Part shown: piece by piece, positions 1 through 64,000 of the stretch
Numbering within the stretch: position 1 is the stretch's first letter
Layout: each line of letters starts with the position of its first letter
Origin: Ramazzottius varieornatus
Taxonomy: Eukaryota > Animalia > Tardigrada
DNA length: 64,000 bases
NCBI GenBank assembly: GCA_001949185.1
Contig: BDGG01000007.1
Span: 747,802-811,801, forward strand
Direction: 5' to 3'
Position numbers and translations under genes: made by a program
The notes under the pieces: generated by a model
The model's input: the letters and a program-made list of their open reading frames with translations, nothing else
The model's database searches: none
Told to the model about the DNA's origin: nothing

Positions 1-1454
1 AATCCGTTCGTTTTAGCACACGACACGAAGCGAGATAAGATTCTTCCTGACAAAATACAGTATTTAATTTAGATACAAAATCGGCCACGTGGTATCGGGT
101 GAATTACAGTCTACACCCGTGACCAATCAAATACCGTACCTTCGTCATCAATAAATGTATCAACGTGCCACCAGTACAACAAACGACAGTCACGTGACAT
201 TTGATCACTAATTTTATGGATGGTGATCCTTTATTAAATCAAATTTCTCAAATTTCGCTCTTTCTCTTCCACTCACAATCGAGATGTTTCTTTTTGGGTC
301 CGATAGGTTCTTCCGTCGTCGCTTTACAAACAGCTTTGGCCAGCATATGGCCTGCCAGACCAAACCTTGCTGCGTTGATCCGATCCGCAATGGTCTGACC
401 TCCCGCATTCATATTCATTTTCAGTCGTCAAAATAATCCTCTTCCTGATAATAAGAAGCTATCTGCTCCCTCCGCCTTTCAGCTCCCTTCCCCGTACGGA
501 TTATCCCCACATGCAACAATACGATGGACCGCTAACAGGTTCTACCACCAGATAGTTTTGTAAACAACCAAGGGCTATGGAACATCAACTGTTAAGCGAT
601 GCAGAAGCGAGAAGAACATCCACTTGGTAAAGAAGAAAACATCAGTAGAAACGAAGAAGACATTTTCGTCCGTGAGTCACACCACGACGCGAACAGTGAT
701 TCCACGCAACCGTGATGCGAGTGGAGTCACAGTGTGTCGCGTAGTGGTCAATCAGGCGTACGTCGTACAATGACGCAACCCGATGTTCAACAACAGGCGG
801 CACCATTTTCTGGATTAATAAGCGCGCAACAGGCGCCACCTACGAAGGACCCAAAGCATCTGACGGTTTGCATCGTAGATGCCGCCAGCCAAAAAGGTAG
901 TGCCATGATCCGTCACTAGGAGAAGCACCCCCTGTAAACTGACCTCCAAAGCCTACGGTCCACCAATACCGTTTAACCTGAGGGTCCAAACTGGTTTTTT
1001 AGGGATCAGCTGTGTTGGGGTGGGGGTGCACTCCGCCCAAAATCATGGCACGAACCTCGTTGGCAGGCGGCATCTATGGTTTACATAATTTTCGCGACGG
1101 CTTCGAACATCTGACAGTTTGAAGAATTCCACAGTCTGTCTATATCTGCACAAACTCGGAGGGAAGACAAAGGCAATATTTCCATGCTTTGTTTCTTTCC
1201 GAACATCGACCGGAACGCTTTCTCGGACATGTGAGTTTCCCGCAAACATGAATGGTGATGCGAGACTTAGGCAGGTTGTAAACAAGACTGCGAAAAAGTT
1301 GCAGCATTAAACCAGTTTTTCCTCACCCTGGGAAAACCTTTGAACGTTATTGGCTTGCTTCACTTCCTTCTCGGTTTCTATTACCCTCTATGCCTGATGA
1401 GACCCAATGTCTAACAGTTGTCTCACACTGCGTTAATCGACGCCTGTTTCATAC

Positions 1455-1460
1455 TATAAA
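1455..1460 (+). promoter_or_regulatory. Candidate TATA box for the GIN-domain gene
   Basis: TATAAA about 150 bp upstream of ATG 1611; AATAAA poly(A)-type signals at 2471 and 2491 downstream of the stop. Confidence 0.4.
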
Positions 1461-1610
1461 GTGTGAAAGTTTGGTTTTCTAACGCACGTTTCTGTCAAAT
1501 TGACAGATTTCACACTTGCGACTATTGTTCTAGTTTCTCATTGTATCTGTCGACACCTGACCAATTCTCGACACCGAAGACGGTGTCCGTGGAAAAAAAA
1601 GACTCGTCCT

Positions 1611-2336
1611 ATGAAGATGGCACACGTTTGCTCCTTATTATTTGTGGCCTACTTGCTCTGCTTTCTATCCCTGGCACGGGTACAAGCAAATATTACGGAG
1701 ACTCGGCAAGGTTCTGGATACACGGGGGTTGAGTCTGCAGGACCTTTCATCGTCTCAATCGATCAAAATGGATCGGAAGGACTTCGCATCGAGGCCGCCC
1801 TGGACGATCACAACGTTACGAATTCCATCGAAACCTTCGTTGAGAAACAAGCCTTGAAGATTCGATTTATGTGGCCGTATTCTGAAGACGACGGACGATT
1901 CGCTGGACTTATCCGTATTATCGTTTCTGCGAAATCAGTCAACAGTTTCGTCCTGGCTGGTGCTGGATCCATGACAATCAATCAACCCGTAAGAGCCTCC
2001 TCGATCAACGTAGTCAACAGCGGTAGTGGGCCTGTTGTTCTGACTGTGGAGCAAGCTTCCGACTTCAACGCAGCTCTAAGCGGAACCGGAACTATCAAGG
2101 TGGGCGGTAGTACGCAGAATGCCAATATTGTTGTCAGTGGCGCAGGTGGAATCAACGGTGATGCACTTCAAGCCGACAGCGTTAGTGTGTCGATGTTCGG
2201 CGCAGGTGGCGTCGTGATCAACGCCCAACGAATGCTTTCAGTCCTGATGATGGGATCCGGGAGGGTGAACTACAGAGGCAATCCCATGACCAATATCATG
2301 CGCATGGGCACTGGATCCATCAACCAGATCCCTTAA
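1611..2336 (+). CDS. Secreted GIN-domain (DUF2807, putative autotransporter adhesin head)-like protein, intronless, bacterial-type
   Basis: ATG at 1611 gives signal peptide MKMAHVCSLLFVAYLLCFLSLARVQA, then a TETR..GYTGVESAGPFIVSIDQ start and stacked G-rich repeats (LAGAGSM, NSGSGPV, LSGTGTI, VSGAGGI, MFGAGGV, MMGSGRVNYRGNP, MGTGSI) typical of DUF2807. The upstream part of the called ORF (1500-1610) is probably not coding. Confidence 0.85.
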   Translation: MKMAHVCSLLFVAYLLCFLSLARVQANITETRQGSGYTGVESAGPFIVSIDQNGSEGLRIEAALDDHNVTNSIETFVEKQALKIRFMWPYSEDDGRFAGLIRIIVSAKSVNSFVLAGAGSMTINQPVRASSINVVNSGSGPVVLTVEQASDFNAALSGTGTIKVGGSTQNANIVVSGAGGINGDALQADSVSVSMFGAGGVVINAQRMLSVLMMGSGRVNYRGNPMTNIMRMGTGSINQIP

Positions 2337-2660
2337 TGTTTTCTGCGTACCATTGTTCCCAGTTCTAGTTTCAATTGAACCTGTCACATTGTTTGCTAAG
2401 TTAAGGAGCGCACTGTGAAACACTAAAATAAGATATCTGCGTCCTATTCTTGGGTCTGTTCCGGCAAAGAAATAAAATTTACTGATTCACAATAAATCAC
2501 AAAATGAGAAGTTCCTGGTACATGAAACAGCTAGAACCTAGAATATACTGCGAACTGCTTTACTGTTTTTTCTAGTGAAGAAATAGTTCTAGTCTGAGAC
2601 GGCGAGGGTTCGGTGGTGGCGGAGGTTGAGAAACCAGGACACACACAACGACGTGGCCCG

Positions 2661-5600
2661 CTATTGTTCCAAACAGAGTTCATCCACGTTCAGAAGCCAC
2701 CAGTTCAAGTCTTCCACATGTTTTCGATGAAGAAATGTCCTGGACAGGAAGACTATGGTTCGATGAGTACTAGTGCAAATTCGGGTAGGAAAGGTCTTAC
2801 CAGGCAGCCGCAGTCAGAGTAACGATGATAAATGCGACCGTGCTAAGCGCTGCTATCAGATGATTATGATCTAAGAAACGCAGATAAGCTCTGTTTCATC
2901 TACCGATGGGTGGTACTTTTAGCCTCCTGGCAACCCATCCAACATTTTTTATGGATTCTTTTACGGCCATAGTTCTTAGTTCGCGAGGCGGGTGAACTTA
3001 GCCGTTTTAGAAAGTTAAGATCAGCTCTTGATCATCCCCCTACGTGGGAAAATCAACTGAAAGGATCTCTGATCCTCAGTATGTACGATCCTCCACACAG
3101 TTGTACGCGTGAACGCGCGCGCCGTCCCGAGTAGTAAGCACACGGCAGACCGGCCAATCAACGGTCAGCTATCAGTCAGTCGAGCATGAATGTGCAGTAT
3201 CACACACGGATGGCCCAGCGTGTCANNNNNNNNNNNNNNNNNNNNNNNNNNNNNNNNNNNNNNNNNNNNNNNNNNATTGATTACCTGATTATTACCCATG
3301 GCGCAAATCTGTTCGACTGATTGACAGCTGACCGTTGATTGACCGGTCTGCCGCGTGCTCACTACCCGGGACGGATTCGAGCGTACGACTGTGTGGAGGA
3401 TCGTACATACTGAGAATCAGAGATTCAATCAGTTGATCTCCCCCCTAGCGGGATGATGAAAAGCTGACCTTGACTTTCTAAAACGGCCAAGTTGACCCGC
3501 CTTGCGAACTAAGAACTATGGCAGTAAAAGAATCATAAAAAATATTGTATGGGTTGGCCAGGAGGCTAAAAGTACCACCCATCGGTAGATGAAACCAGGG
3601 CCGACGCGCCAGATATCGAATGCAGTGTTATTTTAATCATTATAATAGAAAATCGATTCTAATAATTAAAATCGTTATAATTGTGCGGGTTGGTGTTTGC
3701 GTGATTGATTGATTCATAATAGGAGACCGAATTTTAATTTTAATAATTGAAATTCGTTTGCGATAATTGATTTTACTTGCAGTCAGCTGATCACGCAGAC
3801 TTAACATTAGCACGTGACTTTTAATAATTTTAATTGCATAGTAAGATAACACTGATCGGATGGATCAAACTTCTGCTTATGGGACGTCATGGTGTCGAAA
3901 CATAAAGATACTTTGATTTGATTGTTGGGATGCGTTGTCACCACGATACTACACATCCACCATTAATCACAGCAGTAATTAGAAATCTATACAACGGTGC
4001 AAACTAGTTTATACAAGGTCTGAGGGCTGCTTGTGTTTACACTGATATTGGTTCAACAAACAAAGGCATTGGCCAACAAAGGCAAGACACAGCACTGCGA
4101 ATTATGCAGACTTTGATGTGTATCTAATGCTCACGTTCAGTCAACGCATGAATTCTAGCCGTGCCAAAATATCAAAGGAGAGGTGAGAATAACAATGCCA
4201 GGGCCATTTGTATGTAGTTGATGAACAGAAATGGGCAACCCACCAACGAACAACCGGTGCATATTAATAACCATCGAACGAAAATGTTTGACGTGATGAT
4301 ACGGACGTAAGCTTCTTCTAGCATACGTCGACTGGTCAGTATCCGGAACCAGCTTTGGGATTCTGAAAATAACTTTCTGACGAAATTGTTGTGGCACCAG
4401 TACAGTTTTGTGGCTCCCTGTGATTCATCAATCAAATATTTTTATGTTTCGACACCATGATCGTCCCATAAGCAAAAGTTCGATCCATTCGATATAGGGT
4501 GCGTCGGCCCTGGATGAAACAGAGCTTAGAAATGAAACGGTTTTGTGGAAGTTATCGGTCACGTTCGGGTGCACTTCGAGTAGCTTTGGCTTTTACCACT
4601 TGGATTTCTACATTTTTCCATGAATCCATCGAACCCGCAGAACGGCGTGTCCGATGGGAGAGTATCTGAGCTGAACCAGGAAAACGTCATAGTCTGATCA
4701 AGCTTCAGAGTGAGTCCCGGTAGTTCGAAAAGAACCTTCGGAATGAGAATGTGCATTTATTTGTGCTATGGGTATCAGTTGTAAGTTCCGGGTTGCGTCT
4801 AACCTCCCGTTCCTCCATGTCTGGTTGCCTCAAGCGCGTAACTATTAGGTCTAAAGTTCGTCTTCCCAGTGCGTCAATGTTGACAGTCCCAGACGGAACA
4901 TCGAATGTTCGGTTCAGGAATAGTGGTACTAACTTTCGGCCTCCAATTGGTAAGGGGCGTGTACCGTTTTGCGTTGATTCCCGAATTATCTGTTGTAAGA
5001 TAAAAGAGTATAATCTAGTCCTTCCGTAGTCCATGTCGAGCGGAACTGGCGCTCTTCATAGAAATCAAGCGGACGAGTACAGTCCGATCGCTCGAGATGC
5101 GTGAAATCTTCGGGTTGCAATTTAAGGCCTGCCAAACATTCTCCGTACATGCAGTGAAAGCATGCCAAGCTGAAGGCCAAAATTACACAACACATGCATT
5201 CACACCGTGCTTTGACTGGTGTAATCAACTAATCCAGCCGGAAGTCTCCGGTTGGTTGGGCATGGCGGGTAGTATAGTTAACTTCGACCAATTATCGTGC
5301 TTAGAAAACCGGAAAATCTTATACACATTTTGAGCGACCGGCCTATAGTCTTTTGCCTACCTGATCTACGATAAAGACTACGTCGTAAGCTGTCATTGGT
5401 ACCTGAACACTCTGGAAAATGGTCAACAACTGCACTTAGAAGTCAAAGAACGAACGAGGCTCGTACTATTTCTTTCACTAAGACGGGCTTCGATATGCCC
5501 ATCCGTTGTCTGCTTCGTTGAGCTACTTCAACTCCACGCTGCAGAGCGGACGCTGGGGGAGGCTTTGGCTCGAGGATAAGAAGGGACTTGAACGCAGTCA

Positions 5601-7245
5601 TAGCTACCTAGAGCAGGATCGTACCATCTTCGGAATTTTAGATCTTACCACTTAATCATCAAATACTTTCGAATTCTCAATTTAATATTGCGCGATACTA
5701 CGCAATATCCGTATTTTGAAATAAACGAACAACTCCACTTTTACCGTATCGTCGGACAAGTTGTAGTTCCAGCTCAGATAACCGTATACCGAAGTATCTC
5801 GTATCGGTTCCAGAGTGAAGTACACGTACTGACCATCGGTCATGTTCAAGGCAGAAGCTCTACAAAGAAATCATGTTGTCGAACTTTGACAAGCAGGATT
5901 TGGAATTGTATTAATCATCCTTTGATCATGTAAAATAGGCGACTGCCGTCCATTCCGAGCTTGCATCGCTTGACAGATTAAGGCACCCGTGCGGGCCAAT
6001 GGCTTCGTTTCGAGCTGTTTGAGACGAGAGCTGGACTCTGCACATGTCAGGCCTATCCTATGTTCTTTCCCGTAAACATAATTATCCGCTTCATCGGAAA
6101 CGACCCCGGTTAAAGTAGCCTCGAGAAAATCTTGACGAGAAAAACAGCAAGCTGAAATTCCAGGCGGTAAACGTGACCATGTATGTAGACGACACGAAGG
6201 TTTACTTTTACCTGATCAGTAGCTGCCGCAGGTCCGAGTTGATTCCGAAATACAAAAGAACTGCAGGAAAACAATTTGTCATTGTAGCTTACGAAAACCG
6301 CAGACCGAAGTGCACAATACCAGGGAAGGCCAGAACGGCTTACCGCGGCTCGATGAGTTGAACAACCGAAGGACCTCATCATGGTTTGGTTTCTCGGGCG
6401 TGATCTCGTTCACGTAGAGCTGGATCCACGGATTCTGCCTCATGTACTTGACAAACAAGACGGAGCAAAGTCTGTAGCGAGGAACCACCGCTTGCAGTCC
6501 GATCAAGACAAATATCTTGCTCCAGCCGTATTTCGCAAACAGAGATCTGTACAGCTCCGGATAGTTTGCGCAACCGAAATAAGTAGTGATCCAGGTTGAG
6601 CCGCGTTGTCTGTCAGCCAAAGTGGGAGCACCTTCTCCTGAACTATCAATACAAATTTCGAATGCAGCCATAAGCTTGTCCATGGATTTCAGTAGTGTTG
6701 TGTATTCGCTGCAGTTGTGTACCTGGTTGTAAATAGGATGTCCCAGTGACTTGCTAGATTCTCGACAAATGGAGCTTCATTGCAGTCTGCAAGTTACGAA
6801 ACGGTAAAAGACCAGGGACATTCTTTTTTTCGGAAATCTCCATACGTGGAACCAAGCTTGCACTGTCTCTGCCCCATGACAAAATATGAGGGCACTTACT
6901 CGGCCACACGAATATATTTGTGCTTGAACCATTGGAAGTAGCCTGCGTGTAATACCAGCGAGCCAAGAGGTACTGACTATCGTCGGCTACACTAGAGCAG
7001 TCGCCGGCACGGTCATCAGGCTGGAATATGTTGGTGTGGGTGTATCGAATTGAAGAGCGGTTATTCTGTTCTCGAAGATCATCCATCGCACAATCAAGAA
7101 ACGGTTCCACGACTGCACGAATAGGATTGCGCGAAGTGTTGGCGAAGCGTAGTGAGACGATGTTTACATCGATGTATGCGTTGACACAACGAATCATGAC
7201 AGATAACGAAAGCATCGCGCTAAAACACCTACGTTCAGAATTCAT
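2661..7245 (-). CDS. Multi-exon ANF-receptor/rGC-ectodomain single-pass receptor lacking kinase-homology and cyclase domains (subfamily A, copy 1)
   Basis: ATG 7245 signal peptide then YIDVNIVSLRFAN. Spliced exons read NCNEAPFVENLASHWDILF, LFAKYGWSKI, AFKSLLIL, AYDVVFI, FLNRTFDVPSGTVNIDALGRR, LPSDTPFCGFDG. TM exon 2871-2801 (LIAALSTVAFIIVTLTAAAW); last exon TFLHRKHVEDLNWWLLNVDELCLEQ* ends at 2661. GT-AG junctions were in phase where checked. Confidence 0.75.
3226..3275. other. Assembly gap (50 N)
   Basis: Run of N at the centre of a foldback element. Confidence 1.
3596..4512. mobile_element. hAT-like non-autonomous element
   Basis: TIRs CAGGGCCGACGC / GCGTCGGCCCTG, extended subterminal inverted repeat (3863-3920 vs 4430-4490), perfect 8-bp TSD GATGAAAC (3588-3595, 4513-4520). 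Confidence 0.9.
3623..3854. mobile_element. AT-rich hAT-like MITE nested in the left TIR of the previous element
   Basis: TIRs CAGTGTTATTTTA / TAAGATAACACTG (12/13 match); 8-bp TSD ATCGAATG / ATCGGATG (1 mismatch). Confidence 0.85.
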
Positions 7246-8849
7246 CTTCCATCTCCTTTCATGGAAATGTATGCTGAAGAAAGCGCGGCTTGGCTTTGGC
7301 AAAAACTCTCTAGCAAAACTACGCTGCCATTGTGTAGATTTCTGTTGCACGAGCTCACTTAGCGAAAGGACGTGCAATTTTTTGCCGCAGCGATGTGTCA
7401 CAAGTGACGGTATATTTCCTGTTACATTCGTGGAGGATGCCGGATTAAACTTCGAGTACAGGGATAATCTCCGAAGTGCGATCGATCTGACAACCATCTA
7501 CGGCGCAACAGGAAAGAAGACGCGATAATCAGCTATACTTTATGGGTTGGAGTTCGACGGAAATCCTGTTATTATTGCCGGAGACGGGCCGCATCGCCTT
7601 ACGTCACAGCCTTCGCTGCCACTAACCACAGGGCAGTCGTCGGACCGCCTCCTAGCAAGAAGGCTGTCCTTCACGGCACTATATGAACGGTTATCTGGGC
7701 TGGCATCGACTGCTTCTTTCGTCATTCGCGCTGTTATCCATTGCTGCGTATTCTGAGTTTCCCAGTGTTGCTCCGACAAGAGTTTGCCGACTTCAATTTG
7801 CAATTACGGTTGAACGGAATACCTCGCGTAGCAGTACTTTGTATTGCTGGGACCTCACCCTGACCTCACCCTTATCAATCACGACTAATTGAAATGCGGC
7901 TTTTGACAGCACATGAAATTTTTGCGGCAGATTTTTGTAACTTTAATATCCGTAAAATTGGCAGTTGTCATCCGTCACCGATCCGTATATCCGTGAACGT
8001 TTGAAATTACTCTCTGGTATTTCACGCAGAATGTACCACTTCAAAAACACGATTATAGCAAGACACGGCGAGTGCTGGCCGCGCGTACTAAGGCGTCATG
8101 TAGCTCCTTCACAGAGCATCACGTGCACACTGTAATATTGCACAGCCATGCGACATGCACCAGCGCACAACCAGTCGCTCAATCAAGCAGTACAACATCA
8201 TCATAAATGTGTACGTGTCGGGCGGAATATTCCTGAAAGTCTGCAAACACACCACCACACTTCTGAGTCATACGCTAACTGGACGCCACTCCATCGATCA
8301 ACATCGACCGTTGAGGTAAGCCTATTATCCATAACTAATGGCAAGATCAGCCACATATTTCGACGGAAACCTTCGCTTCTCGAAACTCAAAGTTTACTCA
8401 ACGATCAAGCAAACGTTTGGTATACTTAAACTATGGTTTAACTCTCGTTTGGATATATTCCGCTGTTTGCATGTAATAGTATATGGTACTAGTACGGTCT
8501 ACTGGGGAAGAAAACGAGTGTGAGAAAGTCTGCCGGCAGCTTGAATTACACCCAGCGAGGTCCCCATGCGCCGGTGCGCCACCTGGAAGACCGCGAGGTC
8601 CAGGTGCCACCAGCCAGGTTCTTCTAATTGGCGCCAGCGGAAGAACAACCTGTAAGAGGCGATATGAGGCTCCAGTTCACAGTGCGAGCCTCTGTGAGAC
8701 AGATAGGCAGTGCGCAAACTGCGCAGTATGGAACGGGCATCGAGACAAACCAGTTTGTCTCGACCAAACATAATAGTATTGATGGTTCATCTGCGAGAGA
8801 GGCTGCTGATTGGTTACACCGTGGCTGCTTTTTCCCATCAATGCGCGTC

Positions 8850-11750
8850 CTATAAGACGTCATCTGGCCACGCCTTGCTGAAAAGCTTTGCCTAGTGCCC
8901 ATATACATTGTATCCATGACACGGAGATACTCACCACACAGCGGTGATCGAAGTCAGGAGCAGGACTGCCGTAGAAGTACAAATTAATGTGACTGAGCCT
9001 GCAAAAGTCGACGAGGTTAGGCAGGTTTCGTACACGCACGACGAGATATTACGGGCCAGTAAAAAATTACGGGCCAGGCCTATTCGCTACGGCGGCACGG
9101 GCAGGTGACTCTTGCTCCAAGTAAAAAACACGTGGAAGGCTGGACTGCTGTACGTGCGTGCTGGATATTGGGCCGAAGAGCTAAAGCTTGTCATATTAAT
9201 GTTATAGCAGTCAGATCTTCATTATACCTTCAACAGTTCAAACTATTCCAAGGCTTCTCTGGTCTCCAGGGGAGAGTCCACAGCAGCATAGAAACGTTAG
9301 AGTAAAACAGCTGATCAGCTGATGGCCACTGTCCATGACAATTTTCTACGGTTGCATTTTACTTCGTTACGTCATTTGTGCGTTTTCTGTTTCTGACTTC
9401 CATACAAATTGTAAATTTGCTGTCTTTTTTCCCCTGGTCCGTAACTTTTACTGACCCGTAATATCTCGTCGTGCGTGTACTTATAAGACAGTAAAAATTA
9501 TGGGACAGGCGAAAAAGACGGTAGAATGGAAATTCAACCGTAGCAAAGTGTTGAAAAGTACATTAGTGTAAATCGGTTGTGGACGCACGTGCTTCCGTAC
9601 CGCCTTAGCGAGAAGGCCTGTGCCATAATTTTTACTGTTCCATAATTACCCATCATGCGTGGGCTTGATGTACAGAATTCACGAAGTAACGCTTTGCCTT
9701 ACTTTTCACTTGTCTACAAATGCCAGATATTCCATCGAACCCACAAAGCGGTGTGTCGGGAGGCAAGGTTTCAGACCCGTACCAAGAGAAGTTTCTTGTT
9801 TGGTGGAGGCGTAAGCTAAACCCAGGCTGTACAAAAAGCACCTGAAAAGCAGATGAAGTGGTAAGATTGACTCGATGTACAGTTTTCGGCAGACAAAGGA
9901 CGCCCTGTACAGTGCATACTCACTTCGCGCTCTTCCATGTTCGGTGAACGAAAACGAGTTACCACAAGGTCCAGTATTCGCCGACCCAATGGGTCAATGT
10001 TGACTGTTCCCGATGGAACATCGAAAGTTCGATTGAGAAACATCGGAACTAATCGGCGTCCTCCCTTTGCGAGCAGCAGGGTGCCGTTCTCTGTGGAGTT
10101 CCGTACGACCTACATTTTCGATAAGTTCATACAAATCGGTACAATTCTTAGAATTTTAGATCAAAAAATTACGCGCACGTACCTCATCGACGATGAACAA
10201 GGCATCGTACGCCGTCATAGGCACTTGGACATTCTGCAACGGGCGAGAAGTGATCAAGATGGCGAAGGACTAGGTTTAGAGGTGGAGCGTTTACTATTTC
10301 TTGTAGCAGAACAGGTTTCAATATCCCCATCCGTCGCCGGCTTCTCTCGACAACCCTTATACTGCGCTGAGAGGCCAAAGCTGAAGAAGCCTGTGGCTCT
10401 AGAATGAGCAGAGATCGAAAGGCTGTTCTGGCCATCTACAACCAAACGAACACACGCAGCCAAATTTGGCCGATAAAATTTTTTCCATTAAGGATAAAGA
10501 CGCGTCGAGCTCAGTGATTGATCATAAGTTCTTTGTTGTTTATTTTGTCATTTGTTGATGATAAGCTCATACCGTATCTTCAGCCAAGCTGTAGTTCCAA
10601 TTGAGGTACCCGTAAACTGAAGTATCTCGTATCGGCTCCATAGCGATGTACACACACCCGCCATTGGTCAGGTTAAGGACTGCCGCTCTGTGTTCAGATC
10701 AAAATTAGTAGGCTGGGAACACTCCTCCTCAATATGTATGACGTTCAGAAACAGGCACCCAGCTTCACTATAATAATTGATCTGTACCTGACCATTAAAC
10801 GACGTAAGTCTTGGTTCAATCCAAAAAACACAAGAACTGTAATTATACGAAATTTTATGCGGCTGTTGTCACACCCTGTATCCGCTGTAACATGAAGAAC
10901 TTACCGCGGCTTGATGAGTTAAATGATTCGAGAACTGTATCGTAGTTCACTTCCGGGTTTTGAATATCGTTGACGTAGAGCTGGATACGTGGAATCTGTT
11001 TCATGTGCCGGATAAACAGCAGTGCGCAGCCCCTGTAGCGTTGGAGCGACGCACTCGAACCAATCAACACGAATATTTTCCTCCATCCATATTTGGCAAA
11101 CACCGATCCGTAGAGTTCGGGGTAGTTTGCGCACCCGTAGTGAGTGGTAATCCAGGTTGATCCTCTCTTCCTGTCAGCAAGAGTCGGAGCACCTTCCCCA
11201 GAACTAAAATTACAGAAATTGCCTGTGCACGGAGAACATGAAGGTAAACACCAAAATCGAAAGTACGGACCTTGTTACGAAAAGTATGTCCCACTGTGTC
11301 GCCAAATTTTCGACAAAGGGAGCTTCTAGGCAATCTACAAAAACATTCGGGATGAGCTATCAGCTTTGCCAAAGTATATTAGGCCGAAAGCAATCGGTGC
11401 TTACTTGGCCAAAGGAAAATGTCTGTTGCCGTGCTCCTCGACATTCCGCGAGTGTAGTACCACCGAGAAATCAAATACTGGCTGTCGTCCGCAACGCTGG
11501 CGCAATCACCTGCCCTGTCGTTGGGCTGGAAGATGTTGGTGTGAGAGTACCGAATCAGCGACTGGTTGTTCCGCTCTCGCAAATAATCCATGGCACAGTC
11601 GAGCAAAGGCTCCACAATTGTCCGAATTGGATTACTCGAGGTATTGGCGAACCGAAGTGATACGATGTTTACTTCAATCAGGCGACTGTTGCAGACGGAA
11701 AAGGCGATGCGGATCGAAAGGGTAACAATATAAAACCTCATGAGCACCAT
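8850..11750 (-). CDS. Cyclase-less ANF-receptor-like single-pass receptor (subfamily A, copy 2)
   Basis: Paralog of 2661-7245 with the same exon layout: IEVNIVSLRFAN, CLEAPFVENLATQWDILF, FAKYGWRKI, AFRSLLIL, FLNRTFDVPSGTVNIDPLGRR, LPPDTPLCGFDG. TM exon about 8998-8935 (SVTLICTSTAVLLLTSITAV). The last exon is uncertain (CKAWPDDVL* at 8850, or a longer frame ending at 8624). Confidence 0.7.
9033..9477. mobile_element. MITE, TA TSD, CACGCAC-terminus family (intronic)
   Basis: About 45-bp TIRs CACGCACGACGAGATATTACGGG(C/T)CAGTAAAAA.TTACGG.CCAGG flanked by GTAC. A degenerate relative follows at about 9488-9640. Confidence 0.85.
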
Positions 11751-12081
11751 CTTTTCATCATTAAACTCAGGTCGACAGTTTTCTATCGGTTGACGTTTTC
11801 GATCAGTTTTCTTTCAATACCAAAATCCCCGGCTAACGTCACAAATTTCAGAAATGACTACACCTAAAAGGGAACAGATGCACATAATTCCTGAGACGGA
11901 TCCTATGCCCGCGAGCACGATGAAGCTTGTTGATTGGAGGGTAACCCGAAAGACGCGATAATCATTTCGTACAACTACTGATCGGGTACCGGGATATCAG
12001 GACCAGGATAGGCTCACAAGGGGTAGACGAGGTAGCGCGTCTCGGAATTCACATTGCCACAGCCCGTGTCCGTACCATCAC

Positions 12082-12493
12082 CAGAGTCCATATATCCTGC
12101 ATAGTCCCACAGCTGTGTAACACGGTAATATCGAATCAGTGGAAAGACGGTCTTAGGTCTGACTGGAGTATGCGGGAACACACGGACAAGGGGGATACCA
12201 GATTACGATAAAGACGATTCAGTAATCGTCCAAAGTCTGATACAATGCCTGTGTCAGTTTACTCATGCCAAGTGGTGTAGGCATGTGCTTGTCGCGTTTC
12301 ATTGTACCGGTAAGTTACCAGTTGTCACGCACCGCCGTACAACACTAGCGGAGACGCGCTCGCATCTGAACCAGTAAAACTCTCGCGTTTTCGTGTTGCG
12401 GCAAAGCCTTGCCAAAGTTTCCCATAAAGCTGATTCCATTTTAGCCGTTCGAGCAATCAATACTGCGGGACTATGCAGGATATATGGACTCTG
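12082..12493. mobile_element. MITE with about 27-bp TIR and 7-bp TSD (P-element-like signature)
   Basis: CAGAGTCCATATATCCTGCATAGTCCC / GGGACTATGCAGGATATATGGACTCTG; flanks CCATCAC / CCATTAC. Confidence 0.8.
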
Positions 12494-15042
12494 CCATTAC
12501 AACAGGCGATACCAGCTGCCCAAATTTTCTTTGAGTTGGGGGAGATGAGCGTGGCCGGACTTGCTGCTTATGGCAAGGTAGCCAAGGGTATTTTCTATCA
12601 CGCGAGAGAGGAAATATACGAAATTTGAGATGCGCTACCTCACCCTCTCCTTGTTAGCGAAGTCGTATGTCTAAATCGGATGGTAAGCTTCATACCGCCA
12701 TTGAAAAAAGACCGTAGTTTTGCTTTGAGCGACACAGTACACTTCTGAGATTCGAGCGCCGAATGTCTGGTAATTGCCTTTAATATCGAGGTCAACACAT
12801 GGACGGTATGTTTTCATTACTGGATAGACACGCAATGTCAATGTGAAAATTATTAGCGGCTACAAGAAAGCAGCTTGGCAGGTGAGCAACCGGGCACAAT
12901 GTGCCAAGCCTATCTCTTCCAGTATTCAGCTAGGAATACTAGACGGGCTGCAAATACTGGATCGCGGAAGAGGAGAGCAGAAGATACCACAGAACTGTTT
13001 CTTTTGCAACAAAGCAAAGTGTCTTTAAATTGTTGGCGCCCACACTTTCCATCCAATGAAAGTTGTCCGCGCTTAAACACTAGAAACCATTGCACGGTTC
13101 TGTCCGCCGCTAGTATCCGGTGCGGAAGTATGACTTCCAGCGTTTTCCTGAGCATCAATTTCAAAGAGTCATATCTCTCTTCCGGGACAAGCGTTTGCCT
13201 CCAAATCTATTGCAATGTGACGAATCATCATTCGGCTCTCGAATAAGCTGTTAGATAATCAAATTGACAATGAAATTGACTAGTCGTGCTGCAAAATCAA
13301 TTTGGCAAAACTGACCGATTTGTGGCAAACGTGGCACTCTCGGTAAAACAATTTTCCCAAACGTCCAGATTCTTTCGAAAATCCTGTTATGTGTTCATAT
13401 AATATAACGATAAACGTTCTTGCAAAAGCTCTATCAGGTTTTCTTCCAAAACTTTAGCTGCCAAAGTAATGCGGGTCGAAATTCGGACATGAAACAAAAA
13501 ACCAAGTTCTGCGTTTCAGGAGCTGGAAGATTTCCGCACCGGATCGACTTCGGCTGAACATAGAGCCCACCCTGTCGTATTTGCCGTGCAGCCCATCGAC
13601 AGCTTACAAGAAGTCCGTGAGGCAGGACGAACTTAACTCTCGCGATCCCGCCAGAGTGTCGCATTTTGCCGGTCATCATTGCAGTCGGTAAAACGGAAGT
13701 TGTTGCTTTCAGAATTCCAGAAGTGGCAGTGAGATAACTTCTGACTGTTATTATGAAGACTCGACTTTCTCTTAATGAACGGTAGGACTGGCTTCGAAAT
13801 CTGTTGAGCCAGGGCACGAAGAAACAATTCAGCAAAGCAGGAAAATCTTCCTCTTGCGGCTTTAAACTCAACGTTCTCTTCTTATTGTCAGCGCACGAAG
13901 CTAATCGTTGCTGCAGAAGAACGAAGAATGTTGGTGGACAATATTTGCCATGGGGAAGAACAGAGAGGACATAAGCCAAATTCACATAAAGTTTTTGAAA
14001 ATCATTGCCCGAAAAGTCACAAGTCATACTTCCGCACCTGATACAAAAACTACTCAAAGACGCAGCGTCCACTTGCGTGTAGTTACCCAAATGAAACCGA
14101 GACGCTGTGTTCACTTTTGTGGCACTATCCTAATCTCCTCTGAACGGGAGTTCGGCAGGCGAGCTCGCAGAACCGTGTTGTGTTCTGGTCAGTAAAAAAA
14201 AGCACAGCCTGGTAGATGTTTGAGCGGCATCAGCCTGTCGAAATCCAAATGCCTCCTATTGCAGATCACTTCGCCTGCGTGGCGCCGTCGGTACAGTCAG
14301 CTGGAAAGAACGGAAGTCACTTCGGCACAGAGCACTGAATTTCTCACTGGAAAAAAGGTCCTCCTCCCGCGTCGCAACAGCGATGATGATAACGAGTAGC
14401 ACCACGAACGAACTGATGATGGCAGTATGGCCTACAGGCGGTTCGAATTTGAAGAACGTTTCGCAGTGAAATAAGGTCATGGTTGTACTAGTGAATTTCT
14501 TACTCTTGGAATCTCGACACCGAGGTTGTCCCTGTTGGCTGAATAGAACCTTCAAAGCAAAATGGAAATCATCTATTGACCTTGTTTCCGCGAATCGCTC
14601 AGATGGTTCCGACCTCTTTCTCATTCATGTCTGGAAGTTGAAAGCGTCCTAGAATAAGATCCGAGGTTCGTCGACCGAGCGAGCCGATGTCGACTGCGTC
14701 GGATGGAACCACAAAGGTTCGGTTGAGAAATCTTGAGGCTAGCTTCCTTCCCCCATCGTTTAGTGATCACGTACCATTCGATGTGGCCTCGTTTACAACC
14801 TTTTAGAAAGACTACATATACCTCTTCGAAACTACATATACCACTGCCACTGCTCGTGTGCGTAGTGATAACGAATTTTCTACGTAGGTACATTCAGAAT
14901 ACCTGGTTACGTAAAGTATGTCCCATTGCGACGCAAAAAGTTCAATAAACGGTGCTTCCAGACCGTCTGCAGAGACCAGAAACCACAGTTATGTGAAGTC
15001 AACGTCAAGCCTGCTGCGCGGTATAGTCTAAAAGCTTACTGG

Positions 15043-15376
15043 GAGTCAAAAGTATATGAGTTGTGTTCGCTGAAGGCCGAGAGTAACACCACTGCGCAAG
15101 GTACTGGTTATCGTCTGCCACGCTAAGACAGTCACCGGGTCGTTAGTCCGGTTGAAAGATATTGGTGTAGGAGTATCAATATTGAATAGAGGAGTGCTTG
15201 TTTTCTTCCCGCAGATCGTCCATTGCGCAATCAAGTATTAGTTCCACAACTAAACGCATGGGACTACGAGACGCGTTGGCGAATCGCAAAGATACGATAT
15301 TCACATCGACATGAGCTTTCGCGAAACGAAAGTAAGTCACTAACCACGCGTTGTAACAAATCGAATTGAGAAACAT
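15043..15376 (-). pseudogene. Orphan, disabled exon 1 of a subfamily A receptor
   Basis: HVDVNIVSLRFANASRSPMRLVVELILDCAMDDLREEN..., then stop/frameshift, then YTNIFQPD*RPGDCLSVADD. No downstream exons recognised. Confidence 0.75.
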
Positions 15377-16242
15377 GTTTCAGTCCCTTATCGGGAAAAC
15401 AGGAGAACGTAAGCCGGAACGATACAGACACCGCACTGTTATACTTCCCGCCAAATTACTCGGTCTCAATGGCAAGTTTACGCGGAGTCCGCACATGAGT
15501 GCTGCTTTGCGGAACAAACATTGTGAGCACTGTAATATACCGTACAGAAAGCCAATAATGGTAAAGAAGGCTGAGAGACCGCAAAAATCGACGATCTGCG
15601 AGGTGCGGGCGCTGGTTCGAATTCTAGGGAGCGGTACGACGGTAACACGATATCTGGCGGAAACAAACAGAAGCAACCCAACACCACCTCGTGGGACGGA
15701 ACTCCCGACAACTTGACATTGGGCCATCTTCAAATTAGTCAATATGATAATTGCAGGTGAATGTTGCACTCAGCTGTCCAAGATTGGAAAGTCGTGATGA
15801 CGATAGTAAGCCGCGTCGTGGAGCAATATTGATGGATCGCTGCAGGCGCATCAGCAGTAAATGCACCGCGCGGATTACGCCTGACAAGTTCGGCACGCAA
15901 ATTTAGCGTACAAAAAGCATCCTTGCAGGCGGTCACATGACTACACACCATTGGTCAATGGTAGCTAAGGCCATACACCCAAGTGTAGGAAGGCATCTGT
16001 TATACGAATGGTAACGGAAACTCACTACTCGAAAGCCGTTCCCGAGATTACTGTGTTTCGATAGTTGCGATGACATCCGTGTCGTAACAGCAGAAAGCTT
16101 ACTGGCTAAAGTCTTCCACACATTTGATTAACGGGATTACTGCGAACTAGCACCACAAAATACAACCTCCAGAAATTACAGGACACATGAACCTTGAAGA
16201 CGCAGAACCGCACTAAATGGAAAGAACATGAGAAGGAGCGTT

Positions 16243-18752
16243 TCAGCTGTACCCAGTACCTAACCAACTTCGAGTGCGGGTAGAGTAGCACCTATCAGGT
16301 GAAGTTATGAGATCTTCAGTATCTAACTCCCATTGAGGTTCCCTTCTTCTTGAACTGCAGGAAGAAACGCCAAGGGCTTGTTTCCCGTCTGTACTCGTGA
16401 ATGCGACTGAGTGCTTTCTCAGATTACCTGGTAATGCGATGCATGGCTATCCCAGCTAGCACACCTATTACAAATAACGCGACAAGCACACCAAGGACGG
16501 TACTGATTAGGTTGCTGACGCGTCCCCCTTGACCTATACACAAGAAACATGTTAATTTACTTAAGATCAACTACTCCTTGTCAAAACAACCGTATTGAGA
16601 CATACAGCGAGGGTTATTGCCCAAGAATCCACAGAAAGGCTCGTTCGGTGGAGCTCCATCTGCAAGGCTTCGATGCCAATCGATTTTCCGACCAGCAACA
16701 GCGGTAAATATACCACGTGCTCCGTCGTATTGCAGGACCGGCTAGAGAAAGGCTTGGCTTAAAAATTTCATACGTCACTACGTATGTTGCGTATGTGCTC
16801 CAGTACCATGAAACATCCTTTTTCTGGATTGAAGTCTTTGACACAGAAATCGACCAGCAAAGTGTTGCCGTGATCTGTACGAAGTATCATGCCGTCCAGT
16901 GCGATATCTCGGTCTGCGAACACACTGGCTAGTGCTCTGCCGTCTGAGAGATTCATTGCAGCGTGGAAGGACTCGTTGAGGACCTAATTGGCCAAACACG
17001 GAATTTATAAGGTTGGAAGCTATTCGGTCAGCAAATGTAAGATGATGCACGCTTACGTATCCAACAGCTAGCACACTGTGGTACACAGACAGTGCAATGT
17101 GTGGCTACAACGTTACAAATTAGTATAGCGGAACTCAGCAAAGAGCATACCGTTCGGTATGTACTGTACAAGTGTACATGAAATTCTTACTTTTTCACTG
17201 GGCCAAAAGACCGCGTCATATTTGACGACGCTCTCATTTTTCAGGACATCCATCAGACGAAGATCTACGGCGGGCTTTTCAGAGGTGCAGTTCGGTGTCA
17301 GTTGCAGCAGAGTTTGCTGACTACCCTGAAAACGTTCGAGGGGCTTAATTTTGTATAACTGCTCCCCCCGGTCTGCGTAGTGGGAACTGCCTTTCGTCAC
17401 GCTACTTACGAGATGATCACTGAAGGACTGGTCGATGGAGCCATACCGTCGTTCGTTTTCGAATGGCTCTACCGCTATGAAGACCTATGGCAAAGTGAGA
17501 AAACTGGATACCTGTCCGCGTTGACCAAAAAATGCACGGTACTCACATATTCCCCGCCGTTCAGCCCTTGCTTACTAGCGGACGCCTGTTAGAAAGTGGT
17601 TACACTACGGGTTCGAGACCGGAGCTTAGTGGTGCATCGCGAGCCACTCACCATGAAGCGCCTGACCGTCTGTGCTGGCATCAAAAGAAGTATCACTGCA
17701 GGCAAACAGCTCATACATTACCCCGTTTAGTTCAAAGGAAGACATTTGAAATTTTAATGAACGGCCAAGTTTATTGTTCCGTTACCTCGGCAGGTCTTTT
17801 GGATTCGATCGAATAAAACGGCGTTGTTCAAGTCCTCGTCGTTGCTCAAATAGAAGAACGACATGCGCAATCCAGTGTAAAGATCCACATGGATGCGCTT
17901 CAACATGGCCTGAAGTCCAATGAAAGTGGGATGCTCCACGTGTACAACCGATACTGTAGTCCAAGAGTACAGTGTTAGTAGTGCAAAGGCTGCGCGGACA
18001 ATCTGGGGATAGCTATAAACGGAGAGTGATATGGTGGTGGAAAAGGGACCGGGTGCGCTGTTGGAAGATTTCACGAAACTCGGAGATGCCACTGCATTGT
18101 TCCAACCTCCACTGAAACAGGATATTGACCCCATGTACTCGGGACCAGCACGATCCGCAGGACACGTGGCTTATTGCATTTCTCGCAGAACGTAGCAAAA
18201 CTCACCTGCCTATCAGAAGAGTATTCCATTCTATAATTACCAAAGCTGATCAGATTGGACAGGACGAAGGTTTTTTACGATTTGTTCAGTAGGGTATGCC
18301 GGGGATGAATGACCCACCTGTACTCAGAGAGCTCAGCTGAAGGACTTCATCGCATCCTAAAAAGTCCAAGAATCTTAACAACGGCATTAATCTGGCGATA
18401 CTCGGTTCCACGTACCAATGTAGAAAAGCAGAAACAGAGAATCGGGCTTGCTCTTTGTGTAGTAAAATTCGGGTATGAGATATACGTAAGCTCCAATATC
18501 GTCACATCTACGAATGAGTGGACTGGTAATGACTGTTACGTCCACATGGAATCCGTACTTCGTCCGTAGATCCTCAAAGCCCATTGTGTACCCGGGAAGT
18601 ATGCTAGGCAGACCCGAGATCATCTCACGAGAAGGTAAGCCATAGATAACTGCTGTGATAACTAGTGTTGCAGAATCACAAAAGCCAAACCCAAATAGAA
18701 GGACAATAAATACAACTCGGTAGTCAGATTCACTAGACCAAAGGAGTTTCAT
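16243..18752 (-). CDS. Cyclase-less ANF-receptor-like single-pass receptor (subfamily B)
   Basis: Signal peptide, LVITAVIYG..LPSILPGY..G, LLTLYSWTTVSVV, DGRALASVFADRDIALDG, FDWKPCRWSSTERAF-overlapping juxtamembrane exon, TM LISTVLGVLVALFVIGVLAGIAM, last exon SSRRREPQWELDTEDLITSP...GTGYS*. Confidence 0.7.
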
Positions 18753-20020
18753 TTTGCTCGACTAGAGCAAAAGTAAGACAAACTAGGTTGGTTCGTTGGT
18801 GAAAACGATGGTAGCGATCTTCGTCGTTTTCCAGCTGGCACCGTTATCCTGTGTTACTGAAAACTAATACGGTATCTTGTCTAGTGCTTGCATTTCCGTT
18901 GGTCCTATTCATCAGGAACGGTAGAAACCAACTGTGGGGGATTAAGCCTTCACGAGCTCACGCGCGGGAATAAAAAACAGTCGGGCCGCGGCCCAACAGC
19001 CTCTGAGGAAAACAGTTGAGGAATTGCAATGGTAAGCCCGACGTCATGGCTCAGATTGCCGTGTTAGCCATGTACGTACATCGCACACATGGAGCCGTTA
19101 CGCAGGCGAAGTCGAACTGGCTTAAATTTGCCGATCCGAATACATGGCTGGCAGTACATTCCCGCAGCGGCTGTTGGGCTGCGGAACGGCTGATAAAAAA
19201 CGATTATAGATCCAAGGGCCCTTGATACTCAATCATCAGAACGCATCAGCGTCAGCTCGATCTGTAAGGAACATGCGGGAAGAATAGAATGTGAACTAAT
19301 ACGTTTTTCCACTCACGCACTAACCTCATCATTCGTGACACTTTAGATTTGAAGAGTCTAAAGTTTGGGATAAGTTGACTGTAGTCCCAAGATGAGACCT
19401 TGTTGGCCAAGAAAGACCTCACATCTAAGGAGTTGCTGAATTGTGCGAGGTATAGGTAATGAATAAGTAGCCGATGGTAAAAAAGTTCCGAGTCTCAGCT
19501 GTAGCCCCATCTTAACCACTTTCCAGCCCTGAATACCTTTGTGGTTATCGCTTCAGTGTCATTAGGATTACTGCCAGTGCGTCACGGCTTGTCATATGCC
19601 ATTCTTACCTCAATACATGCGCGGCGTCGCTGTTGGGGCAATTGACTGCGTTAACAACCGTGCCCGCATGAATATATGGGAACCCCGATCGCATATCAAG
19701 TAACTGAACCGTAATTTCATAATATGAATGGACGAGACAAATATTAAGCTATAGAGAGCTAAAGAAGCGCAGGGTACACTCCGACAGCTAGACAGGCCAA
19801 GAATGTGAAGACTCATATGGGTAGGGTCATTCAAGAATTCACTTCTTCGCAGTTTCACAAATTGTTCAGGGAGCGCGTTTTTCGATTTTGCGCTGAAGTG
19901 CCCATCTGAGGGTTATTCATGATTCTTCATGGAGAATTCAGTGGGCTACCGAACACGCGTAATACATTTTATGTCCAACATCTGGGTACAAAGCTGGACA
20001 AGATAGTAGAACTGGGTTCC

Positions 20021-20161
20021 AGTGAACGCACTACGGGAAATTATGGGGCCATTAAGAATTATGGGACCAGGCCTTTTCGCTATGGCGGTACGGAAGGGAC
20101 CAGGCGGAAACGCCTGGTCCCATAATTTTTACTGGCACCATGATTTCCCATCGCGCGTGTA
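20021..20161. mobile_element. Short degenerate MITE of the CACGCAC/TA family
   Basis: GGGAAATTATGG..AATTATGGGACCAGG / CCTGGTCCCATAATTTTTACTGGCACCATGATTTCCC...CGTGTA; shares the internal GCTAYGGCGGYACGG motif with 9033-9477. Confidence 0.65.
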
Positions 20162-22420
20162 TTGCAATTCTTTACGAGCATGACGCAACATGTCAGGGAG
20201 ACACGTAAGTCCGACCTCGGCCCGAATATGACACCCTAGCAATCCTCGCCGGGGATTTATAACGTATACAGTGACGTTACGCGGCATGTTCGTGAGCATG
20301 AATGCGCATCCGACAGAAGAGAAAAACATTCGCTCCGAACTACGAAATCTTTGTCATCATATTGTCCTCCAGTCATTCTTGTCGAGCCTTTCATATACTG
20401 TAGTACCACCAAATAGCACGAATTTTACATTACAATAGACAACTTGGGTTTTGCGCAGATGGGTTGAACATACGAAAGATTTTTTTGCAGTTTGGCCAAA
20501 ACGATTGCACTTAGAAATGTTAAAAAAATTCAAGATTAATAATACGCTTCGCGATTCACGAAACGAAGGGGGGCTTCGTTCGTGAGTCACGAGGAAGCTC
20601 TCCGCCGATCACAAACTTTGCCGAATCGTCTTCGCTATTACTCTGGCTGGCAATAAGCATTGGGAAGCGTAATCGGTGCCTCGGTAATGCAAAGCTTCCA
20701 CTTTGGTTAATCAGTCAATCAGATCTGCATTTGAGCCGGAACTATTTCAATTTGGTGGCCAATTACTGCTGAGCAAACTACTACGGCCAGCATCAGTCAC
20801 CGTTTATCTCGAACTGCTATGCCTTTTGCAACCTGTCATCGGTTTCAACGAGTGTGTTTATAAACTATGAATATCAAAATCAATTAGTTCTCGTTCGTTT
20901 GATTCGTCTGGGTGTTTTGCGAGGCCCCTAATCTCACGTCAAAAAAGCGAGGTTCTGAGAAATCGCGAAAAGTGAGCTTCTAATCGACGGTAACCAGGGT
21001 CTTTCAGTGTGGCCTTGTCGTTTTCGAAGCTGGAGTTTCAAGAATGTCCCCGACTTCGCTATCAAAATTTTTAATTCCTAACACCATTCAAGATCAGTAA
21101 TGTACTTTCTTGTTTTTTTCAAACACAGGCTGACAGGCAAAGTTCTTCCAATGACGCTCAAGCTAAGGACGTGGGCAGAACGAGTCGGACCAAGTTTTCA
21201 CTTGCTAATCATACGTTCGTAAGTATCGTAACCTAACGAGAGGAAGATTAGTAATTCACTGGGAGAAATGCAATATCGTATCTTATCGAAATGTATCACA
21301 TGACAGTGATTCGACCGGCCGAATATATCACGTCCGAAGATCGATATGGACGGGATATCGCTGAACCAAATATGATAATTGGAAAGATCATATCACGTTG
21401 TATCGATGTACAACTGACATACCGATAAATCGCAAACCCCCGATTGAGAATCGGGAGTCAATGCTATGGTTCGGGGACGCGCAGATAGCGCAGCCTCGTC
21501 CGTACTACATCGTGCGCATGCATCCATCTTTACTTGGGCGAACTAGACAGTCAGCGTATCCAAGTGCGTGGTGACAGACGTTGATTGATTGAGCAACGTG
21601 CACGATCGTCTCGATCAGTCTTTTGTTTACTCTTCGGCTCTTTCTTCATTTCGATACTTTTCAACCTGGTACTAGCTAGATACATCGATGCATCACTGCC
21701 ATAAAATTCCATATTTCGGAAACGAAGTATCAATATCGAGAGATATTATCACAAAATTTCGTCATATTTTATCGTCTTTATCCCATTACTATTCGTGAGC
21801 ACAGACACTGGACTACTGGACCAGTCCCAAAACACCTATTAATTTGACTCGCGCAGTTATCGAGAACCGAATTTCAGAAATCCCAGCCGAAAAACCAAAG
21901 CGGATGATGCGCGACTTGAGTGAAACATAGTAATGTTTGATTTGTTTCACCTTCTCCCATTTTTCGATAGCTTTCAACAACGGTTTCCGCAGATAGACTG
22001 AGAAGTATTCACCATTGAAGCCAAGTCTGGATCGGAGAATTCAGGAATCTGAACCACTCTGCTTTTTATCTGAAGACCTGATCTGGCATCCCACCTGGTA
22101 GCTTGTTCAATTGAATATTTCCCCCACGAGATGCAGCGGTCCTATGATAGTGCTTGGAGGCAGGCTGCTTTTGCAGTATTTGAGAGGTTTTTGAAAGCAA
22201 GGACTTCGACAAGAGAAATAACTTTGTGTTGAAATCCGAATTTCGAGGAACATCACCGCCTGCACTGCTACTGTTTGAAACCCACAGTGCTGACTAATCT
22301 GAGATATCTCAACAAGTGTCAGAGAAAAGGAATTTGAATATGGGCGTGGAAAACACGGCATAGTCACACAGAAAGACCCAATGCAACTGTAACTGGTGTT
22401 GAGACGTGTCTCACGCTATA

Positions 22421-22775
22421 CAGGGTGAACGCGCCAACTTGCTACCGCCTGGAACTTCAGAACCGGGACTATCCTGTGGGTCACTCCCGGTTCTGAATGT
22501 TATCAGCAACAGAACTCTGGGACATCAACCGAGAATTGAAAAGATAATTTCCGAAAACGGACCCATAATTTGCGAAAGTTGTTGTAATTTTCACTTCATG
22601 CCTCGCATAGTTCAATATTGATTCCGACTTTTTGTAAACAGATTTTTGACCAGTAACTTTTCAGGAGGTAGCAACAGGCTGCTAAATCAAGGAAAGCTGA
22701 TTCCAAAGCTAACCAACAATCGCGTCGAGAAAGGCTCGATATAACTGGTGGTAGCAAGTTGGCGCACTCAGGGTG
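22421..22775. mobile_element. Tc1/mariner-like MITE, TA TSD
   Basis: TA-CAGGGTGAACGCGCCAACTTGCTACC ... GGTAGCAAGTTGGCGCACTCAGGGTG-TA. Confidence 0.75.
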
Positions 22776-25519
22776 TATGACGCCGACCCCTGTCTGGCAC
22801 TGCTGGTAGTCCCAGGTGAAATCCGTCGCTTAATCAGGCCGAGCGGAGCGAGGCTCCTTATAAGGCTTTCGAGATTTCAGTGGATGACGAGATTGTTCGA
22901 GCTTTCGGATATCGCAAACTCTGTAGTAAAAAAATATGCGCCACTTGATCCGGGCGACAAAAATGGTTTAATCGCAAACCCTACTCAGCTCGGCATCAGG
23001 GGTGAGCTAAAGGTCTAACTTTGCCTGGGATGTAATTCCGTAATTCCAGAATTTATTAAATTAAATACTCCAGTAACTAGTAAATAGTATTTTTGATTGT
23101 TTTTTAAGATCGTACTTTGGAGTAAGTACAGGCCATTGAACCATGTCCTCGCGTAAATCCCAGCCGAACAAATTGGTTGTTGACAAGTGAGTACAAGGAG
23201 CTAGTCTCACAGTTCTGAAGCCTTATGACAATATCGATACACCGATAATCAAGAAGCAGAGCGAAGCCTTCAAAGCTGACGACGTTAAAGAGACAAACAG
23301 TGCCGACCGGATGCCGGCGAACGTTTTAGATTTTCTTCCTCAAAGACATATGAAACGCTCTTTCTGATTGGCCGTGGGAAGACTAATGGTAGAAAACTAT
23401 TAGAAAGTTTCTGAACGATTGCACCGCTCATGAAACGGGCTGGGCAAGGCAGCCGTAATTTCATGGAAGTTATATTTCTTCCCGTGGCAAAACCGGGACT
23501 TCTCAATGGTACGTAGGTCATAATCGATATGCTCTATTTTTCCTGGGAAGCGAGGTTGTGACGGGAGAAGCGAGAAGACAAAACTGGGAAGTCAGGAATA
23601 AGAAAGACAGCCGTGTGATATCCGTGAGCAATCACGGTCCAGCCATGAATGTTTGTGGCAATAAACGCAAGAATATGAATAAGATCAGGAATATGACGTC
23701 GAGATGCGAGAGTCAAAAATGTTTTCGATCGTCTCCGTCTCGTCTCGAATGTCCTGGAGCGATCGGCGGCACAGTAGCTGAACGCCATGATATCGGTTTT
23801 CAGAATCTACCAAGTCATGAGTTTTTTTTCGTTTGGGTTTGAAACTCACTGCACTCGAACCGCACTTGAAGAACAAAAATCTTCGCTAAAAGTTGTTTCA
23901 CTCCGAAACATTCGCAGGTTGGGGAAAGAGCGATTTCACCGGCCGCGAGCCAATGTAATATGTTTGTCGGCGGAGACAGCTAGTAGTATAACAGTACGAC
24001 CTGCCAGGCTGGCGATGACGAAATATTCTAGTTAGAAGACGTGTATGATGACGCAAGCCGAACAATGTAACATCATGATCGAATGTGACGTGCAAATCAA
24101 GCTCGGTCAGCCGAACAGTACAGTAACCCTTGCGTCATCATACAGGGCGCATTTCTGCGGTTTACTACATCGATGAGTCGTAAATGTCAGCAGTATCTGT
24201 CGTTGCCGGCAGATCATTTTGCATGGCCACCGCTGGGTTGAAGCCATTATACCGTTTTCGAACTTTCGTGTTTTTGGCTATTGCACAGGGCACCTTAGAA
24301 GTTTCAGGCCTTAAAATTGCATTGGATCGTCTTTTGCTAGTCTGAAAGGCTGTTTCCCAGTAGATCTGACTGGATACAAATCATAATTGAGCTTTGGCCA
24401 CAGCAAACTGAAGCTCCAATATTTGACCTGCGTCCAGAGTTATGTTGAGTTCAGGTCACAACGGATGACGTGACTTGCGCAACAGAAACTGCCGTAAACA
24501 GCGATACATTTGACTTAAGACCGATGAGCACAGCTGGAGAATCACCGTCTGCCCACCTTGTGAATATACCATTTGCTAAATCGCAAAATCTTGTTATGGC
24601 AGATAAGTTATGGCAATTATGTTATGGTACTCCATGTTAAACTTTTGTACGTAACATGGTTTGCCATAACAAGATTCTGTATTTCCGCAAGTGATCTAAT
24701 GTTCGAAATCTTCGCACACTGACTGACGTTGCCGAAAAGTTTAATGGTATCCTTTTAGGTTAAAAGACGGGTTCAATCCGTTCAGCTAAAACGAGTAGAC
24801 AGAGATTATTTTCGGTGACTAGTGTGTCCGTGCGCTCGTTTAGCAAAATTAAACGACCTCTTTTAGCTGAACGCAAGGTTTGAGTTGTCCTCTTGGGGTA
24901 TCCAGTGCGGATGTGTCCCTTTTTGCACAGAAACAGCCGTGTTGTAGTGGGAAGCTCTAAAGTGTCTTAAACACGCTTGGATTATGCAGTCACCATCAAC
25001 AACCAATGCTCACATACGACCTCATACTACGAGGTATGAGTACTCCACACGACTTTCCAGTTCACACACTGCGCAATTCGGAACTGCAAGTCATGATAAC
25101 AAACGCAGCTGCAAGACGAAACAGCTATTCTCGGAGCTTGGAAGTCGGTGTATCGAGACCTGATCCGCCTAACATTTTTTAATATTTCACTATTATTATT
25201 AATCATACTTTCCACCCCCATTATCATCCCGGTCTTCCCAGGCGGACGTTCCCGGTCCTGTTTTCTGGGTCGGATTATCCCAGTTCTGTAATTCTGGACT
25301 CATTTAGGTGGGAAGTTCCCGGCATTAGTCCAGGCGTGGTCGGCACGGCATTCACGACGGGCGAACCCGCAGAACTGTCACCGATTCTCGGCACATTTAA
25401 ACAGTACCACCCAGTTAGCTAAAACTCGAACCACATAGCTATTTTGACAGCGAGCAATTTCGGAAACAGCAAGGCGGCTACAGCCGAATTACCTAATGCA
25501 AACCACGGCGCCAGGCCAA

Positions 25520-26405
25520 TAGTAATGTTGGCATATATGAGTATTATATTAAATTAGAACTTATTAGATGCTTAGATGCTTTTTGCATCTAATATATCAT
25601 ATTAACATTTATTTGATGCCTCGGCCGAGGTGGAATATTTATTAGTATTAAATTAGATGAAAGCCAGAGCTATAGTTATCATATTAAAATCAAGTCGCAG
25701 GGCGCTCCGTGTTAAAATTATTATAATGCAAATTTCGGCTCCAGTTGATTAAAGTGATACTTGATTTGCGTCCGCAACAAGCGTGAAACTGTGCGCAGTG
25801 CGCTGTATGCCAGTAAATCTTACGCATCAATCACCTGCGCGTGTTACACTCACGAATGTTCGAATGTGGTGACTTGATTGAAGCAGCTTATTTGATTGGT
25901 GAATGCAGGACTGCGGTTTCGGGGACTCATTTGCATACCCGCCATTCACGCTGTAAAAAACCCATTGCAGCGCGATCCTGCAATGCGTTTGGGATGGCTG
26001 TCTTCCCAAGGATGCCAGCACGGCTTGAAAGAGGGACTTCCCCGAGCACCAGGCAGAACAGACAGCAGCCGCTAAAACTGCTGTTATTTTTGGACGGTTC
26101 CTTGGTAGTATTTTTAACTGATAATTCATGACCTTTTTATTGCTGGAAATGGATGAAACAGTTTTGCTGGTGAAATGGTTAAGAAAAAAAATTATCTTTT
26201 CCCGTTGACATGTGGATCTAAAAATGACGGTAGTATTATAATATGTTAAAATAAGAACTCAGCGATGCAGAATAATTTAATAACATTATGTTAGATGCTC
26301 TGCGGTCGGGGCATGTTGTATTAAGATTATATTAGAACTCTGCTAGCCCGGGCTCATTAAATTAAGATTATATTAGGTCGCGATACGCTCTTGCCAACAT
26401 CACTG
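25520..26405. mobile_element. hAT-like MITE with AT-rich subterminal repeats
   Basis: TIRs TAGTAATGTTGGCA / TGCCAACATCACTG; perfect 8-bp TSD CAGGCCAA (25512-25519, 26406-26413); repeated (T)ATTA(A)A/TATTAG motifs at both ends. Confidence 0.85.
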
Positions 26406-27329
26406 CAGGCCAACTAGCGGTACAGTGGGCGACCGAGCGACGAAGCGCGAAGCACCGGAGTGCGAACCAGCAGGGGTGTTGGTGGCGCAGCCCTTGACGT
26501 CAACGGTAATAAGTCACTACGGTAGTCCATACTCAGTTCTGGACACAACCTTTTTAGAAAAATTTTGGCCCGTAATAGGTACTTTGAATTTAGAATAATA
26601 GAGCTGTTTTGTAGTACCGAATATGTTCCGTCAACTGCAAGAGAAAACCTTCAAAGGTGTGCTTTGACTGTCGAAAAAGAACTTGTGTGCAGAACAGGGA
26701 GGAAAGTTGCGGTCGTCAACGTGCGCCACTTAAGTGAGGTGAGAGCTTCATGGTTTCTGTCTCTGTCATTGCTGAACGAAAACGAGAGTCAACGCTTTTG
26801 GAGAGTATACCAATATATTTACTATCTACTCCCGAAGTTCGAAAAGTTTTACCTCCATCCGGAGTCCAGAGCAGGTAGTTTTGTGTCGTCCGATGTCGGT
26901 TTCTCGAAGCGTTTTCTTCCGCCTGACTGATGTATGGAGGAGACTATTCTTGCTGAAACTGAAACGATTATTCGCTGGCGTCTTTGTTGAGGTTTCGTTT
27001 ACTGTAGTGGCCGAAGTTTTAGCTGTCTTGGTGTGGCTATAGAATACCAGGTAGAGGTAATTTTTGAAAATTTGCGATCACGAAATATTCTCGTACAAAA
27101 CCACGAAATTGGACGGATCAGGGTTTCCAATATCTTGTACGTAAGGCTGTTGTACCTACTATTCTTTACGAAAAGAAGAAACGATAAATTCCGTTAGTGT
27201 TCTGGGCTATACATGGGACCTCAAACGTATAAGTAACAATTTGGCATTTGTCGGGAAAAATCGAACGTATGTGCACTCAGCAGTACGCAAATGTGTACAC
27301 AAACAAAGTAACCCCAACTAAACACCAAA

Positions 27330-29800
27330 TAAAAACAAAACGGGAACATCAGGCCTTTTCCGGACAGACTTTTAGGTATCTCATCATGGAAATGGTAACG
27401 CGAAGTCGACCATCAGAGCTTCTTACACGTAGGCGAAGGAAATCTCTGATGGCACGTTGGACAGCAGGTTTCCCGACAGGATCTTGATAGTAATGTTCCA
27501 GAGAAATTCGAAACACCGGCCAGGTAAACGCGAACAGTGGACAATGATAATCCTTCCTCGAACATATGGGCCAGAAAAACAATAATCCCTTTTCGATCAA
27601 GCTGACGTAAATCAATGAAATGGTCAGAGCAGAAACGAGAGAACGAACGCACTTCTGAGCGATAAGTGTTCCGAGTCGAAGAGGCAAGATGGTTATGTAA
27701 CAGTTGTAAGGCGGTGGTCTTGAGGGAAGGCATGATGAAAATGAAGAATAGACGGAAGAAAAGGAAGGGAGGAGAGGCCGAAGATGTTCAAGGCCCGGAG
27801 TAGGCAGAGGTTCATATGCGGTGTGTGTGGAGCGAGGGATACAAAAAGAGACGTCTCGAATCTTGACAATGCATCAGAGATGCCATTGTCCACGCCTTTG
27901 ATGTACTTGGGGGTCAATGTGAAGTTGTTCACAGCTGCAATCATCATCATCTGGCACAAAAGATGGACGATCTCCGGCTTGGCTGCAGAAAAGTTCTCCC
28001 AGGCCTGACAGACAGACTGGTTACCGGAATGGAACATGATTTTGTGACCGACAAAGGAAAGACGCCACACACGGCAAGCTAAAATGAATCGGTATCAGTT
28101 CCAGGAAAGCAATGAACGTCCGACTAGATATCCATTCTGGCCATTTCCCGTGAAACCACGCACCTTCCCAACGAAAAAGGAATCATTGATATAATGCAAC
28201 ATCTCGGGATGACCGGACACATCTACAGTGATCCGATTGTGGGCTTCCAATAAAAAACAGAAGAGATAAGGGTAAACATAAGATCGAAATAAAACTTCCC
28301 ATTCACCTAACAGAGGCCAGCTCGGACAGGAATGAAATGGAAAGCGTACTTAACATACTGCCTGGAAAAAACTGACCCACATCATTGCAGGATAATAACT
28401 TTACAACATGAGCAGAAAGAAAGATTATGCGCATGTTTGTCGATGAAGTCATCAACACCAAACTCAAAATTTTGGACGCTCAAAAGAACGCTCAAAGAGT
28501 TGTACACAAAATGACCAAAAGGAGGATAATCGAAAGGACAGACAGTTTGTTTTAATGGAAACTTCCCTGTCGATAGATGCAGATAATATATCAGAAAAGG
28601 TAACAGCAGAAACAGCACTAGGATTAAACAGAGATTCACGAGAACCGGTGTAGCCTATTTTGGCTCCGTAACGTAGGATGACGATAAGCTGATGGACGAA
28701 AGGCTGATTAGGATGAGGGGCCAATGGAAGCGAATACAGAGGCAGTAAACGGAGTGTTTATACTGCCGGAATTTGTAGATTTCTTGGCAAGGAAATTGTA
28801 GTGGTTGTAACGACCGTGGGTATGGACCAGATTGATGTGGTACTTGAACTTAGGACAGGTGGAGGTGAAACTGCCGTCGTTGAAGTCTTTGCAGATTTCG
28901 TCCCGCGGAAAACGGGGCGCCCATGAAAGGGCTGGTCAGACTTTCGGTTCATCAACTTGAGACACTGTGGACGAATACGGGGACGAATACGGGGACGAAT
29001 ACGGGGACGAATACGGGGACCGCCATACTCGTAACAAATGATGGATTTCTTCTTGGGATTTTTCGTATCGGGATCGGAGTGCGAAGAATCAACCACCGCA
29101 TTGATGACTTGGTCGTAGAACGTAGTGGTCTGAAGGGGGAACCACAGAGGCGGAAAGCAATATCGTAATCGAACCTTCCCTTGAAGTGTTTGTGAGACCG
29201 AGGCAACTGGGACGTGACGTCAAGATGATTTCACAATGAAAAAGTCAGCTGTGGGTTGTGGAAGGAACGATGGGCAGCGTAGATATGAAACGCGCACGAC
29301 CAGTTGGCTAAGTCCTTGATAACCGTGCGACAGTAGCTGGGTGACTTGCTGTGCTCGTGCTTACGCCTGGTACCGGTAAGAAGAGTCGGTAACTCTTCAA
29401 AATTGATGAAATTGCCCTGGATGAGCTTCTCTTTTGACTTGGAATCCATTGCAGTAAACATTTCCCGCTCGTCTTGTGAAGTGGAGGGACCATTGCGGTG
29501 ACCAATAAGGCTTCTTGCATCAAAGTCGCAACGAAGATGCGGGTTGCGATAAAAGAGGGATTCTCGAGAAATCTAACCACGGGTGATAGTGCAGAAGGTG
29601 GCATAATGAGGACGATGGTGTTAACCGGATGAGGATTTGGAAGGAGATCGATGCTTGAAAGCCGATCCCAACACGTAGCGAGACGCATCGTCCCCAGATC
29701 CGAAGTTCTGATTTAGAGAAGTAATAGAAGCAGATGAAATAGATTCTGTATCGGAATCAGACATGATTAAATAGTATGAAGCACATGGGTAAAATGAATC
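27330..29800 (-). mobile_element. Decayed tyrosine-recombinase retrotransposon (DIRS/Ngaro type)
   Basis: Gag-like KEKLIQGNFINFEEL..WSCAFHIY..YDIAFR; pol start HPNQPFV..ILRYGAKIGYTG; RNase H C-terminus NQSVCQAW..YIKGVDNGISDALSR; YR N-terminal helix region LASSTRNTYRSEVRSFSRFC..GLSLSTVRVYLAGVS. RT core largely missing, many frameshifts, YR truncated. Confidence 0.8.
28969..29020. repeat. 12-bp tandem repeat (GGACGAATACGG) x4.3 inside the gag-like region
   Basis: Directly visible; produces the PRIR/VPVF/TNTG repeats in the ORF track. Confidence 0.95.
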
Positions 29801-31680
29801 CAATCTAAATAAATTCAGTCAAGAAAGCAGATTTATGACGGAGAAAAGATCGAAGTGCGACGTGAGCGTATTTAAACTGTGATGTCAAGTAAATTTGAAT
29901 GCATGATACACAAGGGTTAGAACGCATGGCAAACGTGTTAGAAATACATGGGTAAACAAAGTATAAAAAGATCAAGCACAATCAACTCTGGTCCGAGCAT
30001 GACCATACAACATATACCTAACATCGAGAGTAGCTTCATCGTTCATGTTGGACATGAGCGATGAAGAAGTGTACAGAATATCAAACAGAGTAGACAAAGC
30101 TGCGCCGGAAGAAGGAAGTTCATGGGCGTGGACAATGGTCAAAGCACGTATGCCAAGAACATTAACACATTTAATGCTCAAGTTCGATTTAATCGCCAGA
30201 AATATGAACTTTCAAAACTTCCATCCGAAAAACCGTAAAGTCAAACTTGCAAACCTAATATCTCCTATTGCAGCTACCGTCGCAAGCACTCACGCTAGCC
30301 CTCTTGCATTTCTGCAGTATTGTGGTTCTGATCACCTTCCCAAACAGCTCAAACTTGCAGTTTCTCCTTTGATACAAGGGAAAGTTGCCACTAGGGCCAG
30401 GCCACGCAACGCAACGCAGTAAAATTGTGTGGTGTGTGATGGTTCGCCTACTTTGCGCGGCCTTTTCAGTGGTCTGAAGCACTAGCTTGATCAGTACACG
30501 CACGACGAGAAATTATGGTACAGTAAACATTTCAATTTTCTTTCATGGAAAACGTGGGGTATTCGAATCATATCCTGCAGTAATGTCAGCCGCATGTTTT
30601 ATTTTTATTTCTACTTTTTCAGTAGTCCGCACACATAATTTCGTTGTAGTTTGCTGTTTGTCCAATACAATGGAAAACCAACACAATAAGTGTCGGTCTT
30701 CGGACTTTAAAATTTTGAAAGTTAACGATGAGCTGCAGTTTACAGTTTCCTATTTTCTGAAAAAAAATTCAAGCCGAAATCTAGTTTTTTTGACGCCCTA
30801 CAGTACGTTTCCAAAAGGATACAGGGCCGTTCGCCCCCGAGCAGTACTAACCAACATCATGAGTCTTCCCAGTCACCAAGAAGGCCGAGAGCATGCGAAA
30901 AGCGCCCACATGTCCGTCATGCTCTGTTGATGTGACACGAAAACGCGATAAAAGCTTCTCTCGAAGAAACGTTGTGTCCTTTACAGACCACACGCCTGGT
31001 TTTGAATCAGATGTAGTCGGGCTCTAGGATACTTTGCCTCCTCCCTGGGGTTGAAGATTGCCTCAGGCACATTATCAGCAACAAGACTCTGATCCATAGG
31101 GCTTGGTTTCAACGCCACAAAAAGTCCCAACTTGCCTGATAAGATAATGTGATGGTCTAAAATACAGCCTTAATCCATTCCGAGGTTCCACCAAAAACAC
31201 AGATACGACTGATAAATGATAAAACACAGGCAACACATATATTTTTGTGACGCTCTCCAGGATGTGTCCATTTGGACTCTAAGAACAGCTCGTTCACACA
31301 GGCTAATGGATCGGTGTAAATCGGATACTTGATTTCAGAAACGTCCAGTGCTTTGCAATTGTGCTTTTAGCTGATGTTAAAAGACGCAAAACAGCTAATG
31401 ATAGTTCAGCCTATCGGCTTCTGGTCTTAATGCTTTCGTCTATTCAGATCAAGCACCCGATTCTAAAAGTTCCAGGTATATAACCTTGTGTTGCCAGATT
31501 TCTTTACAGGATAAGAACGAATTACAATAGCGCAGTCCTTTGTCCATCGAGCCTGTGGGCAATCTGCGTCCGGCAGTTGCGATCCGTGATCCTCTGCCAG
31601 TGTCGTTAAGCGTATCACAGACCGTTTTAACAAAGGTCGTCCTCGAGAAACTGGGGATTGACACAAAACTTTTGGAGGAG

Positions 31681-34034
31681 ATGCTACCCAACTTTGTCCG
31701 AAGTTTGATGTGGGCCTCATTTATTACCGGTGTCTTATCAACATGTTGCGCTACGACGGTCTCTCCAAGGTTGAATGTCACTGTAGCCATATACGGTATC
31801 AATACGCCCGTCATCCTGGGCTCGCTGCCCTATACTCTACCGGGGTTCCTGGAGGGTTTGAAACACATTGGGTCCAAATATGACTTTCAGATTAACACGA
31901 CCGTTCTTACCGGTCGCCACACCAAAGTTGTCCATGATTGTTCCGAACTTTCCCAATACCTGTACCTAGTCTCCCAGTTTTACTACAGCAGGTCGAAGGA
32001 TGGATCACCTTTCCTTCTTCTTCACACTGGATGCAATGAAATCTACGACTTAGCTGCGATGAGCCGGGGTAAGCCCAGCGGTTTTCATCAAGCAAGCACG
32101 CTGAGTTTAATTCAACTACGATTAACTTTTAGAGTGGAACACACTGATTTTTACCAGGTGACGGTATCAAGCTGCATGAATTTTATGTGTGTAACAGTAA
32201 TCTAGAATTATGCAGAAACTCAATCTGTACTTACAGTAGCGGCACGGTCCCTGCTACCTCACTAAATTCTCTGGACGTATTCCACAATCAAATATCGTCG
32301 TCTTTGGTCAACGTGCAGCAGATGGTTCTAGTGCTACAAACACTTTTGAAGTACTTCTCGTGGTCAACAATTGCGGTTGTTCGTGATAGCGATTCACTCT
32401 TCAGTTCTTTGGCGGATACTATAGTGGTGTTCAATGAAAAGGCTAAAGATAAACTGAACATCAAAACTCACACGCTTTTAAACGTCTCGACCATGGAAGA
32501 TGAGAGACTTCTCTACCGGATTAAGCAGCATGCGAGAAGTAAGTTTCATTACGTTAGTATCAACTAGCTTTTCAAAGAGTGTAGTAATTGACATTAGAGG
32601 CTATTTTTCAGTCGTCTTGTTACTCATGAATGGTGGAACAGTTCGCTCTTTCCTGGTATGGTTTTTCACATAATGAGATCGCGCGAACGATCAAGCGTTT
32701 AGCACTGAGTCTTGTTCGGAGTCAGGTCAAAGCCCACAATGCATCCATGACGAACGGAGAATACGCAAGTACCATCGGTTTTGCTAGCATACCGTACTGG
32801 AAAAGAAGAAGGATTGAAAACACCAAAGCGAAAATAACATATACACGGTAGCTTTGCATTTCAGGTTTACATCACCATCCAACCGTTCAACAACGAGAGG
32901 CGATATGGAAAGCTGGGTTGGCGAAAGAACGAAACGGACGATTCGGTAAGCGCGTGGCCACCATTTTCCTTAACGTAGGCTAGTTCAGCTTAACAGGGAA
33001 CTTCAAGCAGGCAGCAAGAGAAGCCTTTCGCTCGTTACTTTTCGTCACCACCACCTGCCACGGGAAGGAATCATACAATCAAACCCGGATGGCAAAGTTC
33101 AAAACCGACGGCGTCCAAAATTATGGCGCGATATATTGGGAGAACGAAGAAGTAAATATTTTCCAATTACGGTGAAATTTGAGCGGTCTATGACTTCAAC
33201 AGAGTTTTCGTTCATGGACAGCCCACAAACGCATTCTTCATGTACGAGCTCGTCAAACTAGGAGGCCGAGTTTTGGACCGTGCCGTGCGAGCAGGCATGG
33301 ATGTCTGCGACGGTTCCGCAATTGCCGACCTTTTTCGAGAACGGACGTTCGATGTCGATGGTCGAGTGATAAAAACGGACAGAAATAACAGAGTGCTGAT
33401 CAATTACTGCGTTAAAGATCTTCGTCCTGGCGACGAGATTTTGGTTACGGTATGTTTGTGTGCATGCGAGCAGCTCGAAATATATGGTGGTACGATTGTG
33501 TCGTTGCAGAATGTTCTACGTTATAACCCGAAAGAGATCAAGTTCATTCCTCTCAACGGAACAACGATAGACTGGAAGAATCCAGAGAATCGCCCACCGC
33601 CAAACGAGCCTCGTTGTGGCTTCACAGGGGACCGCCCAGTTTGTCTTCAGTGTACGTACCAGTTGTTGCACCGAGTTAAGCATCACCCTTTCTCAAACCG
33701 TGCGCTCTGCAGATAATCACTACTCACTGGCAGCAAGCGTAAGGGACTGGGGATCGGCCATTGGAGGACTTTTCATTATAGCTCTGGTGGCAGGATTTTG
33801 CTACTGGCATTATGCTCTAAAGTACGACTTCTTCGAAACCGATTGACCACTGGGCAGTTCGTGTAGTAGTGATGTGAAATCAGCGCAACAAATCCTTCGC
33901 TCAGTTCTTTCGTTTTTAGAGATGCCGAAGGTTCTTGGTGGCTGATTACTATTGGTTCTTACGACATCCACGAGCAGACTCTGGCTAGATCGGGGAAGAT
34001 CCGTTTCAGCATAAGCTATCGCCATCAGCGTTAG
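31681..34034 (+). CDS. Cyclase-less ANF-receptor-like single-pass receptor (subfamily B)
   Basis: ATG 31681 signal peptide, RLNVTVAIYG..LPYTLPGFLEG; micro-exon 32133-32157 EWNTLIFT; LLKYFSWSTIAVV; AFRSLLFV; DGSAIADLFRERTF; RPPPNEPRCGFTG; TM AIGGLFIIALVAGFCYW; last exon from 33920 DAEGSWWLITIG...HQR*. An unspliced alternative stop lies at 33846. Confidence 0.78.
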
Positions 34035-36424
34035 GCAGAAATTATCTGGTAGACCTTACGATTTATTTGTTGATGTTTAGCCTTGATCGTATAGCAGTCC
34101 ATAAGCCTCCTGGATGACTGGGCTGTCTGTGTTACAGATAACACTAACTTGTGTCGCGATGTTCCGTATTGTTTTACACAAGCACTCTGTTCGGATGTAG
34201 CCGGCCTGATTGTCTCTTTGTATCCTTCGTCATATCTGTGGGTAGGTGCCGTCCTCCGGCATAACTGTACGAAGTAGCCGCTATGGAGATATCCAGTGAG
34301 TTTTTCCGGCTTGGAGATATTTAGGTCTGATCTCAGCTTAGACTGATTCAAACTACCTTTTCTTGGTTTATAAACTGATCACTCCTTTTGATCCTTCTGA
34401 AGCAAACCGGAAGCCTCGACGACACAAAACTGATGACAAATCTGTCTCGGAAGGAAGGTGGGTCGCACGCAATGGCAAAGAGCCTATTTGACCTACTATG
34501 ATCAAGCAATGAACCATTCGAATTAATGCTCGATGGATATTTTCATGCCGGAAATTTCCACTGGATATCTCCATGCCGGCTGCCTCGTCTCCCCGCTCGG
34601 CGCAATTGTACCCTCCTCCGGCCTAATTGTGTCCCTCTCGCAACATGTCTTTGCGCCGAGAAGCGCACCAATGCTGCATGTTTTCGTTCATATTTCATGC
34701 TACAGTATTAGGTAAACAACATTCGAGCACACCAGTGTAAACCTGCGCATTCGGTCGGTATTTCATACTGTTACAAGCGTCACTTTGAAGAAATTGACCA
34801 CTTGACGGTGCCACATTTTCGGCATAATTATAGCTTTCCGCGAACAGTGGCTCGCTAAAGCTGTGAACACGGTCGAATAAAAAGATCCATACAAAGCACT
34901 TTTCTTCGCAAGCGATCTGAAACTTGAAGCAGCCGAGCGACGTTTCGCGAGTGTTTAATTCTTATTAGGTGTGGTTGTCAATTGACAGTACAGTAGTATA
35001 CCGAGAATCTAATTTCCGATGCTTCCGTTAGACATACCTCGTCGCTTTTTCTTTGAAAAACAGTTAAGATGCGTAAAGCTCGATCTTTAGCTACTTGAAC
35101 ACATCGCGGAGCATGCTTAAGCGCAACTCCGAAGTTCAACCGATCAACTCAACCTATCAACATTAACCGAACCTCGCACGTTCCGTGATGTCCCCACCTC
35201 CACTTCTGCTACCTTACTGGCCCCTTGTAATGCGTCTAGCGCTGAAATCAGAGCATAACTTTTTGCTGCTTATCTCAGCCTTTCAGGAGAAAACAGTGTG
35301 TGATCTGCAATTCTCAAGCAGATTTCTGTCTGCGCGACTTCACGAGGGAGATGCGAGGGGTGGATGTACTCAATGGCCAGCCGTCGCGATGAGGATTCGC
35401 GGCTCTGGTACGCTGTTCCGGTTAAAGGCAGCAATTATGCCGCATAAGTTCGGCCCCAGCATAATTGTGTCCCTGTAGCCATCTGGCCATAAAGATACAA
35501 TTATGCCGCTTACATTTCGTGCACCTCTTGCTGTGGAATGGTTTTTATGCACCAAATAGGGTTTTGTTGCTTTGTGACTAATTCGTCGCTCGTCAAAAGA
35601 GACAACTCTGTCACAATCTTGGCCCTCGCGGTGGCAAAAACTGGTGCGCCGTAGGCCTGCAGATCGTCCTTTGTAGCGAGATATTTTGGGGTCTTGAGCA
35701 TTCGGGGGCTGGTGATGGGAGGTTTCACATCTCTTTACGAGGGAAAAGTCTCATCTTTCGACTTTATCTTCCAGAGTCTTTTTGACCGCTGTTTCCACGT
35801 CAAACCACTGCAGTGCTAACTCGTTCGTAATCCTTCGCTGACACGTACAGTGTCGGAAAAAGAAACCTGCCCGAGATCATTAGTAAGGCCTCAATTCAAA
35901 GACCGTACTTAATCAATGTGTTAAGGCGTGTGATCGCAGGTAGACAACCCAGATTCCCGGCGTATGCACGAATGACGCTGGGTTGACTATCAGGAGGGAG
36001 GTGCTGGCACCGCGGTGGGATCAGCTGAGTATGGTACTTCTGCACACCTTGCCTCTCTAACCAGTAAATACAGATACGGCAAAGGTTCCAGTGGTCCATT
36101 TTCAAGCGAATCTTTTTTGGGTGCATTGAAAGACATAGTTGAGCTCCTTGCGCCTGGAAGACTTGGACCTCTGCGCAGTACCATAACTAGAGCAGTGCTC
36201 ACCTACAGTTTAGGAAAGGCGACCCTTCCCGTTTTCCAACTGGATAATTTTTCCACCTTTCAGCTGGATCCGGAGTTGCTGTCTACGAGACCGTGATGTA
36301 ACCTGGAAAACGAGAAAAAAAAGGCAACCGAAAGACCTGGAAGACCTTCATTGAACCGTCCGATTATCCCTGACCAACGCGAAACATGTTCACTAAACCG
36401 CAACCGATGAAATTTCGAACTGGA

Positions 36425-37820
36425 ATGTCTGTCACCCATGTTTTGCTGTCCCATTCGCAAATGGCTTTTGTAACTTTGTTGGTATCTCACGCTGTAGTGA
36501 CGAGATCACCAAGACTGAACATTACAGTGGGAATTTACGGCAAGCCGCCCTACCATACGTCCTGCCGGGATTTTTAGAAGGGTTAAATCATACTGCAACT
36601 CGATATGACTTCCAAATCTACTCCACCGTCCTCTCCGGCCGCCATACCGTCATGGTCCGAGATTGTATCGAGCTGGCGCAATACCTGTATTTGGTGCCAC
36701 AGTTTTACTACAGCAGACCGAGAGATGGTTCCCTCTTCCTGTTATTGCACACCGGATGTAACGAAATCTATGACCTTTCCGCAATGAGTTTAGGTAGGTC
36801 TCAAGCGTCTTTCTCACCTACACTTCTTTAAATACCCCAACTCTCAGCTCGAAGCACACCAAATTTTTAGAATGGAACACTCTGGTTCTCAGCAGGTAAG
36901 CCTGACTTCGTTGTAAAAGCTGCAGAGGCTTTCTCCACCCGACACTCGTGTGCTAATGTTGAGCCTTACGTGTGATTCCTGCAGTGCAGGACCGAACACC
37001 TCCGGCCTGAGTTCCCTGCTGAGACTGTTCCACAACCTGATATCGTCGTCTGTGGTCGACTTCACGCAGATGATCATAGTGCTGCAAGAACTGCTGAAGT
37101 ACTTTTCGTGGTTAGCAATAGCAATTGTTCGAGACAAGGATCCGCTGTTTTCCTCTCTGGTGGACGTGATGACATCGCTGAACGAAAATGCAAAGGAGAA
37201 ACTGACCATGACGGTCTACAGTCTGTTCAACGTTACGAGCATGAACGACGGACTGCTCTTAACATAAATCAAGAACCATGCAAGAAGTAAGACCGATCAT
37301 GACGAAATTTCTTCTACAAGCCGTACAACGAACAGCGCAACGTTGCTGTGCGTCGACCTGTACGTCTAATTACGCTCGATGCTTGCACTTGTCATACTGT
37401 TGATGAATGATGTAACAGTTCTCAACTTCCTGGTAAGTTTTAGATTTTCCCAAATTCGAGTTAGTGCTGCTTCGATCGAACGCCCTCCGTATTATATCCA
37501 GAGCAAAGCACACAACGCTTCTATGACAAATAGAGATTCAAGTATCAAGATCCTCTTGCGCATGTTGTCGTTATTGATATTTTGATTAAAACTCGACGCT
37601 ATGGACAACTATTGACCTAACAACTATCAGAAGCTTCTACCTAGGCGTATATAACTATGCAGCCCTATTACAACGAAAGACGATACGGAAAATTAACCTG
37701 GAACTTGAGCTTACTGAAATTTTGACAGAATGTCCTGCAGTACAATGCGAAGAAAAAGCGTATTTTTGCTGTGAACGGGACGACCATCAACTGGAATAGT
37801 CCGGAAAACCTTCTCCTAAT
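36425..37820 (+). pseudogene. Subfamily B receptor pseudogene
   Basis: Close paralog of 49113-52110. Deletion/frameshift after VGIYG, TAA at 37265-37267 where the paralog has GAA, internal deletion near 37705, and no TM exon found. Confidence 0.85.
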
Positions 37821-39004
37821 ATCGTTTTTGGAGAACCGACCGTTTCGTATTCTCTCATAACCTTCACAGCGAATGATCACCGGGCAGTTGTTCGACCGCC
37901 TGTGAGCGAGAAGGCCGCTCTTCGCAGCACCGTACGAACGCTTATCTTGACTAGCTTCCCTTGTTTCTTTTCGCCTGCGGTTTTCCCGTCGCTGCTTAAT
38001 TGGAGTTTCCCACACACTCATCCCAAGACTTAGATAAACTGTTTTGGCCTAGTTTTTCATTTTTCTTACTCGGCCTGTTCCGAAAAAGGCTCGTAAATGT
38101 AGGCCCGAATCGTTGTTACTGGCACTCTCTTTCGTGGTTTTATGCCACTGGTTTCGCAATAAACTTGGATAAATTTCTCTTTCATCACAAAATACTTCGC
38201 AGAGTTAGTCTTCTTTGACCAAGTTCGGGTACTGGCAGCTCAATGGGGCTGAATATCAATCAATTAACGGAGTGTCTATGCACCGTTAATACCTTGAACT
38301 GACCTTCAACACTGGTTGATACAGTATATGCACAATAATAGGGGGACTGGACCCTGGTTTTTAAACACGCGTAGCGTGTTGCTGACGTTAGCAACGTGAT
38401 TACATTCGAACTTTGTGCGATTAGTTGACCCATTGCTTGCACGACCCGTGTTGGGTGGAAGGGAAGTGCGAGATGTCGTCTGTTGTAGCTGAAGTTCGAA
38501 TACTCGGAATACTTATTTTTAAAAAAACGATTGTCTATGCGCCGTTAGTCCTTCTATTGACATTCGACTCTACACAGGACAGATCTAAAGTTCTTGCACC
38601 GACTCTCAACTGTCGTAGTACTCTGTAAGAACCTTGAGCTAATCGTGGGTGTGGACCGGACCCGTGGGTTCTTGTCCCAGAGGCCGGGCGGTGCGTTTCG
38701 GCGTACCGCCTGTAGTTCAGAGCAGAAAGCGCAAGCAGTTTTCGTATTTTCGTACTGTAGTTTGAGTGTTTGCGATGTCGACACCGCTGACATCGCAGTA
38801 CCGGTTGATCAATCATCCCATAGCAATGTTCTAGTCGGGCTCTATGACGAATCAACTGTGTTGGTCATGGCTTTGTTGGTGATGACTTTATTGGTGACGA
38901 CGCATACAATGTACGGCAAAAAAGACACCAGAAAGAATGGGCGTTGGTTGGTACCAGCTTGTTCAAGCCAGTCGAATTTGAGAACTTGACTGATTCGGAT
39001 GATG

Positions 39005-39652
39005 CCCGGTTGGCAACGCCTCAAAAGCCTCGAATCCGTCCAAATAAGATTTGGGCCACGTCGGGGTTCTATTTGGGGGTTAGTTGTTGGCTATTTGTTG
39101 GCTAATTGTTGGCTATTTGGTGCCATTCAGGAACTTTCATGTCCGATAAACTTGAGTGTTTTAGGGTTTACTGAGATGCAACAGAAATCCTAGCGATTTC
39201 AGTTTGAGCGTCAGTGACAGAACGTCCGATTCCGTTCCGCGCCTGCCATGCACTTAGCAGGCGCGAAACAGAAACCATATTCATCTCAAGGCAGGCCTTT
39301 CTGGCGTTCTCTTCAGTCTCTATTCACTAGGCACCATATGCGTTGTGGCTTAAAAACATATGGTACCGTGCAATCAAAGCTAGATAGAACGCCAGAGAGG
39401 CCCGCCTTGAGATGAATATGGTTTCTGTTTCGCGCCTCCTAAGTGCATGGCAGGAACGGAATCGGCCGTTCTGCCACTGACGCTCCAACTGAAATCACTG
39501 AAATTCCTGTTGCACCTCAGTAAACCCTAAAACCTCAAGTTTATCGGACATGAAAGTTCCTGAAAGGCACCAAATAGCCCCCAAACGGAACCCCGACGTG
39601 GCCCAGATCTTATCTGGACGGATTCAAGGCTTTTGAGGCGCTGCCAACCGGG
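39005..39652. mobile_element. Foldback MITE, CCCGG termini, 3-bp TSD ATG
   Basis: About 300-bp near-perfect inverted arms (CCCGGTTGGCA.CGCCTCAAAAGCC... / ...GGCTTTTGAGGCGCTGCCAACCGGG); ATG at 39002-39004 and 39653-39655; TTGTTGGCTA mini-repeat in the left arm. Confidence 0.9.
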
Positions 39653-39882
39653 ATGACTGACTGTCTGTATTTGAGACGCTCCGCTCATTTTCTAAGGTCT
39701 ATTTTATCGTGCACTGTTCTATCTCCAGACTTTTTCCAGACTCATTTCAAAGAGTTAGAGTCCCAGAAACAACACTTGCATTCAAACCTCTAAATCTGAG
39801 GTGCACTTTGAGTCGTGTAATAGAGAAATTCATCTGTCCGAAGACTATCGCTTTCGACATTTTAGGAACAGTCTGGTGTTTA

Positions 39883-40481
39883 CAGGGCGCTCGCACAACT
39901 TGCTACCACCTGTTATTTCCACGAGGAAAAAATCAGATTGCTTCTTTTCCGCCTGTTCTTCTACACTATTCATACAACTTTTCAAGCTGTTTCGGTTGAA
40001 CTCTGAGCCGTTTAATGATATTGAACAGCAGCTTAAAGAATTTGACTAGTGTGACTCCCGGTGGGGAAGACCTATCGCAACGACCAAAACTGTTGTCCAC
40101 AGGACCCCATGTTAGAGTTTCGATCCGACATCTGCTATCAAAAAACCAAAATCTCCCCGGTTGTACGTGTGGTTCAAAAATATCCACCGGAATATCAAAA
40201 CAACTCAGTGAATGAATTTCAAACAGCGAATTCGGCCACTTTGACGGCAAACCTTGCTCTATGAGAAAAATTTTAGCTTTTGACCTGATCGGCAGATTCG
40301 TTGTTCCGACCTCTCTTCGATTGTCCCAGCTCGGGGTCTAGTTATTTTCGGTCGCACTGCCGCATGACTTCGACCGAAAAGTGATTTTCTGACTAGGGAA
40401 AATTATTCCGAAAGTTGAGTAATGATCCAGTCGTGGAAGTTATGATTTTATCGGTGGTAGCAAGTTGGTGCGAACGCGTTG
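39883..40481. mobile_element. Tc1/mariner-like MITE, same family as 22421-22775
   Basis: TA-CAGGGCGCTCGCACAACTTGCTACCACC ... GGTGGTAGCAAGTTGGTGCGAACGCGTTG-TA. Confidence 0.75.
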
Positions 40482-43400
40482 TAGCTAAACATACAGTCCG
40501 GTTAAGGAGAGACCGGGTCGAAAGCAGGGTTTCTGAGCACGAGTTCGGACTATCTACTAGTGCTGATAAAATCTACTAGTGCACAAACCAGCCCAATTTC
40601 GAAATTTGGCGAAGATGGCATGCACGGAAGTACCGCAGTGGTAGCAATGTAAATTACACTGGTAACGTAAAAACAGTCACATTGATTGATTGTCGACCAC
40701 CTCGATATTATTCGCATCGCACTGCGGTCACAACTTACGAGACATAGGACCTTATTTGATGATTTCGCTTTCAGGCAGCCATACGTTCATGACAGAGCAG
40801 TCTCGCTGACTTGTCCACAAGAAAGAGCTCCAGGTACAGAAGAGAGATCAGTCTCGCATATGCATTATTTGGGAAGTGAAGCTCCGCCCAGAAAACCCAT
40901 TCGAAATTGTAGGGATAATTTCCACCGTACTGGAGTTCTGCTGGCCCATGGTCACCAACTGCGTTTTGGTAATAAGACCTCAGACCAGTCAAAGAGAAAT
41001 GCAGTTCGGGTACAACGGTAATTGTGGGGGAAGCAAAAATGTTTCTGTGCTCACAATGAGCATGGTGGTAATTAGAGTTTCAACAGAGAAGTTACGTGAG
41101 CCTTTGACTGAAACTGATCTCTTCTTGTTTCATTCCCAACAAAAATCTCGCTTTTGCGCAATAACTTCAGTTTGTTTGGGATAATATACAAACCCTTGAC
41201 CGTACTCTGAGCTAGTTTAATTTAGAGCCGGATAAACGTGAAGTCCACAAAGTTTCTACGAAGGATACGGACGAAGCGGTCGAAAAGACCGGTTATAAAC
41301 TGCTGTTCACATTTCGAACTCGTAGTTCCTGCCCGAAACGTAATTCAGCAATCAGCATGTAGAAAATTAATTGTTCTGCCGTATCTACGCAAAAAAAAGC
41401 TAGAATTCTGACAATACTGAGTCTCGAACTCATGATCTCTGCCGAATCGCGATTATTCGGGTTATTCGGTGTATTTGCGTGTATGCAAAATGCTCGGCAT
41501 CAACCGCAGGGTTCCATCAAACCCAGATTTGTTTCTGCTTTGGGCAGACACATCTCCGCTCTGAGTATTCCTGCCGCACGGTGACCGATCACGAAAGAAC
41601 TGTTGAAGGCAAGCACGACAGGGTGCAAGACGAAGTCAGAAAACTATTTTCCGTATCTCATGGTTTCTTATAAACCTCTACTTGGATATCGGCCAAAGAG
41701 TCGTTTGTTTTTTCCGTAATTAGAGAAGTTGCACTTTGCACAGATGGTTTGAATAAACGAGAACTAATTGATTTTAAAAATCGAAGTTTATAAAAGCATT
41801 CGCTAGAAGCTTTGAGAAGTTGCACAACGCGGGCGAGTTTGAGAAAAACGATGAGACAAACGACCGCTGCTGGTCATGTTGGTTTGTCCGGCAGTAATTA
41901 GCCCACCAAGTTGAAAGAGCCGGTTCAAATGCAAATCTGCTTGACTGATTGTCCGGAGTGGAGGCCCTGTGTTGCCCGGGAACCGATTACGCTTCCCAGT
42001 GCTTCGGGCCAGCCAAGGCATTACTGACGGCAATTCGTTCATGTTTGAAGTCTACGGGTGATTTTCTTCGTGATTCAGGAACGAAGGCCCCCTTCGTCAC
42101 CGTGTCCGTGAAACATCGTACGAGCAGAATTTGTAAGGTTAGTGATTGAATTTGGATTGAGACGACTGTCCTCTTCGAGCAAAGGCTTTCCGATATCAAA
42201 CCAGACGCTGCATGAACAGAGGAATATTTATCTGACAACCTGGTAATGGCTCCGCATGCAACCTTCCTCAAATTTCCGCACTATCAAAGTGCGTACTACC
42301 ATTTGCCACCCTACTGTTTGCCCCTGATTTGAATCTGGACATTGACCATGCGCATGTTTTCATATCGGTTAATCCACTTTTCAAACTGAACCAATGGCAA
42401 AACAGCGCAGCAACCGGCTCGCCGCCAAGGCCCCGGAGCGAAGAGGTTCACTCCTAGCGTGCCCGGCGCCATTACGGCAGATGATGCCACAGCCATGGCA
42501 ATTTCGCGCTAAACCAAACTACAAAAAGTGTAGCGAGTTCCGCACAACCACAGTGCAACAAATCCTACCATCGTTTTGGATTCTGACCGACTGTGACTGT
42601 CCCGTATTTCGTCATCGAGCATGTCAACCGACTGAGATCAATTGTTGAAATTTCAAAAGTAGTGCGGAATCTAAAAGTGGTAGTATGCGGAGTATTTTGG
42701 TAGCGTCGGTAGTATGCGGAGCTATTATCCATTTTTGTATGAGGCCGTCCGCGACCGACTTTCCCATTGCGCGAAATTTCAAATTGTTCAGGAAACGGTT
42801 TTTTCGTGTGGGGTGTCGAGGGTCGGCTGATGCTACTTTGTATAACCTTCAATGGAAAATGTTTTGGTGCAAGCAGTATAGCTGTCGGACGCGTGGTACT
42901 TGAAACATGATTTTTTAGTTTGAGGGTGCGAGGTACCGATATCAGCGAAACGCTGGGACGTGTTGAAGACTACCGTGTTTTGTTTAGCAAAGCATCTTAC
43001 GCTCGTATAGTGATCAAAATACATCCCTTTCGGTGGCCACGTGACATTGGTTATCCTTGATTGCTGTAGCAAGACCACCTGATCGCCGGATGGGACGCAT
43101 TTTCTACCATTGCCGAAGTATTGTTGTAAAAGTGGCAAATCAATCAATCGACAGTCCGGGCGGGGTCGAGGCGTCATTCTCGATGCGTGTTATGGGTTTC
43201 TGATTCTCTCTCTGACTAAAGCCAAGGTCATCACCAAGCGTCAATGAGACATACCTTCCTCGATACTGGAAGTCAATCTCGCCCCATTTTAACTGGTTTA
43301 GGTCAGTGGGCAGTGCTAGATCTGAGCAACCAGTCCCCAGTTTCCGACTGGCCACACTTTGGGAACATGATGAACAGTGCACCACCTATTAACTCGAAAC

Positions 43401-46400
43401 GGTCGATGTCCATAATTGTTTTGCTGACCACCTATGCAGATCTTTTTTGAATCGAAAATTTAAAAGAAGTAAATCTTTCTCGTCTCACGGACTTCTTGAA
43501 AACTGTTTGTGAGATGAAAGAAATCATTTCGGACTCCGTACTTTCCTTGTATGCGCATAAGAGAATCTATAAAGACATCAAGTTGTTGGTTTTCACGAGG
43601 GACATCTGGTCAGTTACGGTCAGTTTTGGTCAGCGATAGGCAATGACGAACCAGTGGTCACCCTTACTTCTCACCACTTACCCAATAGCGAGGGAAAAAC
43701 TCACGCCTGGACTACGGCGGGAATGCCGGGAATATTCCCAACCAAATGAGTCTAGAATTATAGTAGTGTCAAAGGAGTGCTGCTTCCTGCAGCTTCCGGT
43801 CGCACTCTCATGCCATCTGTCGGGTTCCAGAGTGGCGTACGTGTTCCAGCTCGTACGGCGTCATGTCTTGCAAAGAGATTCAGCTTCACAGCTGATCTCG
43901 CGTGAAAGGCCTGATGCCAATAGCCTTCCGAACTGTAGTTGCATTTGTTCGCGGTTTAGAGCCGGTTGTTTTCGCGAGACTTCCGTGTTCATACGGACTG
44001 AGACAACTCCCGTAATATTGATCCTTCCCTATCAGTGTTGCGGGTCCCTTATTTTAGATTCAGATACAGGTTTCGAGCATTTGGTTAATCTATGAGGGGT
44101 TAGGGATCTTCTCACCGGATGCGCCTTGATTGACGACAGTGGATCATCGTTTGGCTGGACTTCGGTGAGTCGTGTGTCTCTTCTTGCGCCTCCTCCTCTT
44201 CATCTTTTCTTTCAGGGATTGTAGCCAGGGCATGTCAGGCAATACTGAACCTGACTTGAGAGATCGATAGCTTCTCGCAGGGTGTTGCGGTGACTCCGTT
44301 AACAGTAGTGGGAAAATCCCACCCAAAAATTAGGACTGGGAACGTCTGCCTAAGAAGACCGGGAACGCTGAATTGGGCGGGAATTACACTTAACACTATT
44401 TATACAAATTAAAGAATGCGCCGCGGATCACGAGTGGATCCACCGGCCTCCAGGTCTCAAGAATGTCGTTCCGGGGCTGCAGCAGCGTTTGTTGGCGTGA
44501 CCATCATTTTTGTTTTTTCGCGCTGATTCATGCCAGATGACGTGGCGTTCTCCTACCTCGCTAGATAACTTGATTGTCGATTGTGTTCAGTTAGCGCAAG
44601 ACGCTCACTGAGCAGTTATCACGCAGAAATGTGGGGCGATGTTTCCGTCTTTCGCAGCGCACTTCGATCACGCACGGGAAGATGGACCAACAAGTTTGCA
44701 GTACGACTTCCTTGAGTTCCTTCCTTAACCCCGGCACTTCCAGATACCGGTGGAGGCTACCCCAATAGTCCGAAGCCGGAATAGGAAGTTTCGAAATATA
44801 CAGAGATCCAGCTTGTTTCAGATTCCTGTTTAATCGCAATGTCAGTGACAACAAATTTGACCAGCACCTCGGGCTTGGATGGAGACTGGCGTCAAAATAC
44901 TCATCTCACCAGGTTTGATATAAAACATAAAAGTACAGGTGTGTAACTGTAACATGGGGCACAGCGAAATGTAACTAACGTATGAGACCGGATGGACGCC
45001 ATCCCTGTTTGGCCACAACTTTCAGCTTCCTAACTGCGCGCGACTACTTTCCACGTTTAGAGTTATTGCGGCGTGTGTTTTGGTTTGTGCTGCCATATGG
45101 AGCTTCAAAGCAAGCGTTCCGAGCAAAAACCGTGCAGTAATCAACACGGTTCAAAGTCCACTGATAAAGTTATCCGCCCTTCACAAAAAAATTCATATCT
45201 CGGTCCTCTTCCATCCTGATCAGCCTGAGCTTTGGAACGAAAGAAGCGCCAATGAGCAATACAGAAGGCTGCGTCAGCCGTTGCAAACCGACCCAAACAG
45301 CCCCAGATGAAAAAACCCATTCATTCCTGAACATTTTGTCGGCTGACCAAAGTAGCAAGTCCGAAATAAGTTTCTTTAGATGTTCAGTAGATGTACCAGG
45401 CTGTGTTGTATTTTCGATCGCATTCGCTTCGCGATTGAGTTCTTCCAGCTCTCACAAGGCAAATTTTATCGTTTGGACTCGTGTCTGAGTTTCGAACCGG
45501 ATAACTTTGGCAGCCAATGTTTCGAAAAGAGAACTTGATGGTGCTTTTGGAAGAGCGACCATCGACGAGAATGAGATGCCCTGTTTCAGTTCGCTCTCGT
45601 TTGAAGGTCGAATTCTGTGGTTAGAATGCCCTCCAAAGTCCACCACCATCACGAGGGCAGAAGAGTTCCACCCTAAGATTCGGACGGAAACCCATGGCTG
45701 ACGATTTTCGAGTCCACAACGAAGAGGAGGAAAGGAAGTACAGCGGAACAGGCGACGAATTACGGGTGGAAGGCTTCAGATAGGTTTTCGTTCAGGGTTT
45801 GTGGTTTGGCGCACCTGATGTAATTTCGAAAGTTGGCTTGTCTCTGTCACGATCTCTAGGTAGCAATCAATCGACCACTGAAGAGCTGGTTGTGTTGGTT
45901 CTGAATTTGTCCAATTCCATGTACAGAGTGTTCATGAAGTCTCAAATTTCTTGCTACCGAGTCGAAAGGCTATCACCTACACGGTGGCGGTTCCTTGTTC
46001 AATAAAGGTGAATCTATCTAACCGGGGACTTCAGCGCCTGGGGCGAGAAGTACTGCGTTCTCTCGCAGTCGCATGACAGGCCCATGAGAGTTTTCCTGGG
46101 ACTTGTTAGCTAAATCACGATCACTGGCGGCTTAATTTATGAGCCTGTCATGTGACTGCGCTGAACTTTCGAGGAAATGCAGTATTTTACCCGAGCAACA
46201 GAACCGATACAGCAATCGGCAAGCCACGTGGTTAGAATGCGTTCATTTATTGCTGTGTTGAACCAGTGTTGTACTCAGTCTCGGGCATGAATTCCGTCCT
46301 TTCAATCTACCAGCTGGTCCACTGACACTGAATGGTAAAAACTAGCTTTTGTAACTCAGTTTTTATATCAGTCCTCGATATCAGTCTTCAGTTGACTTGT

Positions 46401-46789
46401 GTTGCTTGCTTGATCTTTAAGTATGTAAATTTTTCCCAGACTGAATACCACACTGTATTTAACAAGGCTGAAAAATCGAAGCCGGAATCACTCCTTTTCG
46501 GGCATACCAGGAGGAGCACTCGTATCAATGTTGAAGAGTTCCGTGAAGCGAGCGACCAATACTGAATTAGTCTTCAAAGTACCGGATGCAGATGTGAAAA
46601 TTTCCCTGAAATCAGTTTACCGTTGACCACAGAACGGTGGCCCTTCTCTTAACTTGTCTGTTGCTCCACCAACACCCCGCGGGATCATTGTGACTATGCA
46701 CTCGGTGAGGTAACCCGCTGCTGATCTGTCCGTACTGTTTTGGTGTTAAGTAGGTTGCCTAACTTTGCGCTGACCGTCGACAGGAAGTA

Positions 46790-48456
46790 CACTGAGCTCC
46801 ATGATTATCTGTCCACCCCCATTTTTGTTCAAAAATTCACAACTTATTTTGCACTAACCCGATTTCGATATTTTGAACGTCTCTTCAGAGATCAGTGTTT
46901 GATCTTTACGACGACGTGACTCCCGTATGAATCAATCAGCAATTCAACTGGCAGTATCATCCCTACGAACACCTAAAACTGCCTTGTTTTCGGCTCCGAG
47001 CTGCGAGTGCTAGCCCGCAGATAGCACGTCATGCTTGTTACTGTTATGTAACCCCAACATCAAGCTTTCAAGTTAGCCCATGTGAGAAAATTTTGCAGAT
47101 ATGCAGAAACAGCTGTGTTGTCGTGTCAACCAGGAAGTATTCTCGGTTATTTTCGGTGGTGCATATTCAAGACGCCTTGTCTTGGACATTCTTGCTGCCA
47201 AGTTACGTTCAAACGGTGAAACTTTTCATAAAGATAATNNNNNNNNNNNNNNNNNNNNNNNNNNNNNNNNNNNNNNNNNNNNNNNNNNNNNNNNNNNNNN
47301 NNNNNNNNNNNNNNNNNNNNNNNNNNNNNNNNNNNNNNNNNNNNNNNNNNNNNNNNNNNNNNNNNNNNNNNNNNNNNNNNNNNNNNNNNNNNNNNNNNNN
47401 NNNNNNNNNNNNNNNNNNNNNNNNNNNNNNNNNNNNNNNNNNNNNNNNNNNNNNNNNNNNNNNNNNNNNNNNNNNNNNNNNNNNNNNNNNNNNNNNNNNN
47501 NNNNNNNNNNNNNNNNNNNNNNNNNNNNNNNNNNNNNNNNNNNNNNNNNNNNNNNNNNNNNNNNNNNNNNNNNNNNNNNNNNNNNNNNNNNNNNNNNNNN
47601 NNNNNNNNNNNNNNNNNNNNNNNNNNNNNNNNNNNNNNNNNNNNNNNNNNNNNNNNNNNNNNNNNNNNNNNNNNNNNNNNNNNNNNNNNNNNNNNNNNNN
47701 NNNNNNNNNNNNNNNNNNNNNNNNNNNNNNNNNNNNNNNNNNNNNNNNNNNNNNNNNNNNNNNNNNNNNNNNNNNNNNNNNNNNNNNNNNNNNNNNNNNN
47801 NNNNNNNNNNNNNNNNNNNNNNNNNNNNNNNNNNNNNNNNNNNNNNNNNNNNNNNNNNNNNNNNNNNNNNNNNNNNNNNNNNNNNNNNNNNNNNNNNNNN
47901 NNNNNNNNNNNNNNNNNNNNNNNNNNNNNNNNNNNNNNNNNNNNNNNNNNNNNNNNNNNNNNNNNNNNNNNNNNNNNNNNNNNNNNNNNNNNNNNNNNNN
48001 NNNNNNNNNNNNNNNNNNNNNNNNNNNNNNNNNNNNNNNNNNNNNNNNNNNNNNNNNNNNNNNNNNNNNNNNNNNNNNNNNNNNNNNNNNNNNNNNNNNN
48101 NNNNNNNNNNNNNNNNNNNNNNNNNNNNNNNNNNNNNNNNNNNNNCCGCAGAGTTTCAAAAGTTTCTCACATGGGCTTACTTGAAAGCTTAATGTTGGGG
48201 CTATATAATAGTAACAAGCATGATGTGCTATCTGCTGGCTAGCACCCGCAACTCGGAGCCGAAAAAAGGCAGGTGTTGGTAGGGATGATACTGCCAGTTG
48301 ATTTGCTGATTGTTTTGTACGGAAGTCACGTCGTCGTAAAGGTCAAACACTAATCTCTAAAAAGACGTTCAAAATATTGAAATCGGGTTAGTGCGAAATA
48401 AGTTATAAAGTTTTGAAACGAAGATGGGGGTGGACAGATAAATATAGGACTCAGTG
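46790..48456. mobile_element. Tc1/mariner-like element with about 300-bp TIRs spanning the N gap
   Basis: TA-CACTGAG.TCC..TTATCTGTCCACCCCCAT... / ...ATGGGGGTGGACAGATAA..GGACTCAGTG-TA; inverted homology 46790-47100 vs 48146-48456. Confidence 0.85.
47239..48145. other. Assembly gap (about 907 N)
   Basis: Run of N; the X-filled ORFs here are artefacts. Confidence 1.
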
Positions 48457-48527
48457 TAAGCTAATGGTAACACTACAATATGCCCGATTTGTTTGAGCAC
48501 GTACTTCGCCCTGCCTTCTCAACGAGG

Positions 48528-48684
48528 GTACACGTACTTTGCCCAGTTATGGCATGGACAATATTATGAGCACCGGCCGAAGTGGTCGCACTTCGAGTGA
48601 TTAACTGGTTTTGGCTGAGCACTGCCGCTTTCGGCCGATGCCCAAAAAATTTTCCATGCCCATAATTAGGGAAAGTACGTGTAC
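48528..48684. mobile_element. Short MITE related to the CACG/TA family
   Basis: GTACACGTACTTTGCCCAGTTATGG.CATGG ... CCATGCCCATAATTAGGGAAAGTACGTGTAC. Confidence 0.65.
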
Positions 48685-49112
48685 AGGTAATCAGCGATGC
48701 CAGATACGGCTAGAATTCTGTGATCCTGATTTTGCAGTCAATTACGGAGCGCCTGACGGTTTCATATTACCCCATGACCCATTCGGGGCGAGTAACTGGT
48801 ATAATGACAAATTACGCAGACTAGTCATTGGGTAGTATGAAGCCGTCCGCCAGCCTATAACTGACTGTAAAAAAGATCACAGAAGTGTAGCCGTATCCGG
48901 CGTCGCTGTAGGTAATGACATGTTTCCAATTACATGTGTTCGACTGTGGAGGGCAGGACCAGGCGGCTTCTTTGTGCTTGAAGACTCGAAACCTTGGCAG
49001 CTCAGCCGAGAAAAAATTCTTTCTACTAGATGTTCCATGGTGCCTGATCAAGACAGACATGTTCCCTACGCTGTAACCGCTGTGTTCTTCAGTGTGTGCA
49101 GCCTGAAATAAG

Positions 49113-52110
49113 ATGTCTGCCACCCACGTTCTGCTATCCGCGTGGTCAGTAGCTTTTATCACATTGTTATCACTCGACGGCACAGCCACAGAGTCGAGGT
49201 CGCAGTTTTCAAGACTGAACATCACAGTGGGGATTTACGGTATTAGTGAACCATATATTCTTTCCTCGTTGCCGTACGTCCTGCCAGGATTTCTGGGTGG
49301 GCTAGACTACATCGGGCCTCGATATAACTTCCAAATCAGCGCCACCGTCCTCTCTGGGCGCCATACCGTCATGGTCCGAGATTGTATCGAGCTGGCGCAA
49401 TACCTGTATTTGGTGCCACAGTTTTACTACAGCAGACCGAGAGATGGTTCCCTCTTCCTGTTATTGCACACCGGATGTAACGAAATCTATGACCTTTCCG
49501 CAATGAGTTTAGGTAGGTCTCAAGCGTCTTTCTCACCTACACTTCTTTAAATACCCCAACTCTCAGCTCGAAGCACACCAAATTTTTAGAATGGAACACT
49601 CTGGTTCTCAGCAGGTAAGCCTGACTTCGTTGTAAAAGCTGCAGAGGCTTTCTCCACCCGACACTCGTGTGCTAATGTTGAGCCTTACGTGTGATTCCTG
49701 CAGTGCAGGACCGAACACCTCCGGCCTGAGTTCCCTGCTGAGACTGTTCCACAACCTGATATCGTCGTCTGTGGTCGACTTCACGCAGATGATCATAGTG
49801 CTGCAAGAACTGCTAAGATACTTCTCGTGGTCAACAATAGCGATTGTAAGGGACAAAGATACGCTTTATTATTCTCTCGTGGACGTAATGACGTCGCTCA
49901 ACGAGAACGCAAAAGACAAACTGACCATTACGGTCTACAATCTGCACAACATTACGAGCATGAACGACGGACTGCTCTTAACAGAAATCAAGAACCATGC
50001 AAGAAGTAAGATTGATGCGTCTGACACGCACTCTGATGCAAGCTCTAGGAACAGTACACGTGCACAACAGAACACTGCGGCGGTGTCAGAGTGAAGCAAT
50101 ACCACCATTGATACTACCTCTAGTGTATTCACTGCAATACAGGCTTTTGTGCAGGGACGTTGGTACACTGGTGAATTTCATGCTAACAATCAAACGTGAA
50201 GTAACACGCTGATTTTCAATGCAGTAGTATTGTTCACTCTGCTACGAGCGTTAGTGAGTGGGGCGGCGTTTTCGTACATCTCCTTCAGTCAGGGATCAGA
50301 CCGTTGTTCGGTCATTCTGATATTATGGTGATGTACATCTGGAGGACTAGTAATGAATAGGTGCACGCACCGGAGCTAAATGTGGGCATGGACAAAACTG
50401 TGGGTCATGGAGCGAAAGCGGCGCTGCTCTAATTGATTTAATTGATTGGTCGGCTTCAGCTGACCCGTGCCGCTTTCGCTCCGAGGCCCACAGTTTTGTC
50501 CATGCCCACATTTAGGCCAGGTGCCTGTACAGGCTGTGTTACTAGGATCGGAAACCAGATAATGCCCGATGCTTACAGTTATCCTTCTGCTAATGAATGC
50601 CGCAACAGTTCGCGGCTTCCTGGTAAGCCATATGGTATGAAGTATTCGTGGCCCACTTTAAGTCTGACTTGTTTCCTTATTACATATAGAGCAAAGCACA
50701 CAACGCTTCTATGACAAACGGAGAATACGCAAGTACCCTAACTATTTGATGCCCCAAGTACACCAACGTCACCTGTTCGACCCAAGTCCTGACTGATATT
50801 TCGGTCCACAATACTGCACAAAGCGCTTGGGTGATGAAACTAGATAACAGCCAATAAACCGCTCGAAACTTAGGTCGGGCTGTTGTGGCGTTGTTTTGAT
50901 GTCAATGTATCTGCCAAGTGTAAAATTTTGACTACTAATAAGTAGGTGTATATATTCATGGAACCATACTACAACGAAAGACGATACGGAAAACTAGCCT
51001 GGAACATAAATCAAGCCGATGACCTGGTAAGTTCAATGGTACTGTAACTTACATGATAGTTCAGTTGACGACCACGCGGTGTTACAGGACGTGAAAGAAG
51101 GCTTTCGGTCGCTGCTTTTTGTCACATCCACGTGTCATGGAAGGCACACAGGCAACAAAGCACTGATGAATAAGTTCAAGAACGAGAGCATCGTGAATTA
51201 CGGCGGAGTATACTGGGAACGTGAGGAAGTAAGGTTACTCGTAGCACTCGACCGTACCAGATTAAACGGAAGATTTCATACTCCAATAATTTTCGCGCTC
51301 TTTCGCAGCCCATCAATGCGTTCTTCATGTACAAGCTGGTGAAGTTAGTAGGGCAAATTCTGGACGGGGCTTTACAAGCTGGCATGAACGTTCATGACGG
51401 GTACAGCGTTGCCGACCTGTTTCGCGAACGCACGTTCACGGTGGAGCGAAGTCCCATGAGGACGGACAAATATAACAGAGTATTGTTCGATTACTGCGTC
51501 AAAGACTTCAATTTCGAGCATGGAACATGGAATACGGTCTGTGGTCGTTGTGTCCGAGTATCGCGGAAGGATTAGTCGTATGTTGATCTCCTTACAGAAC
51601 GTCCTAAGCTATGACGCAAAAGAACAGCGGATTTTTTCTGTGAACGGGACAATAATCGACTGGAACAATGCAGAGAATCGTCCTCCAGTTAACGAGCCAT
51701 ACTGTGGTTTTGCCGAAACTCGTCCGGTTTGCGAGTGTAAGTCTCGGCGTTTACACCAGATAGACTGAGTTGGTATATCTTATGGCATTTCCGATCCCTT
51801 TTTAGACAACCGGTTAAAGTTCTCGCTAGCATCGAGTGCGTGGCACTGGACATTAGGTGTGCTTGTGCTGTTAATTATAGTTGCAGCCGCGGTCTTGCGC
51901 TATCGACATTTGGCCCCAAGGTGATCGCCGTTGCTTACGAGTTCGTTTCCAGACACACCGTAGTCTGTGCACACCCTCTGCATAGTATAGACCATCCCAG
52001 TTTTTCAACAATCCCAATTTTTCAGACAATCGGAAGGACTGTGGTGGTTAGCTACCATCGAATATTCCGACATTCACGAAGTGAAACTTGGACGATCAAG
52101 CTCGTTTTAG
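49113..52110 (+). CDS. Cyclase-less ANF-receptor-like single-pass receptor (subfamily B)
   Basis: Signal peptide, RLNITVGIYG..LPYVLPGFLGG, EWNTLVLS micro-exon, LLRYFSWSTIAIV, GFRSLLFV, DGYSVADLFRERTF, RPPVNEPYCGFAE, TM WTLGVLVLLIIVAAAVL, last exon QSEGLWWLATIEYSDIHEVKLGRSSSF*. Confidence 0.78.
50361..50530. mobile_element. Intronic hairpin MITE related to the CACGCAC family
   Basis: CTAAATGTGGGCATGGACAAAACTGTGGG and its exact reverse complement, within termini GTGCACGCACC / GGTGCCTGTAC. Confidence 0.75.
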
Positions 52111-52275
52111 TACAGGGGACAAAGGGGTTGACTGAAAATTTGTCTAGCGGTATTTTCGAGATATATTTGCACTTCAAATAACGGGTACCAAATCAGATAC
52201 AGAAGTCAGTTTGATGGAAAAACCGTATTTTACTCTGTATCGTGAATTCCTCTTGAGTCCACTCGGATACTTCAC

Positions 52276-54717
52276 TCAGAATATTTTAGTGGTAGTAACT
52301 GTAAAAGTTTTCATCATTATGGTATCGCTACTGTTTCCAATGTACACTTCGAAAGTTCCTGCCTCCACCTTCAGTTTCCACTGCTTGTCCAAGAATCCCA
52401 GATCTCTCCTTGTCAGCACAAAATCCACTCGTTTTCTCTCTTGCACCGCGAGGTTAATTTTTCTGAACCCTCTCAGCTGTCTCACCGGTCGGGTAATACT
52501 GGAGGCCACATCCCGCAGGTACAACTGCACGACCTCTTCACCCTCCCGATTTCCAGTGTTGACCACTTCTACACGAATTCCCAAACTTTCGTCAGCCGTA
52601 AGGGTGGTGGTATTCAGGGTGAAATTTTCGAACGCGAATGTTGTGTAGCTTAGTCCAAATCCAAAGGTATATAGAGGGTCATTTGCCACGTCCAGGTACT
52701 TTGACCGATATCGCTGATCCAACGTCGCGCTACTTTTATCTATAGGTCTTCCCGTGTTCTTCATATCATAATGAATGGGTATTTGTCCCAAGTTCCGCGG
52801 AAAAGACATCGGGAGTTTTCCACTCGGGTTGACGTCACCAAACAACACATCTGCTATCGCATGTCCACCCATTGTGCCAGCTCGCCAGGTCACCAATATG
52901 GCAGGAGCGTTCTCAGCAACCCACTCTATGGTCATAGGTCGACCGTTCATGAGAACCACCACGAACGGTTTTCCGGTTTCTTTTATTCTTTTGAGCAAAT
53001 CCAGTTGCCTGCCTGGAAGGCCAATCATGGACCGAGAGCCGGCTTCGCCCGAGTATTCTTTCGGCTCACCAACCACTACAATGGCGAACCCGGCATAGTT
53101 TACAGCCTCGACTGCTTCGGCGAAGTCTTTATCAGTCGTGCAGTACACCTCGCATCCCTTTTCGTAGATGACGTTGGTATCTGGTAACTTCGCTCGGATA
53201 CCTTGAAGGATGGTTATTGACTCTGAAGGTCGCGCATCAGCTGACCAATGCGACAGGGTTTCATTGGGAGTGCTACCCAAGGCTCCGATTACCGCGATTC
53301 TACGAATGTGTTTGCTTATAGGCAATGTATGGTTTTCATTCTTCAACAAGACGAGGCTTCTGGCTGTGATATTTCGAGCTGCTTGTAAAAACTCCGGTTT
53401 CAGAAATGTGGAGTTCTCCAGCCTTTCATCGACGTACGGGTTATCGAACAGCCCTAATCGGAACTTCGCTCGTAGAACATTCCTCACGGCGTTATCGATA
53501 ACAGTAACCGACACCTTTCCATTTTCCACCAGCTGTCTACCGTGCTGTGCAACACTTCGACTGTTCATCTCCATATCGGTTCCCGCATTGAGGGCATATC
53601 TGGCTGCCTCGCTATCATTAGCCGAGTATTGATGGGCATTCATCTCAATGACGGCATCCCAGTCGCTGACAACCAACCCATCAAATTTCCATTCGTCTCG
53701 CAGCACATCGCGTAACAGCCATTTGTTACCGGTAGCTGGTACGCCGTTCAGCTCGTTGAAGGCTGTCATGAATGAGCCGACACCAGCCTCGACGGCTGCT
53801 TGGAACGGCGGTAAGTAGATCTCGCGCAGGCGTCGCTCGCTCATGTCCACAGTGTTGTAGTCTCGTCCCGCCTCAGCCGCTCCATAGGCCGCAAAATGTT
53901 TAGCACAAGCCATCACCTTGAAGCAAAAACCACAGATTACTCTTATATACGCGTAATATTTCACGCTGTAACAGGACGAAACAGCGGTCCACCTTATCGG
54001 GTCGACTGTAGTCATCACCCTGGAAGCCTCGAACTCGTGCTTTAGCCATCTCACTTCCCAAAAAGACGTCTTCACCGGAACCTTCCATGATACGACCCCA
54101 ACGAGCATCGCGCATGACATCGACCATAGGCGCGAAAGTCCAATGGATGCCCGTCGCACGTGATTCAGTAGCCGCGATCGATGCAGCTAACTCCACAGCA
54201 TCACGGTCCCAGGTGGCGGTCTCGCCGAGCGGGATAGGAAAGAGTGTGCGGTAACCGTGGATGGTGTCGAACCCGTACACAAGCGGAATCTTCAATCGTG
54301 ACTGCATCGCGTGGCGTTGCAATGTGTTGGTAATATGGGCTCCTCGTATGTTCAGCACGGAACCGAGTAAGCCTGCTCTCGCCAAGGCGGCAGTCTCTGG
54401 TAGGAAGTCGCCACCGTTAACGCCGCTGGTTTGTTGGAGTTGACCGATTTTCTCGTCTAGTGTCATTTGTGCCAGTATTTGATTGATGCGACGCTCGATC
54501 TCGACTTCGCTCAACCTCCTCGACATATCATCAATCTTTTCAGGCATTTTCCTAACGCAAAGCGAAAAGAACGGCTTGTCTACTTTTCGGTGACAACAAA
54601 TTCGGCAAAGCACACTTACAAGTAATGTTGAGATTCGTCGCTACTGCTGTCTCCAGAGCGAACAGCGGCGAGAAACAAAGCAAACACGGCGATAGTGAGA
54701 ACCATCTTTCGAGCCAT
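52276..54717 (-). CDS. Secreted GH3 beta-glucosidase, BglX-like, copy A (3 exons: 54717-54620, 54551-53993, 53916-52276; 765 aa)
   Basis: Signal peptide MARKMVLTIAVFALFLAAVRSG; MTLDEKIGQ, SRLKIPL..DTIHG, FAPMVD..RDARWGR..EGSGED, KHF, SDW nucleophile, SLVLLKN, SGEAGSR acid/base, NPSGKLP, Fn3-like EVVQLY..QLRGFRK. Exon lengths sum in frame (98+559+1641). Confidence 0.93.
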
Positions 54718-54999
54718 TATGTTCAGTCAAACCCAGGATCTGTAACTGCGGGATTGGACTAGGAACACGGCTTGGATAGCAGTGGTGTCAAGACTGCTTT
54801 CAAGATTAGAGATCCCAATTTGACTACAGAACATCGGGCAATGTTGCGAAAACCATCAGCGTCACTGCAGCGCGACTTCGACGCGTGATTAGATAACGGC
54901 TGATTAGCCTCTCACTGCTTGCAAACAGCCTTCCGGTCTGAACTTTCGGTGTTGGAATATCCACGAACAGTTATTTAATAAAACAATTGGGATGCGAAG

Positions 55000-57900
55000 G
55001 GCATGTGTAAGAGCGAAGCATGTAGATATTCGCAGCTCGCAAATTCTTCTTTAGTGGCCGGCTTCGTCAGTCGAAAACGATGCTATTCTTTCGCAGCCGA
55101 ACCAATTTCTTTTTTCCACAGGACCAGGAAAGCAAACACGTCGACGGTACAGGCTTTTGATAGGATTGAAAATGACCATAGTGGCAAGCAGTGACGACGA
55201 CAGCATACGGTAAGTTCAATTCTACGTCATAACGATCCTTCCTAATGAGCTGTAATGCGAAAAGCTCGTCCGAGACCAAAACCGAGCGGCTGGCACATCA
55301 GGGGTCAGGTTTATTCTACTTTGGGCACAACAGTACCGATACCTACTTGCGCGTAATGCAAAAACTGCGCATAGGACAAAGAGCTAATTTGCATGAAAGC
55401 CAAGAACGGTCGCACTGCGGGCCAGTGAAACCTGCAAAGAAACCCCCAACGTGCCAGGCTTATATTTGCAATGCTGTGTTGAGTGATACGGCCAGGCTTT
55501 TAACAAAATTAAGGCAAAGATCCGCATGAAGGAATGCGGAAGGGAGGTGGGCGCGGTTGTGTGGGACCAGAGGCCTGCAAGCCACTGCTTTTCCATTACC
55601 GCGCCGAACCCTGTGAACGAGGCGTCAGTGGAGATAACAACCACTGGCCAGCTGGCGCCAAGCTTGCATGGACAAAGGCCGTTGAAAGGGTTTGCAAAAT
55701 CAATCCACCATAGTAGCTCGTTTCTGAGCAGCGTTGTCAGACGAAGGGGGAAATGAGGCTCATCGAAGGTATTGAGCGCCTCAATAAAAAAAGGGGTAAA
55801 TGTGCGAGCTCAATAAATTGCGCGAGATGTAAAAGTCATATGACCAACAATGATTTGCAACTCCCTTTTTGTGACTTTGCGTTTGAGATAATATTCGCTG
55901 CAGGTTGCGAGTAATTTTTGCATTTTATCTTCAGGTAATTCTATTCGCTGAAGGCTCGAGTCAATAATCAGACCGAGAAACTGCACGCGCTGCGTGGGAG
56001 AAATTATTTTGTCCCAGTTATCTGCGAAACCAAGACCCCCAATAAGGCATAGCAAGTATTGATGTGCTGCTTGGCAATGCTTTAAGTCTCTGCCGATGAC
56101 TAAGAAGCCATCTAAATATGCCGCGATATTAAAGCCGGCTCTGCGCATGATGCGGACTATACGCTGCGATATGCGGTTGAAAATGGATGGCGCGTTCGCT
56201 AAGCCAAAACAATGAAAGTTGTCCACGTAGTACTGCGCGGGTTGATGCGGATCAAAAGACCAGTGGAAACCCTGCAGCTGCCTGTGCGGCGAGTATATCG
56301 GCACCCAGCGGTATGCCGACTTTATATCGATGATCGCATGAAAGCAATATCGGACAGATTGGCTAACTGCAGTTTCGACCGTGTCGAACGAGAATCTTTT
56401 CGCGAGGATGTAGGAACTGAGGGAGTTACCAAACGGCCCGCTCATGTCAGTGATCGGCCTCAAGGCCTCACTGTCCTTCTTCTGGACAGCACCGATCGCC
56501 TGAACTCTTAATGGCTTTTGCTCTTGCAAGGTGAAGCGACCCATCTCGACTTTTTCGAGAAAAAGTTTATCGAGCGTGGCATTTGCGTCTGCGCCAATTG
56601 CACTTTTATAATTAACTGCATCAGAAGGTTCGATTAAGCTAAGATCAAAATCGACTAGCTGGAATCCGTATGCTATGCCATTTACAATGAAATCAGTGTC
56701 GCTATCGTTCTGGAGAAAATGATGCCAATATTGAAGATGCATTGTCAAGGAACATCGTGTAGGACGATCTGGATCGCAGGGAAATATTTGTACCGCTAAT
56801 CGAAAAGTTTTCTAAAGACGAATAATCTTTGGTGCCGTTCGCGCTGCCGCTGCTGCTGCTGCTTGCTTGTGCTGCTGATGCCTTGTTGACTTCCTAGATG
56901 TGATTAGCGCTGGCCAGGTCCTCGCTGTTGGGCGAGTTGTTGCTGCTGCTGCTGTTGCTGTTGCTTGATCTTTCCGATATTGCGGCATGTAGAGGACCCG
57001 TGGTTGGTGTAGCTACAGTTGCTGTATTGGTGCACGTAGTTGCATGGAACCCGGGTGCAATTATTGCGCTGGAAATTGATGCAGATTGGTATTCCGTCTT
57101 GCTGAGTAGTGTATTGCTGACCAGTGGACGCAGGCCATTGTTACCCGTATTGTTGCTGCTGTGGTTGCGCGGACCAGTTGCTTCGTCCTTTGGAACGAAA
57201 GAAATAGTTATTTGCTGAGACTTGATCGTATTTCAAGCGAGTCGCTGAGTGAAAATATTTGTCTGCGATTGTGCGGCGAAAATCAGCGTTCAGTTTTTGC
57301 TTCTCGAAAAGTGCGCGCCTTCTAAAATCATCGTCAAATTTCAGGATAGAATTCGCGGTGTAATCGGATTGCTTATGCATCAAGTATTCCAGTTAGTCGC
57401 CGTATTCGGCTCTTGCTTCTTTATGCTCATCAGAAAAACCTGATCGCTGTAGGATGCGCATGCTTTCTGCCATAAAATCAGTAATCGATATCTCTAATGC
57501 CTTAGGCTTTTTCTCCTTCCCTTTTGCATTAATGCGGGGGCAGACCATCTTGTGTGGTCGTGGTAGTTTGCGTGCTTGAGTCGGCAATAATACCAACTTG
57601 CTTTCAGTCTCGCTATCAGTGTCAGAACTAGACTGACCGGAAGTCGAATCCGAGCGGTGATGGTGGTGCTTCTTTTGTCCCTTCCTCGCGCACTGCTGGA
57701 GGCCACCGATCGCCTGTCATCTTCCTCGTGCGTAGTGTCCACTGATGCTTGTCCTTGTGCCCTCTCTCTGCTGCGTCGCTTGACCAGGAGAAGGTTGCGC
57801 AGGTCCGACTGTTGAGCTGTTGATTGAGGATACAAGAAGTCCTTCTTGATGATGACGTCGTCGTCGCGGATGGGCAACTTCAACTCGATGATACGGTCGT

Positions 57901-58400
57901 ACGGGATGCTCTTCAGATCCTTGATGGTCAGGATGTATCCTCCAGCCGGACGTGCCATTGTAGCGTCGGCCAACTTCAGGTCCTCCTTCAGGTCGGTGAT
58001 AGGAGAGTCCTCCGTCAACTTTGCTGCTGGTTGGTCCATTTGGCGTTGGATGTCCCGTGGAACTTGATGGACGTGCTCGGCGGGAAGCTCGTCCAGATTA
58101 TCGATCGCGCGCTTGATCAGTTCGGCCTTGTTTCCGCCCGTAGCCACTCCAAGATCCGTAAGGATGTTGCGGAGCTGGACGTTGGTACGCTGGAGTAATT
58201 CCTCTTCGTTGTACGTGGTGATGCGATACCGGTAATTGTCTGTATGCGGTGATGCAAAACAAAAGTAGCCGGCTGCGATGTGCTGTGTAATGCTAGAGGG
58301 CTGGGAAAATGCGGAGCGATGCGAAGTCAACAAGAAAACAAATGCGAATCAGAAAACAACATGGCGTCACACGTTATAAACAGATTTCCTCCGTGGAGAA
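55000..58400 (-). mobile_element. Decayed DIRS/Ngaro-like retrotransposon inserted between the GH3 paralogs
   Basis: ORF1 fragments with a SAP-like motif, FDDDFRRR, and CINFQRNNCTRVPCNYVH..NC..NHGSSTC zinc finger (after an in-frame TAA at 57141). RT 56748-55810 with DIKSAYR, FGLANAPSIF, YLDG (catalytic YLDD mutated), FLGLIIDS. RNase H STDASFTGFGA..W. No recombinase recognised. Confidence 0.85.
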
Positions 58401-58694
58401 ATCTTTCTCATTTCAATCTGTTTTCTGTTTGACTGAGAAACACGGTTAAGGCTCCTATAGTATCACTGCATGCTGCATACCTGCCAAAAATAACTCGGTA
58501 CAAATAATTTTTACGCTGGCGACAATGAACCAGAACGCTTATTCCCTGCATAAGATCGGTGAACTTCTATTGGAAGCCAGTGCTCGAACATCATGTAAGA
58601 AGTGATTTTAAAACTGCACCACAATAAAGAAGATTCCACCAACATTTTGTGCTTGTAAGTACGAGACTTGGATTGTGCAAAACTAATGGAACGG

Positions 58695-61600
58695 CTAGAA
58701 CACTTTAGTCGTCGAAACCGTGAAGGTTCTTTTTAGTGTGGTATCGCTGCTGTTTCCGATGTAGATCTCAAAGACTCCTGCTTCCACCTTCAGTCTCCAT
58801 TTCTTGTCCAAGAAACCGAAGTCCTTCTTCGTCAAGACGAAGTCCACATGTCTTCTCTGTTGGACATCTAGCCTGATTTTCTTGAACCCTCTGAGTTGCC
58901 TTACTGGTCGCGTGATACTGGAGGCCACATCTCGCAGGTACAACTGCACGATTTCCTCGCCCTCCCGATCGCCTATGTTAACAACCTCGACACGAATCCC
59001 CAGGCTTTCATCCGCCGTGAGCGTCGTAGTATTTATAATAAAATTTTCGAATGCGAACGTTGTGTAGCTCAACCCGTATCCAAACGCATACAGTGGATCG
59101 TTCGGCACGTCGAGGTATTTCGACCTGTAACGCTGAGCCGACGAAGCGCTACTTTTTTCAATCGGTCTTCCGGTGTTCTTCATATCATAATGAATGGGTA
59201 TTTGCCCAGTGCTTCTCGGAAAAGACATCGGGAGTTTACCGCTCGGGTTGACGTCACCAAACAAGACATCAGCCACAGCATGTCCACCCATTGTTCCAGC
59301 TCTCCACGTGACCAGAATCGCTGGTGCATTCTTGGCCAACCATTCAATGGTCATAGGTCGACCGTTCATCAAAATTATCACAAACGGCTTTCCAGTTGCA
59401 TTTATCCGCTTGACCAAGTCCAGCTGTCGTCCTGGTAGGTCGATCACAGCGCGCGATCCGGCTTCCCCCGAATACTGCCTCGGCTCCCCGACCACCACAA
59501 TGGCGAATCCTGTGTAGTTGACAGCCTCGATGGCTTCATCGAAATCCTTGTCGGTAGTACAGTACACTTCGCACCCCTTCTCGAAAATCACGTTCGAGTT
59601 GGGTAATTTCGCTCGGATCCCCTGCAGGATGGTCGTCGAGTCCTCGGCACGTGCGCTACCAGACCAATGGGACAAAGTTTCGTGGTGTGTGTTACCTAGC
59701 GCTCCAATGACGGCAATTCTGCGAATGTTTTTATTGATAGGTAAGATCTGCCTTTCATTCTTTAGAAGCACAAAGCTTTTTGCTGCCATTGTACGAGCGG
59801 CCTGCAGAAACTCCGGTTTCAGTATCGTGACTTGTTCCAGTTCTTCGTCAACGTATGGGTTATCAAACAAGCCTAACCGGAACTTGGCTCGCAAGATATT
59901 CCTGACAGCAGTGTCGATAACATCCATAGCTACCTTTCCCGTCTGTACCAACTGGTTACCATGATCAGCGACGCATTGACTGTTCATCTCCATATCGGTT
60001 CCCGCATTGAGGGCATATCTGGCTGCCTCGCTATCATTAGCCGAGTATTGATGGGCATTCATCTCAATGACGGCATCCCAGTCGCTGACAACCAACCCAT
60101 CAAATTTCCATTCGTCTCGCAGCACATCGCGTAACAGCCATTTGTTACCGGTAGCTGGTACGCCGTTCAGCTCGTTGAAGGCTGTCATGAATGAGCCGAC
60201 ACCAGCCTCGACGGCTGCTTGGAACGGCGGTAAGTAGATCTCGCGCAGGCGTCGCTCGCTCATGTCCACAGTGTTGTAGTCTCGTCCCGCCTCAGCCGCT
60301 CCATAGGCCGCAAAATGTTTGGCACAGGCCATCACCTTTACCCAACAAGAACAGAATGTGTTAGTGAGGTCCGTGCAGCTGAGGGTGAACATGATAGTGC
60401 AATGATCAAGAGGGGGTAGTGTAGATGTAGCTTGACTCAGCTCAGCTTGACTCGACTTAGCCGCGGAAGCCGTTTGACATAACGGCTAGCCGTTATGTCA
60501 AACGGCTTAAGCCGCCTTCACCATGTTTACGCGGCAGGTTTCTAGACCCACATCGATCAATTTTTTTTACAAAGAAAATTCCAGCGAACACTAAAGTTCT
60601 TCTGGTTCATGGATGATTAGAATTTCTAACCTATTGTTGGTACAAGAAACTACCCGAAATTATATTTGTTCTATTTATTACGTATTGCATCGCGTAAGAT
60701 TATGTCATGATGATTGATATCGTAATTCATTATAATCTGGTGGTGAAAAATCAATCGAGCGTTGCTATTTGATGTGTCCGGCAAGTCGACAATAAGCCGG
60801 CTAAGCCATTTGTACAGCCGAGCTGCATCTAGTCTAAAGAGGGGCCGAAACCACCGCATTACTGATACTGAGAGATGTTTTCAAATTACGTTCAGATTAC
60901 AGGAGTCGCAGTTCCAGTGTACCGTAGCTTAACTTCAATGGAATCTCACCTTGTTAGGCTGGCTGTAGTCGTTCCCCTGAAATCCCCGAACTCGCGCTTT
61001 GGCCATCTCACTGCAGAGAAAAACGTCTTCGCCCGAACCTTCCATAACGCGACCCCAACGGGGGTCTCGCATCAGGTCGACCATTGGAGCGAACACCCAG
61101 TGAATACCCGCCGACCGCGATTCAGCTGCGGCTATGGCAGAAGCTTGCTCGACGGCTTCCAAATCCCAAGTCGCGGTTTCGCCCAGTGGGATGGGAAAGA
61201 GAGTCCGGTATCCGTGAATGGTATCGTAGGCAAATATCAGCGGGATTTTTAGTCGCGACGACATCGCATGCCGTTGCAATGTGTTTGTGTTGTTTGCTCC
61301 TCGAACATTGATGACTGACCCAATCAACCCTCTTCGTGCTAAGTCTGCAACCTCAGGCGTGAAGTTTCCCTTGCCATTATGTCCACCTATACCGGTGGTC
61401 TGTTGGATTTGACCAAGCTTTTCTTCAAGTGTCATTTGAACCAGTAGCTCACTGATGCGTCGCTCGATATCTTCATGCCTTCTTGATCTCTTATTGTCAC
61501 TTTCGGCTGTTGCCCTGTTGGAGACAAATAAAGGAATTGGTCAAGGGTAGAGTGGATTTGACGAGGCTTTGGGCGAGCCAATTGGTCAAGTTTTTGGCCA

Positions 61601-62060
61601 AACTTGGTCAATGAAAAACTGGCCAATGGTCAAATCCTTGGTCAATTTTATGATCTTTGGCCATTTTTTGGTCAGCATTTTGAGCAATGGTCAAAATTTT
61701 GGCCAAAAACTTTGACCAACAGCCACATTGGTCAAGCTTTTGGCCAAAGTTTGATTGGTTAAAATCGTTGACCATTGGCGAAACCAATGGTCGGTAATTT
61801 GACCAAAGACGATTGGTCAAACTTCTTTCGAACATTGACCTGTTTTTTGTTGACCAATATTGGCCAAAACGTTAACCAATTGGTCCGACTAAAGCTTGGT
61901 CAAATCCACTCTAACCAAGGGTACCGCAAAACCTGGTTTTGCTTTACTGAAGGCTCACTCACACGCGTATGTCCTCCTTGAGATCGAGATAGATGACTGA
62001 ACAAGAGCACAAGAACACAACCAGCACAAGTACAAGCGCGATGATGATGGTAGTGCTCAT
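58695..62060 (-). CDS. Secreted GH3 beta-glucosidase, BglX-like, copy B (3 exons: 62060-61963, 61514-60950, 60335-58695; 767 aa)
   Basis: Hydrophobic N-terminus MSTTIIIALVLVLVVFLCSCS; same catalytic motifs and same intron phases as copy A; 98+565+1641 nt in frame. Confidence 0.92.
60417..60836. mobile_element. hAT-like MITE in GH3-B intron 2
   Basis: TAGTGTAGATGTAGCTTGACT / AGCCGAGCTGCATCTAGTCTA imperfect TIRs; flanks AAGAGGGG(G) / AAGAGGGG. Confidence 0.65.
61548..61913. mobile_element. hAT-like MITE in GH3-B intron 1 with internal TTGGTCAA/TTGGCCAA/TTGACCAA array
   Basis: TIRs TAGAGTGGATTTGAC / GTCAAATCCACTCTA; flanks GTCAAGGG / ACCAAGGG (6/8 match). Confidence 0.8.
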
Positions 62061-62775
62061 TATATCTAGGAAATTCTCAGTATGCCATATCTGTTAGACA
62101 TTCTTAGATTTTGTCGACACGAATAATTTGGAAATTTAATGCCGGCTGAAATGCATCTTCGTACGTCTTCAGCTCAGTCTAGTCAAAAGTAGACAATCGG
62201 CCCACTAAATCATATCTGATAACCACAGGAGCGGCAGAAACCTAATCCGCTAAGGACTGATTATCTTGTAACGGCCTATTTCAATATGAAAATCACGTTT
62301 CTACCCCTTCATCAGAATGGCAATATGTCTGGGTTACACCAGACACAGTTGTCGCAAACCGTAGTCGCTGTGTCTTTGAAATCGTTTGCGGACCTGTCAA
62401 CTGTCGACTGGTGGGTTGCAGTCTGATGCAGTTCTCGCTTCTATCAGAACACCGACGGATGAACGGAGTCTCAACTCGACACAGTTCTCATGATAACACT
62501 TTTCTGATAAGGAGCATCAGTGGTCAAGCCATCCCCTGCGGTACATGGTGAAAACCCTGCGTCCTGCTATTGCTCAGCCGTTGCACCGCGACGGGGCGCG
62601 GGAGTTACTCTGCGTGTGCTCAGCGAGGGTCGAATGTCAATGCGCTCAGTGGGAATTATGACAAGCTGATCAGGAATCTTACTCCACGTTTTATCTCTTT
62701 GGTGAGCTGGGACAGACAAACCGTTACAAAGCTATTACATATTTGGGCCCTCTGTGCTGTTTTCTGCATCCCTGG

Positions 62776-62847
62776 TTTCGTTTCGCTACCAGTTTGGACA
62801 TTGCTTTGATGTACATAGGAAGTATGTTCGCATGTGTGAATGGTCTG
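62776..62847 (+). pseudogene. Exon resembling the N-terminus of an ABCB/P-glycoprotein transporter (probable relic)
   Basis: FRFATSLDIALMYIGSMFACVNGL followed by a GTACGT donor; the acceptor position reads TGG rather than YAG. Confidence 0.5.
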
Positions 62848-63717
62848 GTACGTACAGCCTCGCTGCGCTGTACAGTAGTTTCCCACCGATCCCTATCCAG
62901 AAACCCTGAAATCCATTATTCAGCTTCGAGCCAGCTGCGACTTGCACCGGCAACAAAACGACGGACTCACTAAAACCGGCAACCAGCTGTCAGTAGAATG
63001 TAGCGCGAAGTAGAAACAGCAAAAACGACTGATCAACCATGCGAATCAACTCGCTGTGGTGAAAACGAAAATAAAATTTCTCCGTGTTGACATTGCCCGC
63101 ACTCTGTACTGCTCACCAAGAGCGCACTTTAAACTGCGCACTGCAAGCCACAGGGTCCGACTCTATCGGAACAGCGCAAGCTACCTCTAGTTTTGTTTTG
63201 AAGTTTCTGGCATCCTTCACTCTTTCTTCGGACATGTTTGATCTTTACTGGAGCATTGGCTCGTTAGCCTTTCTGTTAGGACTGTCGACGGACCTTCCTA
63301 CCTGACTTCGTAAAGTGATCAGCCATCTCGGAGTCTTGGATCAAACGTAGTTGCAGCCTTGCGTGAGAGCTTCCAGCAATCGCTTCAGTGCATTTGACAG
63401 CGAATTCCCTGAGACAGCTCGGCCGATTTGCCCTCGGTTTTCAGGTACAGCCGTAAGGGAACTCCCACCCAGAAAATGTTCAAAGACTTCTCTGACCGCT
63501 CTGCGGTCGAACTTGCTGCATTGATGACGGTGAGTGGTCTGGCTCAATGGGGTTTTTTGCAGAAGATCGGCGAACAAGAATGCGATCATGTTTCACGTAC
63601 CTGCATACACTACAGCGTACAGCTATTGCGGACCAGAAGTACCCATGTTTCACGAGCCTGCATACGCCGAGCCGTACATTTTTCTTGTGTTGTTTTTGCA
63701 GAACAACAGTCCGCAGA

Positions 63718-63913
63718 TGGAATGTCAGATCTGCCTCGCTTTCCTGTTGGACATCCAGCTGTACCCCGGTGTTCCGAACCTTCCCACGGACACCGAGACT
63801 ACTCGTTCTTATGCGGGAAGTTGGTTGCTGATGGGGGATGTGGAAATTTCTTCCACCGAGGCTGCCTCAGCATGGTCATCCGCCACGGCAAACCATGCCC
63901 GAAGTGCACGTAA
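63718..63913 (+). other. RING-finger-like coding fragment, apparently frameshifted
   Basis: MECQICLAFL in one frame and GCGNFFHRGCL...PCPKC* in another. Confidence 0.4.
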
Positions 63914-64000
63914 CTGCTTTCTTAATTTTACTTTTTTCTGCCGAATATTTTGCGTGGCATTGGGAATTCGCTCTAACGTGTCGTCTGGATGCAGTAGAAT

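What the first reader, a model, noticed from the sequence alone, without database searches (positions are those of the whole stretch)
2661..52110. Expanded cluster of 'cyclase-less' receptor-guanylyl-cyclase-like receptors truncated at the start of the kinase-homology domain
Seen: five apparently intact multi-exon genes (2661-7245, 8850-11750, 16243-18752, 31681-34034, 49113-52110) plus two pseudogenes. Each intact gene has a signal peptide, an ANF-type ectodomain, one TM and a short tail (about 25-45 aa where the last exon is clear), and most show a clear PxxPxCGFxG juxtamembrane motif. Four tails come from a separate phase-2 last exon and carry a conserved W motif before the stop: LNWWLLNVDEL, PQWELDTEDL, GSWWLITI, GLWWLATI. 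Established: W-x-I/L-xxx-E/D-L is the juxtamembrane entry to the kinase-homology domain of rGCs, and NPR-C is the vertebrate precedent for a cyclase-less receptor. Inference: an old truncation (shared by two very divergent subfamilies) was amplified into a diversifying family of decoy, clearance or co-receptors. These may heterodimerise with full rGCs or act as a novel chemosensory/peptide-sensing repertoire. None of this is visible in the ORF track.
Basis: partly seen in the sequence, partly recalled or inferred. Interest (0 to 1): 0.85.

Follow-up and report, generated by a model that had tools for sequence, protein, structure and literature searches.

The report
Cyclase-less guanylyl-cyclase-type receptors in a tardigrade
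This stretch of the tardigrade Ramazzottius varieornatus genome carries five intact and two decayed copies of a receptor that has kept the hormone-binding outer half and membrane anchor of a guanylyl-cyclase receptor but lost the whole enzyme half; the copies belong to a very large tardigrade gene family that has been noticed in print but never studied.

Summary
My spliced models give five intact genes of 11-13 exons (493-532 aa). Each has an N-terminal hydrophobic leader, an NPR-type ANF ectodomain, the PxxPxCGF hinge, one TM helix and a 9-42 aa tail with a W motif. Two copies are pseudogenes. The 64 kb holds no kinase-homology or cyclase exon.

The last exon matches the juxtamembrane exon of full-length tardigrade cyclases, in the same phase, so truncation at the kinase-homology entry is supported. 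The paralogues are saturated at synonymous sites but conserved in protein, so the genes are under selection.

The window is 100% identical to R. varieornatus scaffold BDGG01000007.1. The family is already recorded: orthogroup OG0000104 has 276 tardigrade members, 208 with ANF and only 6 with a cyclase domain, and was "not otherwise distinguished" (PMC5531438).

On the ectodomain tree short and full-length forms are interspersed, and AU tests reject one origin.

Function is inferred. The most likely role is as decoys or partner subunits of the few cyclase-bearing receptors.

Verdict: new members of a known but uncharacterised kind; moderate interest.

The parts
2661..7245 (-). Gene A1, 11 exons, 512 aa: leader, ANF ectodomain, hinge motif, TM, 26-aa tail with the NWW..DEL motif
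   Evidence: Exons 7245-6900, 6786-6723, 6642-6344, 6260-6212, 5859-5745, 5607-5467, 5411-5361, 4989-4804, 4735-4597 (hinge), 2870-2801 (TM, phase 1 in, 2 out), 2739-2661 (tail, phase 2).. The profile score is 270 bits. Intron 9 (1726 nt) holds the gap 3226-3275 and a foldback repeat.
8850..11750 (-). Gene A2, 11 exons, 493 aa; the same plan as A1, with a 9-aa tail that ends with a W..DDVL motif
   Evidence: Exons 11750-11405, 11334-11271, 11203-10905, 10836-10788, 10687-10573, 10435-10295, 10233-10183, 10109-9924, 9841-9703, 8998-8935 (TM), 8877-8850 (tail).. It is 65% identical to A1 in protein; ectodomain pN is 0.18 against pS 0.78.
14611..15358 (-). Pseudogene A3 (subfamily A relic)
   Evidence: Only exon 1-, 2- and 8-like pieces remain (tblastn). 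There are in-frame stops in the exon-1-like and exon-8-like pieces.
16243..18752 (-). Gene B1, 13 exons, 532 aa; 41-aa tail with the QWELD..EDL motif
   Evidence: Exons 18752-18416, 18356-18318, 18230-18206, 18111-17786, 17695-17652, 17585-17547, 17484-17410, 17325-17191 (start ambiguous, alternatively 17343), 17104-17057, 16983-16807, 16741-16606, 16533-16428 (TM), 16354-16243 (tail).. The profile score is 300 bits.
31681..34034 (+). Gene B2, 11 exons, 530 aa; 42-aa tail with the SWWL motif
   Evidence: Exons 31681-32068, 32133-32157 (25-nt microexon), 32237-32538, 32612-32655, 32726-32764 (followed by a GC-AG intron), 32865-32945, 33011-33151, 33222-33449, 33510-33651 (hinge), 33734-33821 (TM), 33920-34034 (tail).. 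The profile score is 331 bits. The hinge exon hits NPR-A 389-438.
36425..37842 (+). Pseudogene B3, a recent partial copy of B4
   Evidence: DNA is 90% identical to 49210-50011, introns included. It has 12- and 19-nt deletions in exon 1 and a stop at the codon matching B4 residue 236. Exons 7-8, the TM exon and the tail exon are absent.
49113..52110 (+). Gene B4, 11 exons, 532 aa; 35-aa tail with the LWWL motif
   Evidence: Exons 49113-49512, 49590-49614, 49704-50005, 50579-50622, 50690-50728 (GC-AG intron follows), 50946-51026, 51088-51228, 51309-51536, 51598-51736 (hinge), 51806-51920 (TM), 52026-52110 (tail).. The public R. varieornatus model spans 49113-51575 (432 aa, ANF only). That equals exons 1-8 plus 12 codons of intron read-through.
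2893..3595 (.). Foldback inverted repeat around assembly gap 3226-3275, inside A1 intron 9
   Evidence: The arms are 2893-3186 and 3310-3595, 87-95% complementary.
46788..48458 (.). Foldback inverted repeat around assembly gap 47239-48145, intergenic
   Evidence: The arms are 46788-47104 and 48148-48458, 81-90% complementary.

Best explanation
These are tandemly duplicated tardigrade genes for type I membrane proteins derived from receptor guanylyl cyclases (rGCs). Each keeps the dimeric natriuretic-peptide-receptor-type ligand-binding ectodomain, the rGC juxtamembrane hinge (PxxPxCGF plus a second Cys), the TM helix and the first intracellular exon with its W motif. The reading frame stops in that exon, so there is no kinase-homology domain, no dimerisation helix and no cyclase.

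Shown: the architecture, the exon homology with full-length cyclases, the absence of catalytic exons nearby, long-term purifying selection, and membership of a tardigrade-wide expansion.

Inferred: they bind extracellular ligands and, having no output domain of their own, act through or against the few cyclase-bearing relatives. They could do this by sequestering ligand, as NPR-C clearance does, or by forming heterodimers that tune cGMP output. The short form seems to have arisen repeatedly by ending the gene after the W-motif exon. Read-through of that exon's donor in full-length genes would stop within 7-9 codons.
For: - Models and features.
- NPR-A match of window exons.
- Relatives are ANF_receptor proteins: 57 of 64, of which 18 also carry Guanylate_cyc.
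- Fold of a relative: AF2 pLDDT 83, best Foldseek hits NPR-A at E 9e-26 and NPR-C at TM 0.80.
- No kinase-homology or cyclase exon in 64 kb.
- The neighbours downstream of each gene are other genes.
- The exon plan and phases are the same as in Paramacrobiotus full-length cyclases and H. exemplaris short genes.
- H. exemplaris short genes are followed by trypsin and deaminase genes, with no catalytic exons within 10 kb.
- Ectodomain pN is 0.18-0.23 against saturated pS of 0.75-0.78.
- A W lies 4-35 aa after the TM in 24 of 28 short and 16 of 16 full-length relatives.
- Family size and the 208:6 ANF-to-cyclase ratio: PMC5531438 S2 Data.
- NPR-C both clears ligand and inhibits NPR-A/B by heterodimerising: PMC10334801 abstract.
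- Genes annotated as ANP receptors were the majority of the 20 hormone-receptor genes expressed only in day-3 H. exemplaris eggs: PMC6925440.
Against: - There are no transcript data for these loci.
- No canonical AATAAA lies within 400 nt of any stop.
- The one public model seen (B4) ends earlier, by intron-8 read-through, and predicts a TM-less product.
- Ligand, partner and dimerisation are untested.
- A2's tail is only 9 aa, and tails vary apart from the W motif, so any tail-borne signalling is doubtful.
- The recurrent-truncation inference rests on a quick tree of very divergent ectodomains, on AU tests under LG+G4 with groups named after the tree was seen, and on other species' gene predictions.
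Confidence: 0.6

Rival explanations
1. The main products are secreted, TM-less ANF-domain proteins. These would be soluble binding proteins made by retaining the intron before the hinge exon, as in the public R. varieornatus model of B4.
For: The public annotation gives a 432-aa ANF-only product at 49113-51575. That equals exons 1-8 plus 12 read-through codons.
Against: The hinge, TM and tail exons downstream are conserved between paralogues whose synonymous sites are saturated. For B2/B4 the TM plus tail has pN 0.34 against pS 0.78, and the hinge motif is intact in all five genes. Other public models in R. varieornatus (P0089, P0090) and H. exemplaris include the TM and tail. A missed 61-nt intron is an ordinary prediction error.
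Confidence: 0.1
2. The genes are 5' halves of ordinary full-length receptor cyclases. Their kinase and cyclase exons would lie elsewhere, beyond neighbouring genes or beyond the window, or the stops would be bypassed.
For: Only 2.6 kb of sequence is available downstream of A1. No polyadenylation hexamer was found after the stops.
Against: - No kinase-homology or cyclase similarity appears anywhere in the 64 kb, using 14 full-length query tails.
- A2, B1 and B2 are followed within 1-2.4 kb by the next family member.
- B4 is followed by a convergent GH3 gene.
- Every last exon has an in-frame stop and no strong donor before it.
- The same short plan is seen in H. exemplaris, with unrelated downstream genes.
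Confidence: 0.04
3. The genes are non-functional debris of partial tandem duplication of a cyclase gene's 5' half and are drifting neutrally.
For: Two copies in the cluster are plainly dead. Partial duplication is a plausible origin.
Against: Five copies keep 11-13 exons open with canonical splice sites, including a shared 25-nt microexon and a shared GC-AG intron. Non-synonymous divergence is a quarter to a third of a saturated synonymous divergence.
Confidence: 0.04
4. They are autonomous receptors that signal through the short tail, as NPR-C is reported to do through Gi, and need no cyclase partner.
For: The NPR-C precedent. The W motif is kept in most short forms.
Against: Tails are short (9-42 aa) and, apart from the W motif, not conserved between subfamilies. 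The W motif is equally present in full-length cyclases, so it is more likely a membrane-interface or juxtamembrane structural element.
Confidence: 0.12

Closest known systems
Tardigrade ANF-domain expansion (orthogroup OG0000104 of Yoshida et al. 2017, PMC5531438; e.g. H. exemplaris BV898_06014 and BV898_12143, R. varieornatus RvY_14767 and RvY_13341)
   Same: The organism group, ectodomain type, hinge motif, single TM, short W-motif tail and exon plan (39-, 25-, 44-, 39-, 81-, 51- and 177-nt exons; TM exon entered in phase 1 and left in phase 2; last exon in phase 2) all match.
   Different: Nothing essential differs; the window genes are further members. Identity to the sampled relatives is only 25-45%. 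Orthogroup membership itself was not looked up.
Full-length receptor guanylyl cyclases (mammalian NPR-A/GC-A; Paramacrobiotus metropolitanus 'atrial natriuretic peptide receptor 1-like' XP_055339285.1)
   Same: The ANF ectodomain, the PxxPxCGF hinge, the TM, the juxtamembrane W motif and, for the tardigrade ones, the same intron positions up to the W-motif exon.
   Different: The window genes have no kinase-homology domain, no coiled-coil and no cyclase domain. They therefore cannot make cGMP themselves.
Vertebrate NPR-C (NPR3), the natriuretic peptide clearance receptor
   Same: The architecture matches: ANF ectodomain, one TM and a tail of a few tens of residues. NPR-C is also a good structural match to a modelled relative (1jdn, TM 0.80). 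Some H. exemplaris members are auto-named 'Atrial natriuretic peptide receptor 3'.
   Different: This is an independent origin. The window genes nest among tardigrade cyclases. They keep the cyclase-type hinge segment; the window-only profile of that region hit NPR-A but no NPR-C chain at E up to 1. They are amplified into a large family instead of being a single gene.
Plant receptor-like proteins (RLPs) relative to receptor-like kinases (analogy recalled from general knowledge, not tested)
   Same: Both are an ectodomain plus TM plus short tail, derived from enzyme-linked receptors, amplified in tandem clusters, and dependent on enzyme-bearing partners.
   Different: The fold, the enzyme and the kingdom are unrelated. 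Partner dependence is unproven here.

Membership tests
Receptor guanylyl cyclase (rGC) | Extracellular ANF/PBP1-type ligand-binding domain | tested here: met
   The spliced alignment to the tardigrade ectodomain profile scores 246-331 bits. 57 of 64 relatives match PF01094. A modelled relative best matches NPR-A and NPR-C. Single window exons alone gave no Pfam hit.
Receptor guanylyl cyclase (rGC) | Juxtamembrane hinge motif PxxPxCGF with a following Cys | tested here: met
   It is present in all five genes. The window-only profile hits NPR-A residues 389-434 at E 7.8e-9.
Receptor guanylyl cyclase (rGC) | Kinase-homology domain | tested here: not met
   The frame stops 5-30 residues after the W motif. 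No tblastn hit to 14 intracellular regions was found in the window; the best E is 0.19.
Receptor guanylyl cyclase (rGC) | Guanylate cyclase catalytic domain (PF00211) | tested here: not met
   full-length relatives match the window only with their ectodomains.
NPR-C-type clearance receptor | ANF ectodomain, one TM and a short cytoplasmic tail without an enzyme domain | tested here: met
   tails are 9-42 aa.
NPR-C-type clearance receptor | Common descent with vertebrate NPR3 | tested here: not met
   The window genes sit inside a clade of tardigrade cyclases and short forms. No NPR-C chain was hit by the hinge-region profile. NPR-C itself was not in the tree, so this is indirect.
NPR-C-type clearance receptor | Binding and internalisation of natriuretic-type peptides; Gi-activating tail segment | not testable with these tools
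   This needs binding, trafficking and signalling assays.
Tardigrade ANF-only expansion (OG0000104) | Encoded in a tardigrade genome | tested here: met
   The window is identical (0 mismatches over 21,725 nt) to R. varieornatus BDGG01000007.1.
Tardigrade ANF-only expansion (OG0000104) | ANF domain without a cyclase domain, with the same exon plan as annotated members | tested here: met
   The Pfam counts of the orthogroup are 208 ANF against 6 cyclase.
Tardigrade ANF-only expansion (OG0000104) | Listed in that orthogroup | not tested
   The member lists of the orthogroup were not available in the text held.

The most novel reading that the evidence does not exclude
Tardigrades have repeatedly cut receptor guanylyl cyclases at the same exon, the juxtamembrane W-motif exon. 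They amplified the products into a repertoire of a few hundred enzyme-less ligand-binding subunits. These would pair with a handful of cyclase-bearing receptors, giving an animal counterpart of the plant RLP/RLK system and possibly a major chemosensory or peptide-sensing system of the phylum.
Probability: 0.2. Interest if true: 0.75.

Novelty: new member of a known kind. Interest (0 to 1): 0.45.

Why it matters
Tardigrade genome papers recorded this expansion as a "receptor ligand binding domain" family or as "guanylate cyclases" and left it unexplained. Hashimoto 2016 (PMC5034306) called its relation to tardigrade physiology elusive. Yoshida 2017 (PMC5531438) called it "not otherwise distinguished".

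This analysis shows that the members are cyclase receptors cut at one defined exon. They keep the signalling hinge and the juxtamembrane motif, and they are under selection. That gives the family a concrete, testable identity as enzyme-less subunits or decoys of cGMP receptors. It also points to a mis-annotated 3' end in at least one public model. If the partner model holds, it would change how sensory and hormonal cGMP signalling in this phylum is understood.

Tried and rejected
- Pfam on single exon-sized ORFs found no ANF hit at E up to 0.1; the exons are too short and divergent.
- The exon-1 ORF of B4 against PDB sequences found nothing.
- Two exact-product look-ups of the DUF2807 ORF, meant to find the source contig, found nothing on record.
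- Word-indexed protein searches with H. exemplaris P0003 and with a 28-sequence alignment returned only 3 hits each. They gave no census of the family. The one gain was a short Paramacrobiotus member, P0116.
- The AU test under the site-mixture model did not finish in two 300-s runs. It was replaced by LG+G4.
- Pairwise dN/dS could not be given as a ratio because synonymous sites are saturated. Raw proportions are reported instead.
- The search for polyadenylation hexamers was uninformative.
- The first-pass profile alignment misplaced B4's last exon and one B2 junction. These were corrected by paralogue-guided alignment and by reading the sequence.
- One B1 acceptor (17325 or 17343) remains ambiguous.
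- Left out: the joined (spliced) protein models have no reference, so they were never sent to Pfam, PDB, protein-database or structure-prediction tools. They were built only inside scripts, from window.fa, for local alignment, substitution counts and the tree. Database evidence for the window comes from exon-by-exon references and from relatives.
- The window is tardigrade, not human.

Full report
**Where the window comes from**

The window is eukaryotic and tardigrade. The 627-aa GH3 ORF at 52276-54159(-) is 100% identical to Ramazzottius varieornatus RvY_12140. The fetched scaffold piece of BDGG01000007.1 (GCA_001949185.1) matches window 42276-64000 with 0 mismatches in 21,725 nt. It is not human sequence.

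An all-against-all comparison of open frames shows two groups of related exons.
- Subfamily A lies on the minus strand: 2661-7497, 8850-11813, and a relic at 14602-15379.
- Subfamily B comprises 16574-18761(-), 31531-33713(+), 36374-37264(+) and 49107-51765(+).

To turn these into gene models I took the following steps.
- I built an ectodomain profile from 48 database relatives.
- I wrote a codon-level spliced aligner with GT/GC-AG introns in all three phases.
- I checked the junctions with paralogue-guided alignments and by reading the sequence.

| Gene | Span (strand) | Exons | Length | Tail |
|---|---|---|---|---|
| A1 | 2661-7245 (-) | 11 | 512 aa | 26 aa |
| A2 | 8850-11750 (-) | 11 | 493 aa | 9 aa |
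| B1 | 16243-18752 (-) | 13 | 532 aa | 41 aa |
| B2 | 31681-34034 (+) | 11 | 530 aa | 42 aa |
| B4 | 49113-52110 (+) | 11 | 532 aa | 35 aa |

All five are open throughout and score 246-331 bits against the profile. Each has a hydrophobic N-terminal leader, 4-9 N-glycosylation sequons, the PxxPxCGF motif at residues 448-454 and one hydrophobic TM segment about 20 residues later.

In every gene the TM exon is entered in phase 1 and left in phase 2. A separate last exon carries the W motif.

Two copies are dead.
- A3 keeps only exon 1-, 2- and 8-like pieces and has in-frame stops.
- B3 is a recent partial copy of B4, about 90% identical in DNA with introns included. It has 12- and 19-nt deletions in exon 1 and a stop codon, and it lacks exons 7-8, the TM exon and the tail exon.

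**The assembly gaps**

Gap 3226-3275 lies in A1's intron 9 (1726 nt, against 704 nt in A2), between the hinge exon and the TM exon. No coding sequence is interrupted, and the phases match across it. Gap 47239-48145 is intergenic.

Both gaps sit at the centre of long inverted repeats with arms on both sides. That explains why the assembly broke there. It also argues that the flanks belong to one element. Continuity of A1 across the gap is still an inference.

**What the genes are**

Single exons are too short for Pfam. The membrane-proximal exon of B2, however, matches NPR-A residues 389-438. A profile built only from window exons matches the same NPR-A segment at E 7.8e-9, and matches no NPR-C chain.

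A profile search of 1.84 billion representatives found 110 relatives. Of the 64 longer ones, 57 match ANF_receptor, 23 a kinase domain and 18 Guanylate_cyc.

Those looked up are almost all tardigrade.
- Many are 430-560-aa "Receptor ligand binding region" proteins of Hypsibius exemplaris and R. varieornatus.
- Others are about 1000-aa "atrial natriuretic peptide receptor 1-like" proteins of Paramacrobiotus metropolitanus.

An AlphaFold model of one short H. exemplaris member (pLDDT 83) best matches the NPR-A hormone-binding domain (E 9e-26) and NPR-C (TM 0.80). GABA-B and glutamate receptors come well behind.

**Is the enzyme half really absent?**

Full-length relatives hit the window only with their ectodomains. 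Fourteen intracellular regions give no hit better than E 0.19.

Each gene is followed closely by another gene: A2 by A1, B1 by A3, B2 by B3, and B4 by a convergent GH3 gene. The last exons contain in-frame stops and no strong donor site.

In H. exemplaris two short members are followed by a trypsin gene and a deaminase gene, with no catalytic exons within 10 kb.

**Where the truncation lies**

Exon maps of two Paramacrobiotus full-length genes and two H. exemplaris short genes show the same plan as the window genes.
- They share the 39-, 25-, 44-, 39-, 81-, 51- and 177-nt exons.
- The TM exon runs from phase 1 to phase 2.
- The next exon starts in phase 2 and carries the W motif.

In the full-length genes that exon ends 17-35 residues after the WW, and kinase-homology exons follow. 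In all the short genes it is the last exon. If its donor in the full-length genes were read through, the frame would stop after 7-9 codons. That suggests an easy route to the short form.

The W motif is present in 16 of 16 full-length and 24 of 28 short relatives.

**Are they functional?**

A1/A2 (65% identical in protein) and B2/B4 (58%) are saturated at synonymous sites (pS 0.75-0.78). Non-synonymous divergence in the ectodomain is only 0.18-0.23. The TM plus tail is looser but still below pS. Splice sites, a 25-nt microexon and a GC-AG intron are also conserved. This is long-term purifying selection, not decay.

There is no direct expression evidence for these loci. In H. exemplaris, genes annotated as ANP receptors were the majority of the 20 hormone-receptor genes expressed only in day-3 eggs (PMC6925440).

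**One truncation or several?**

On a 54-sequence ectodomain tree, short and full-length forms are interspersed. Subfamily A lies in a well-supported clade of 19 rows, 17 of them short. Subfamily B groups weakly with two H. exemplaris short genes and three Paramacrobiotus full-length genes. Well-supported branches force at least 6 changes of state.

AU tests under LG+G4 give two results.
- They reject all short forms as one clade (log-likelihood difference 297, p 3e-139).
- They reject A plus B held apart from the full-length forms (difference 55, p 0.004).

Caveats apply. It is a quick tree with long branches. The groups were named after seeing the tree. It relies on other species' gene predictions. 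Exchange of ectodomain exons between genes would mimic recurrence.

Within each subfamily the short state probably predates the Ramazzottius-Hypsibius split. A single truncation shared by A and B is not supported.

**What was already known**

Hashimoto et al. 2016 noted an expansion of "guanylate cyclases" in this genome and called its meaning elusive (PMC5034306).

Yoshida et al. 2017 list orthogroup OG0000104 with 284 members, 276 of them tardigrade. It has 208 ANF_receptor hits, only 6 Guanylate_cyc hits and 4 kinase (PK_Tyr_Ser-Thr) hits, and is "not otherwise distinguished". They also list further tardigrade-only ANF clusters (PMC5531438 S2 Data).

B4 has a public model of 432 aa with ANF only. 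It equals my exons 1-8 plus 12 codons of read-through and omits the conserved hinge, TM and tail exons. This is probably a missed 61-nt intron, or possibly a real secreted isoform.

I found no paper that describes the truncation point, the retained hinge and W motif, or the function.

**How it most likely works**

Shown: these are membrane-anchored NPR-type ligand-binding domains with an rGC hinge and no output domain.

Inferred: they bind ligand, and they either sequester it or heterodimerise with the few cyclase-bearing relatives to modulate cGMP. NPR-C does both in vertebrates (PMC10334801).

Retention of the hinge and of the juxtamembrane W motif favours a role in a transmembrane dimer over a pure sink. 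That argument rests on conservation alone.

The joined spliced proteins have no reference. They were never sent to Pfam, PDB, protein-database or structure tools. They were used only inside scripts.

Noticed in passing
window 52276-54717 (-) and 58695-61435 (-): Two tandem GH3 beta-glucosidase genes (RvY_12140 and RvY_12142, 84% identical to each other). Their nearest non-tardigrade relatives are Acidobacteriota BglX proteins at 55-62% identity. Several further copies exist in R. varieornatus and H. exemplaris. This looks like an old bacterial acquisition that was then amplified. Each gene is split into two overlapping frames, so it probably has an intron.
   Followed up: partly
window 1500-2336 (+): An ORF with a hydrophobic leader and a DUF2807 / GIN 'auto-transporter adhesin head' domain (E 4.7e-28), a domain mostly known from bacteria. 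It lies convergent to gene A1. Exact-product look-ups from two candidate ATGs found nothing.
   Followed up: partly
window 2893-3595 and 46788-48458: Both assembly gaps lie at the apex of foldback inverted repeats with arms of about 300 nt (81-95% complementary). These are possibly foldback or MITE-like elements and the likely cause of the assembly breaks.
   Followed up: partly
window 49113-51575 (+): The public R. varieornatus gene model for B4 (432 aa) stops by reading into the 61-nt intron after exon 8. It omits the conserved hinge, TM and tail exons. This is a probable annotation error or a secreted isoform.
   Followed up: yes
window 32765 and 50729 (intron starts); 32133-32157, 49590-49614, 18206-18230: B2 and B4 share a GC-AG intron (donor GCAAGT) at the same position. 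All B genes, and H. exemplaris P0004, share a 25-nt microexon that encodes the EWN motif; Paramacrobiotus P0040 has a 19-nt exon at the same place.
   Followed up: partly
window 55810-56748 (-) and 57494-58333 (-): A reverse-transcriptase fragment and a SAP-domain ORF lie between the two GH3 copies. They are probably retroelement remains.
   Followed up: no
window 7543-7803 / 37671-38048; 13414-13603 / 45380-45620; 20524-20769 / 41806-42051; 25030-25419 / 44238-44537: Pairs of dispersed repeats with weak protein-level similarity (45-62%) lie between the receptor genes. Their nature is unknown.
   Followed up: no
window 26000-30000: A region of high GC skew (0.13-0.17) and AT skew (up to 0.19) with no long ORF. 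The only tandem repeat is a 12-nt unit in 4.3 copies at 28969-29020.
   Followed up: no
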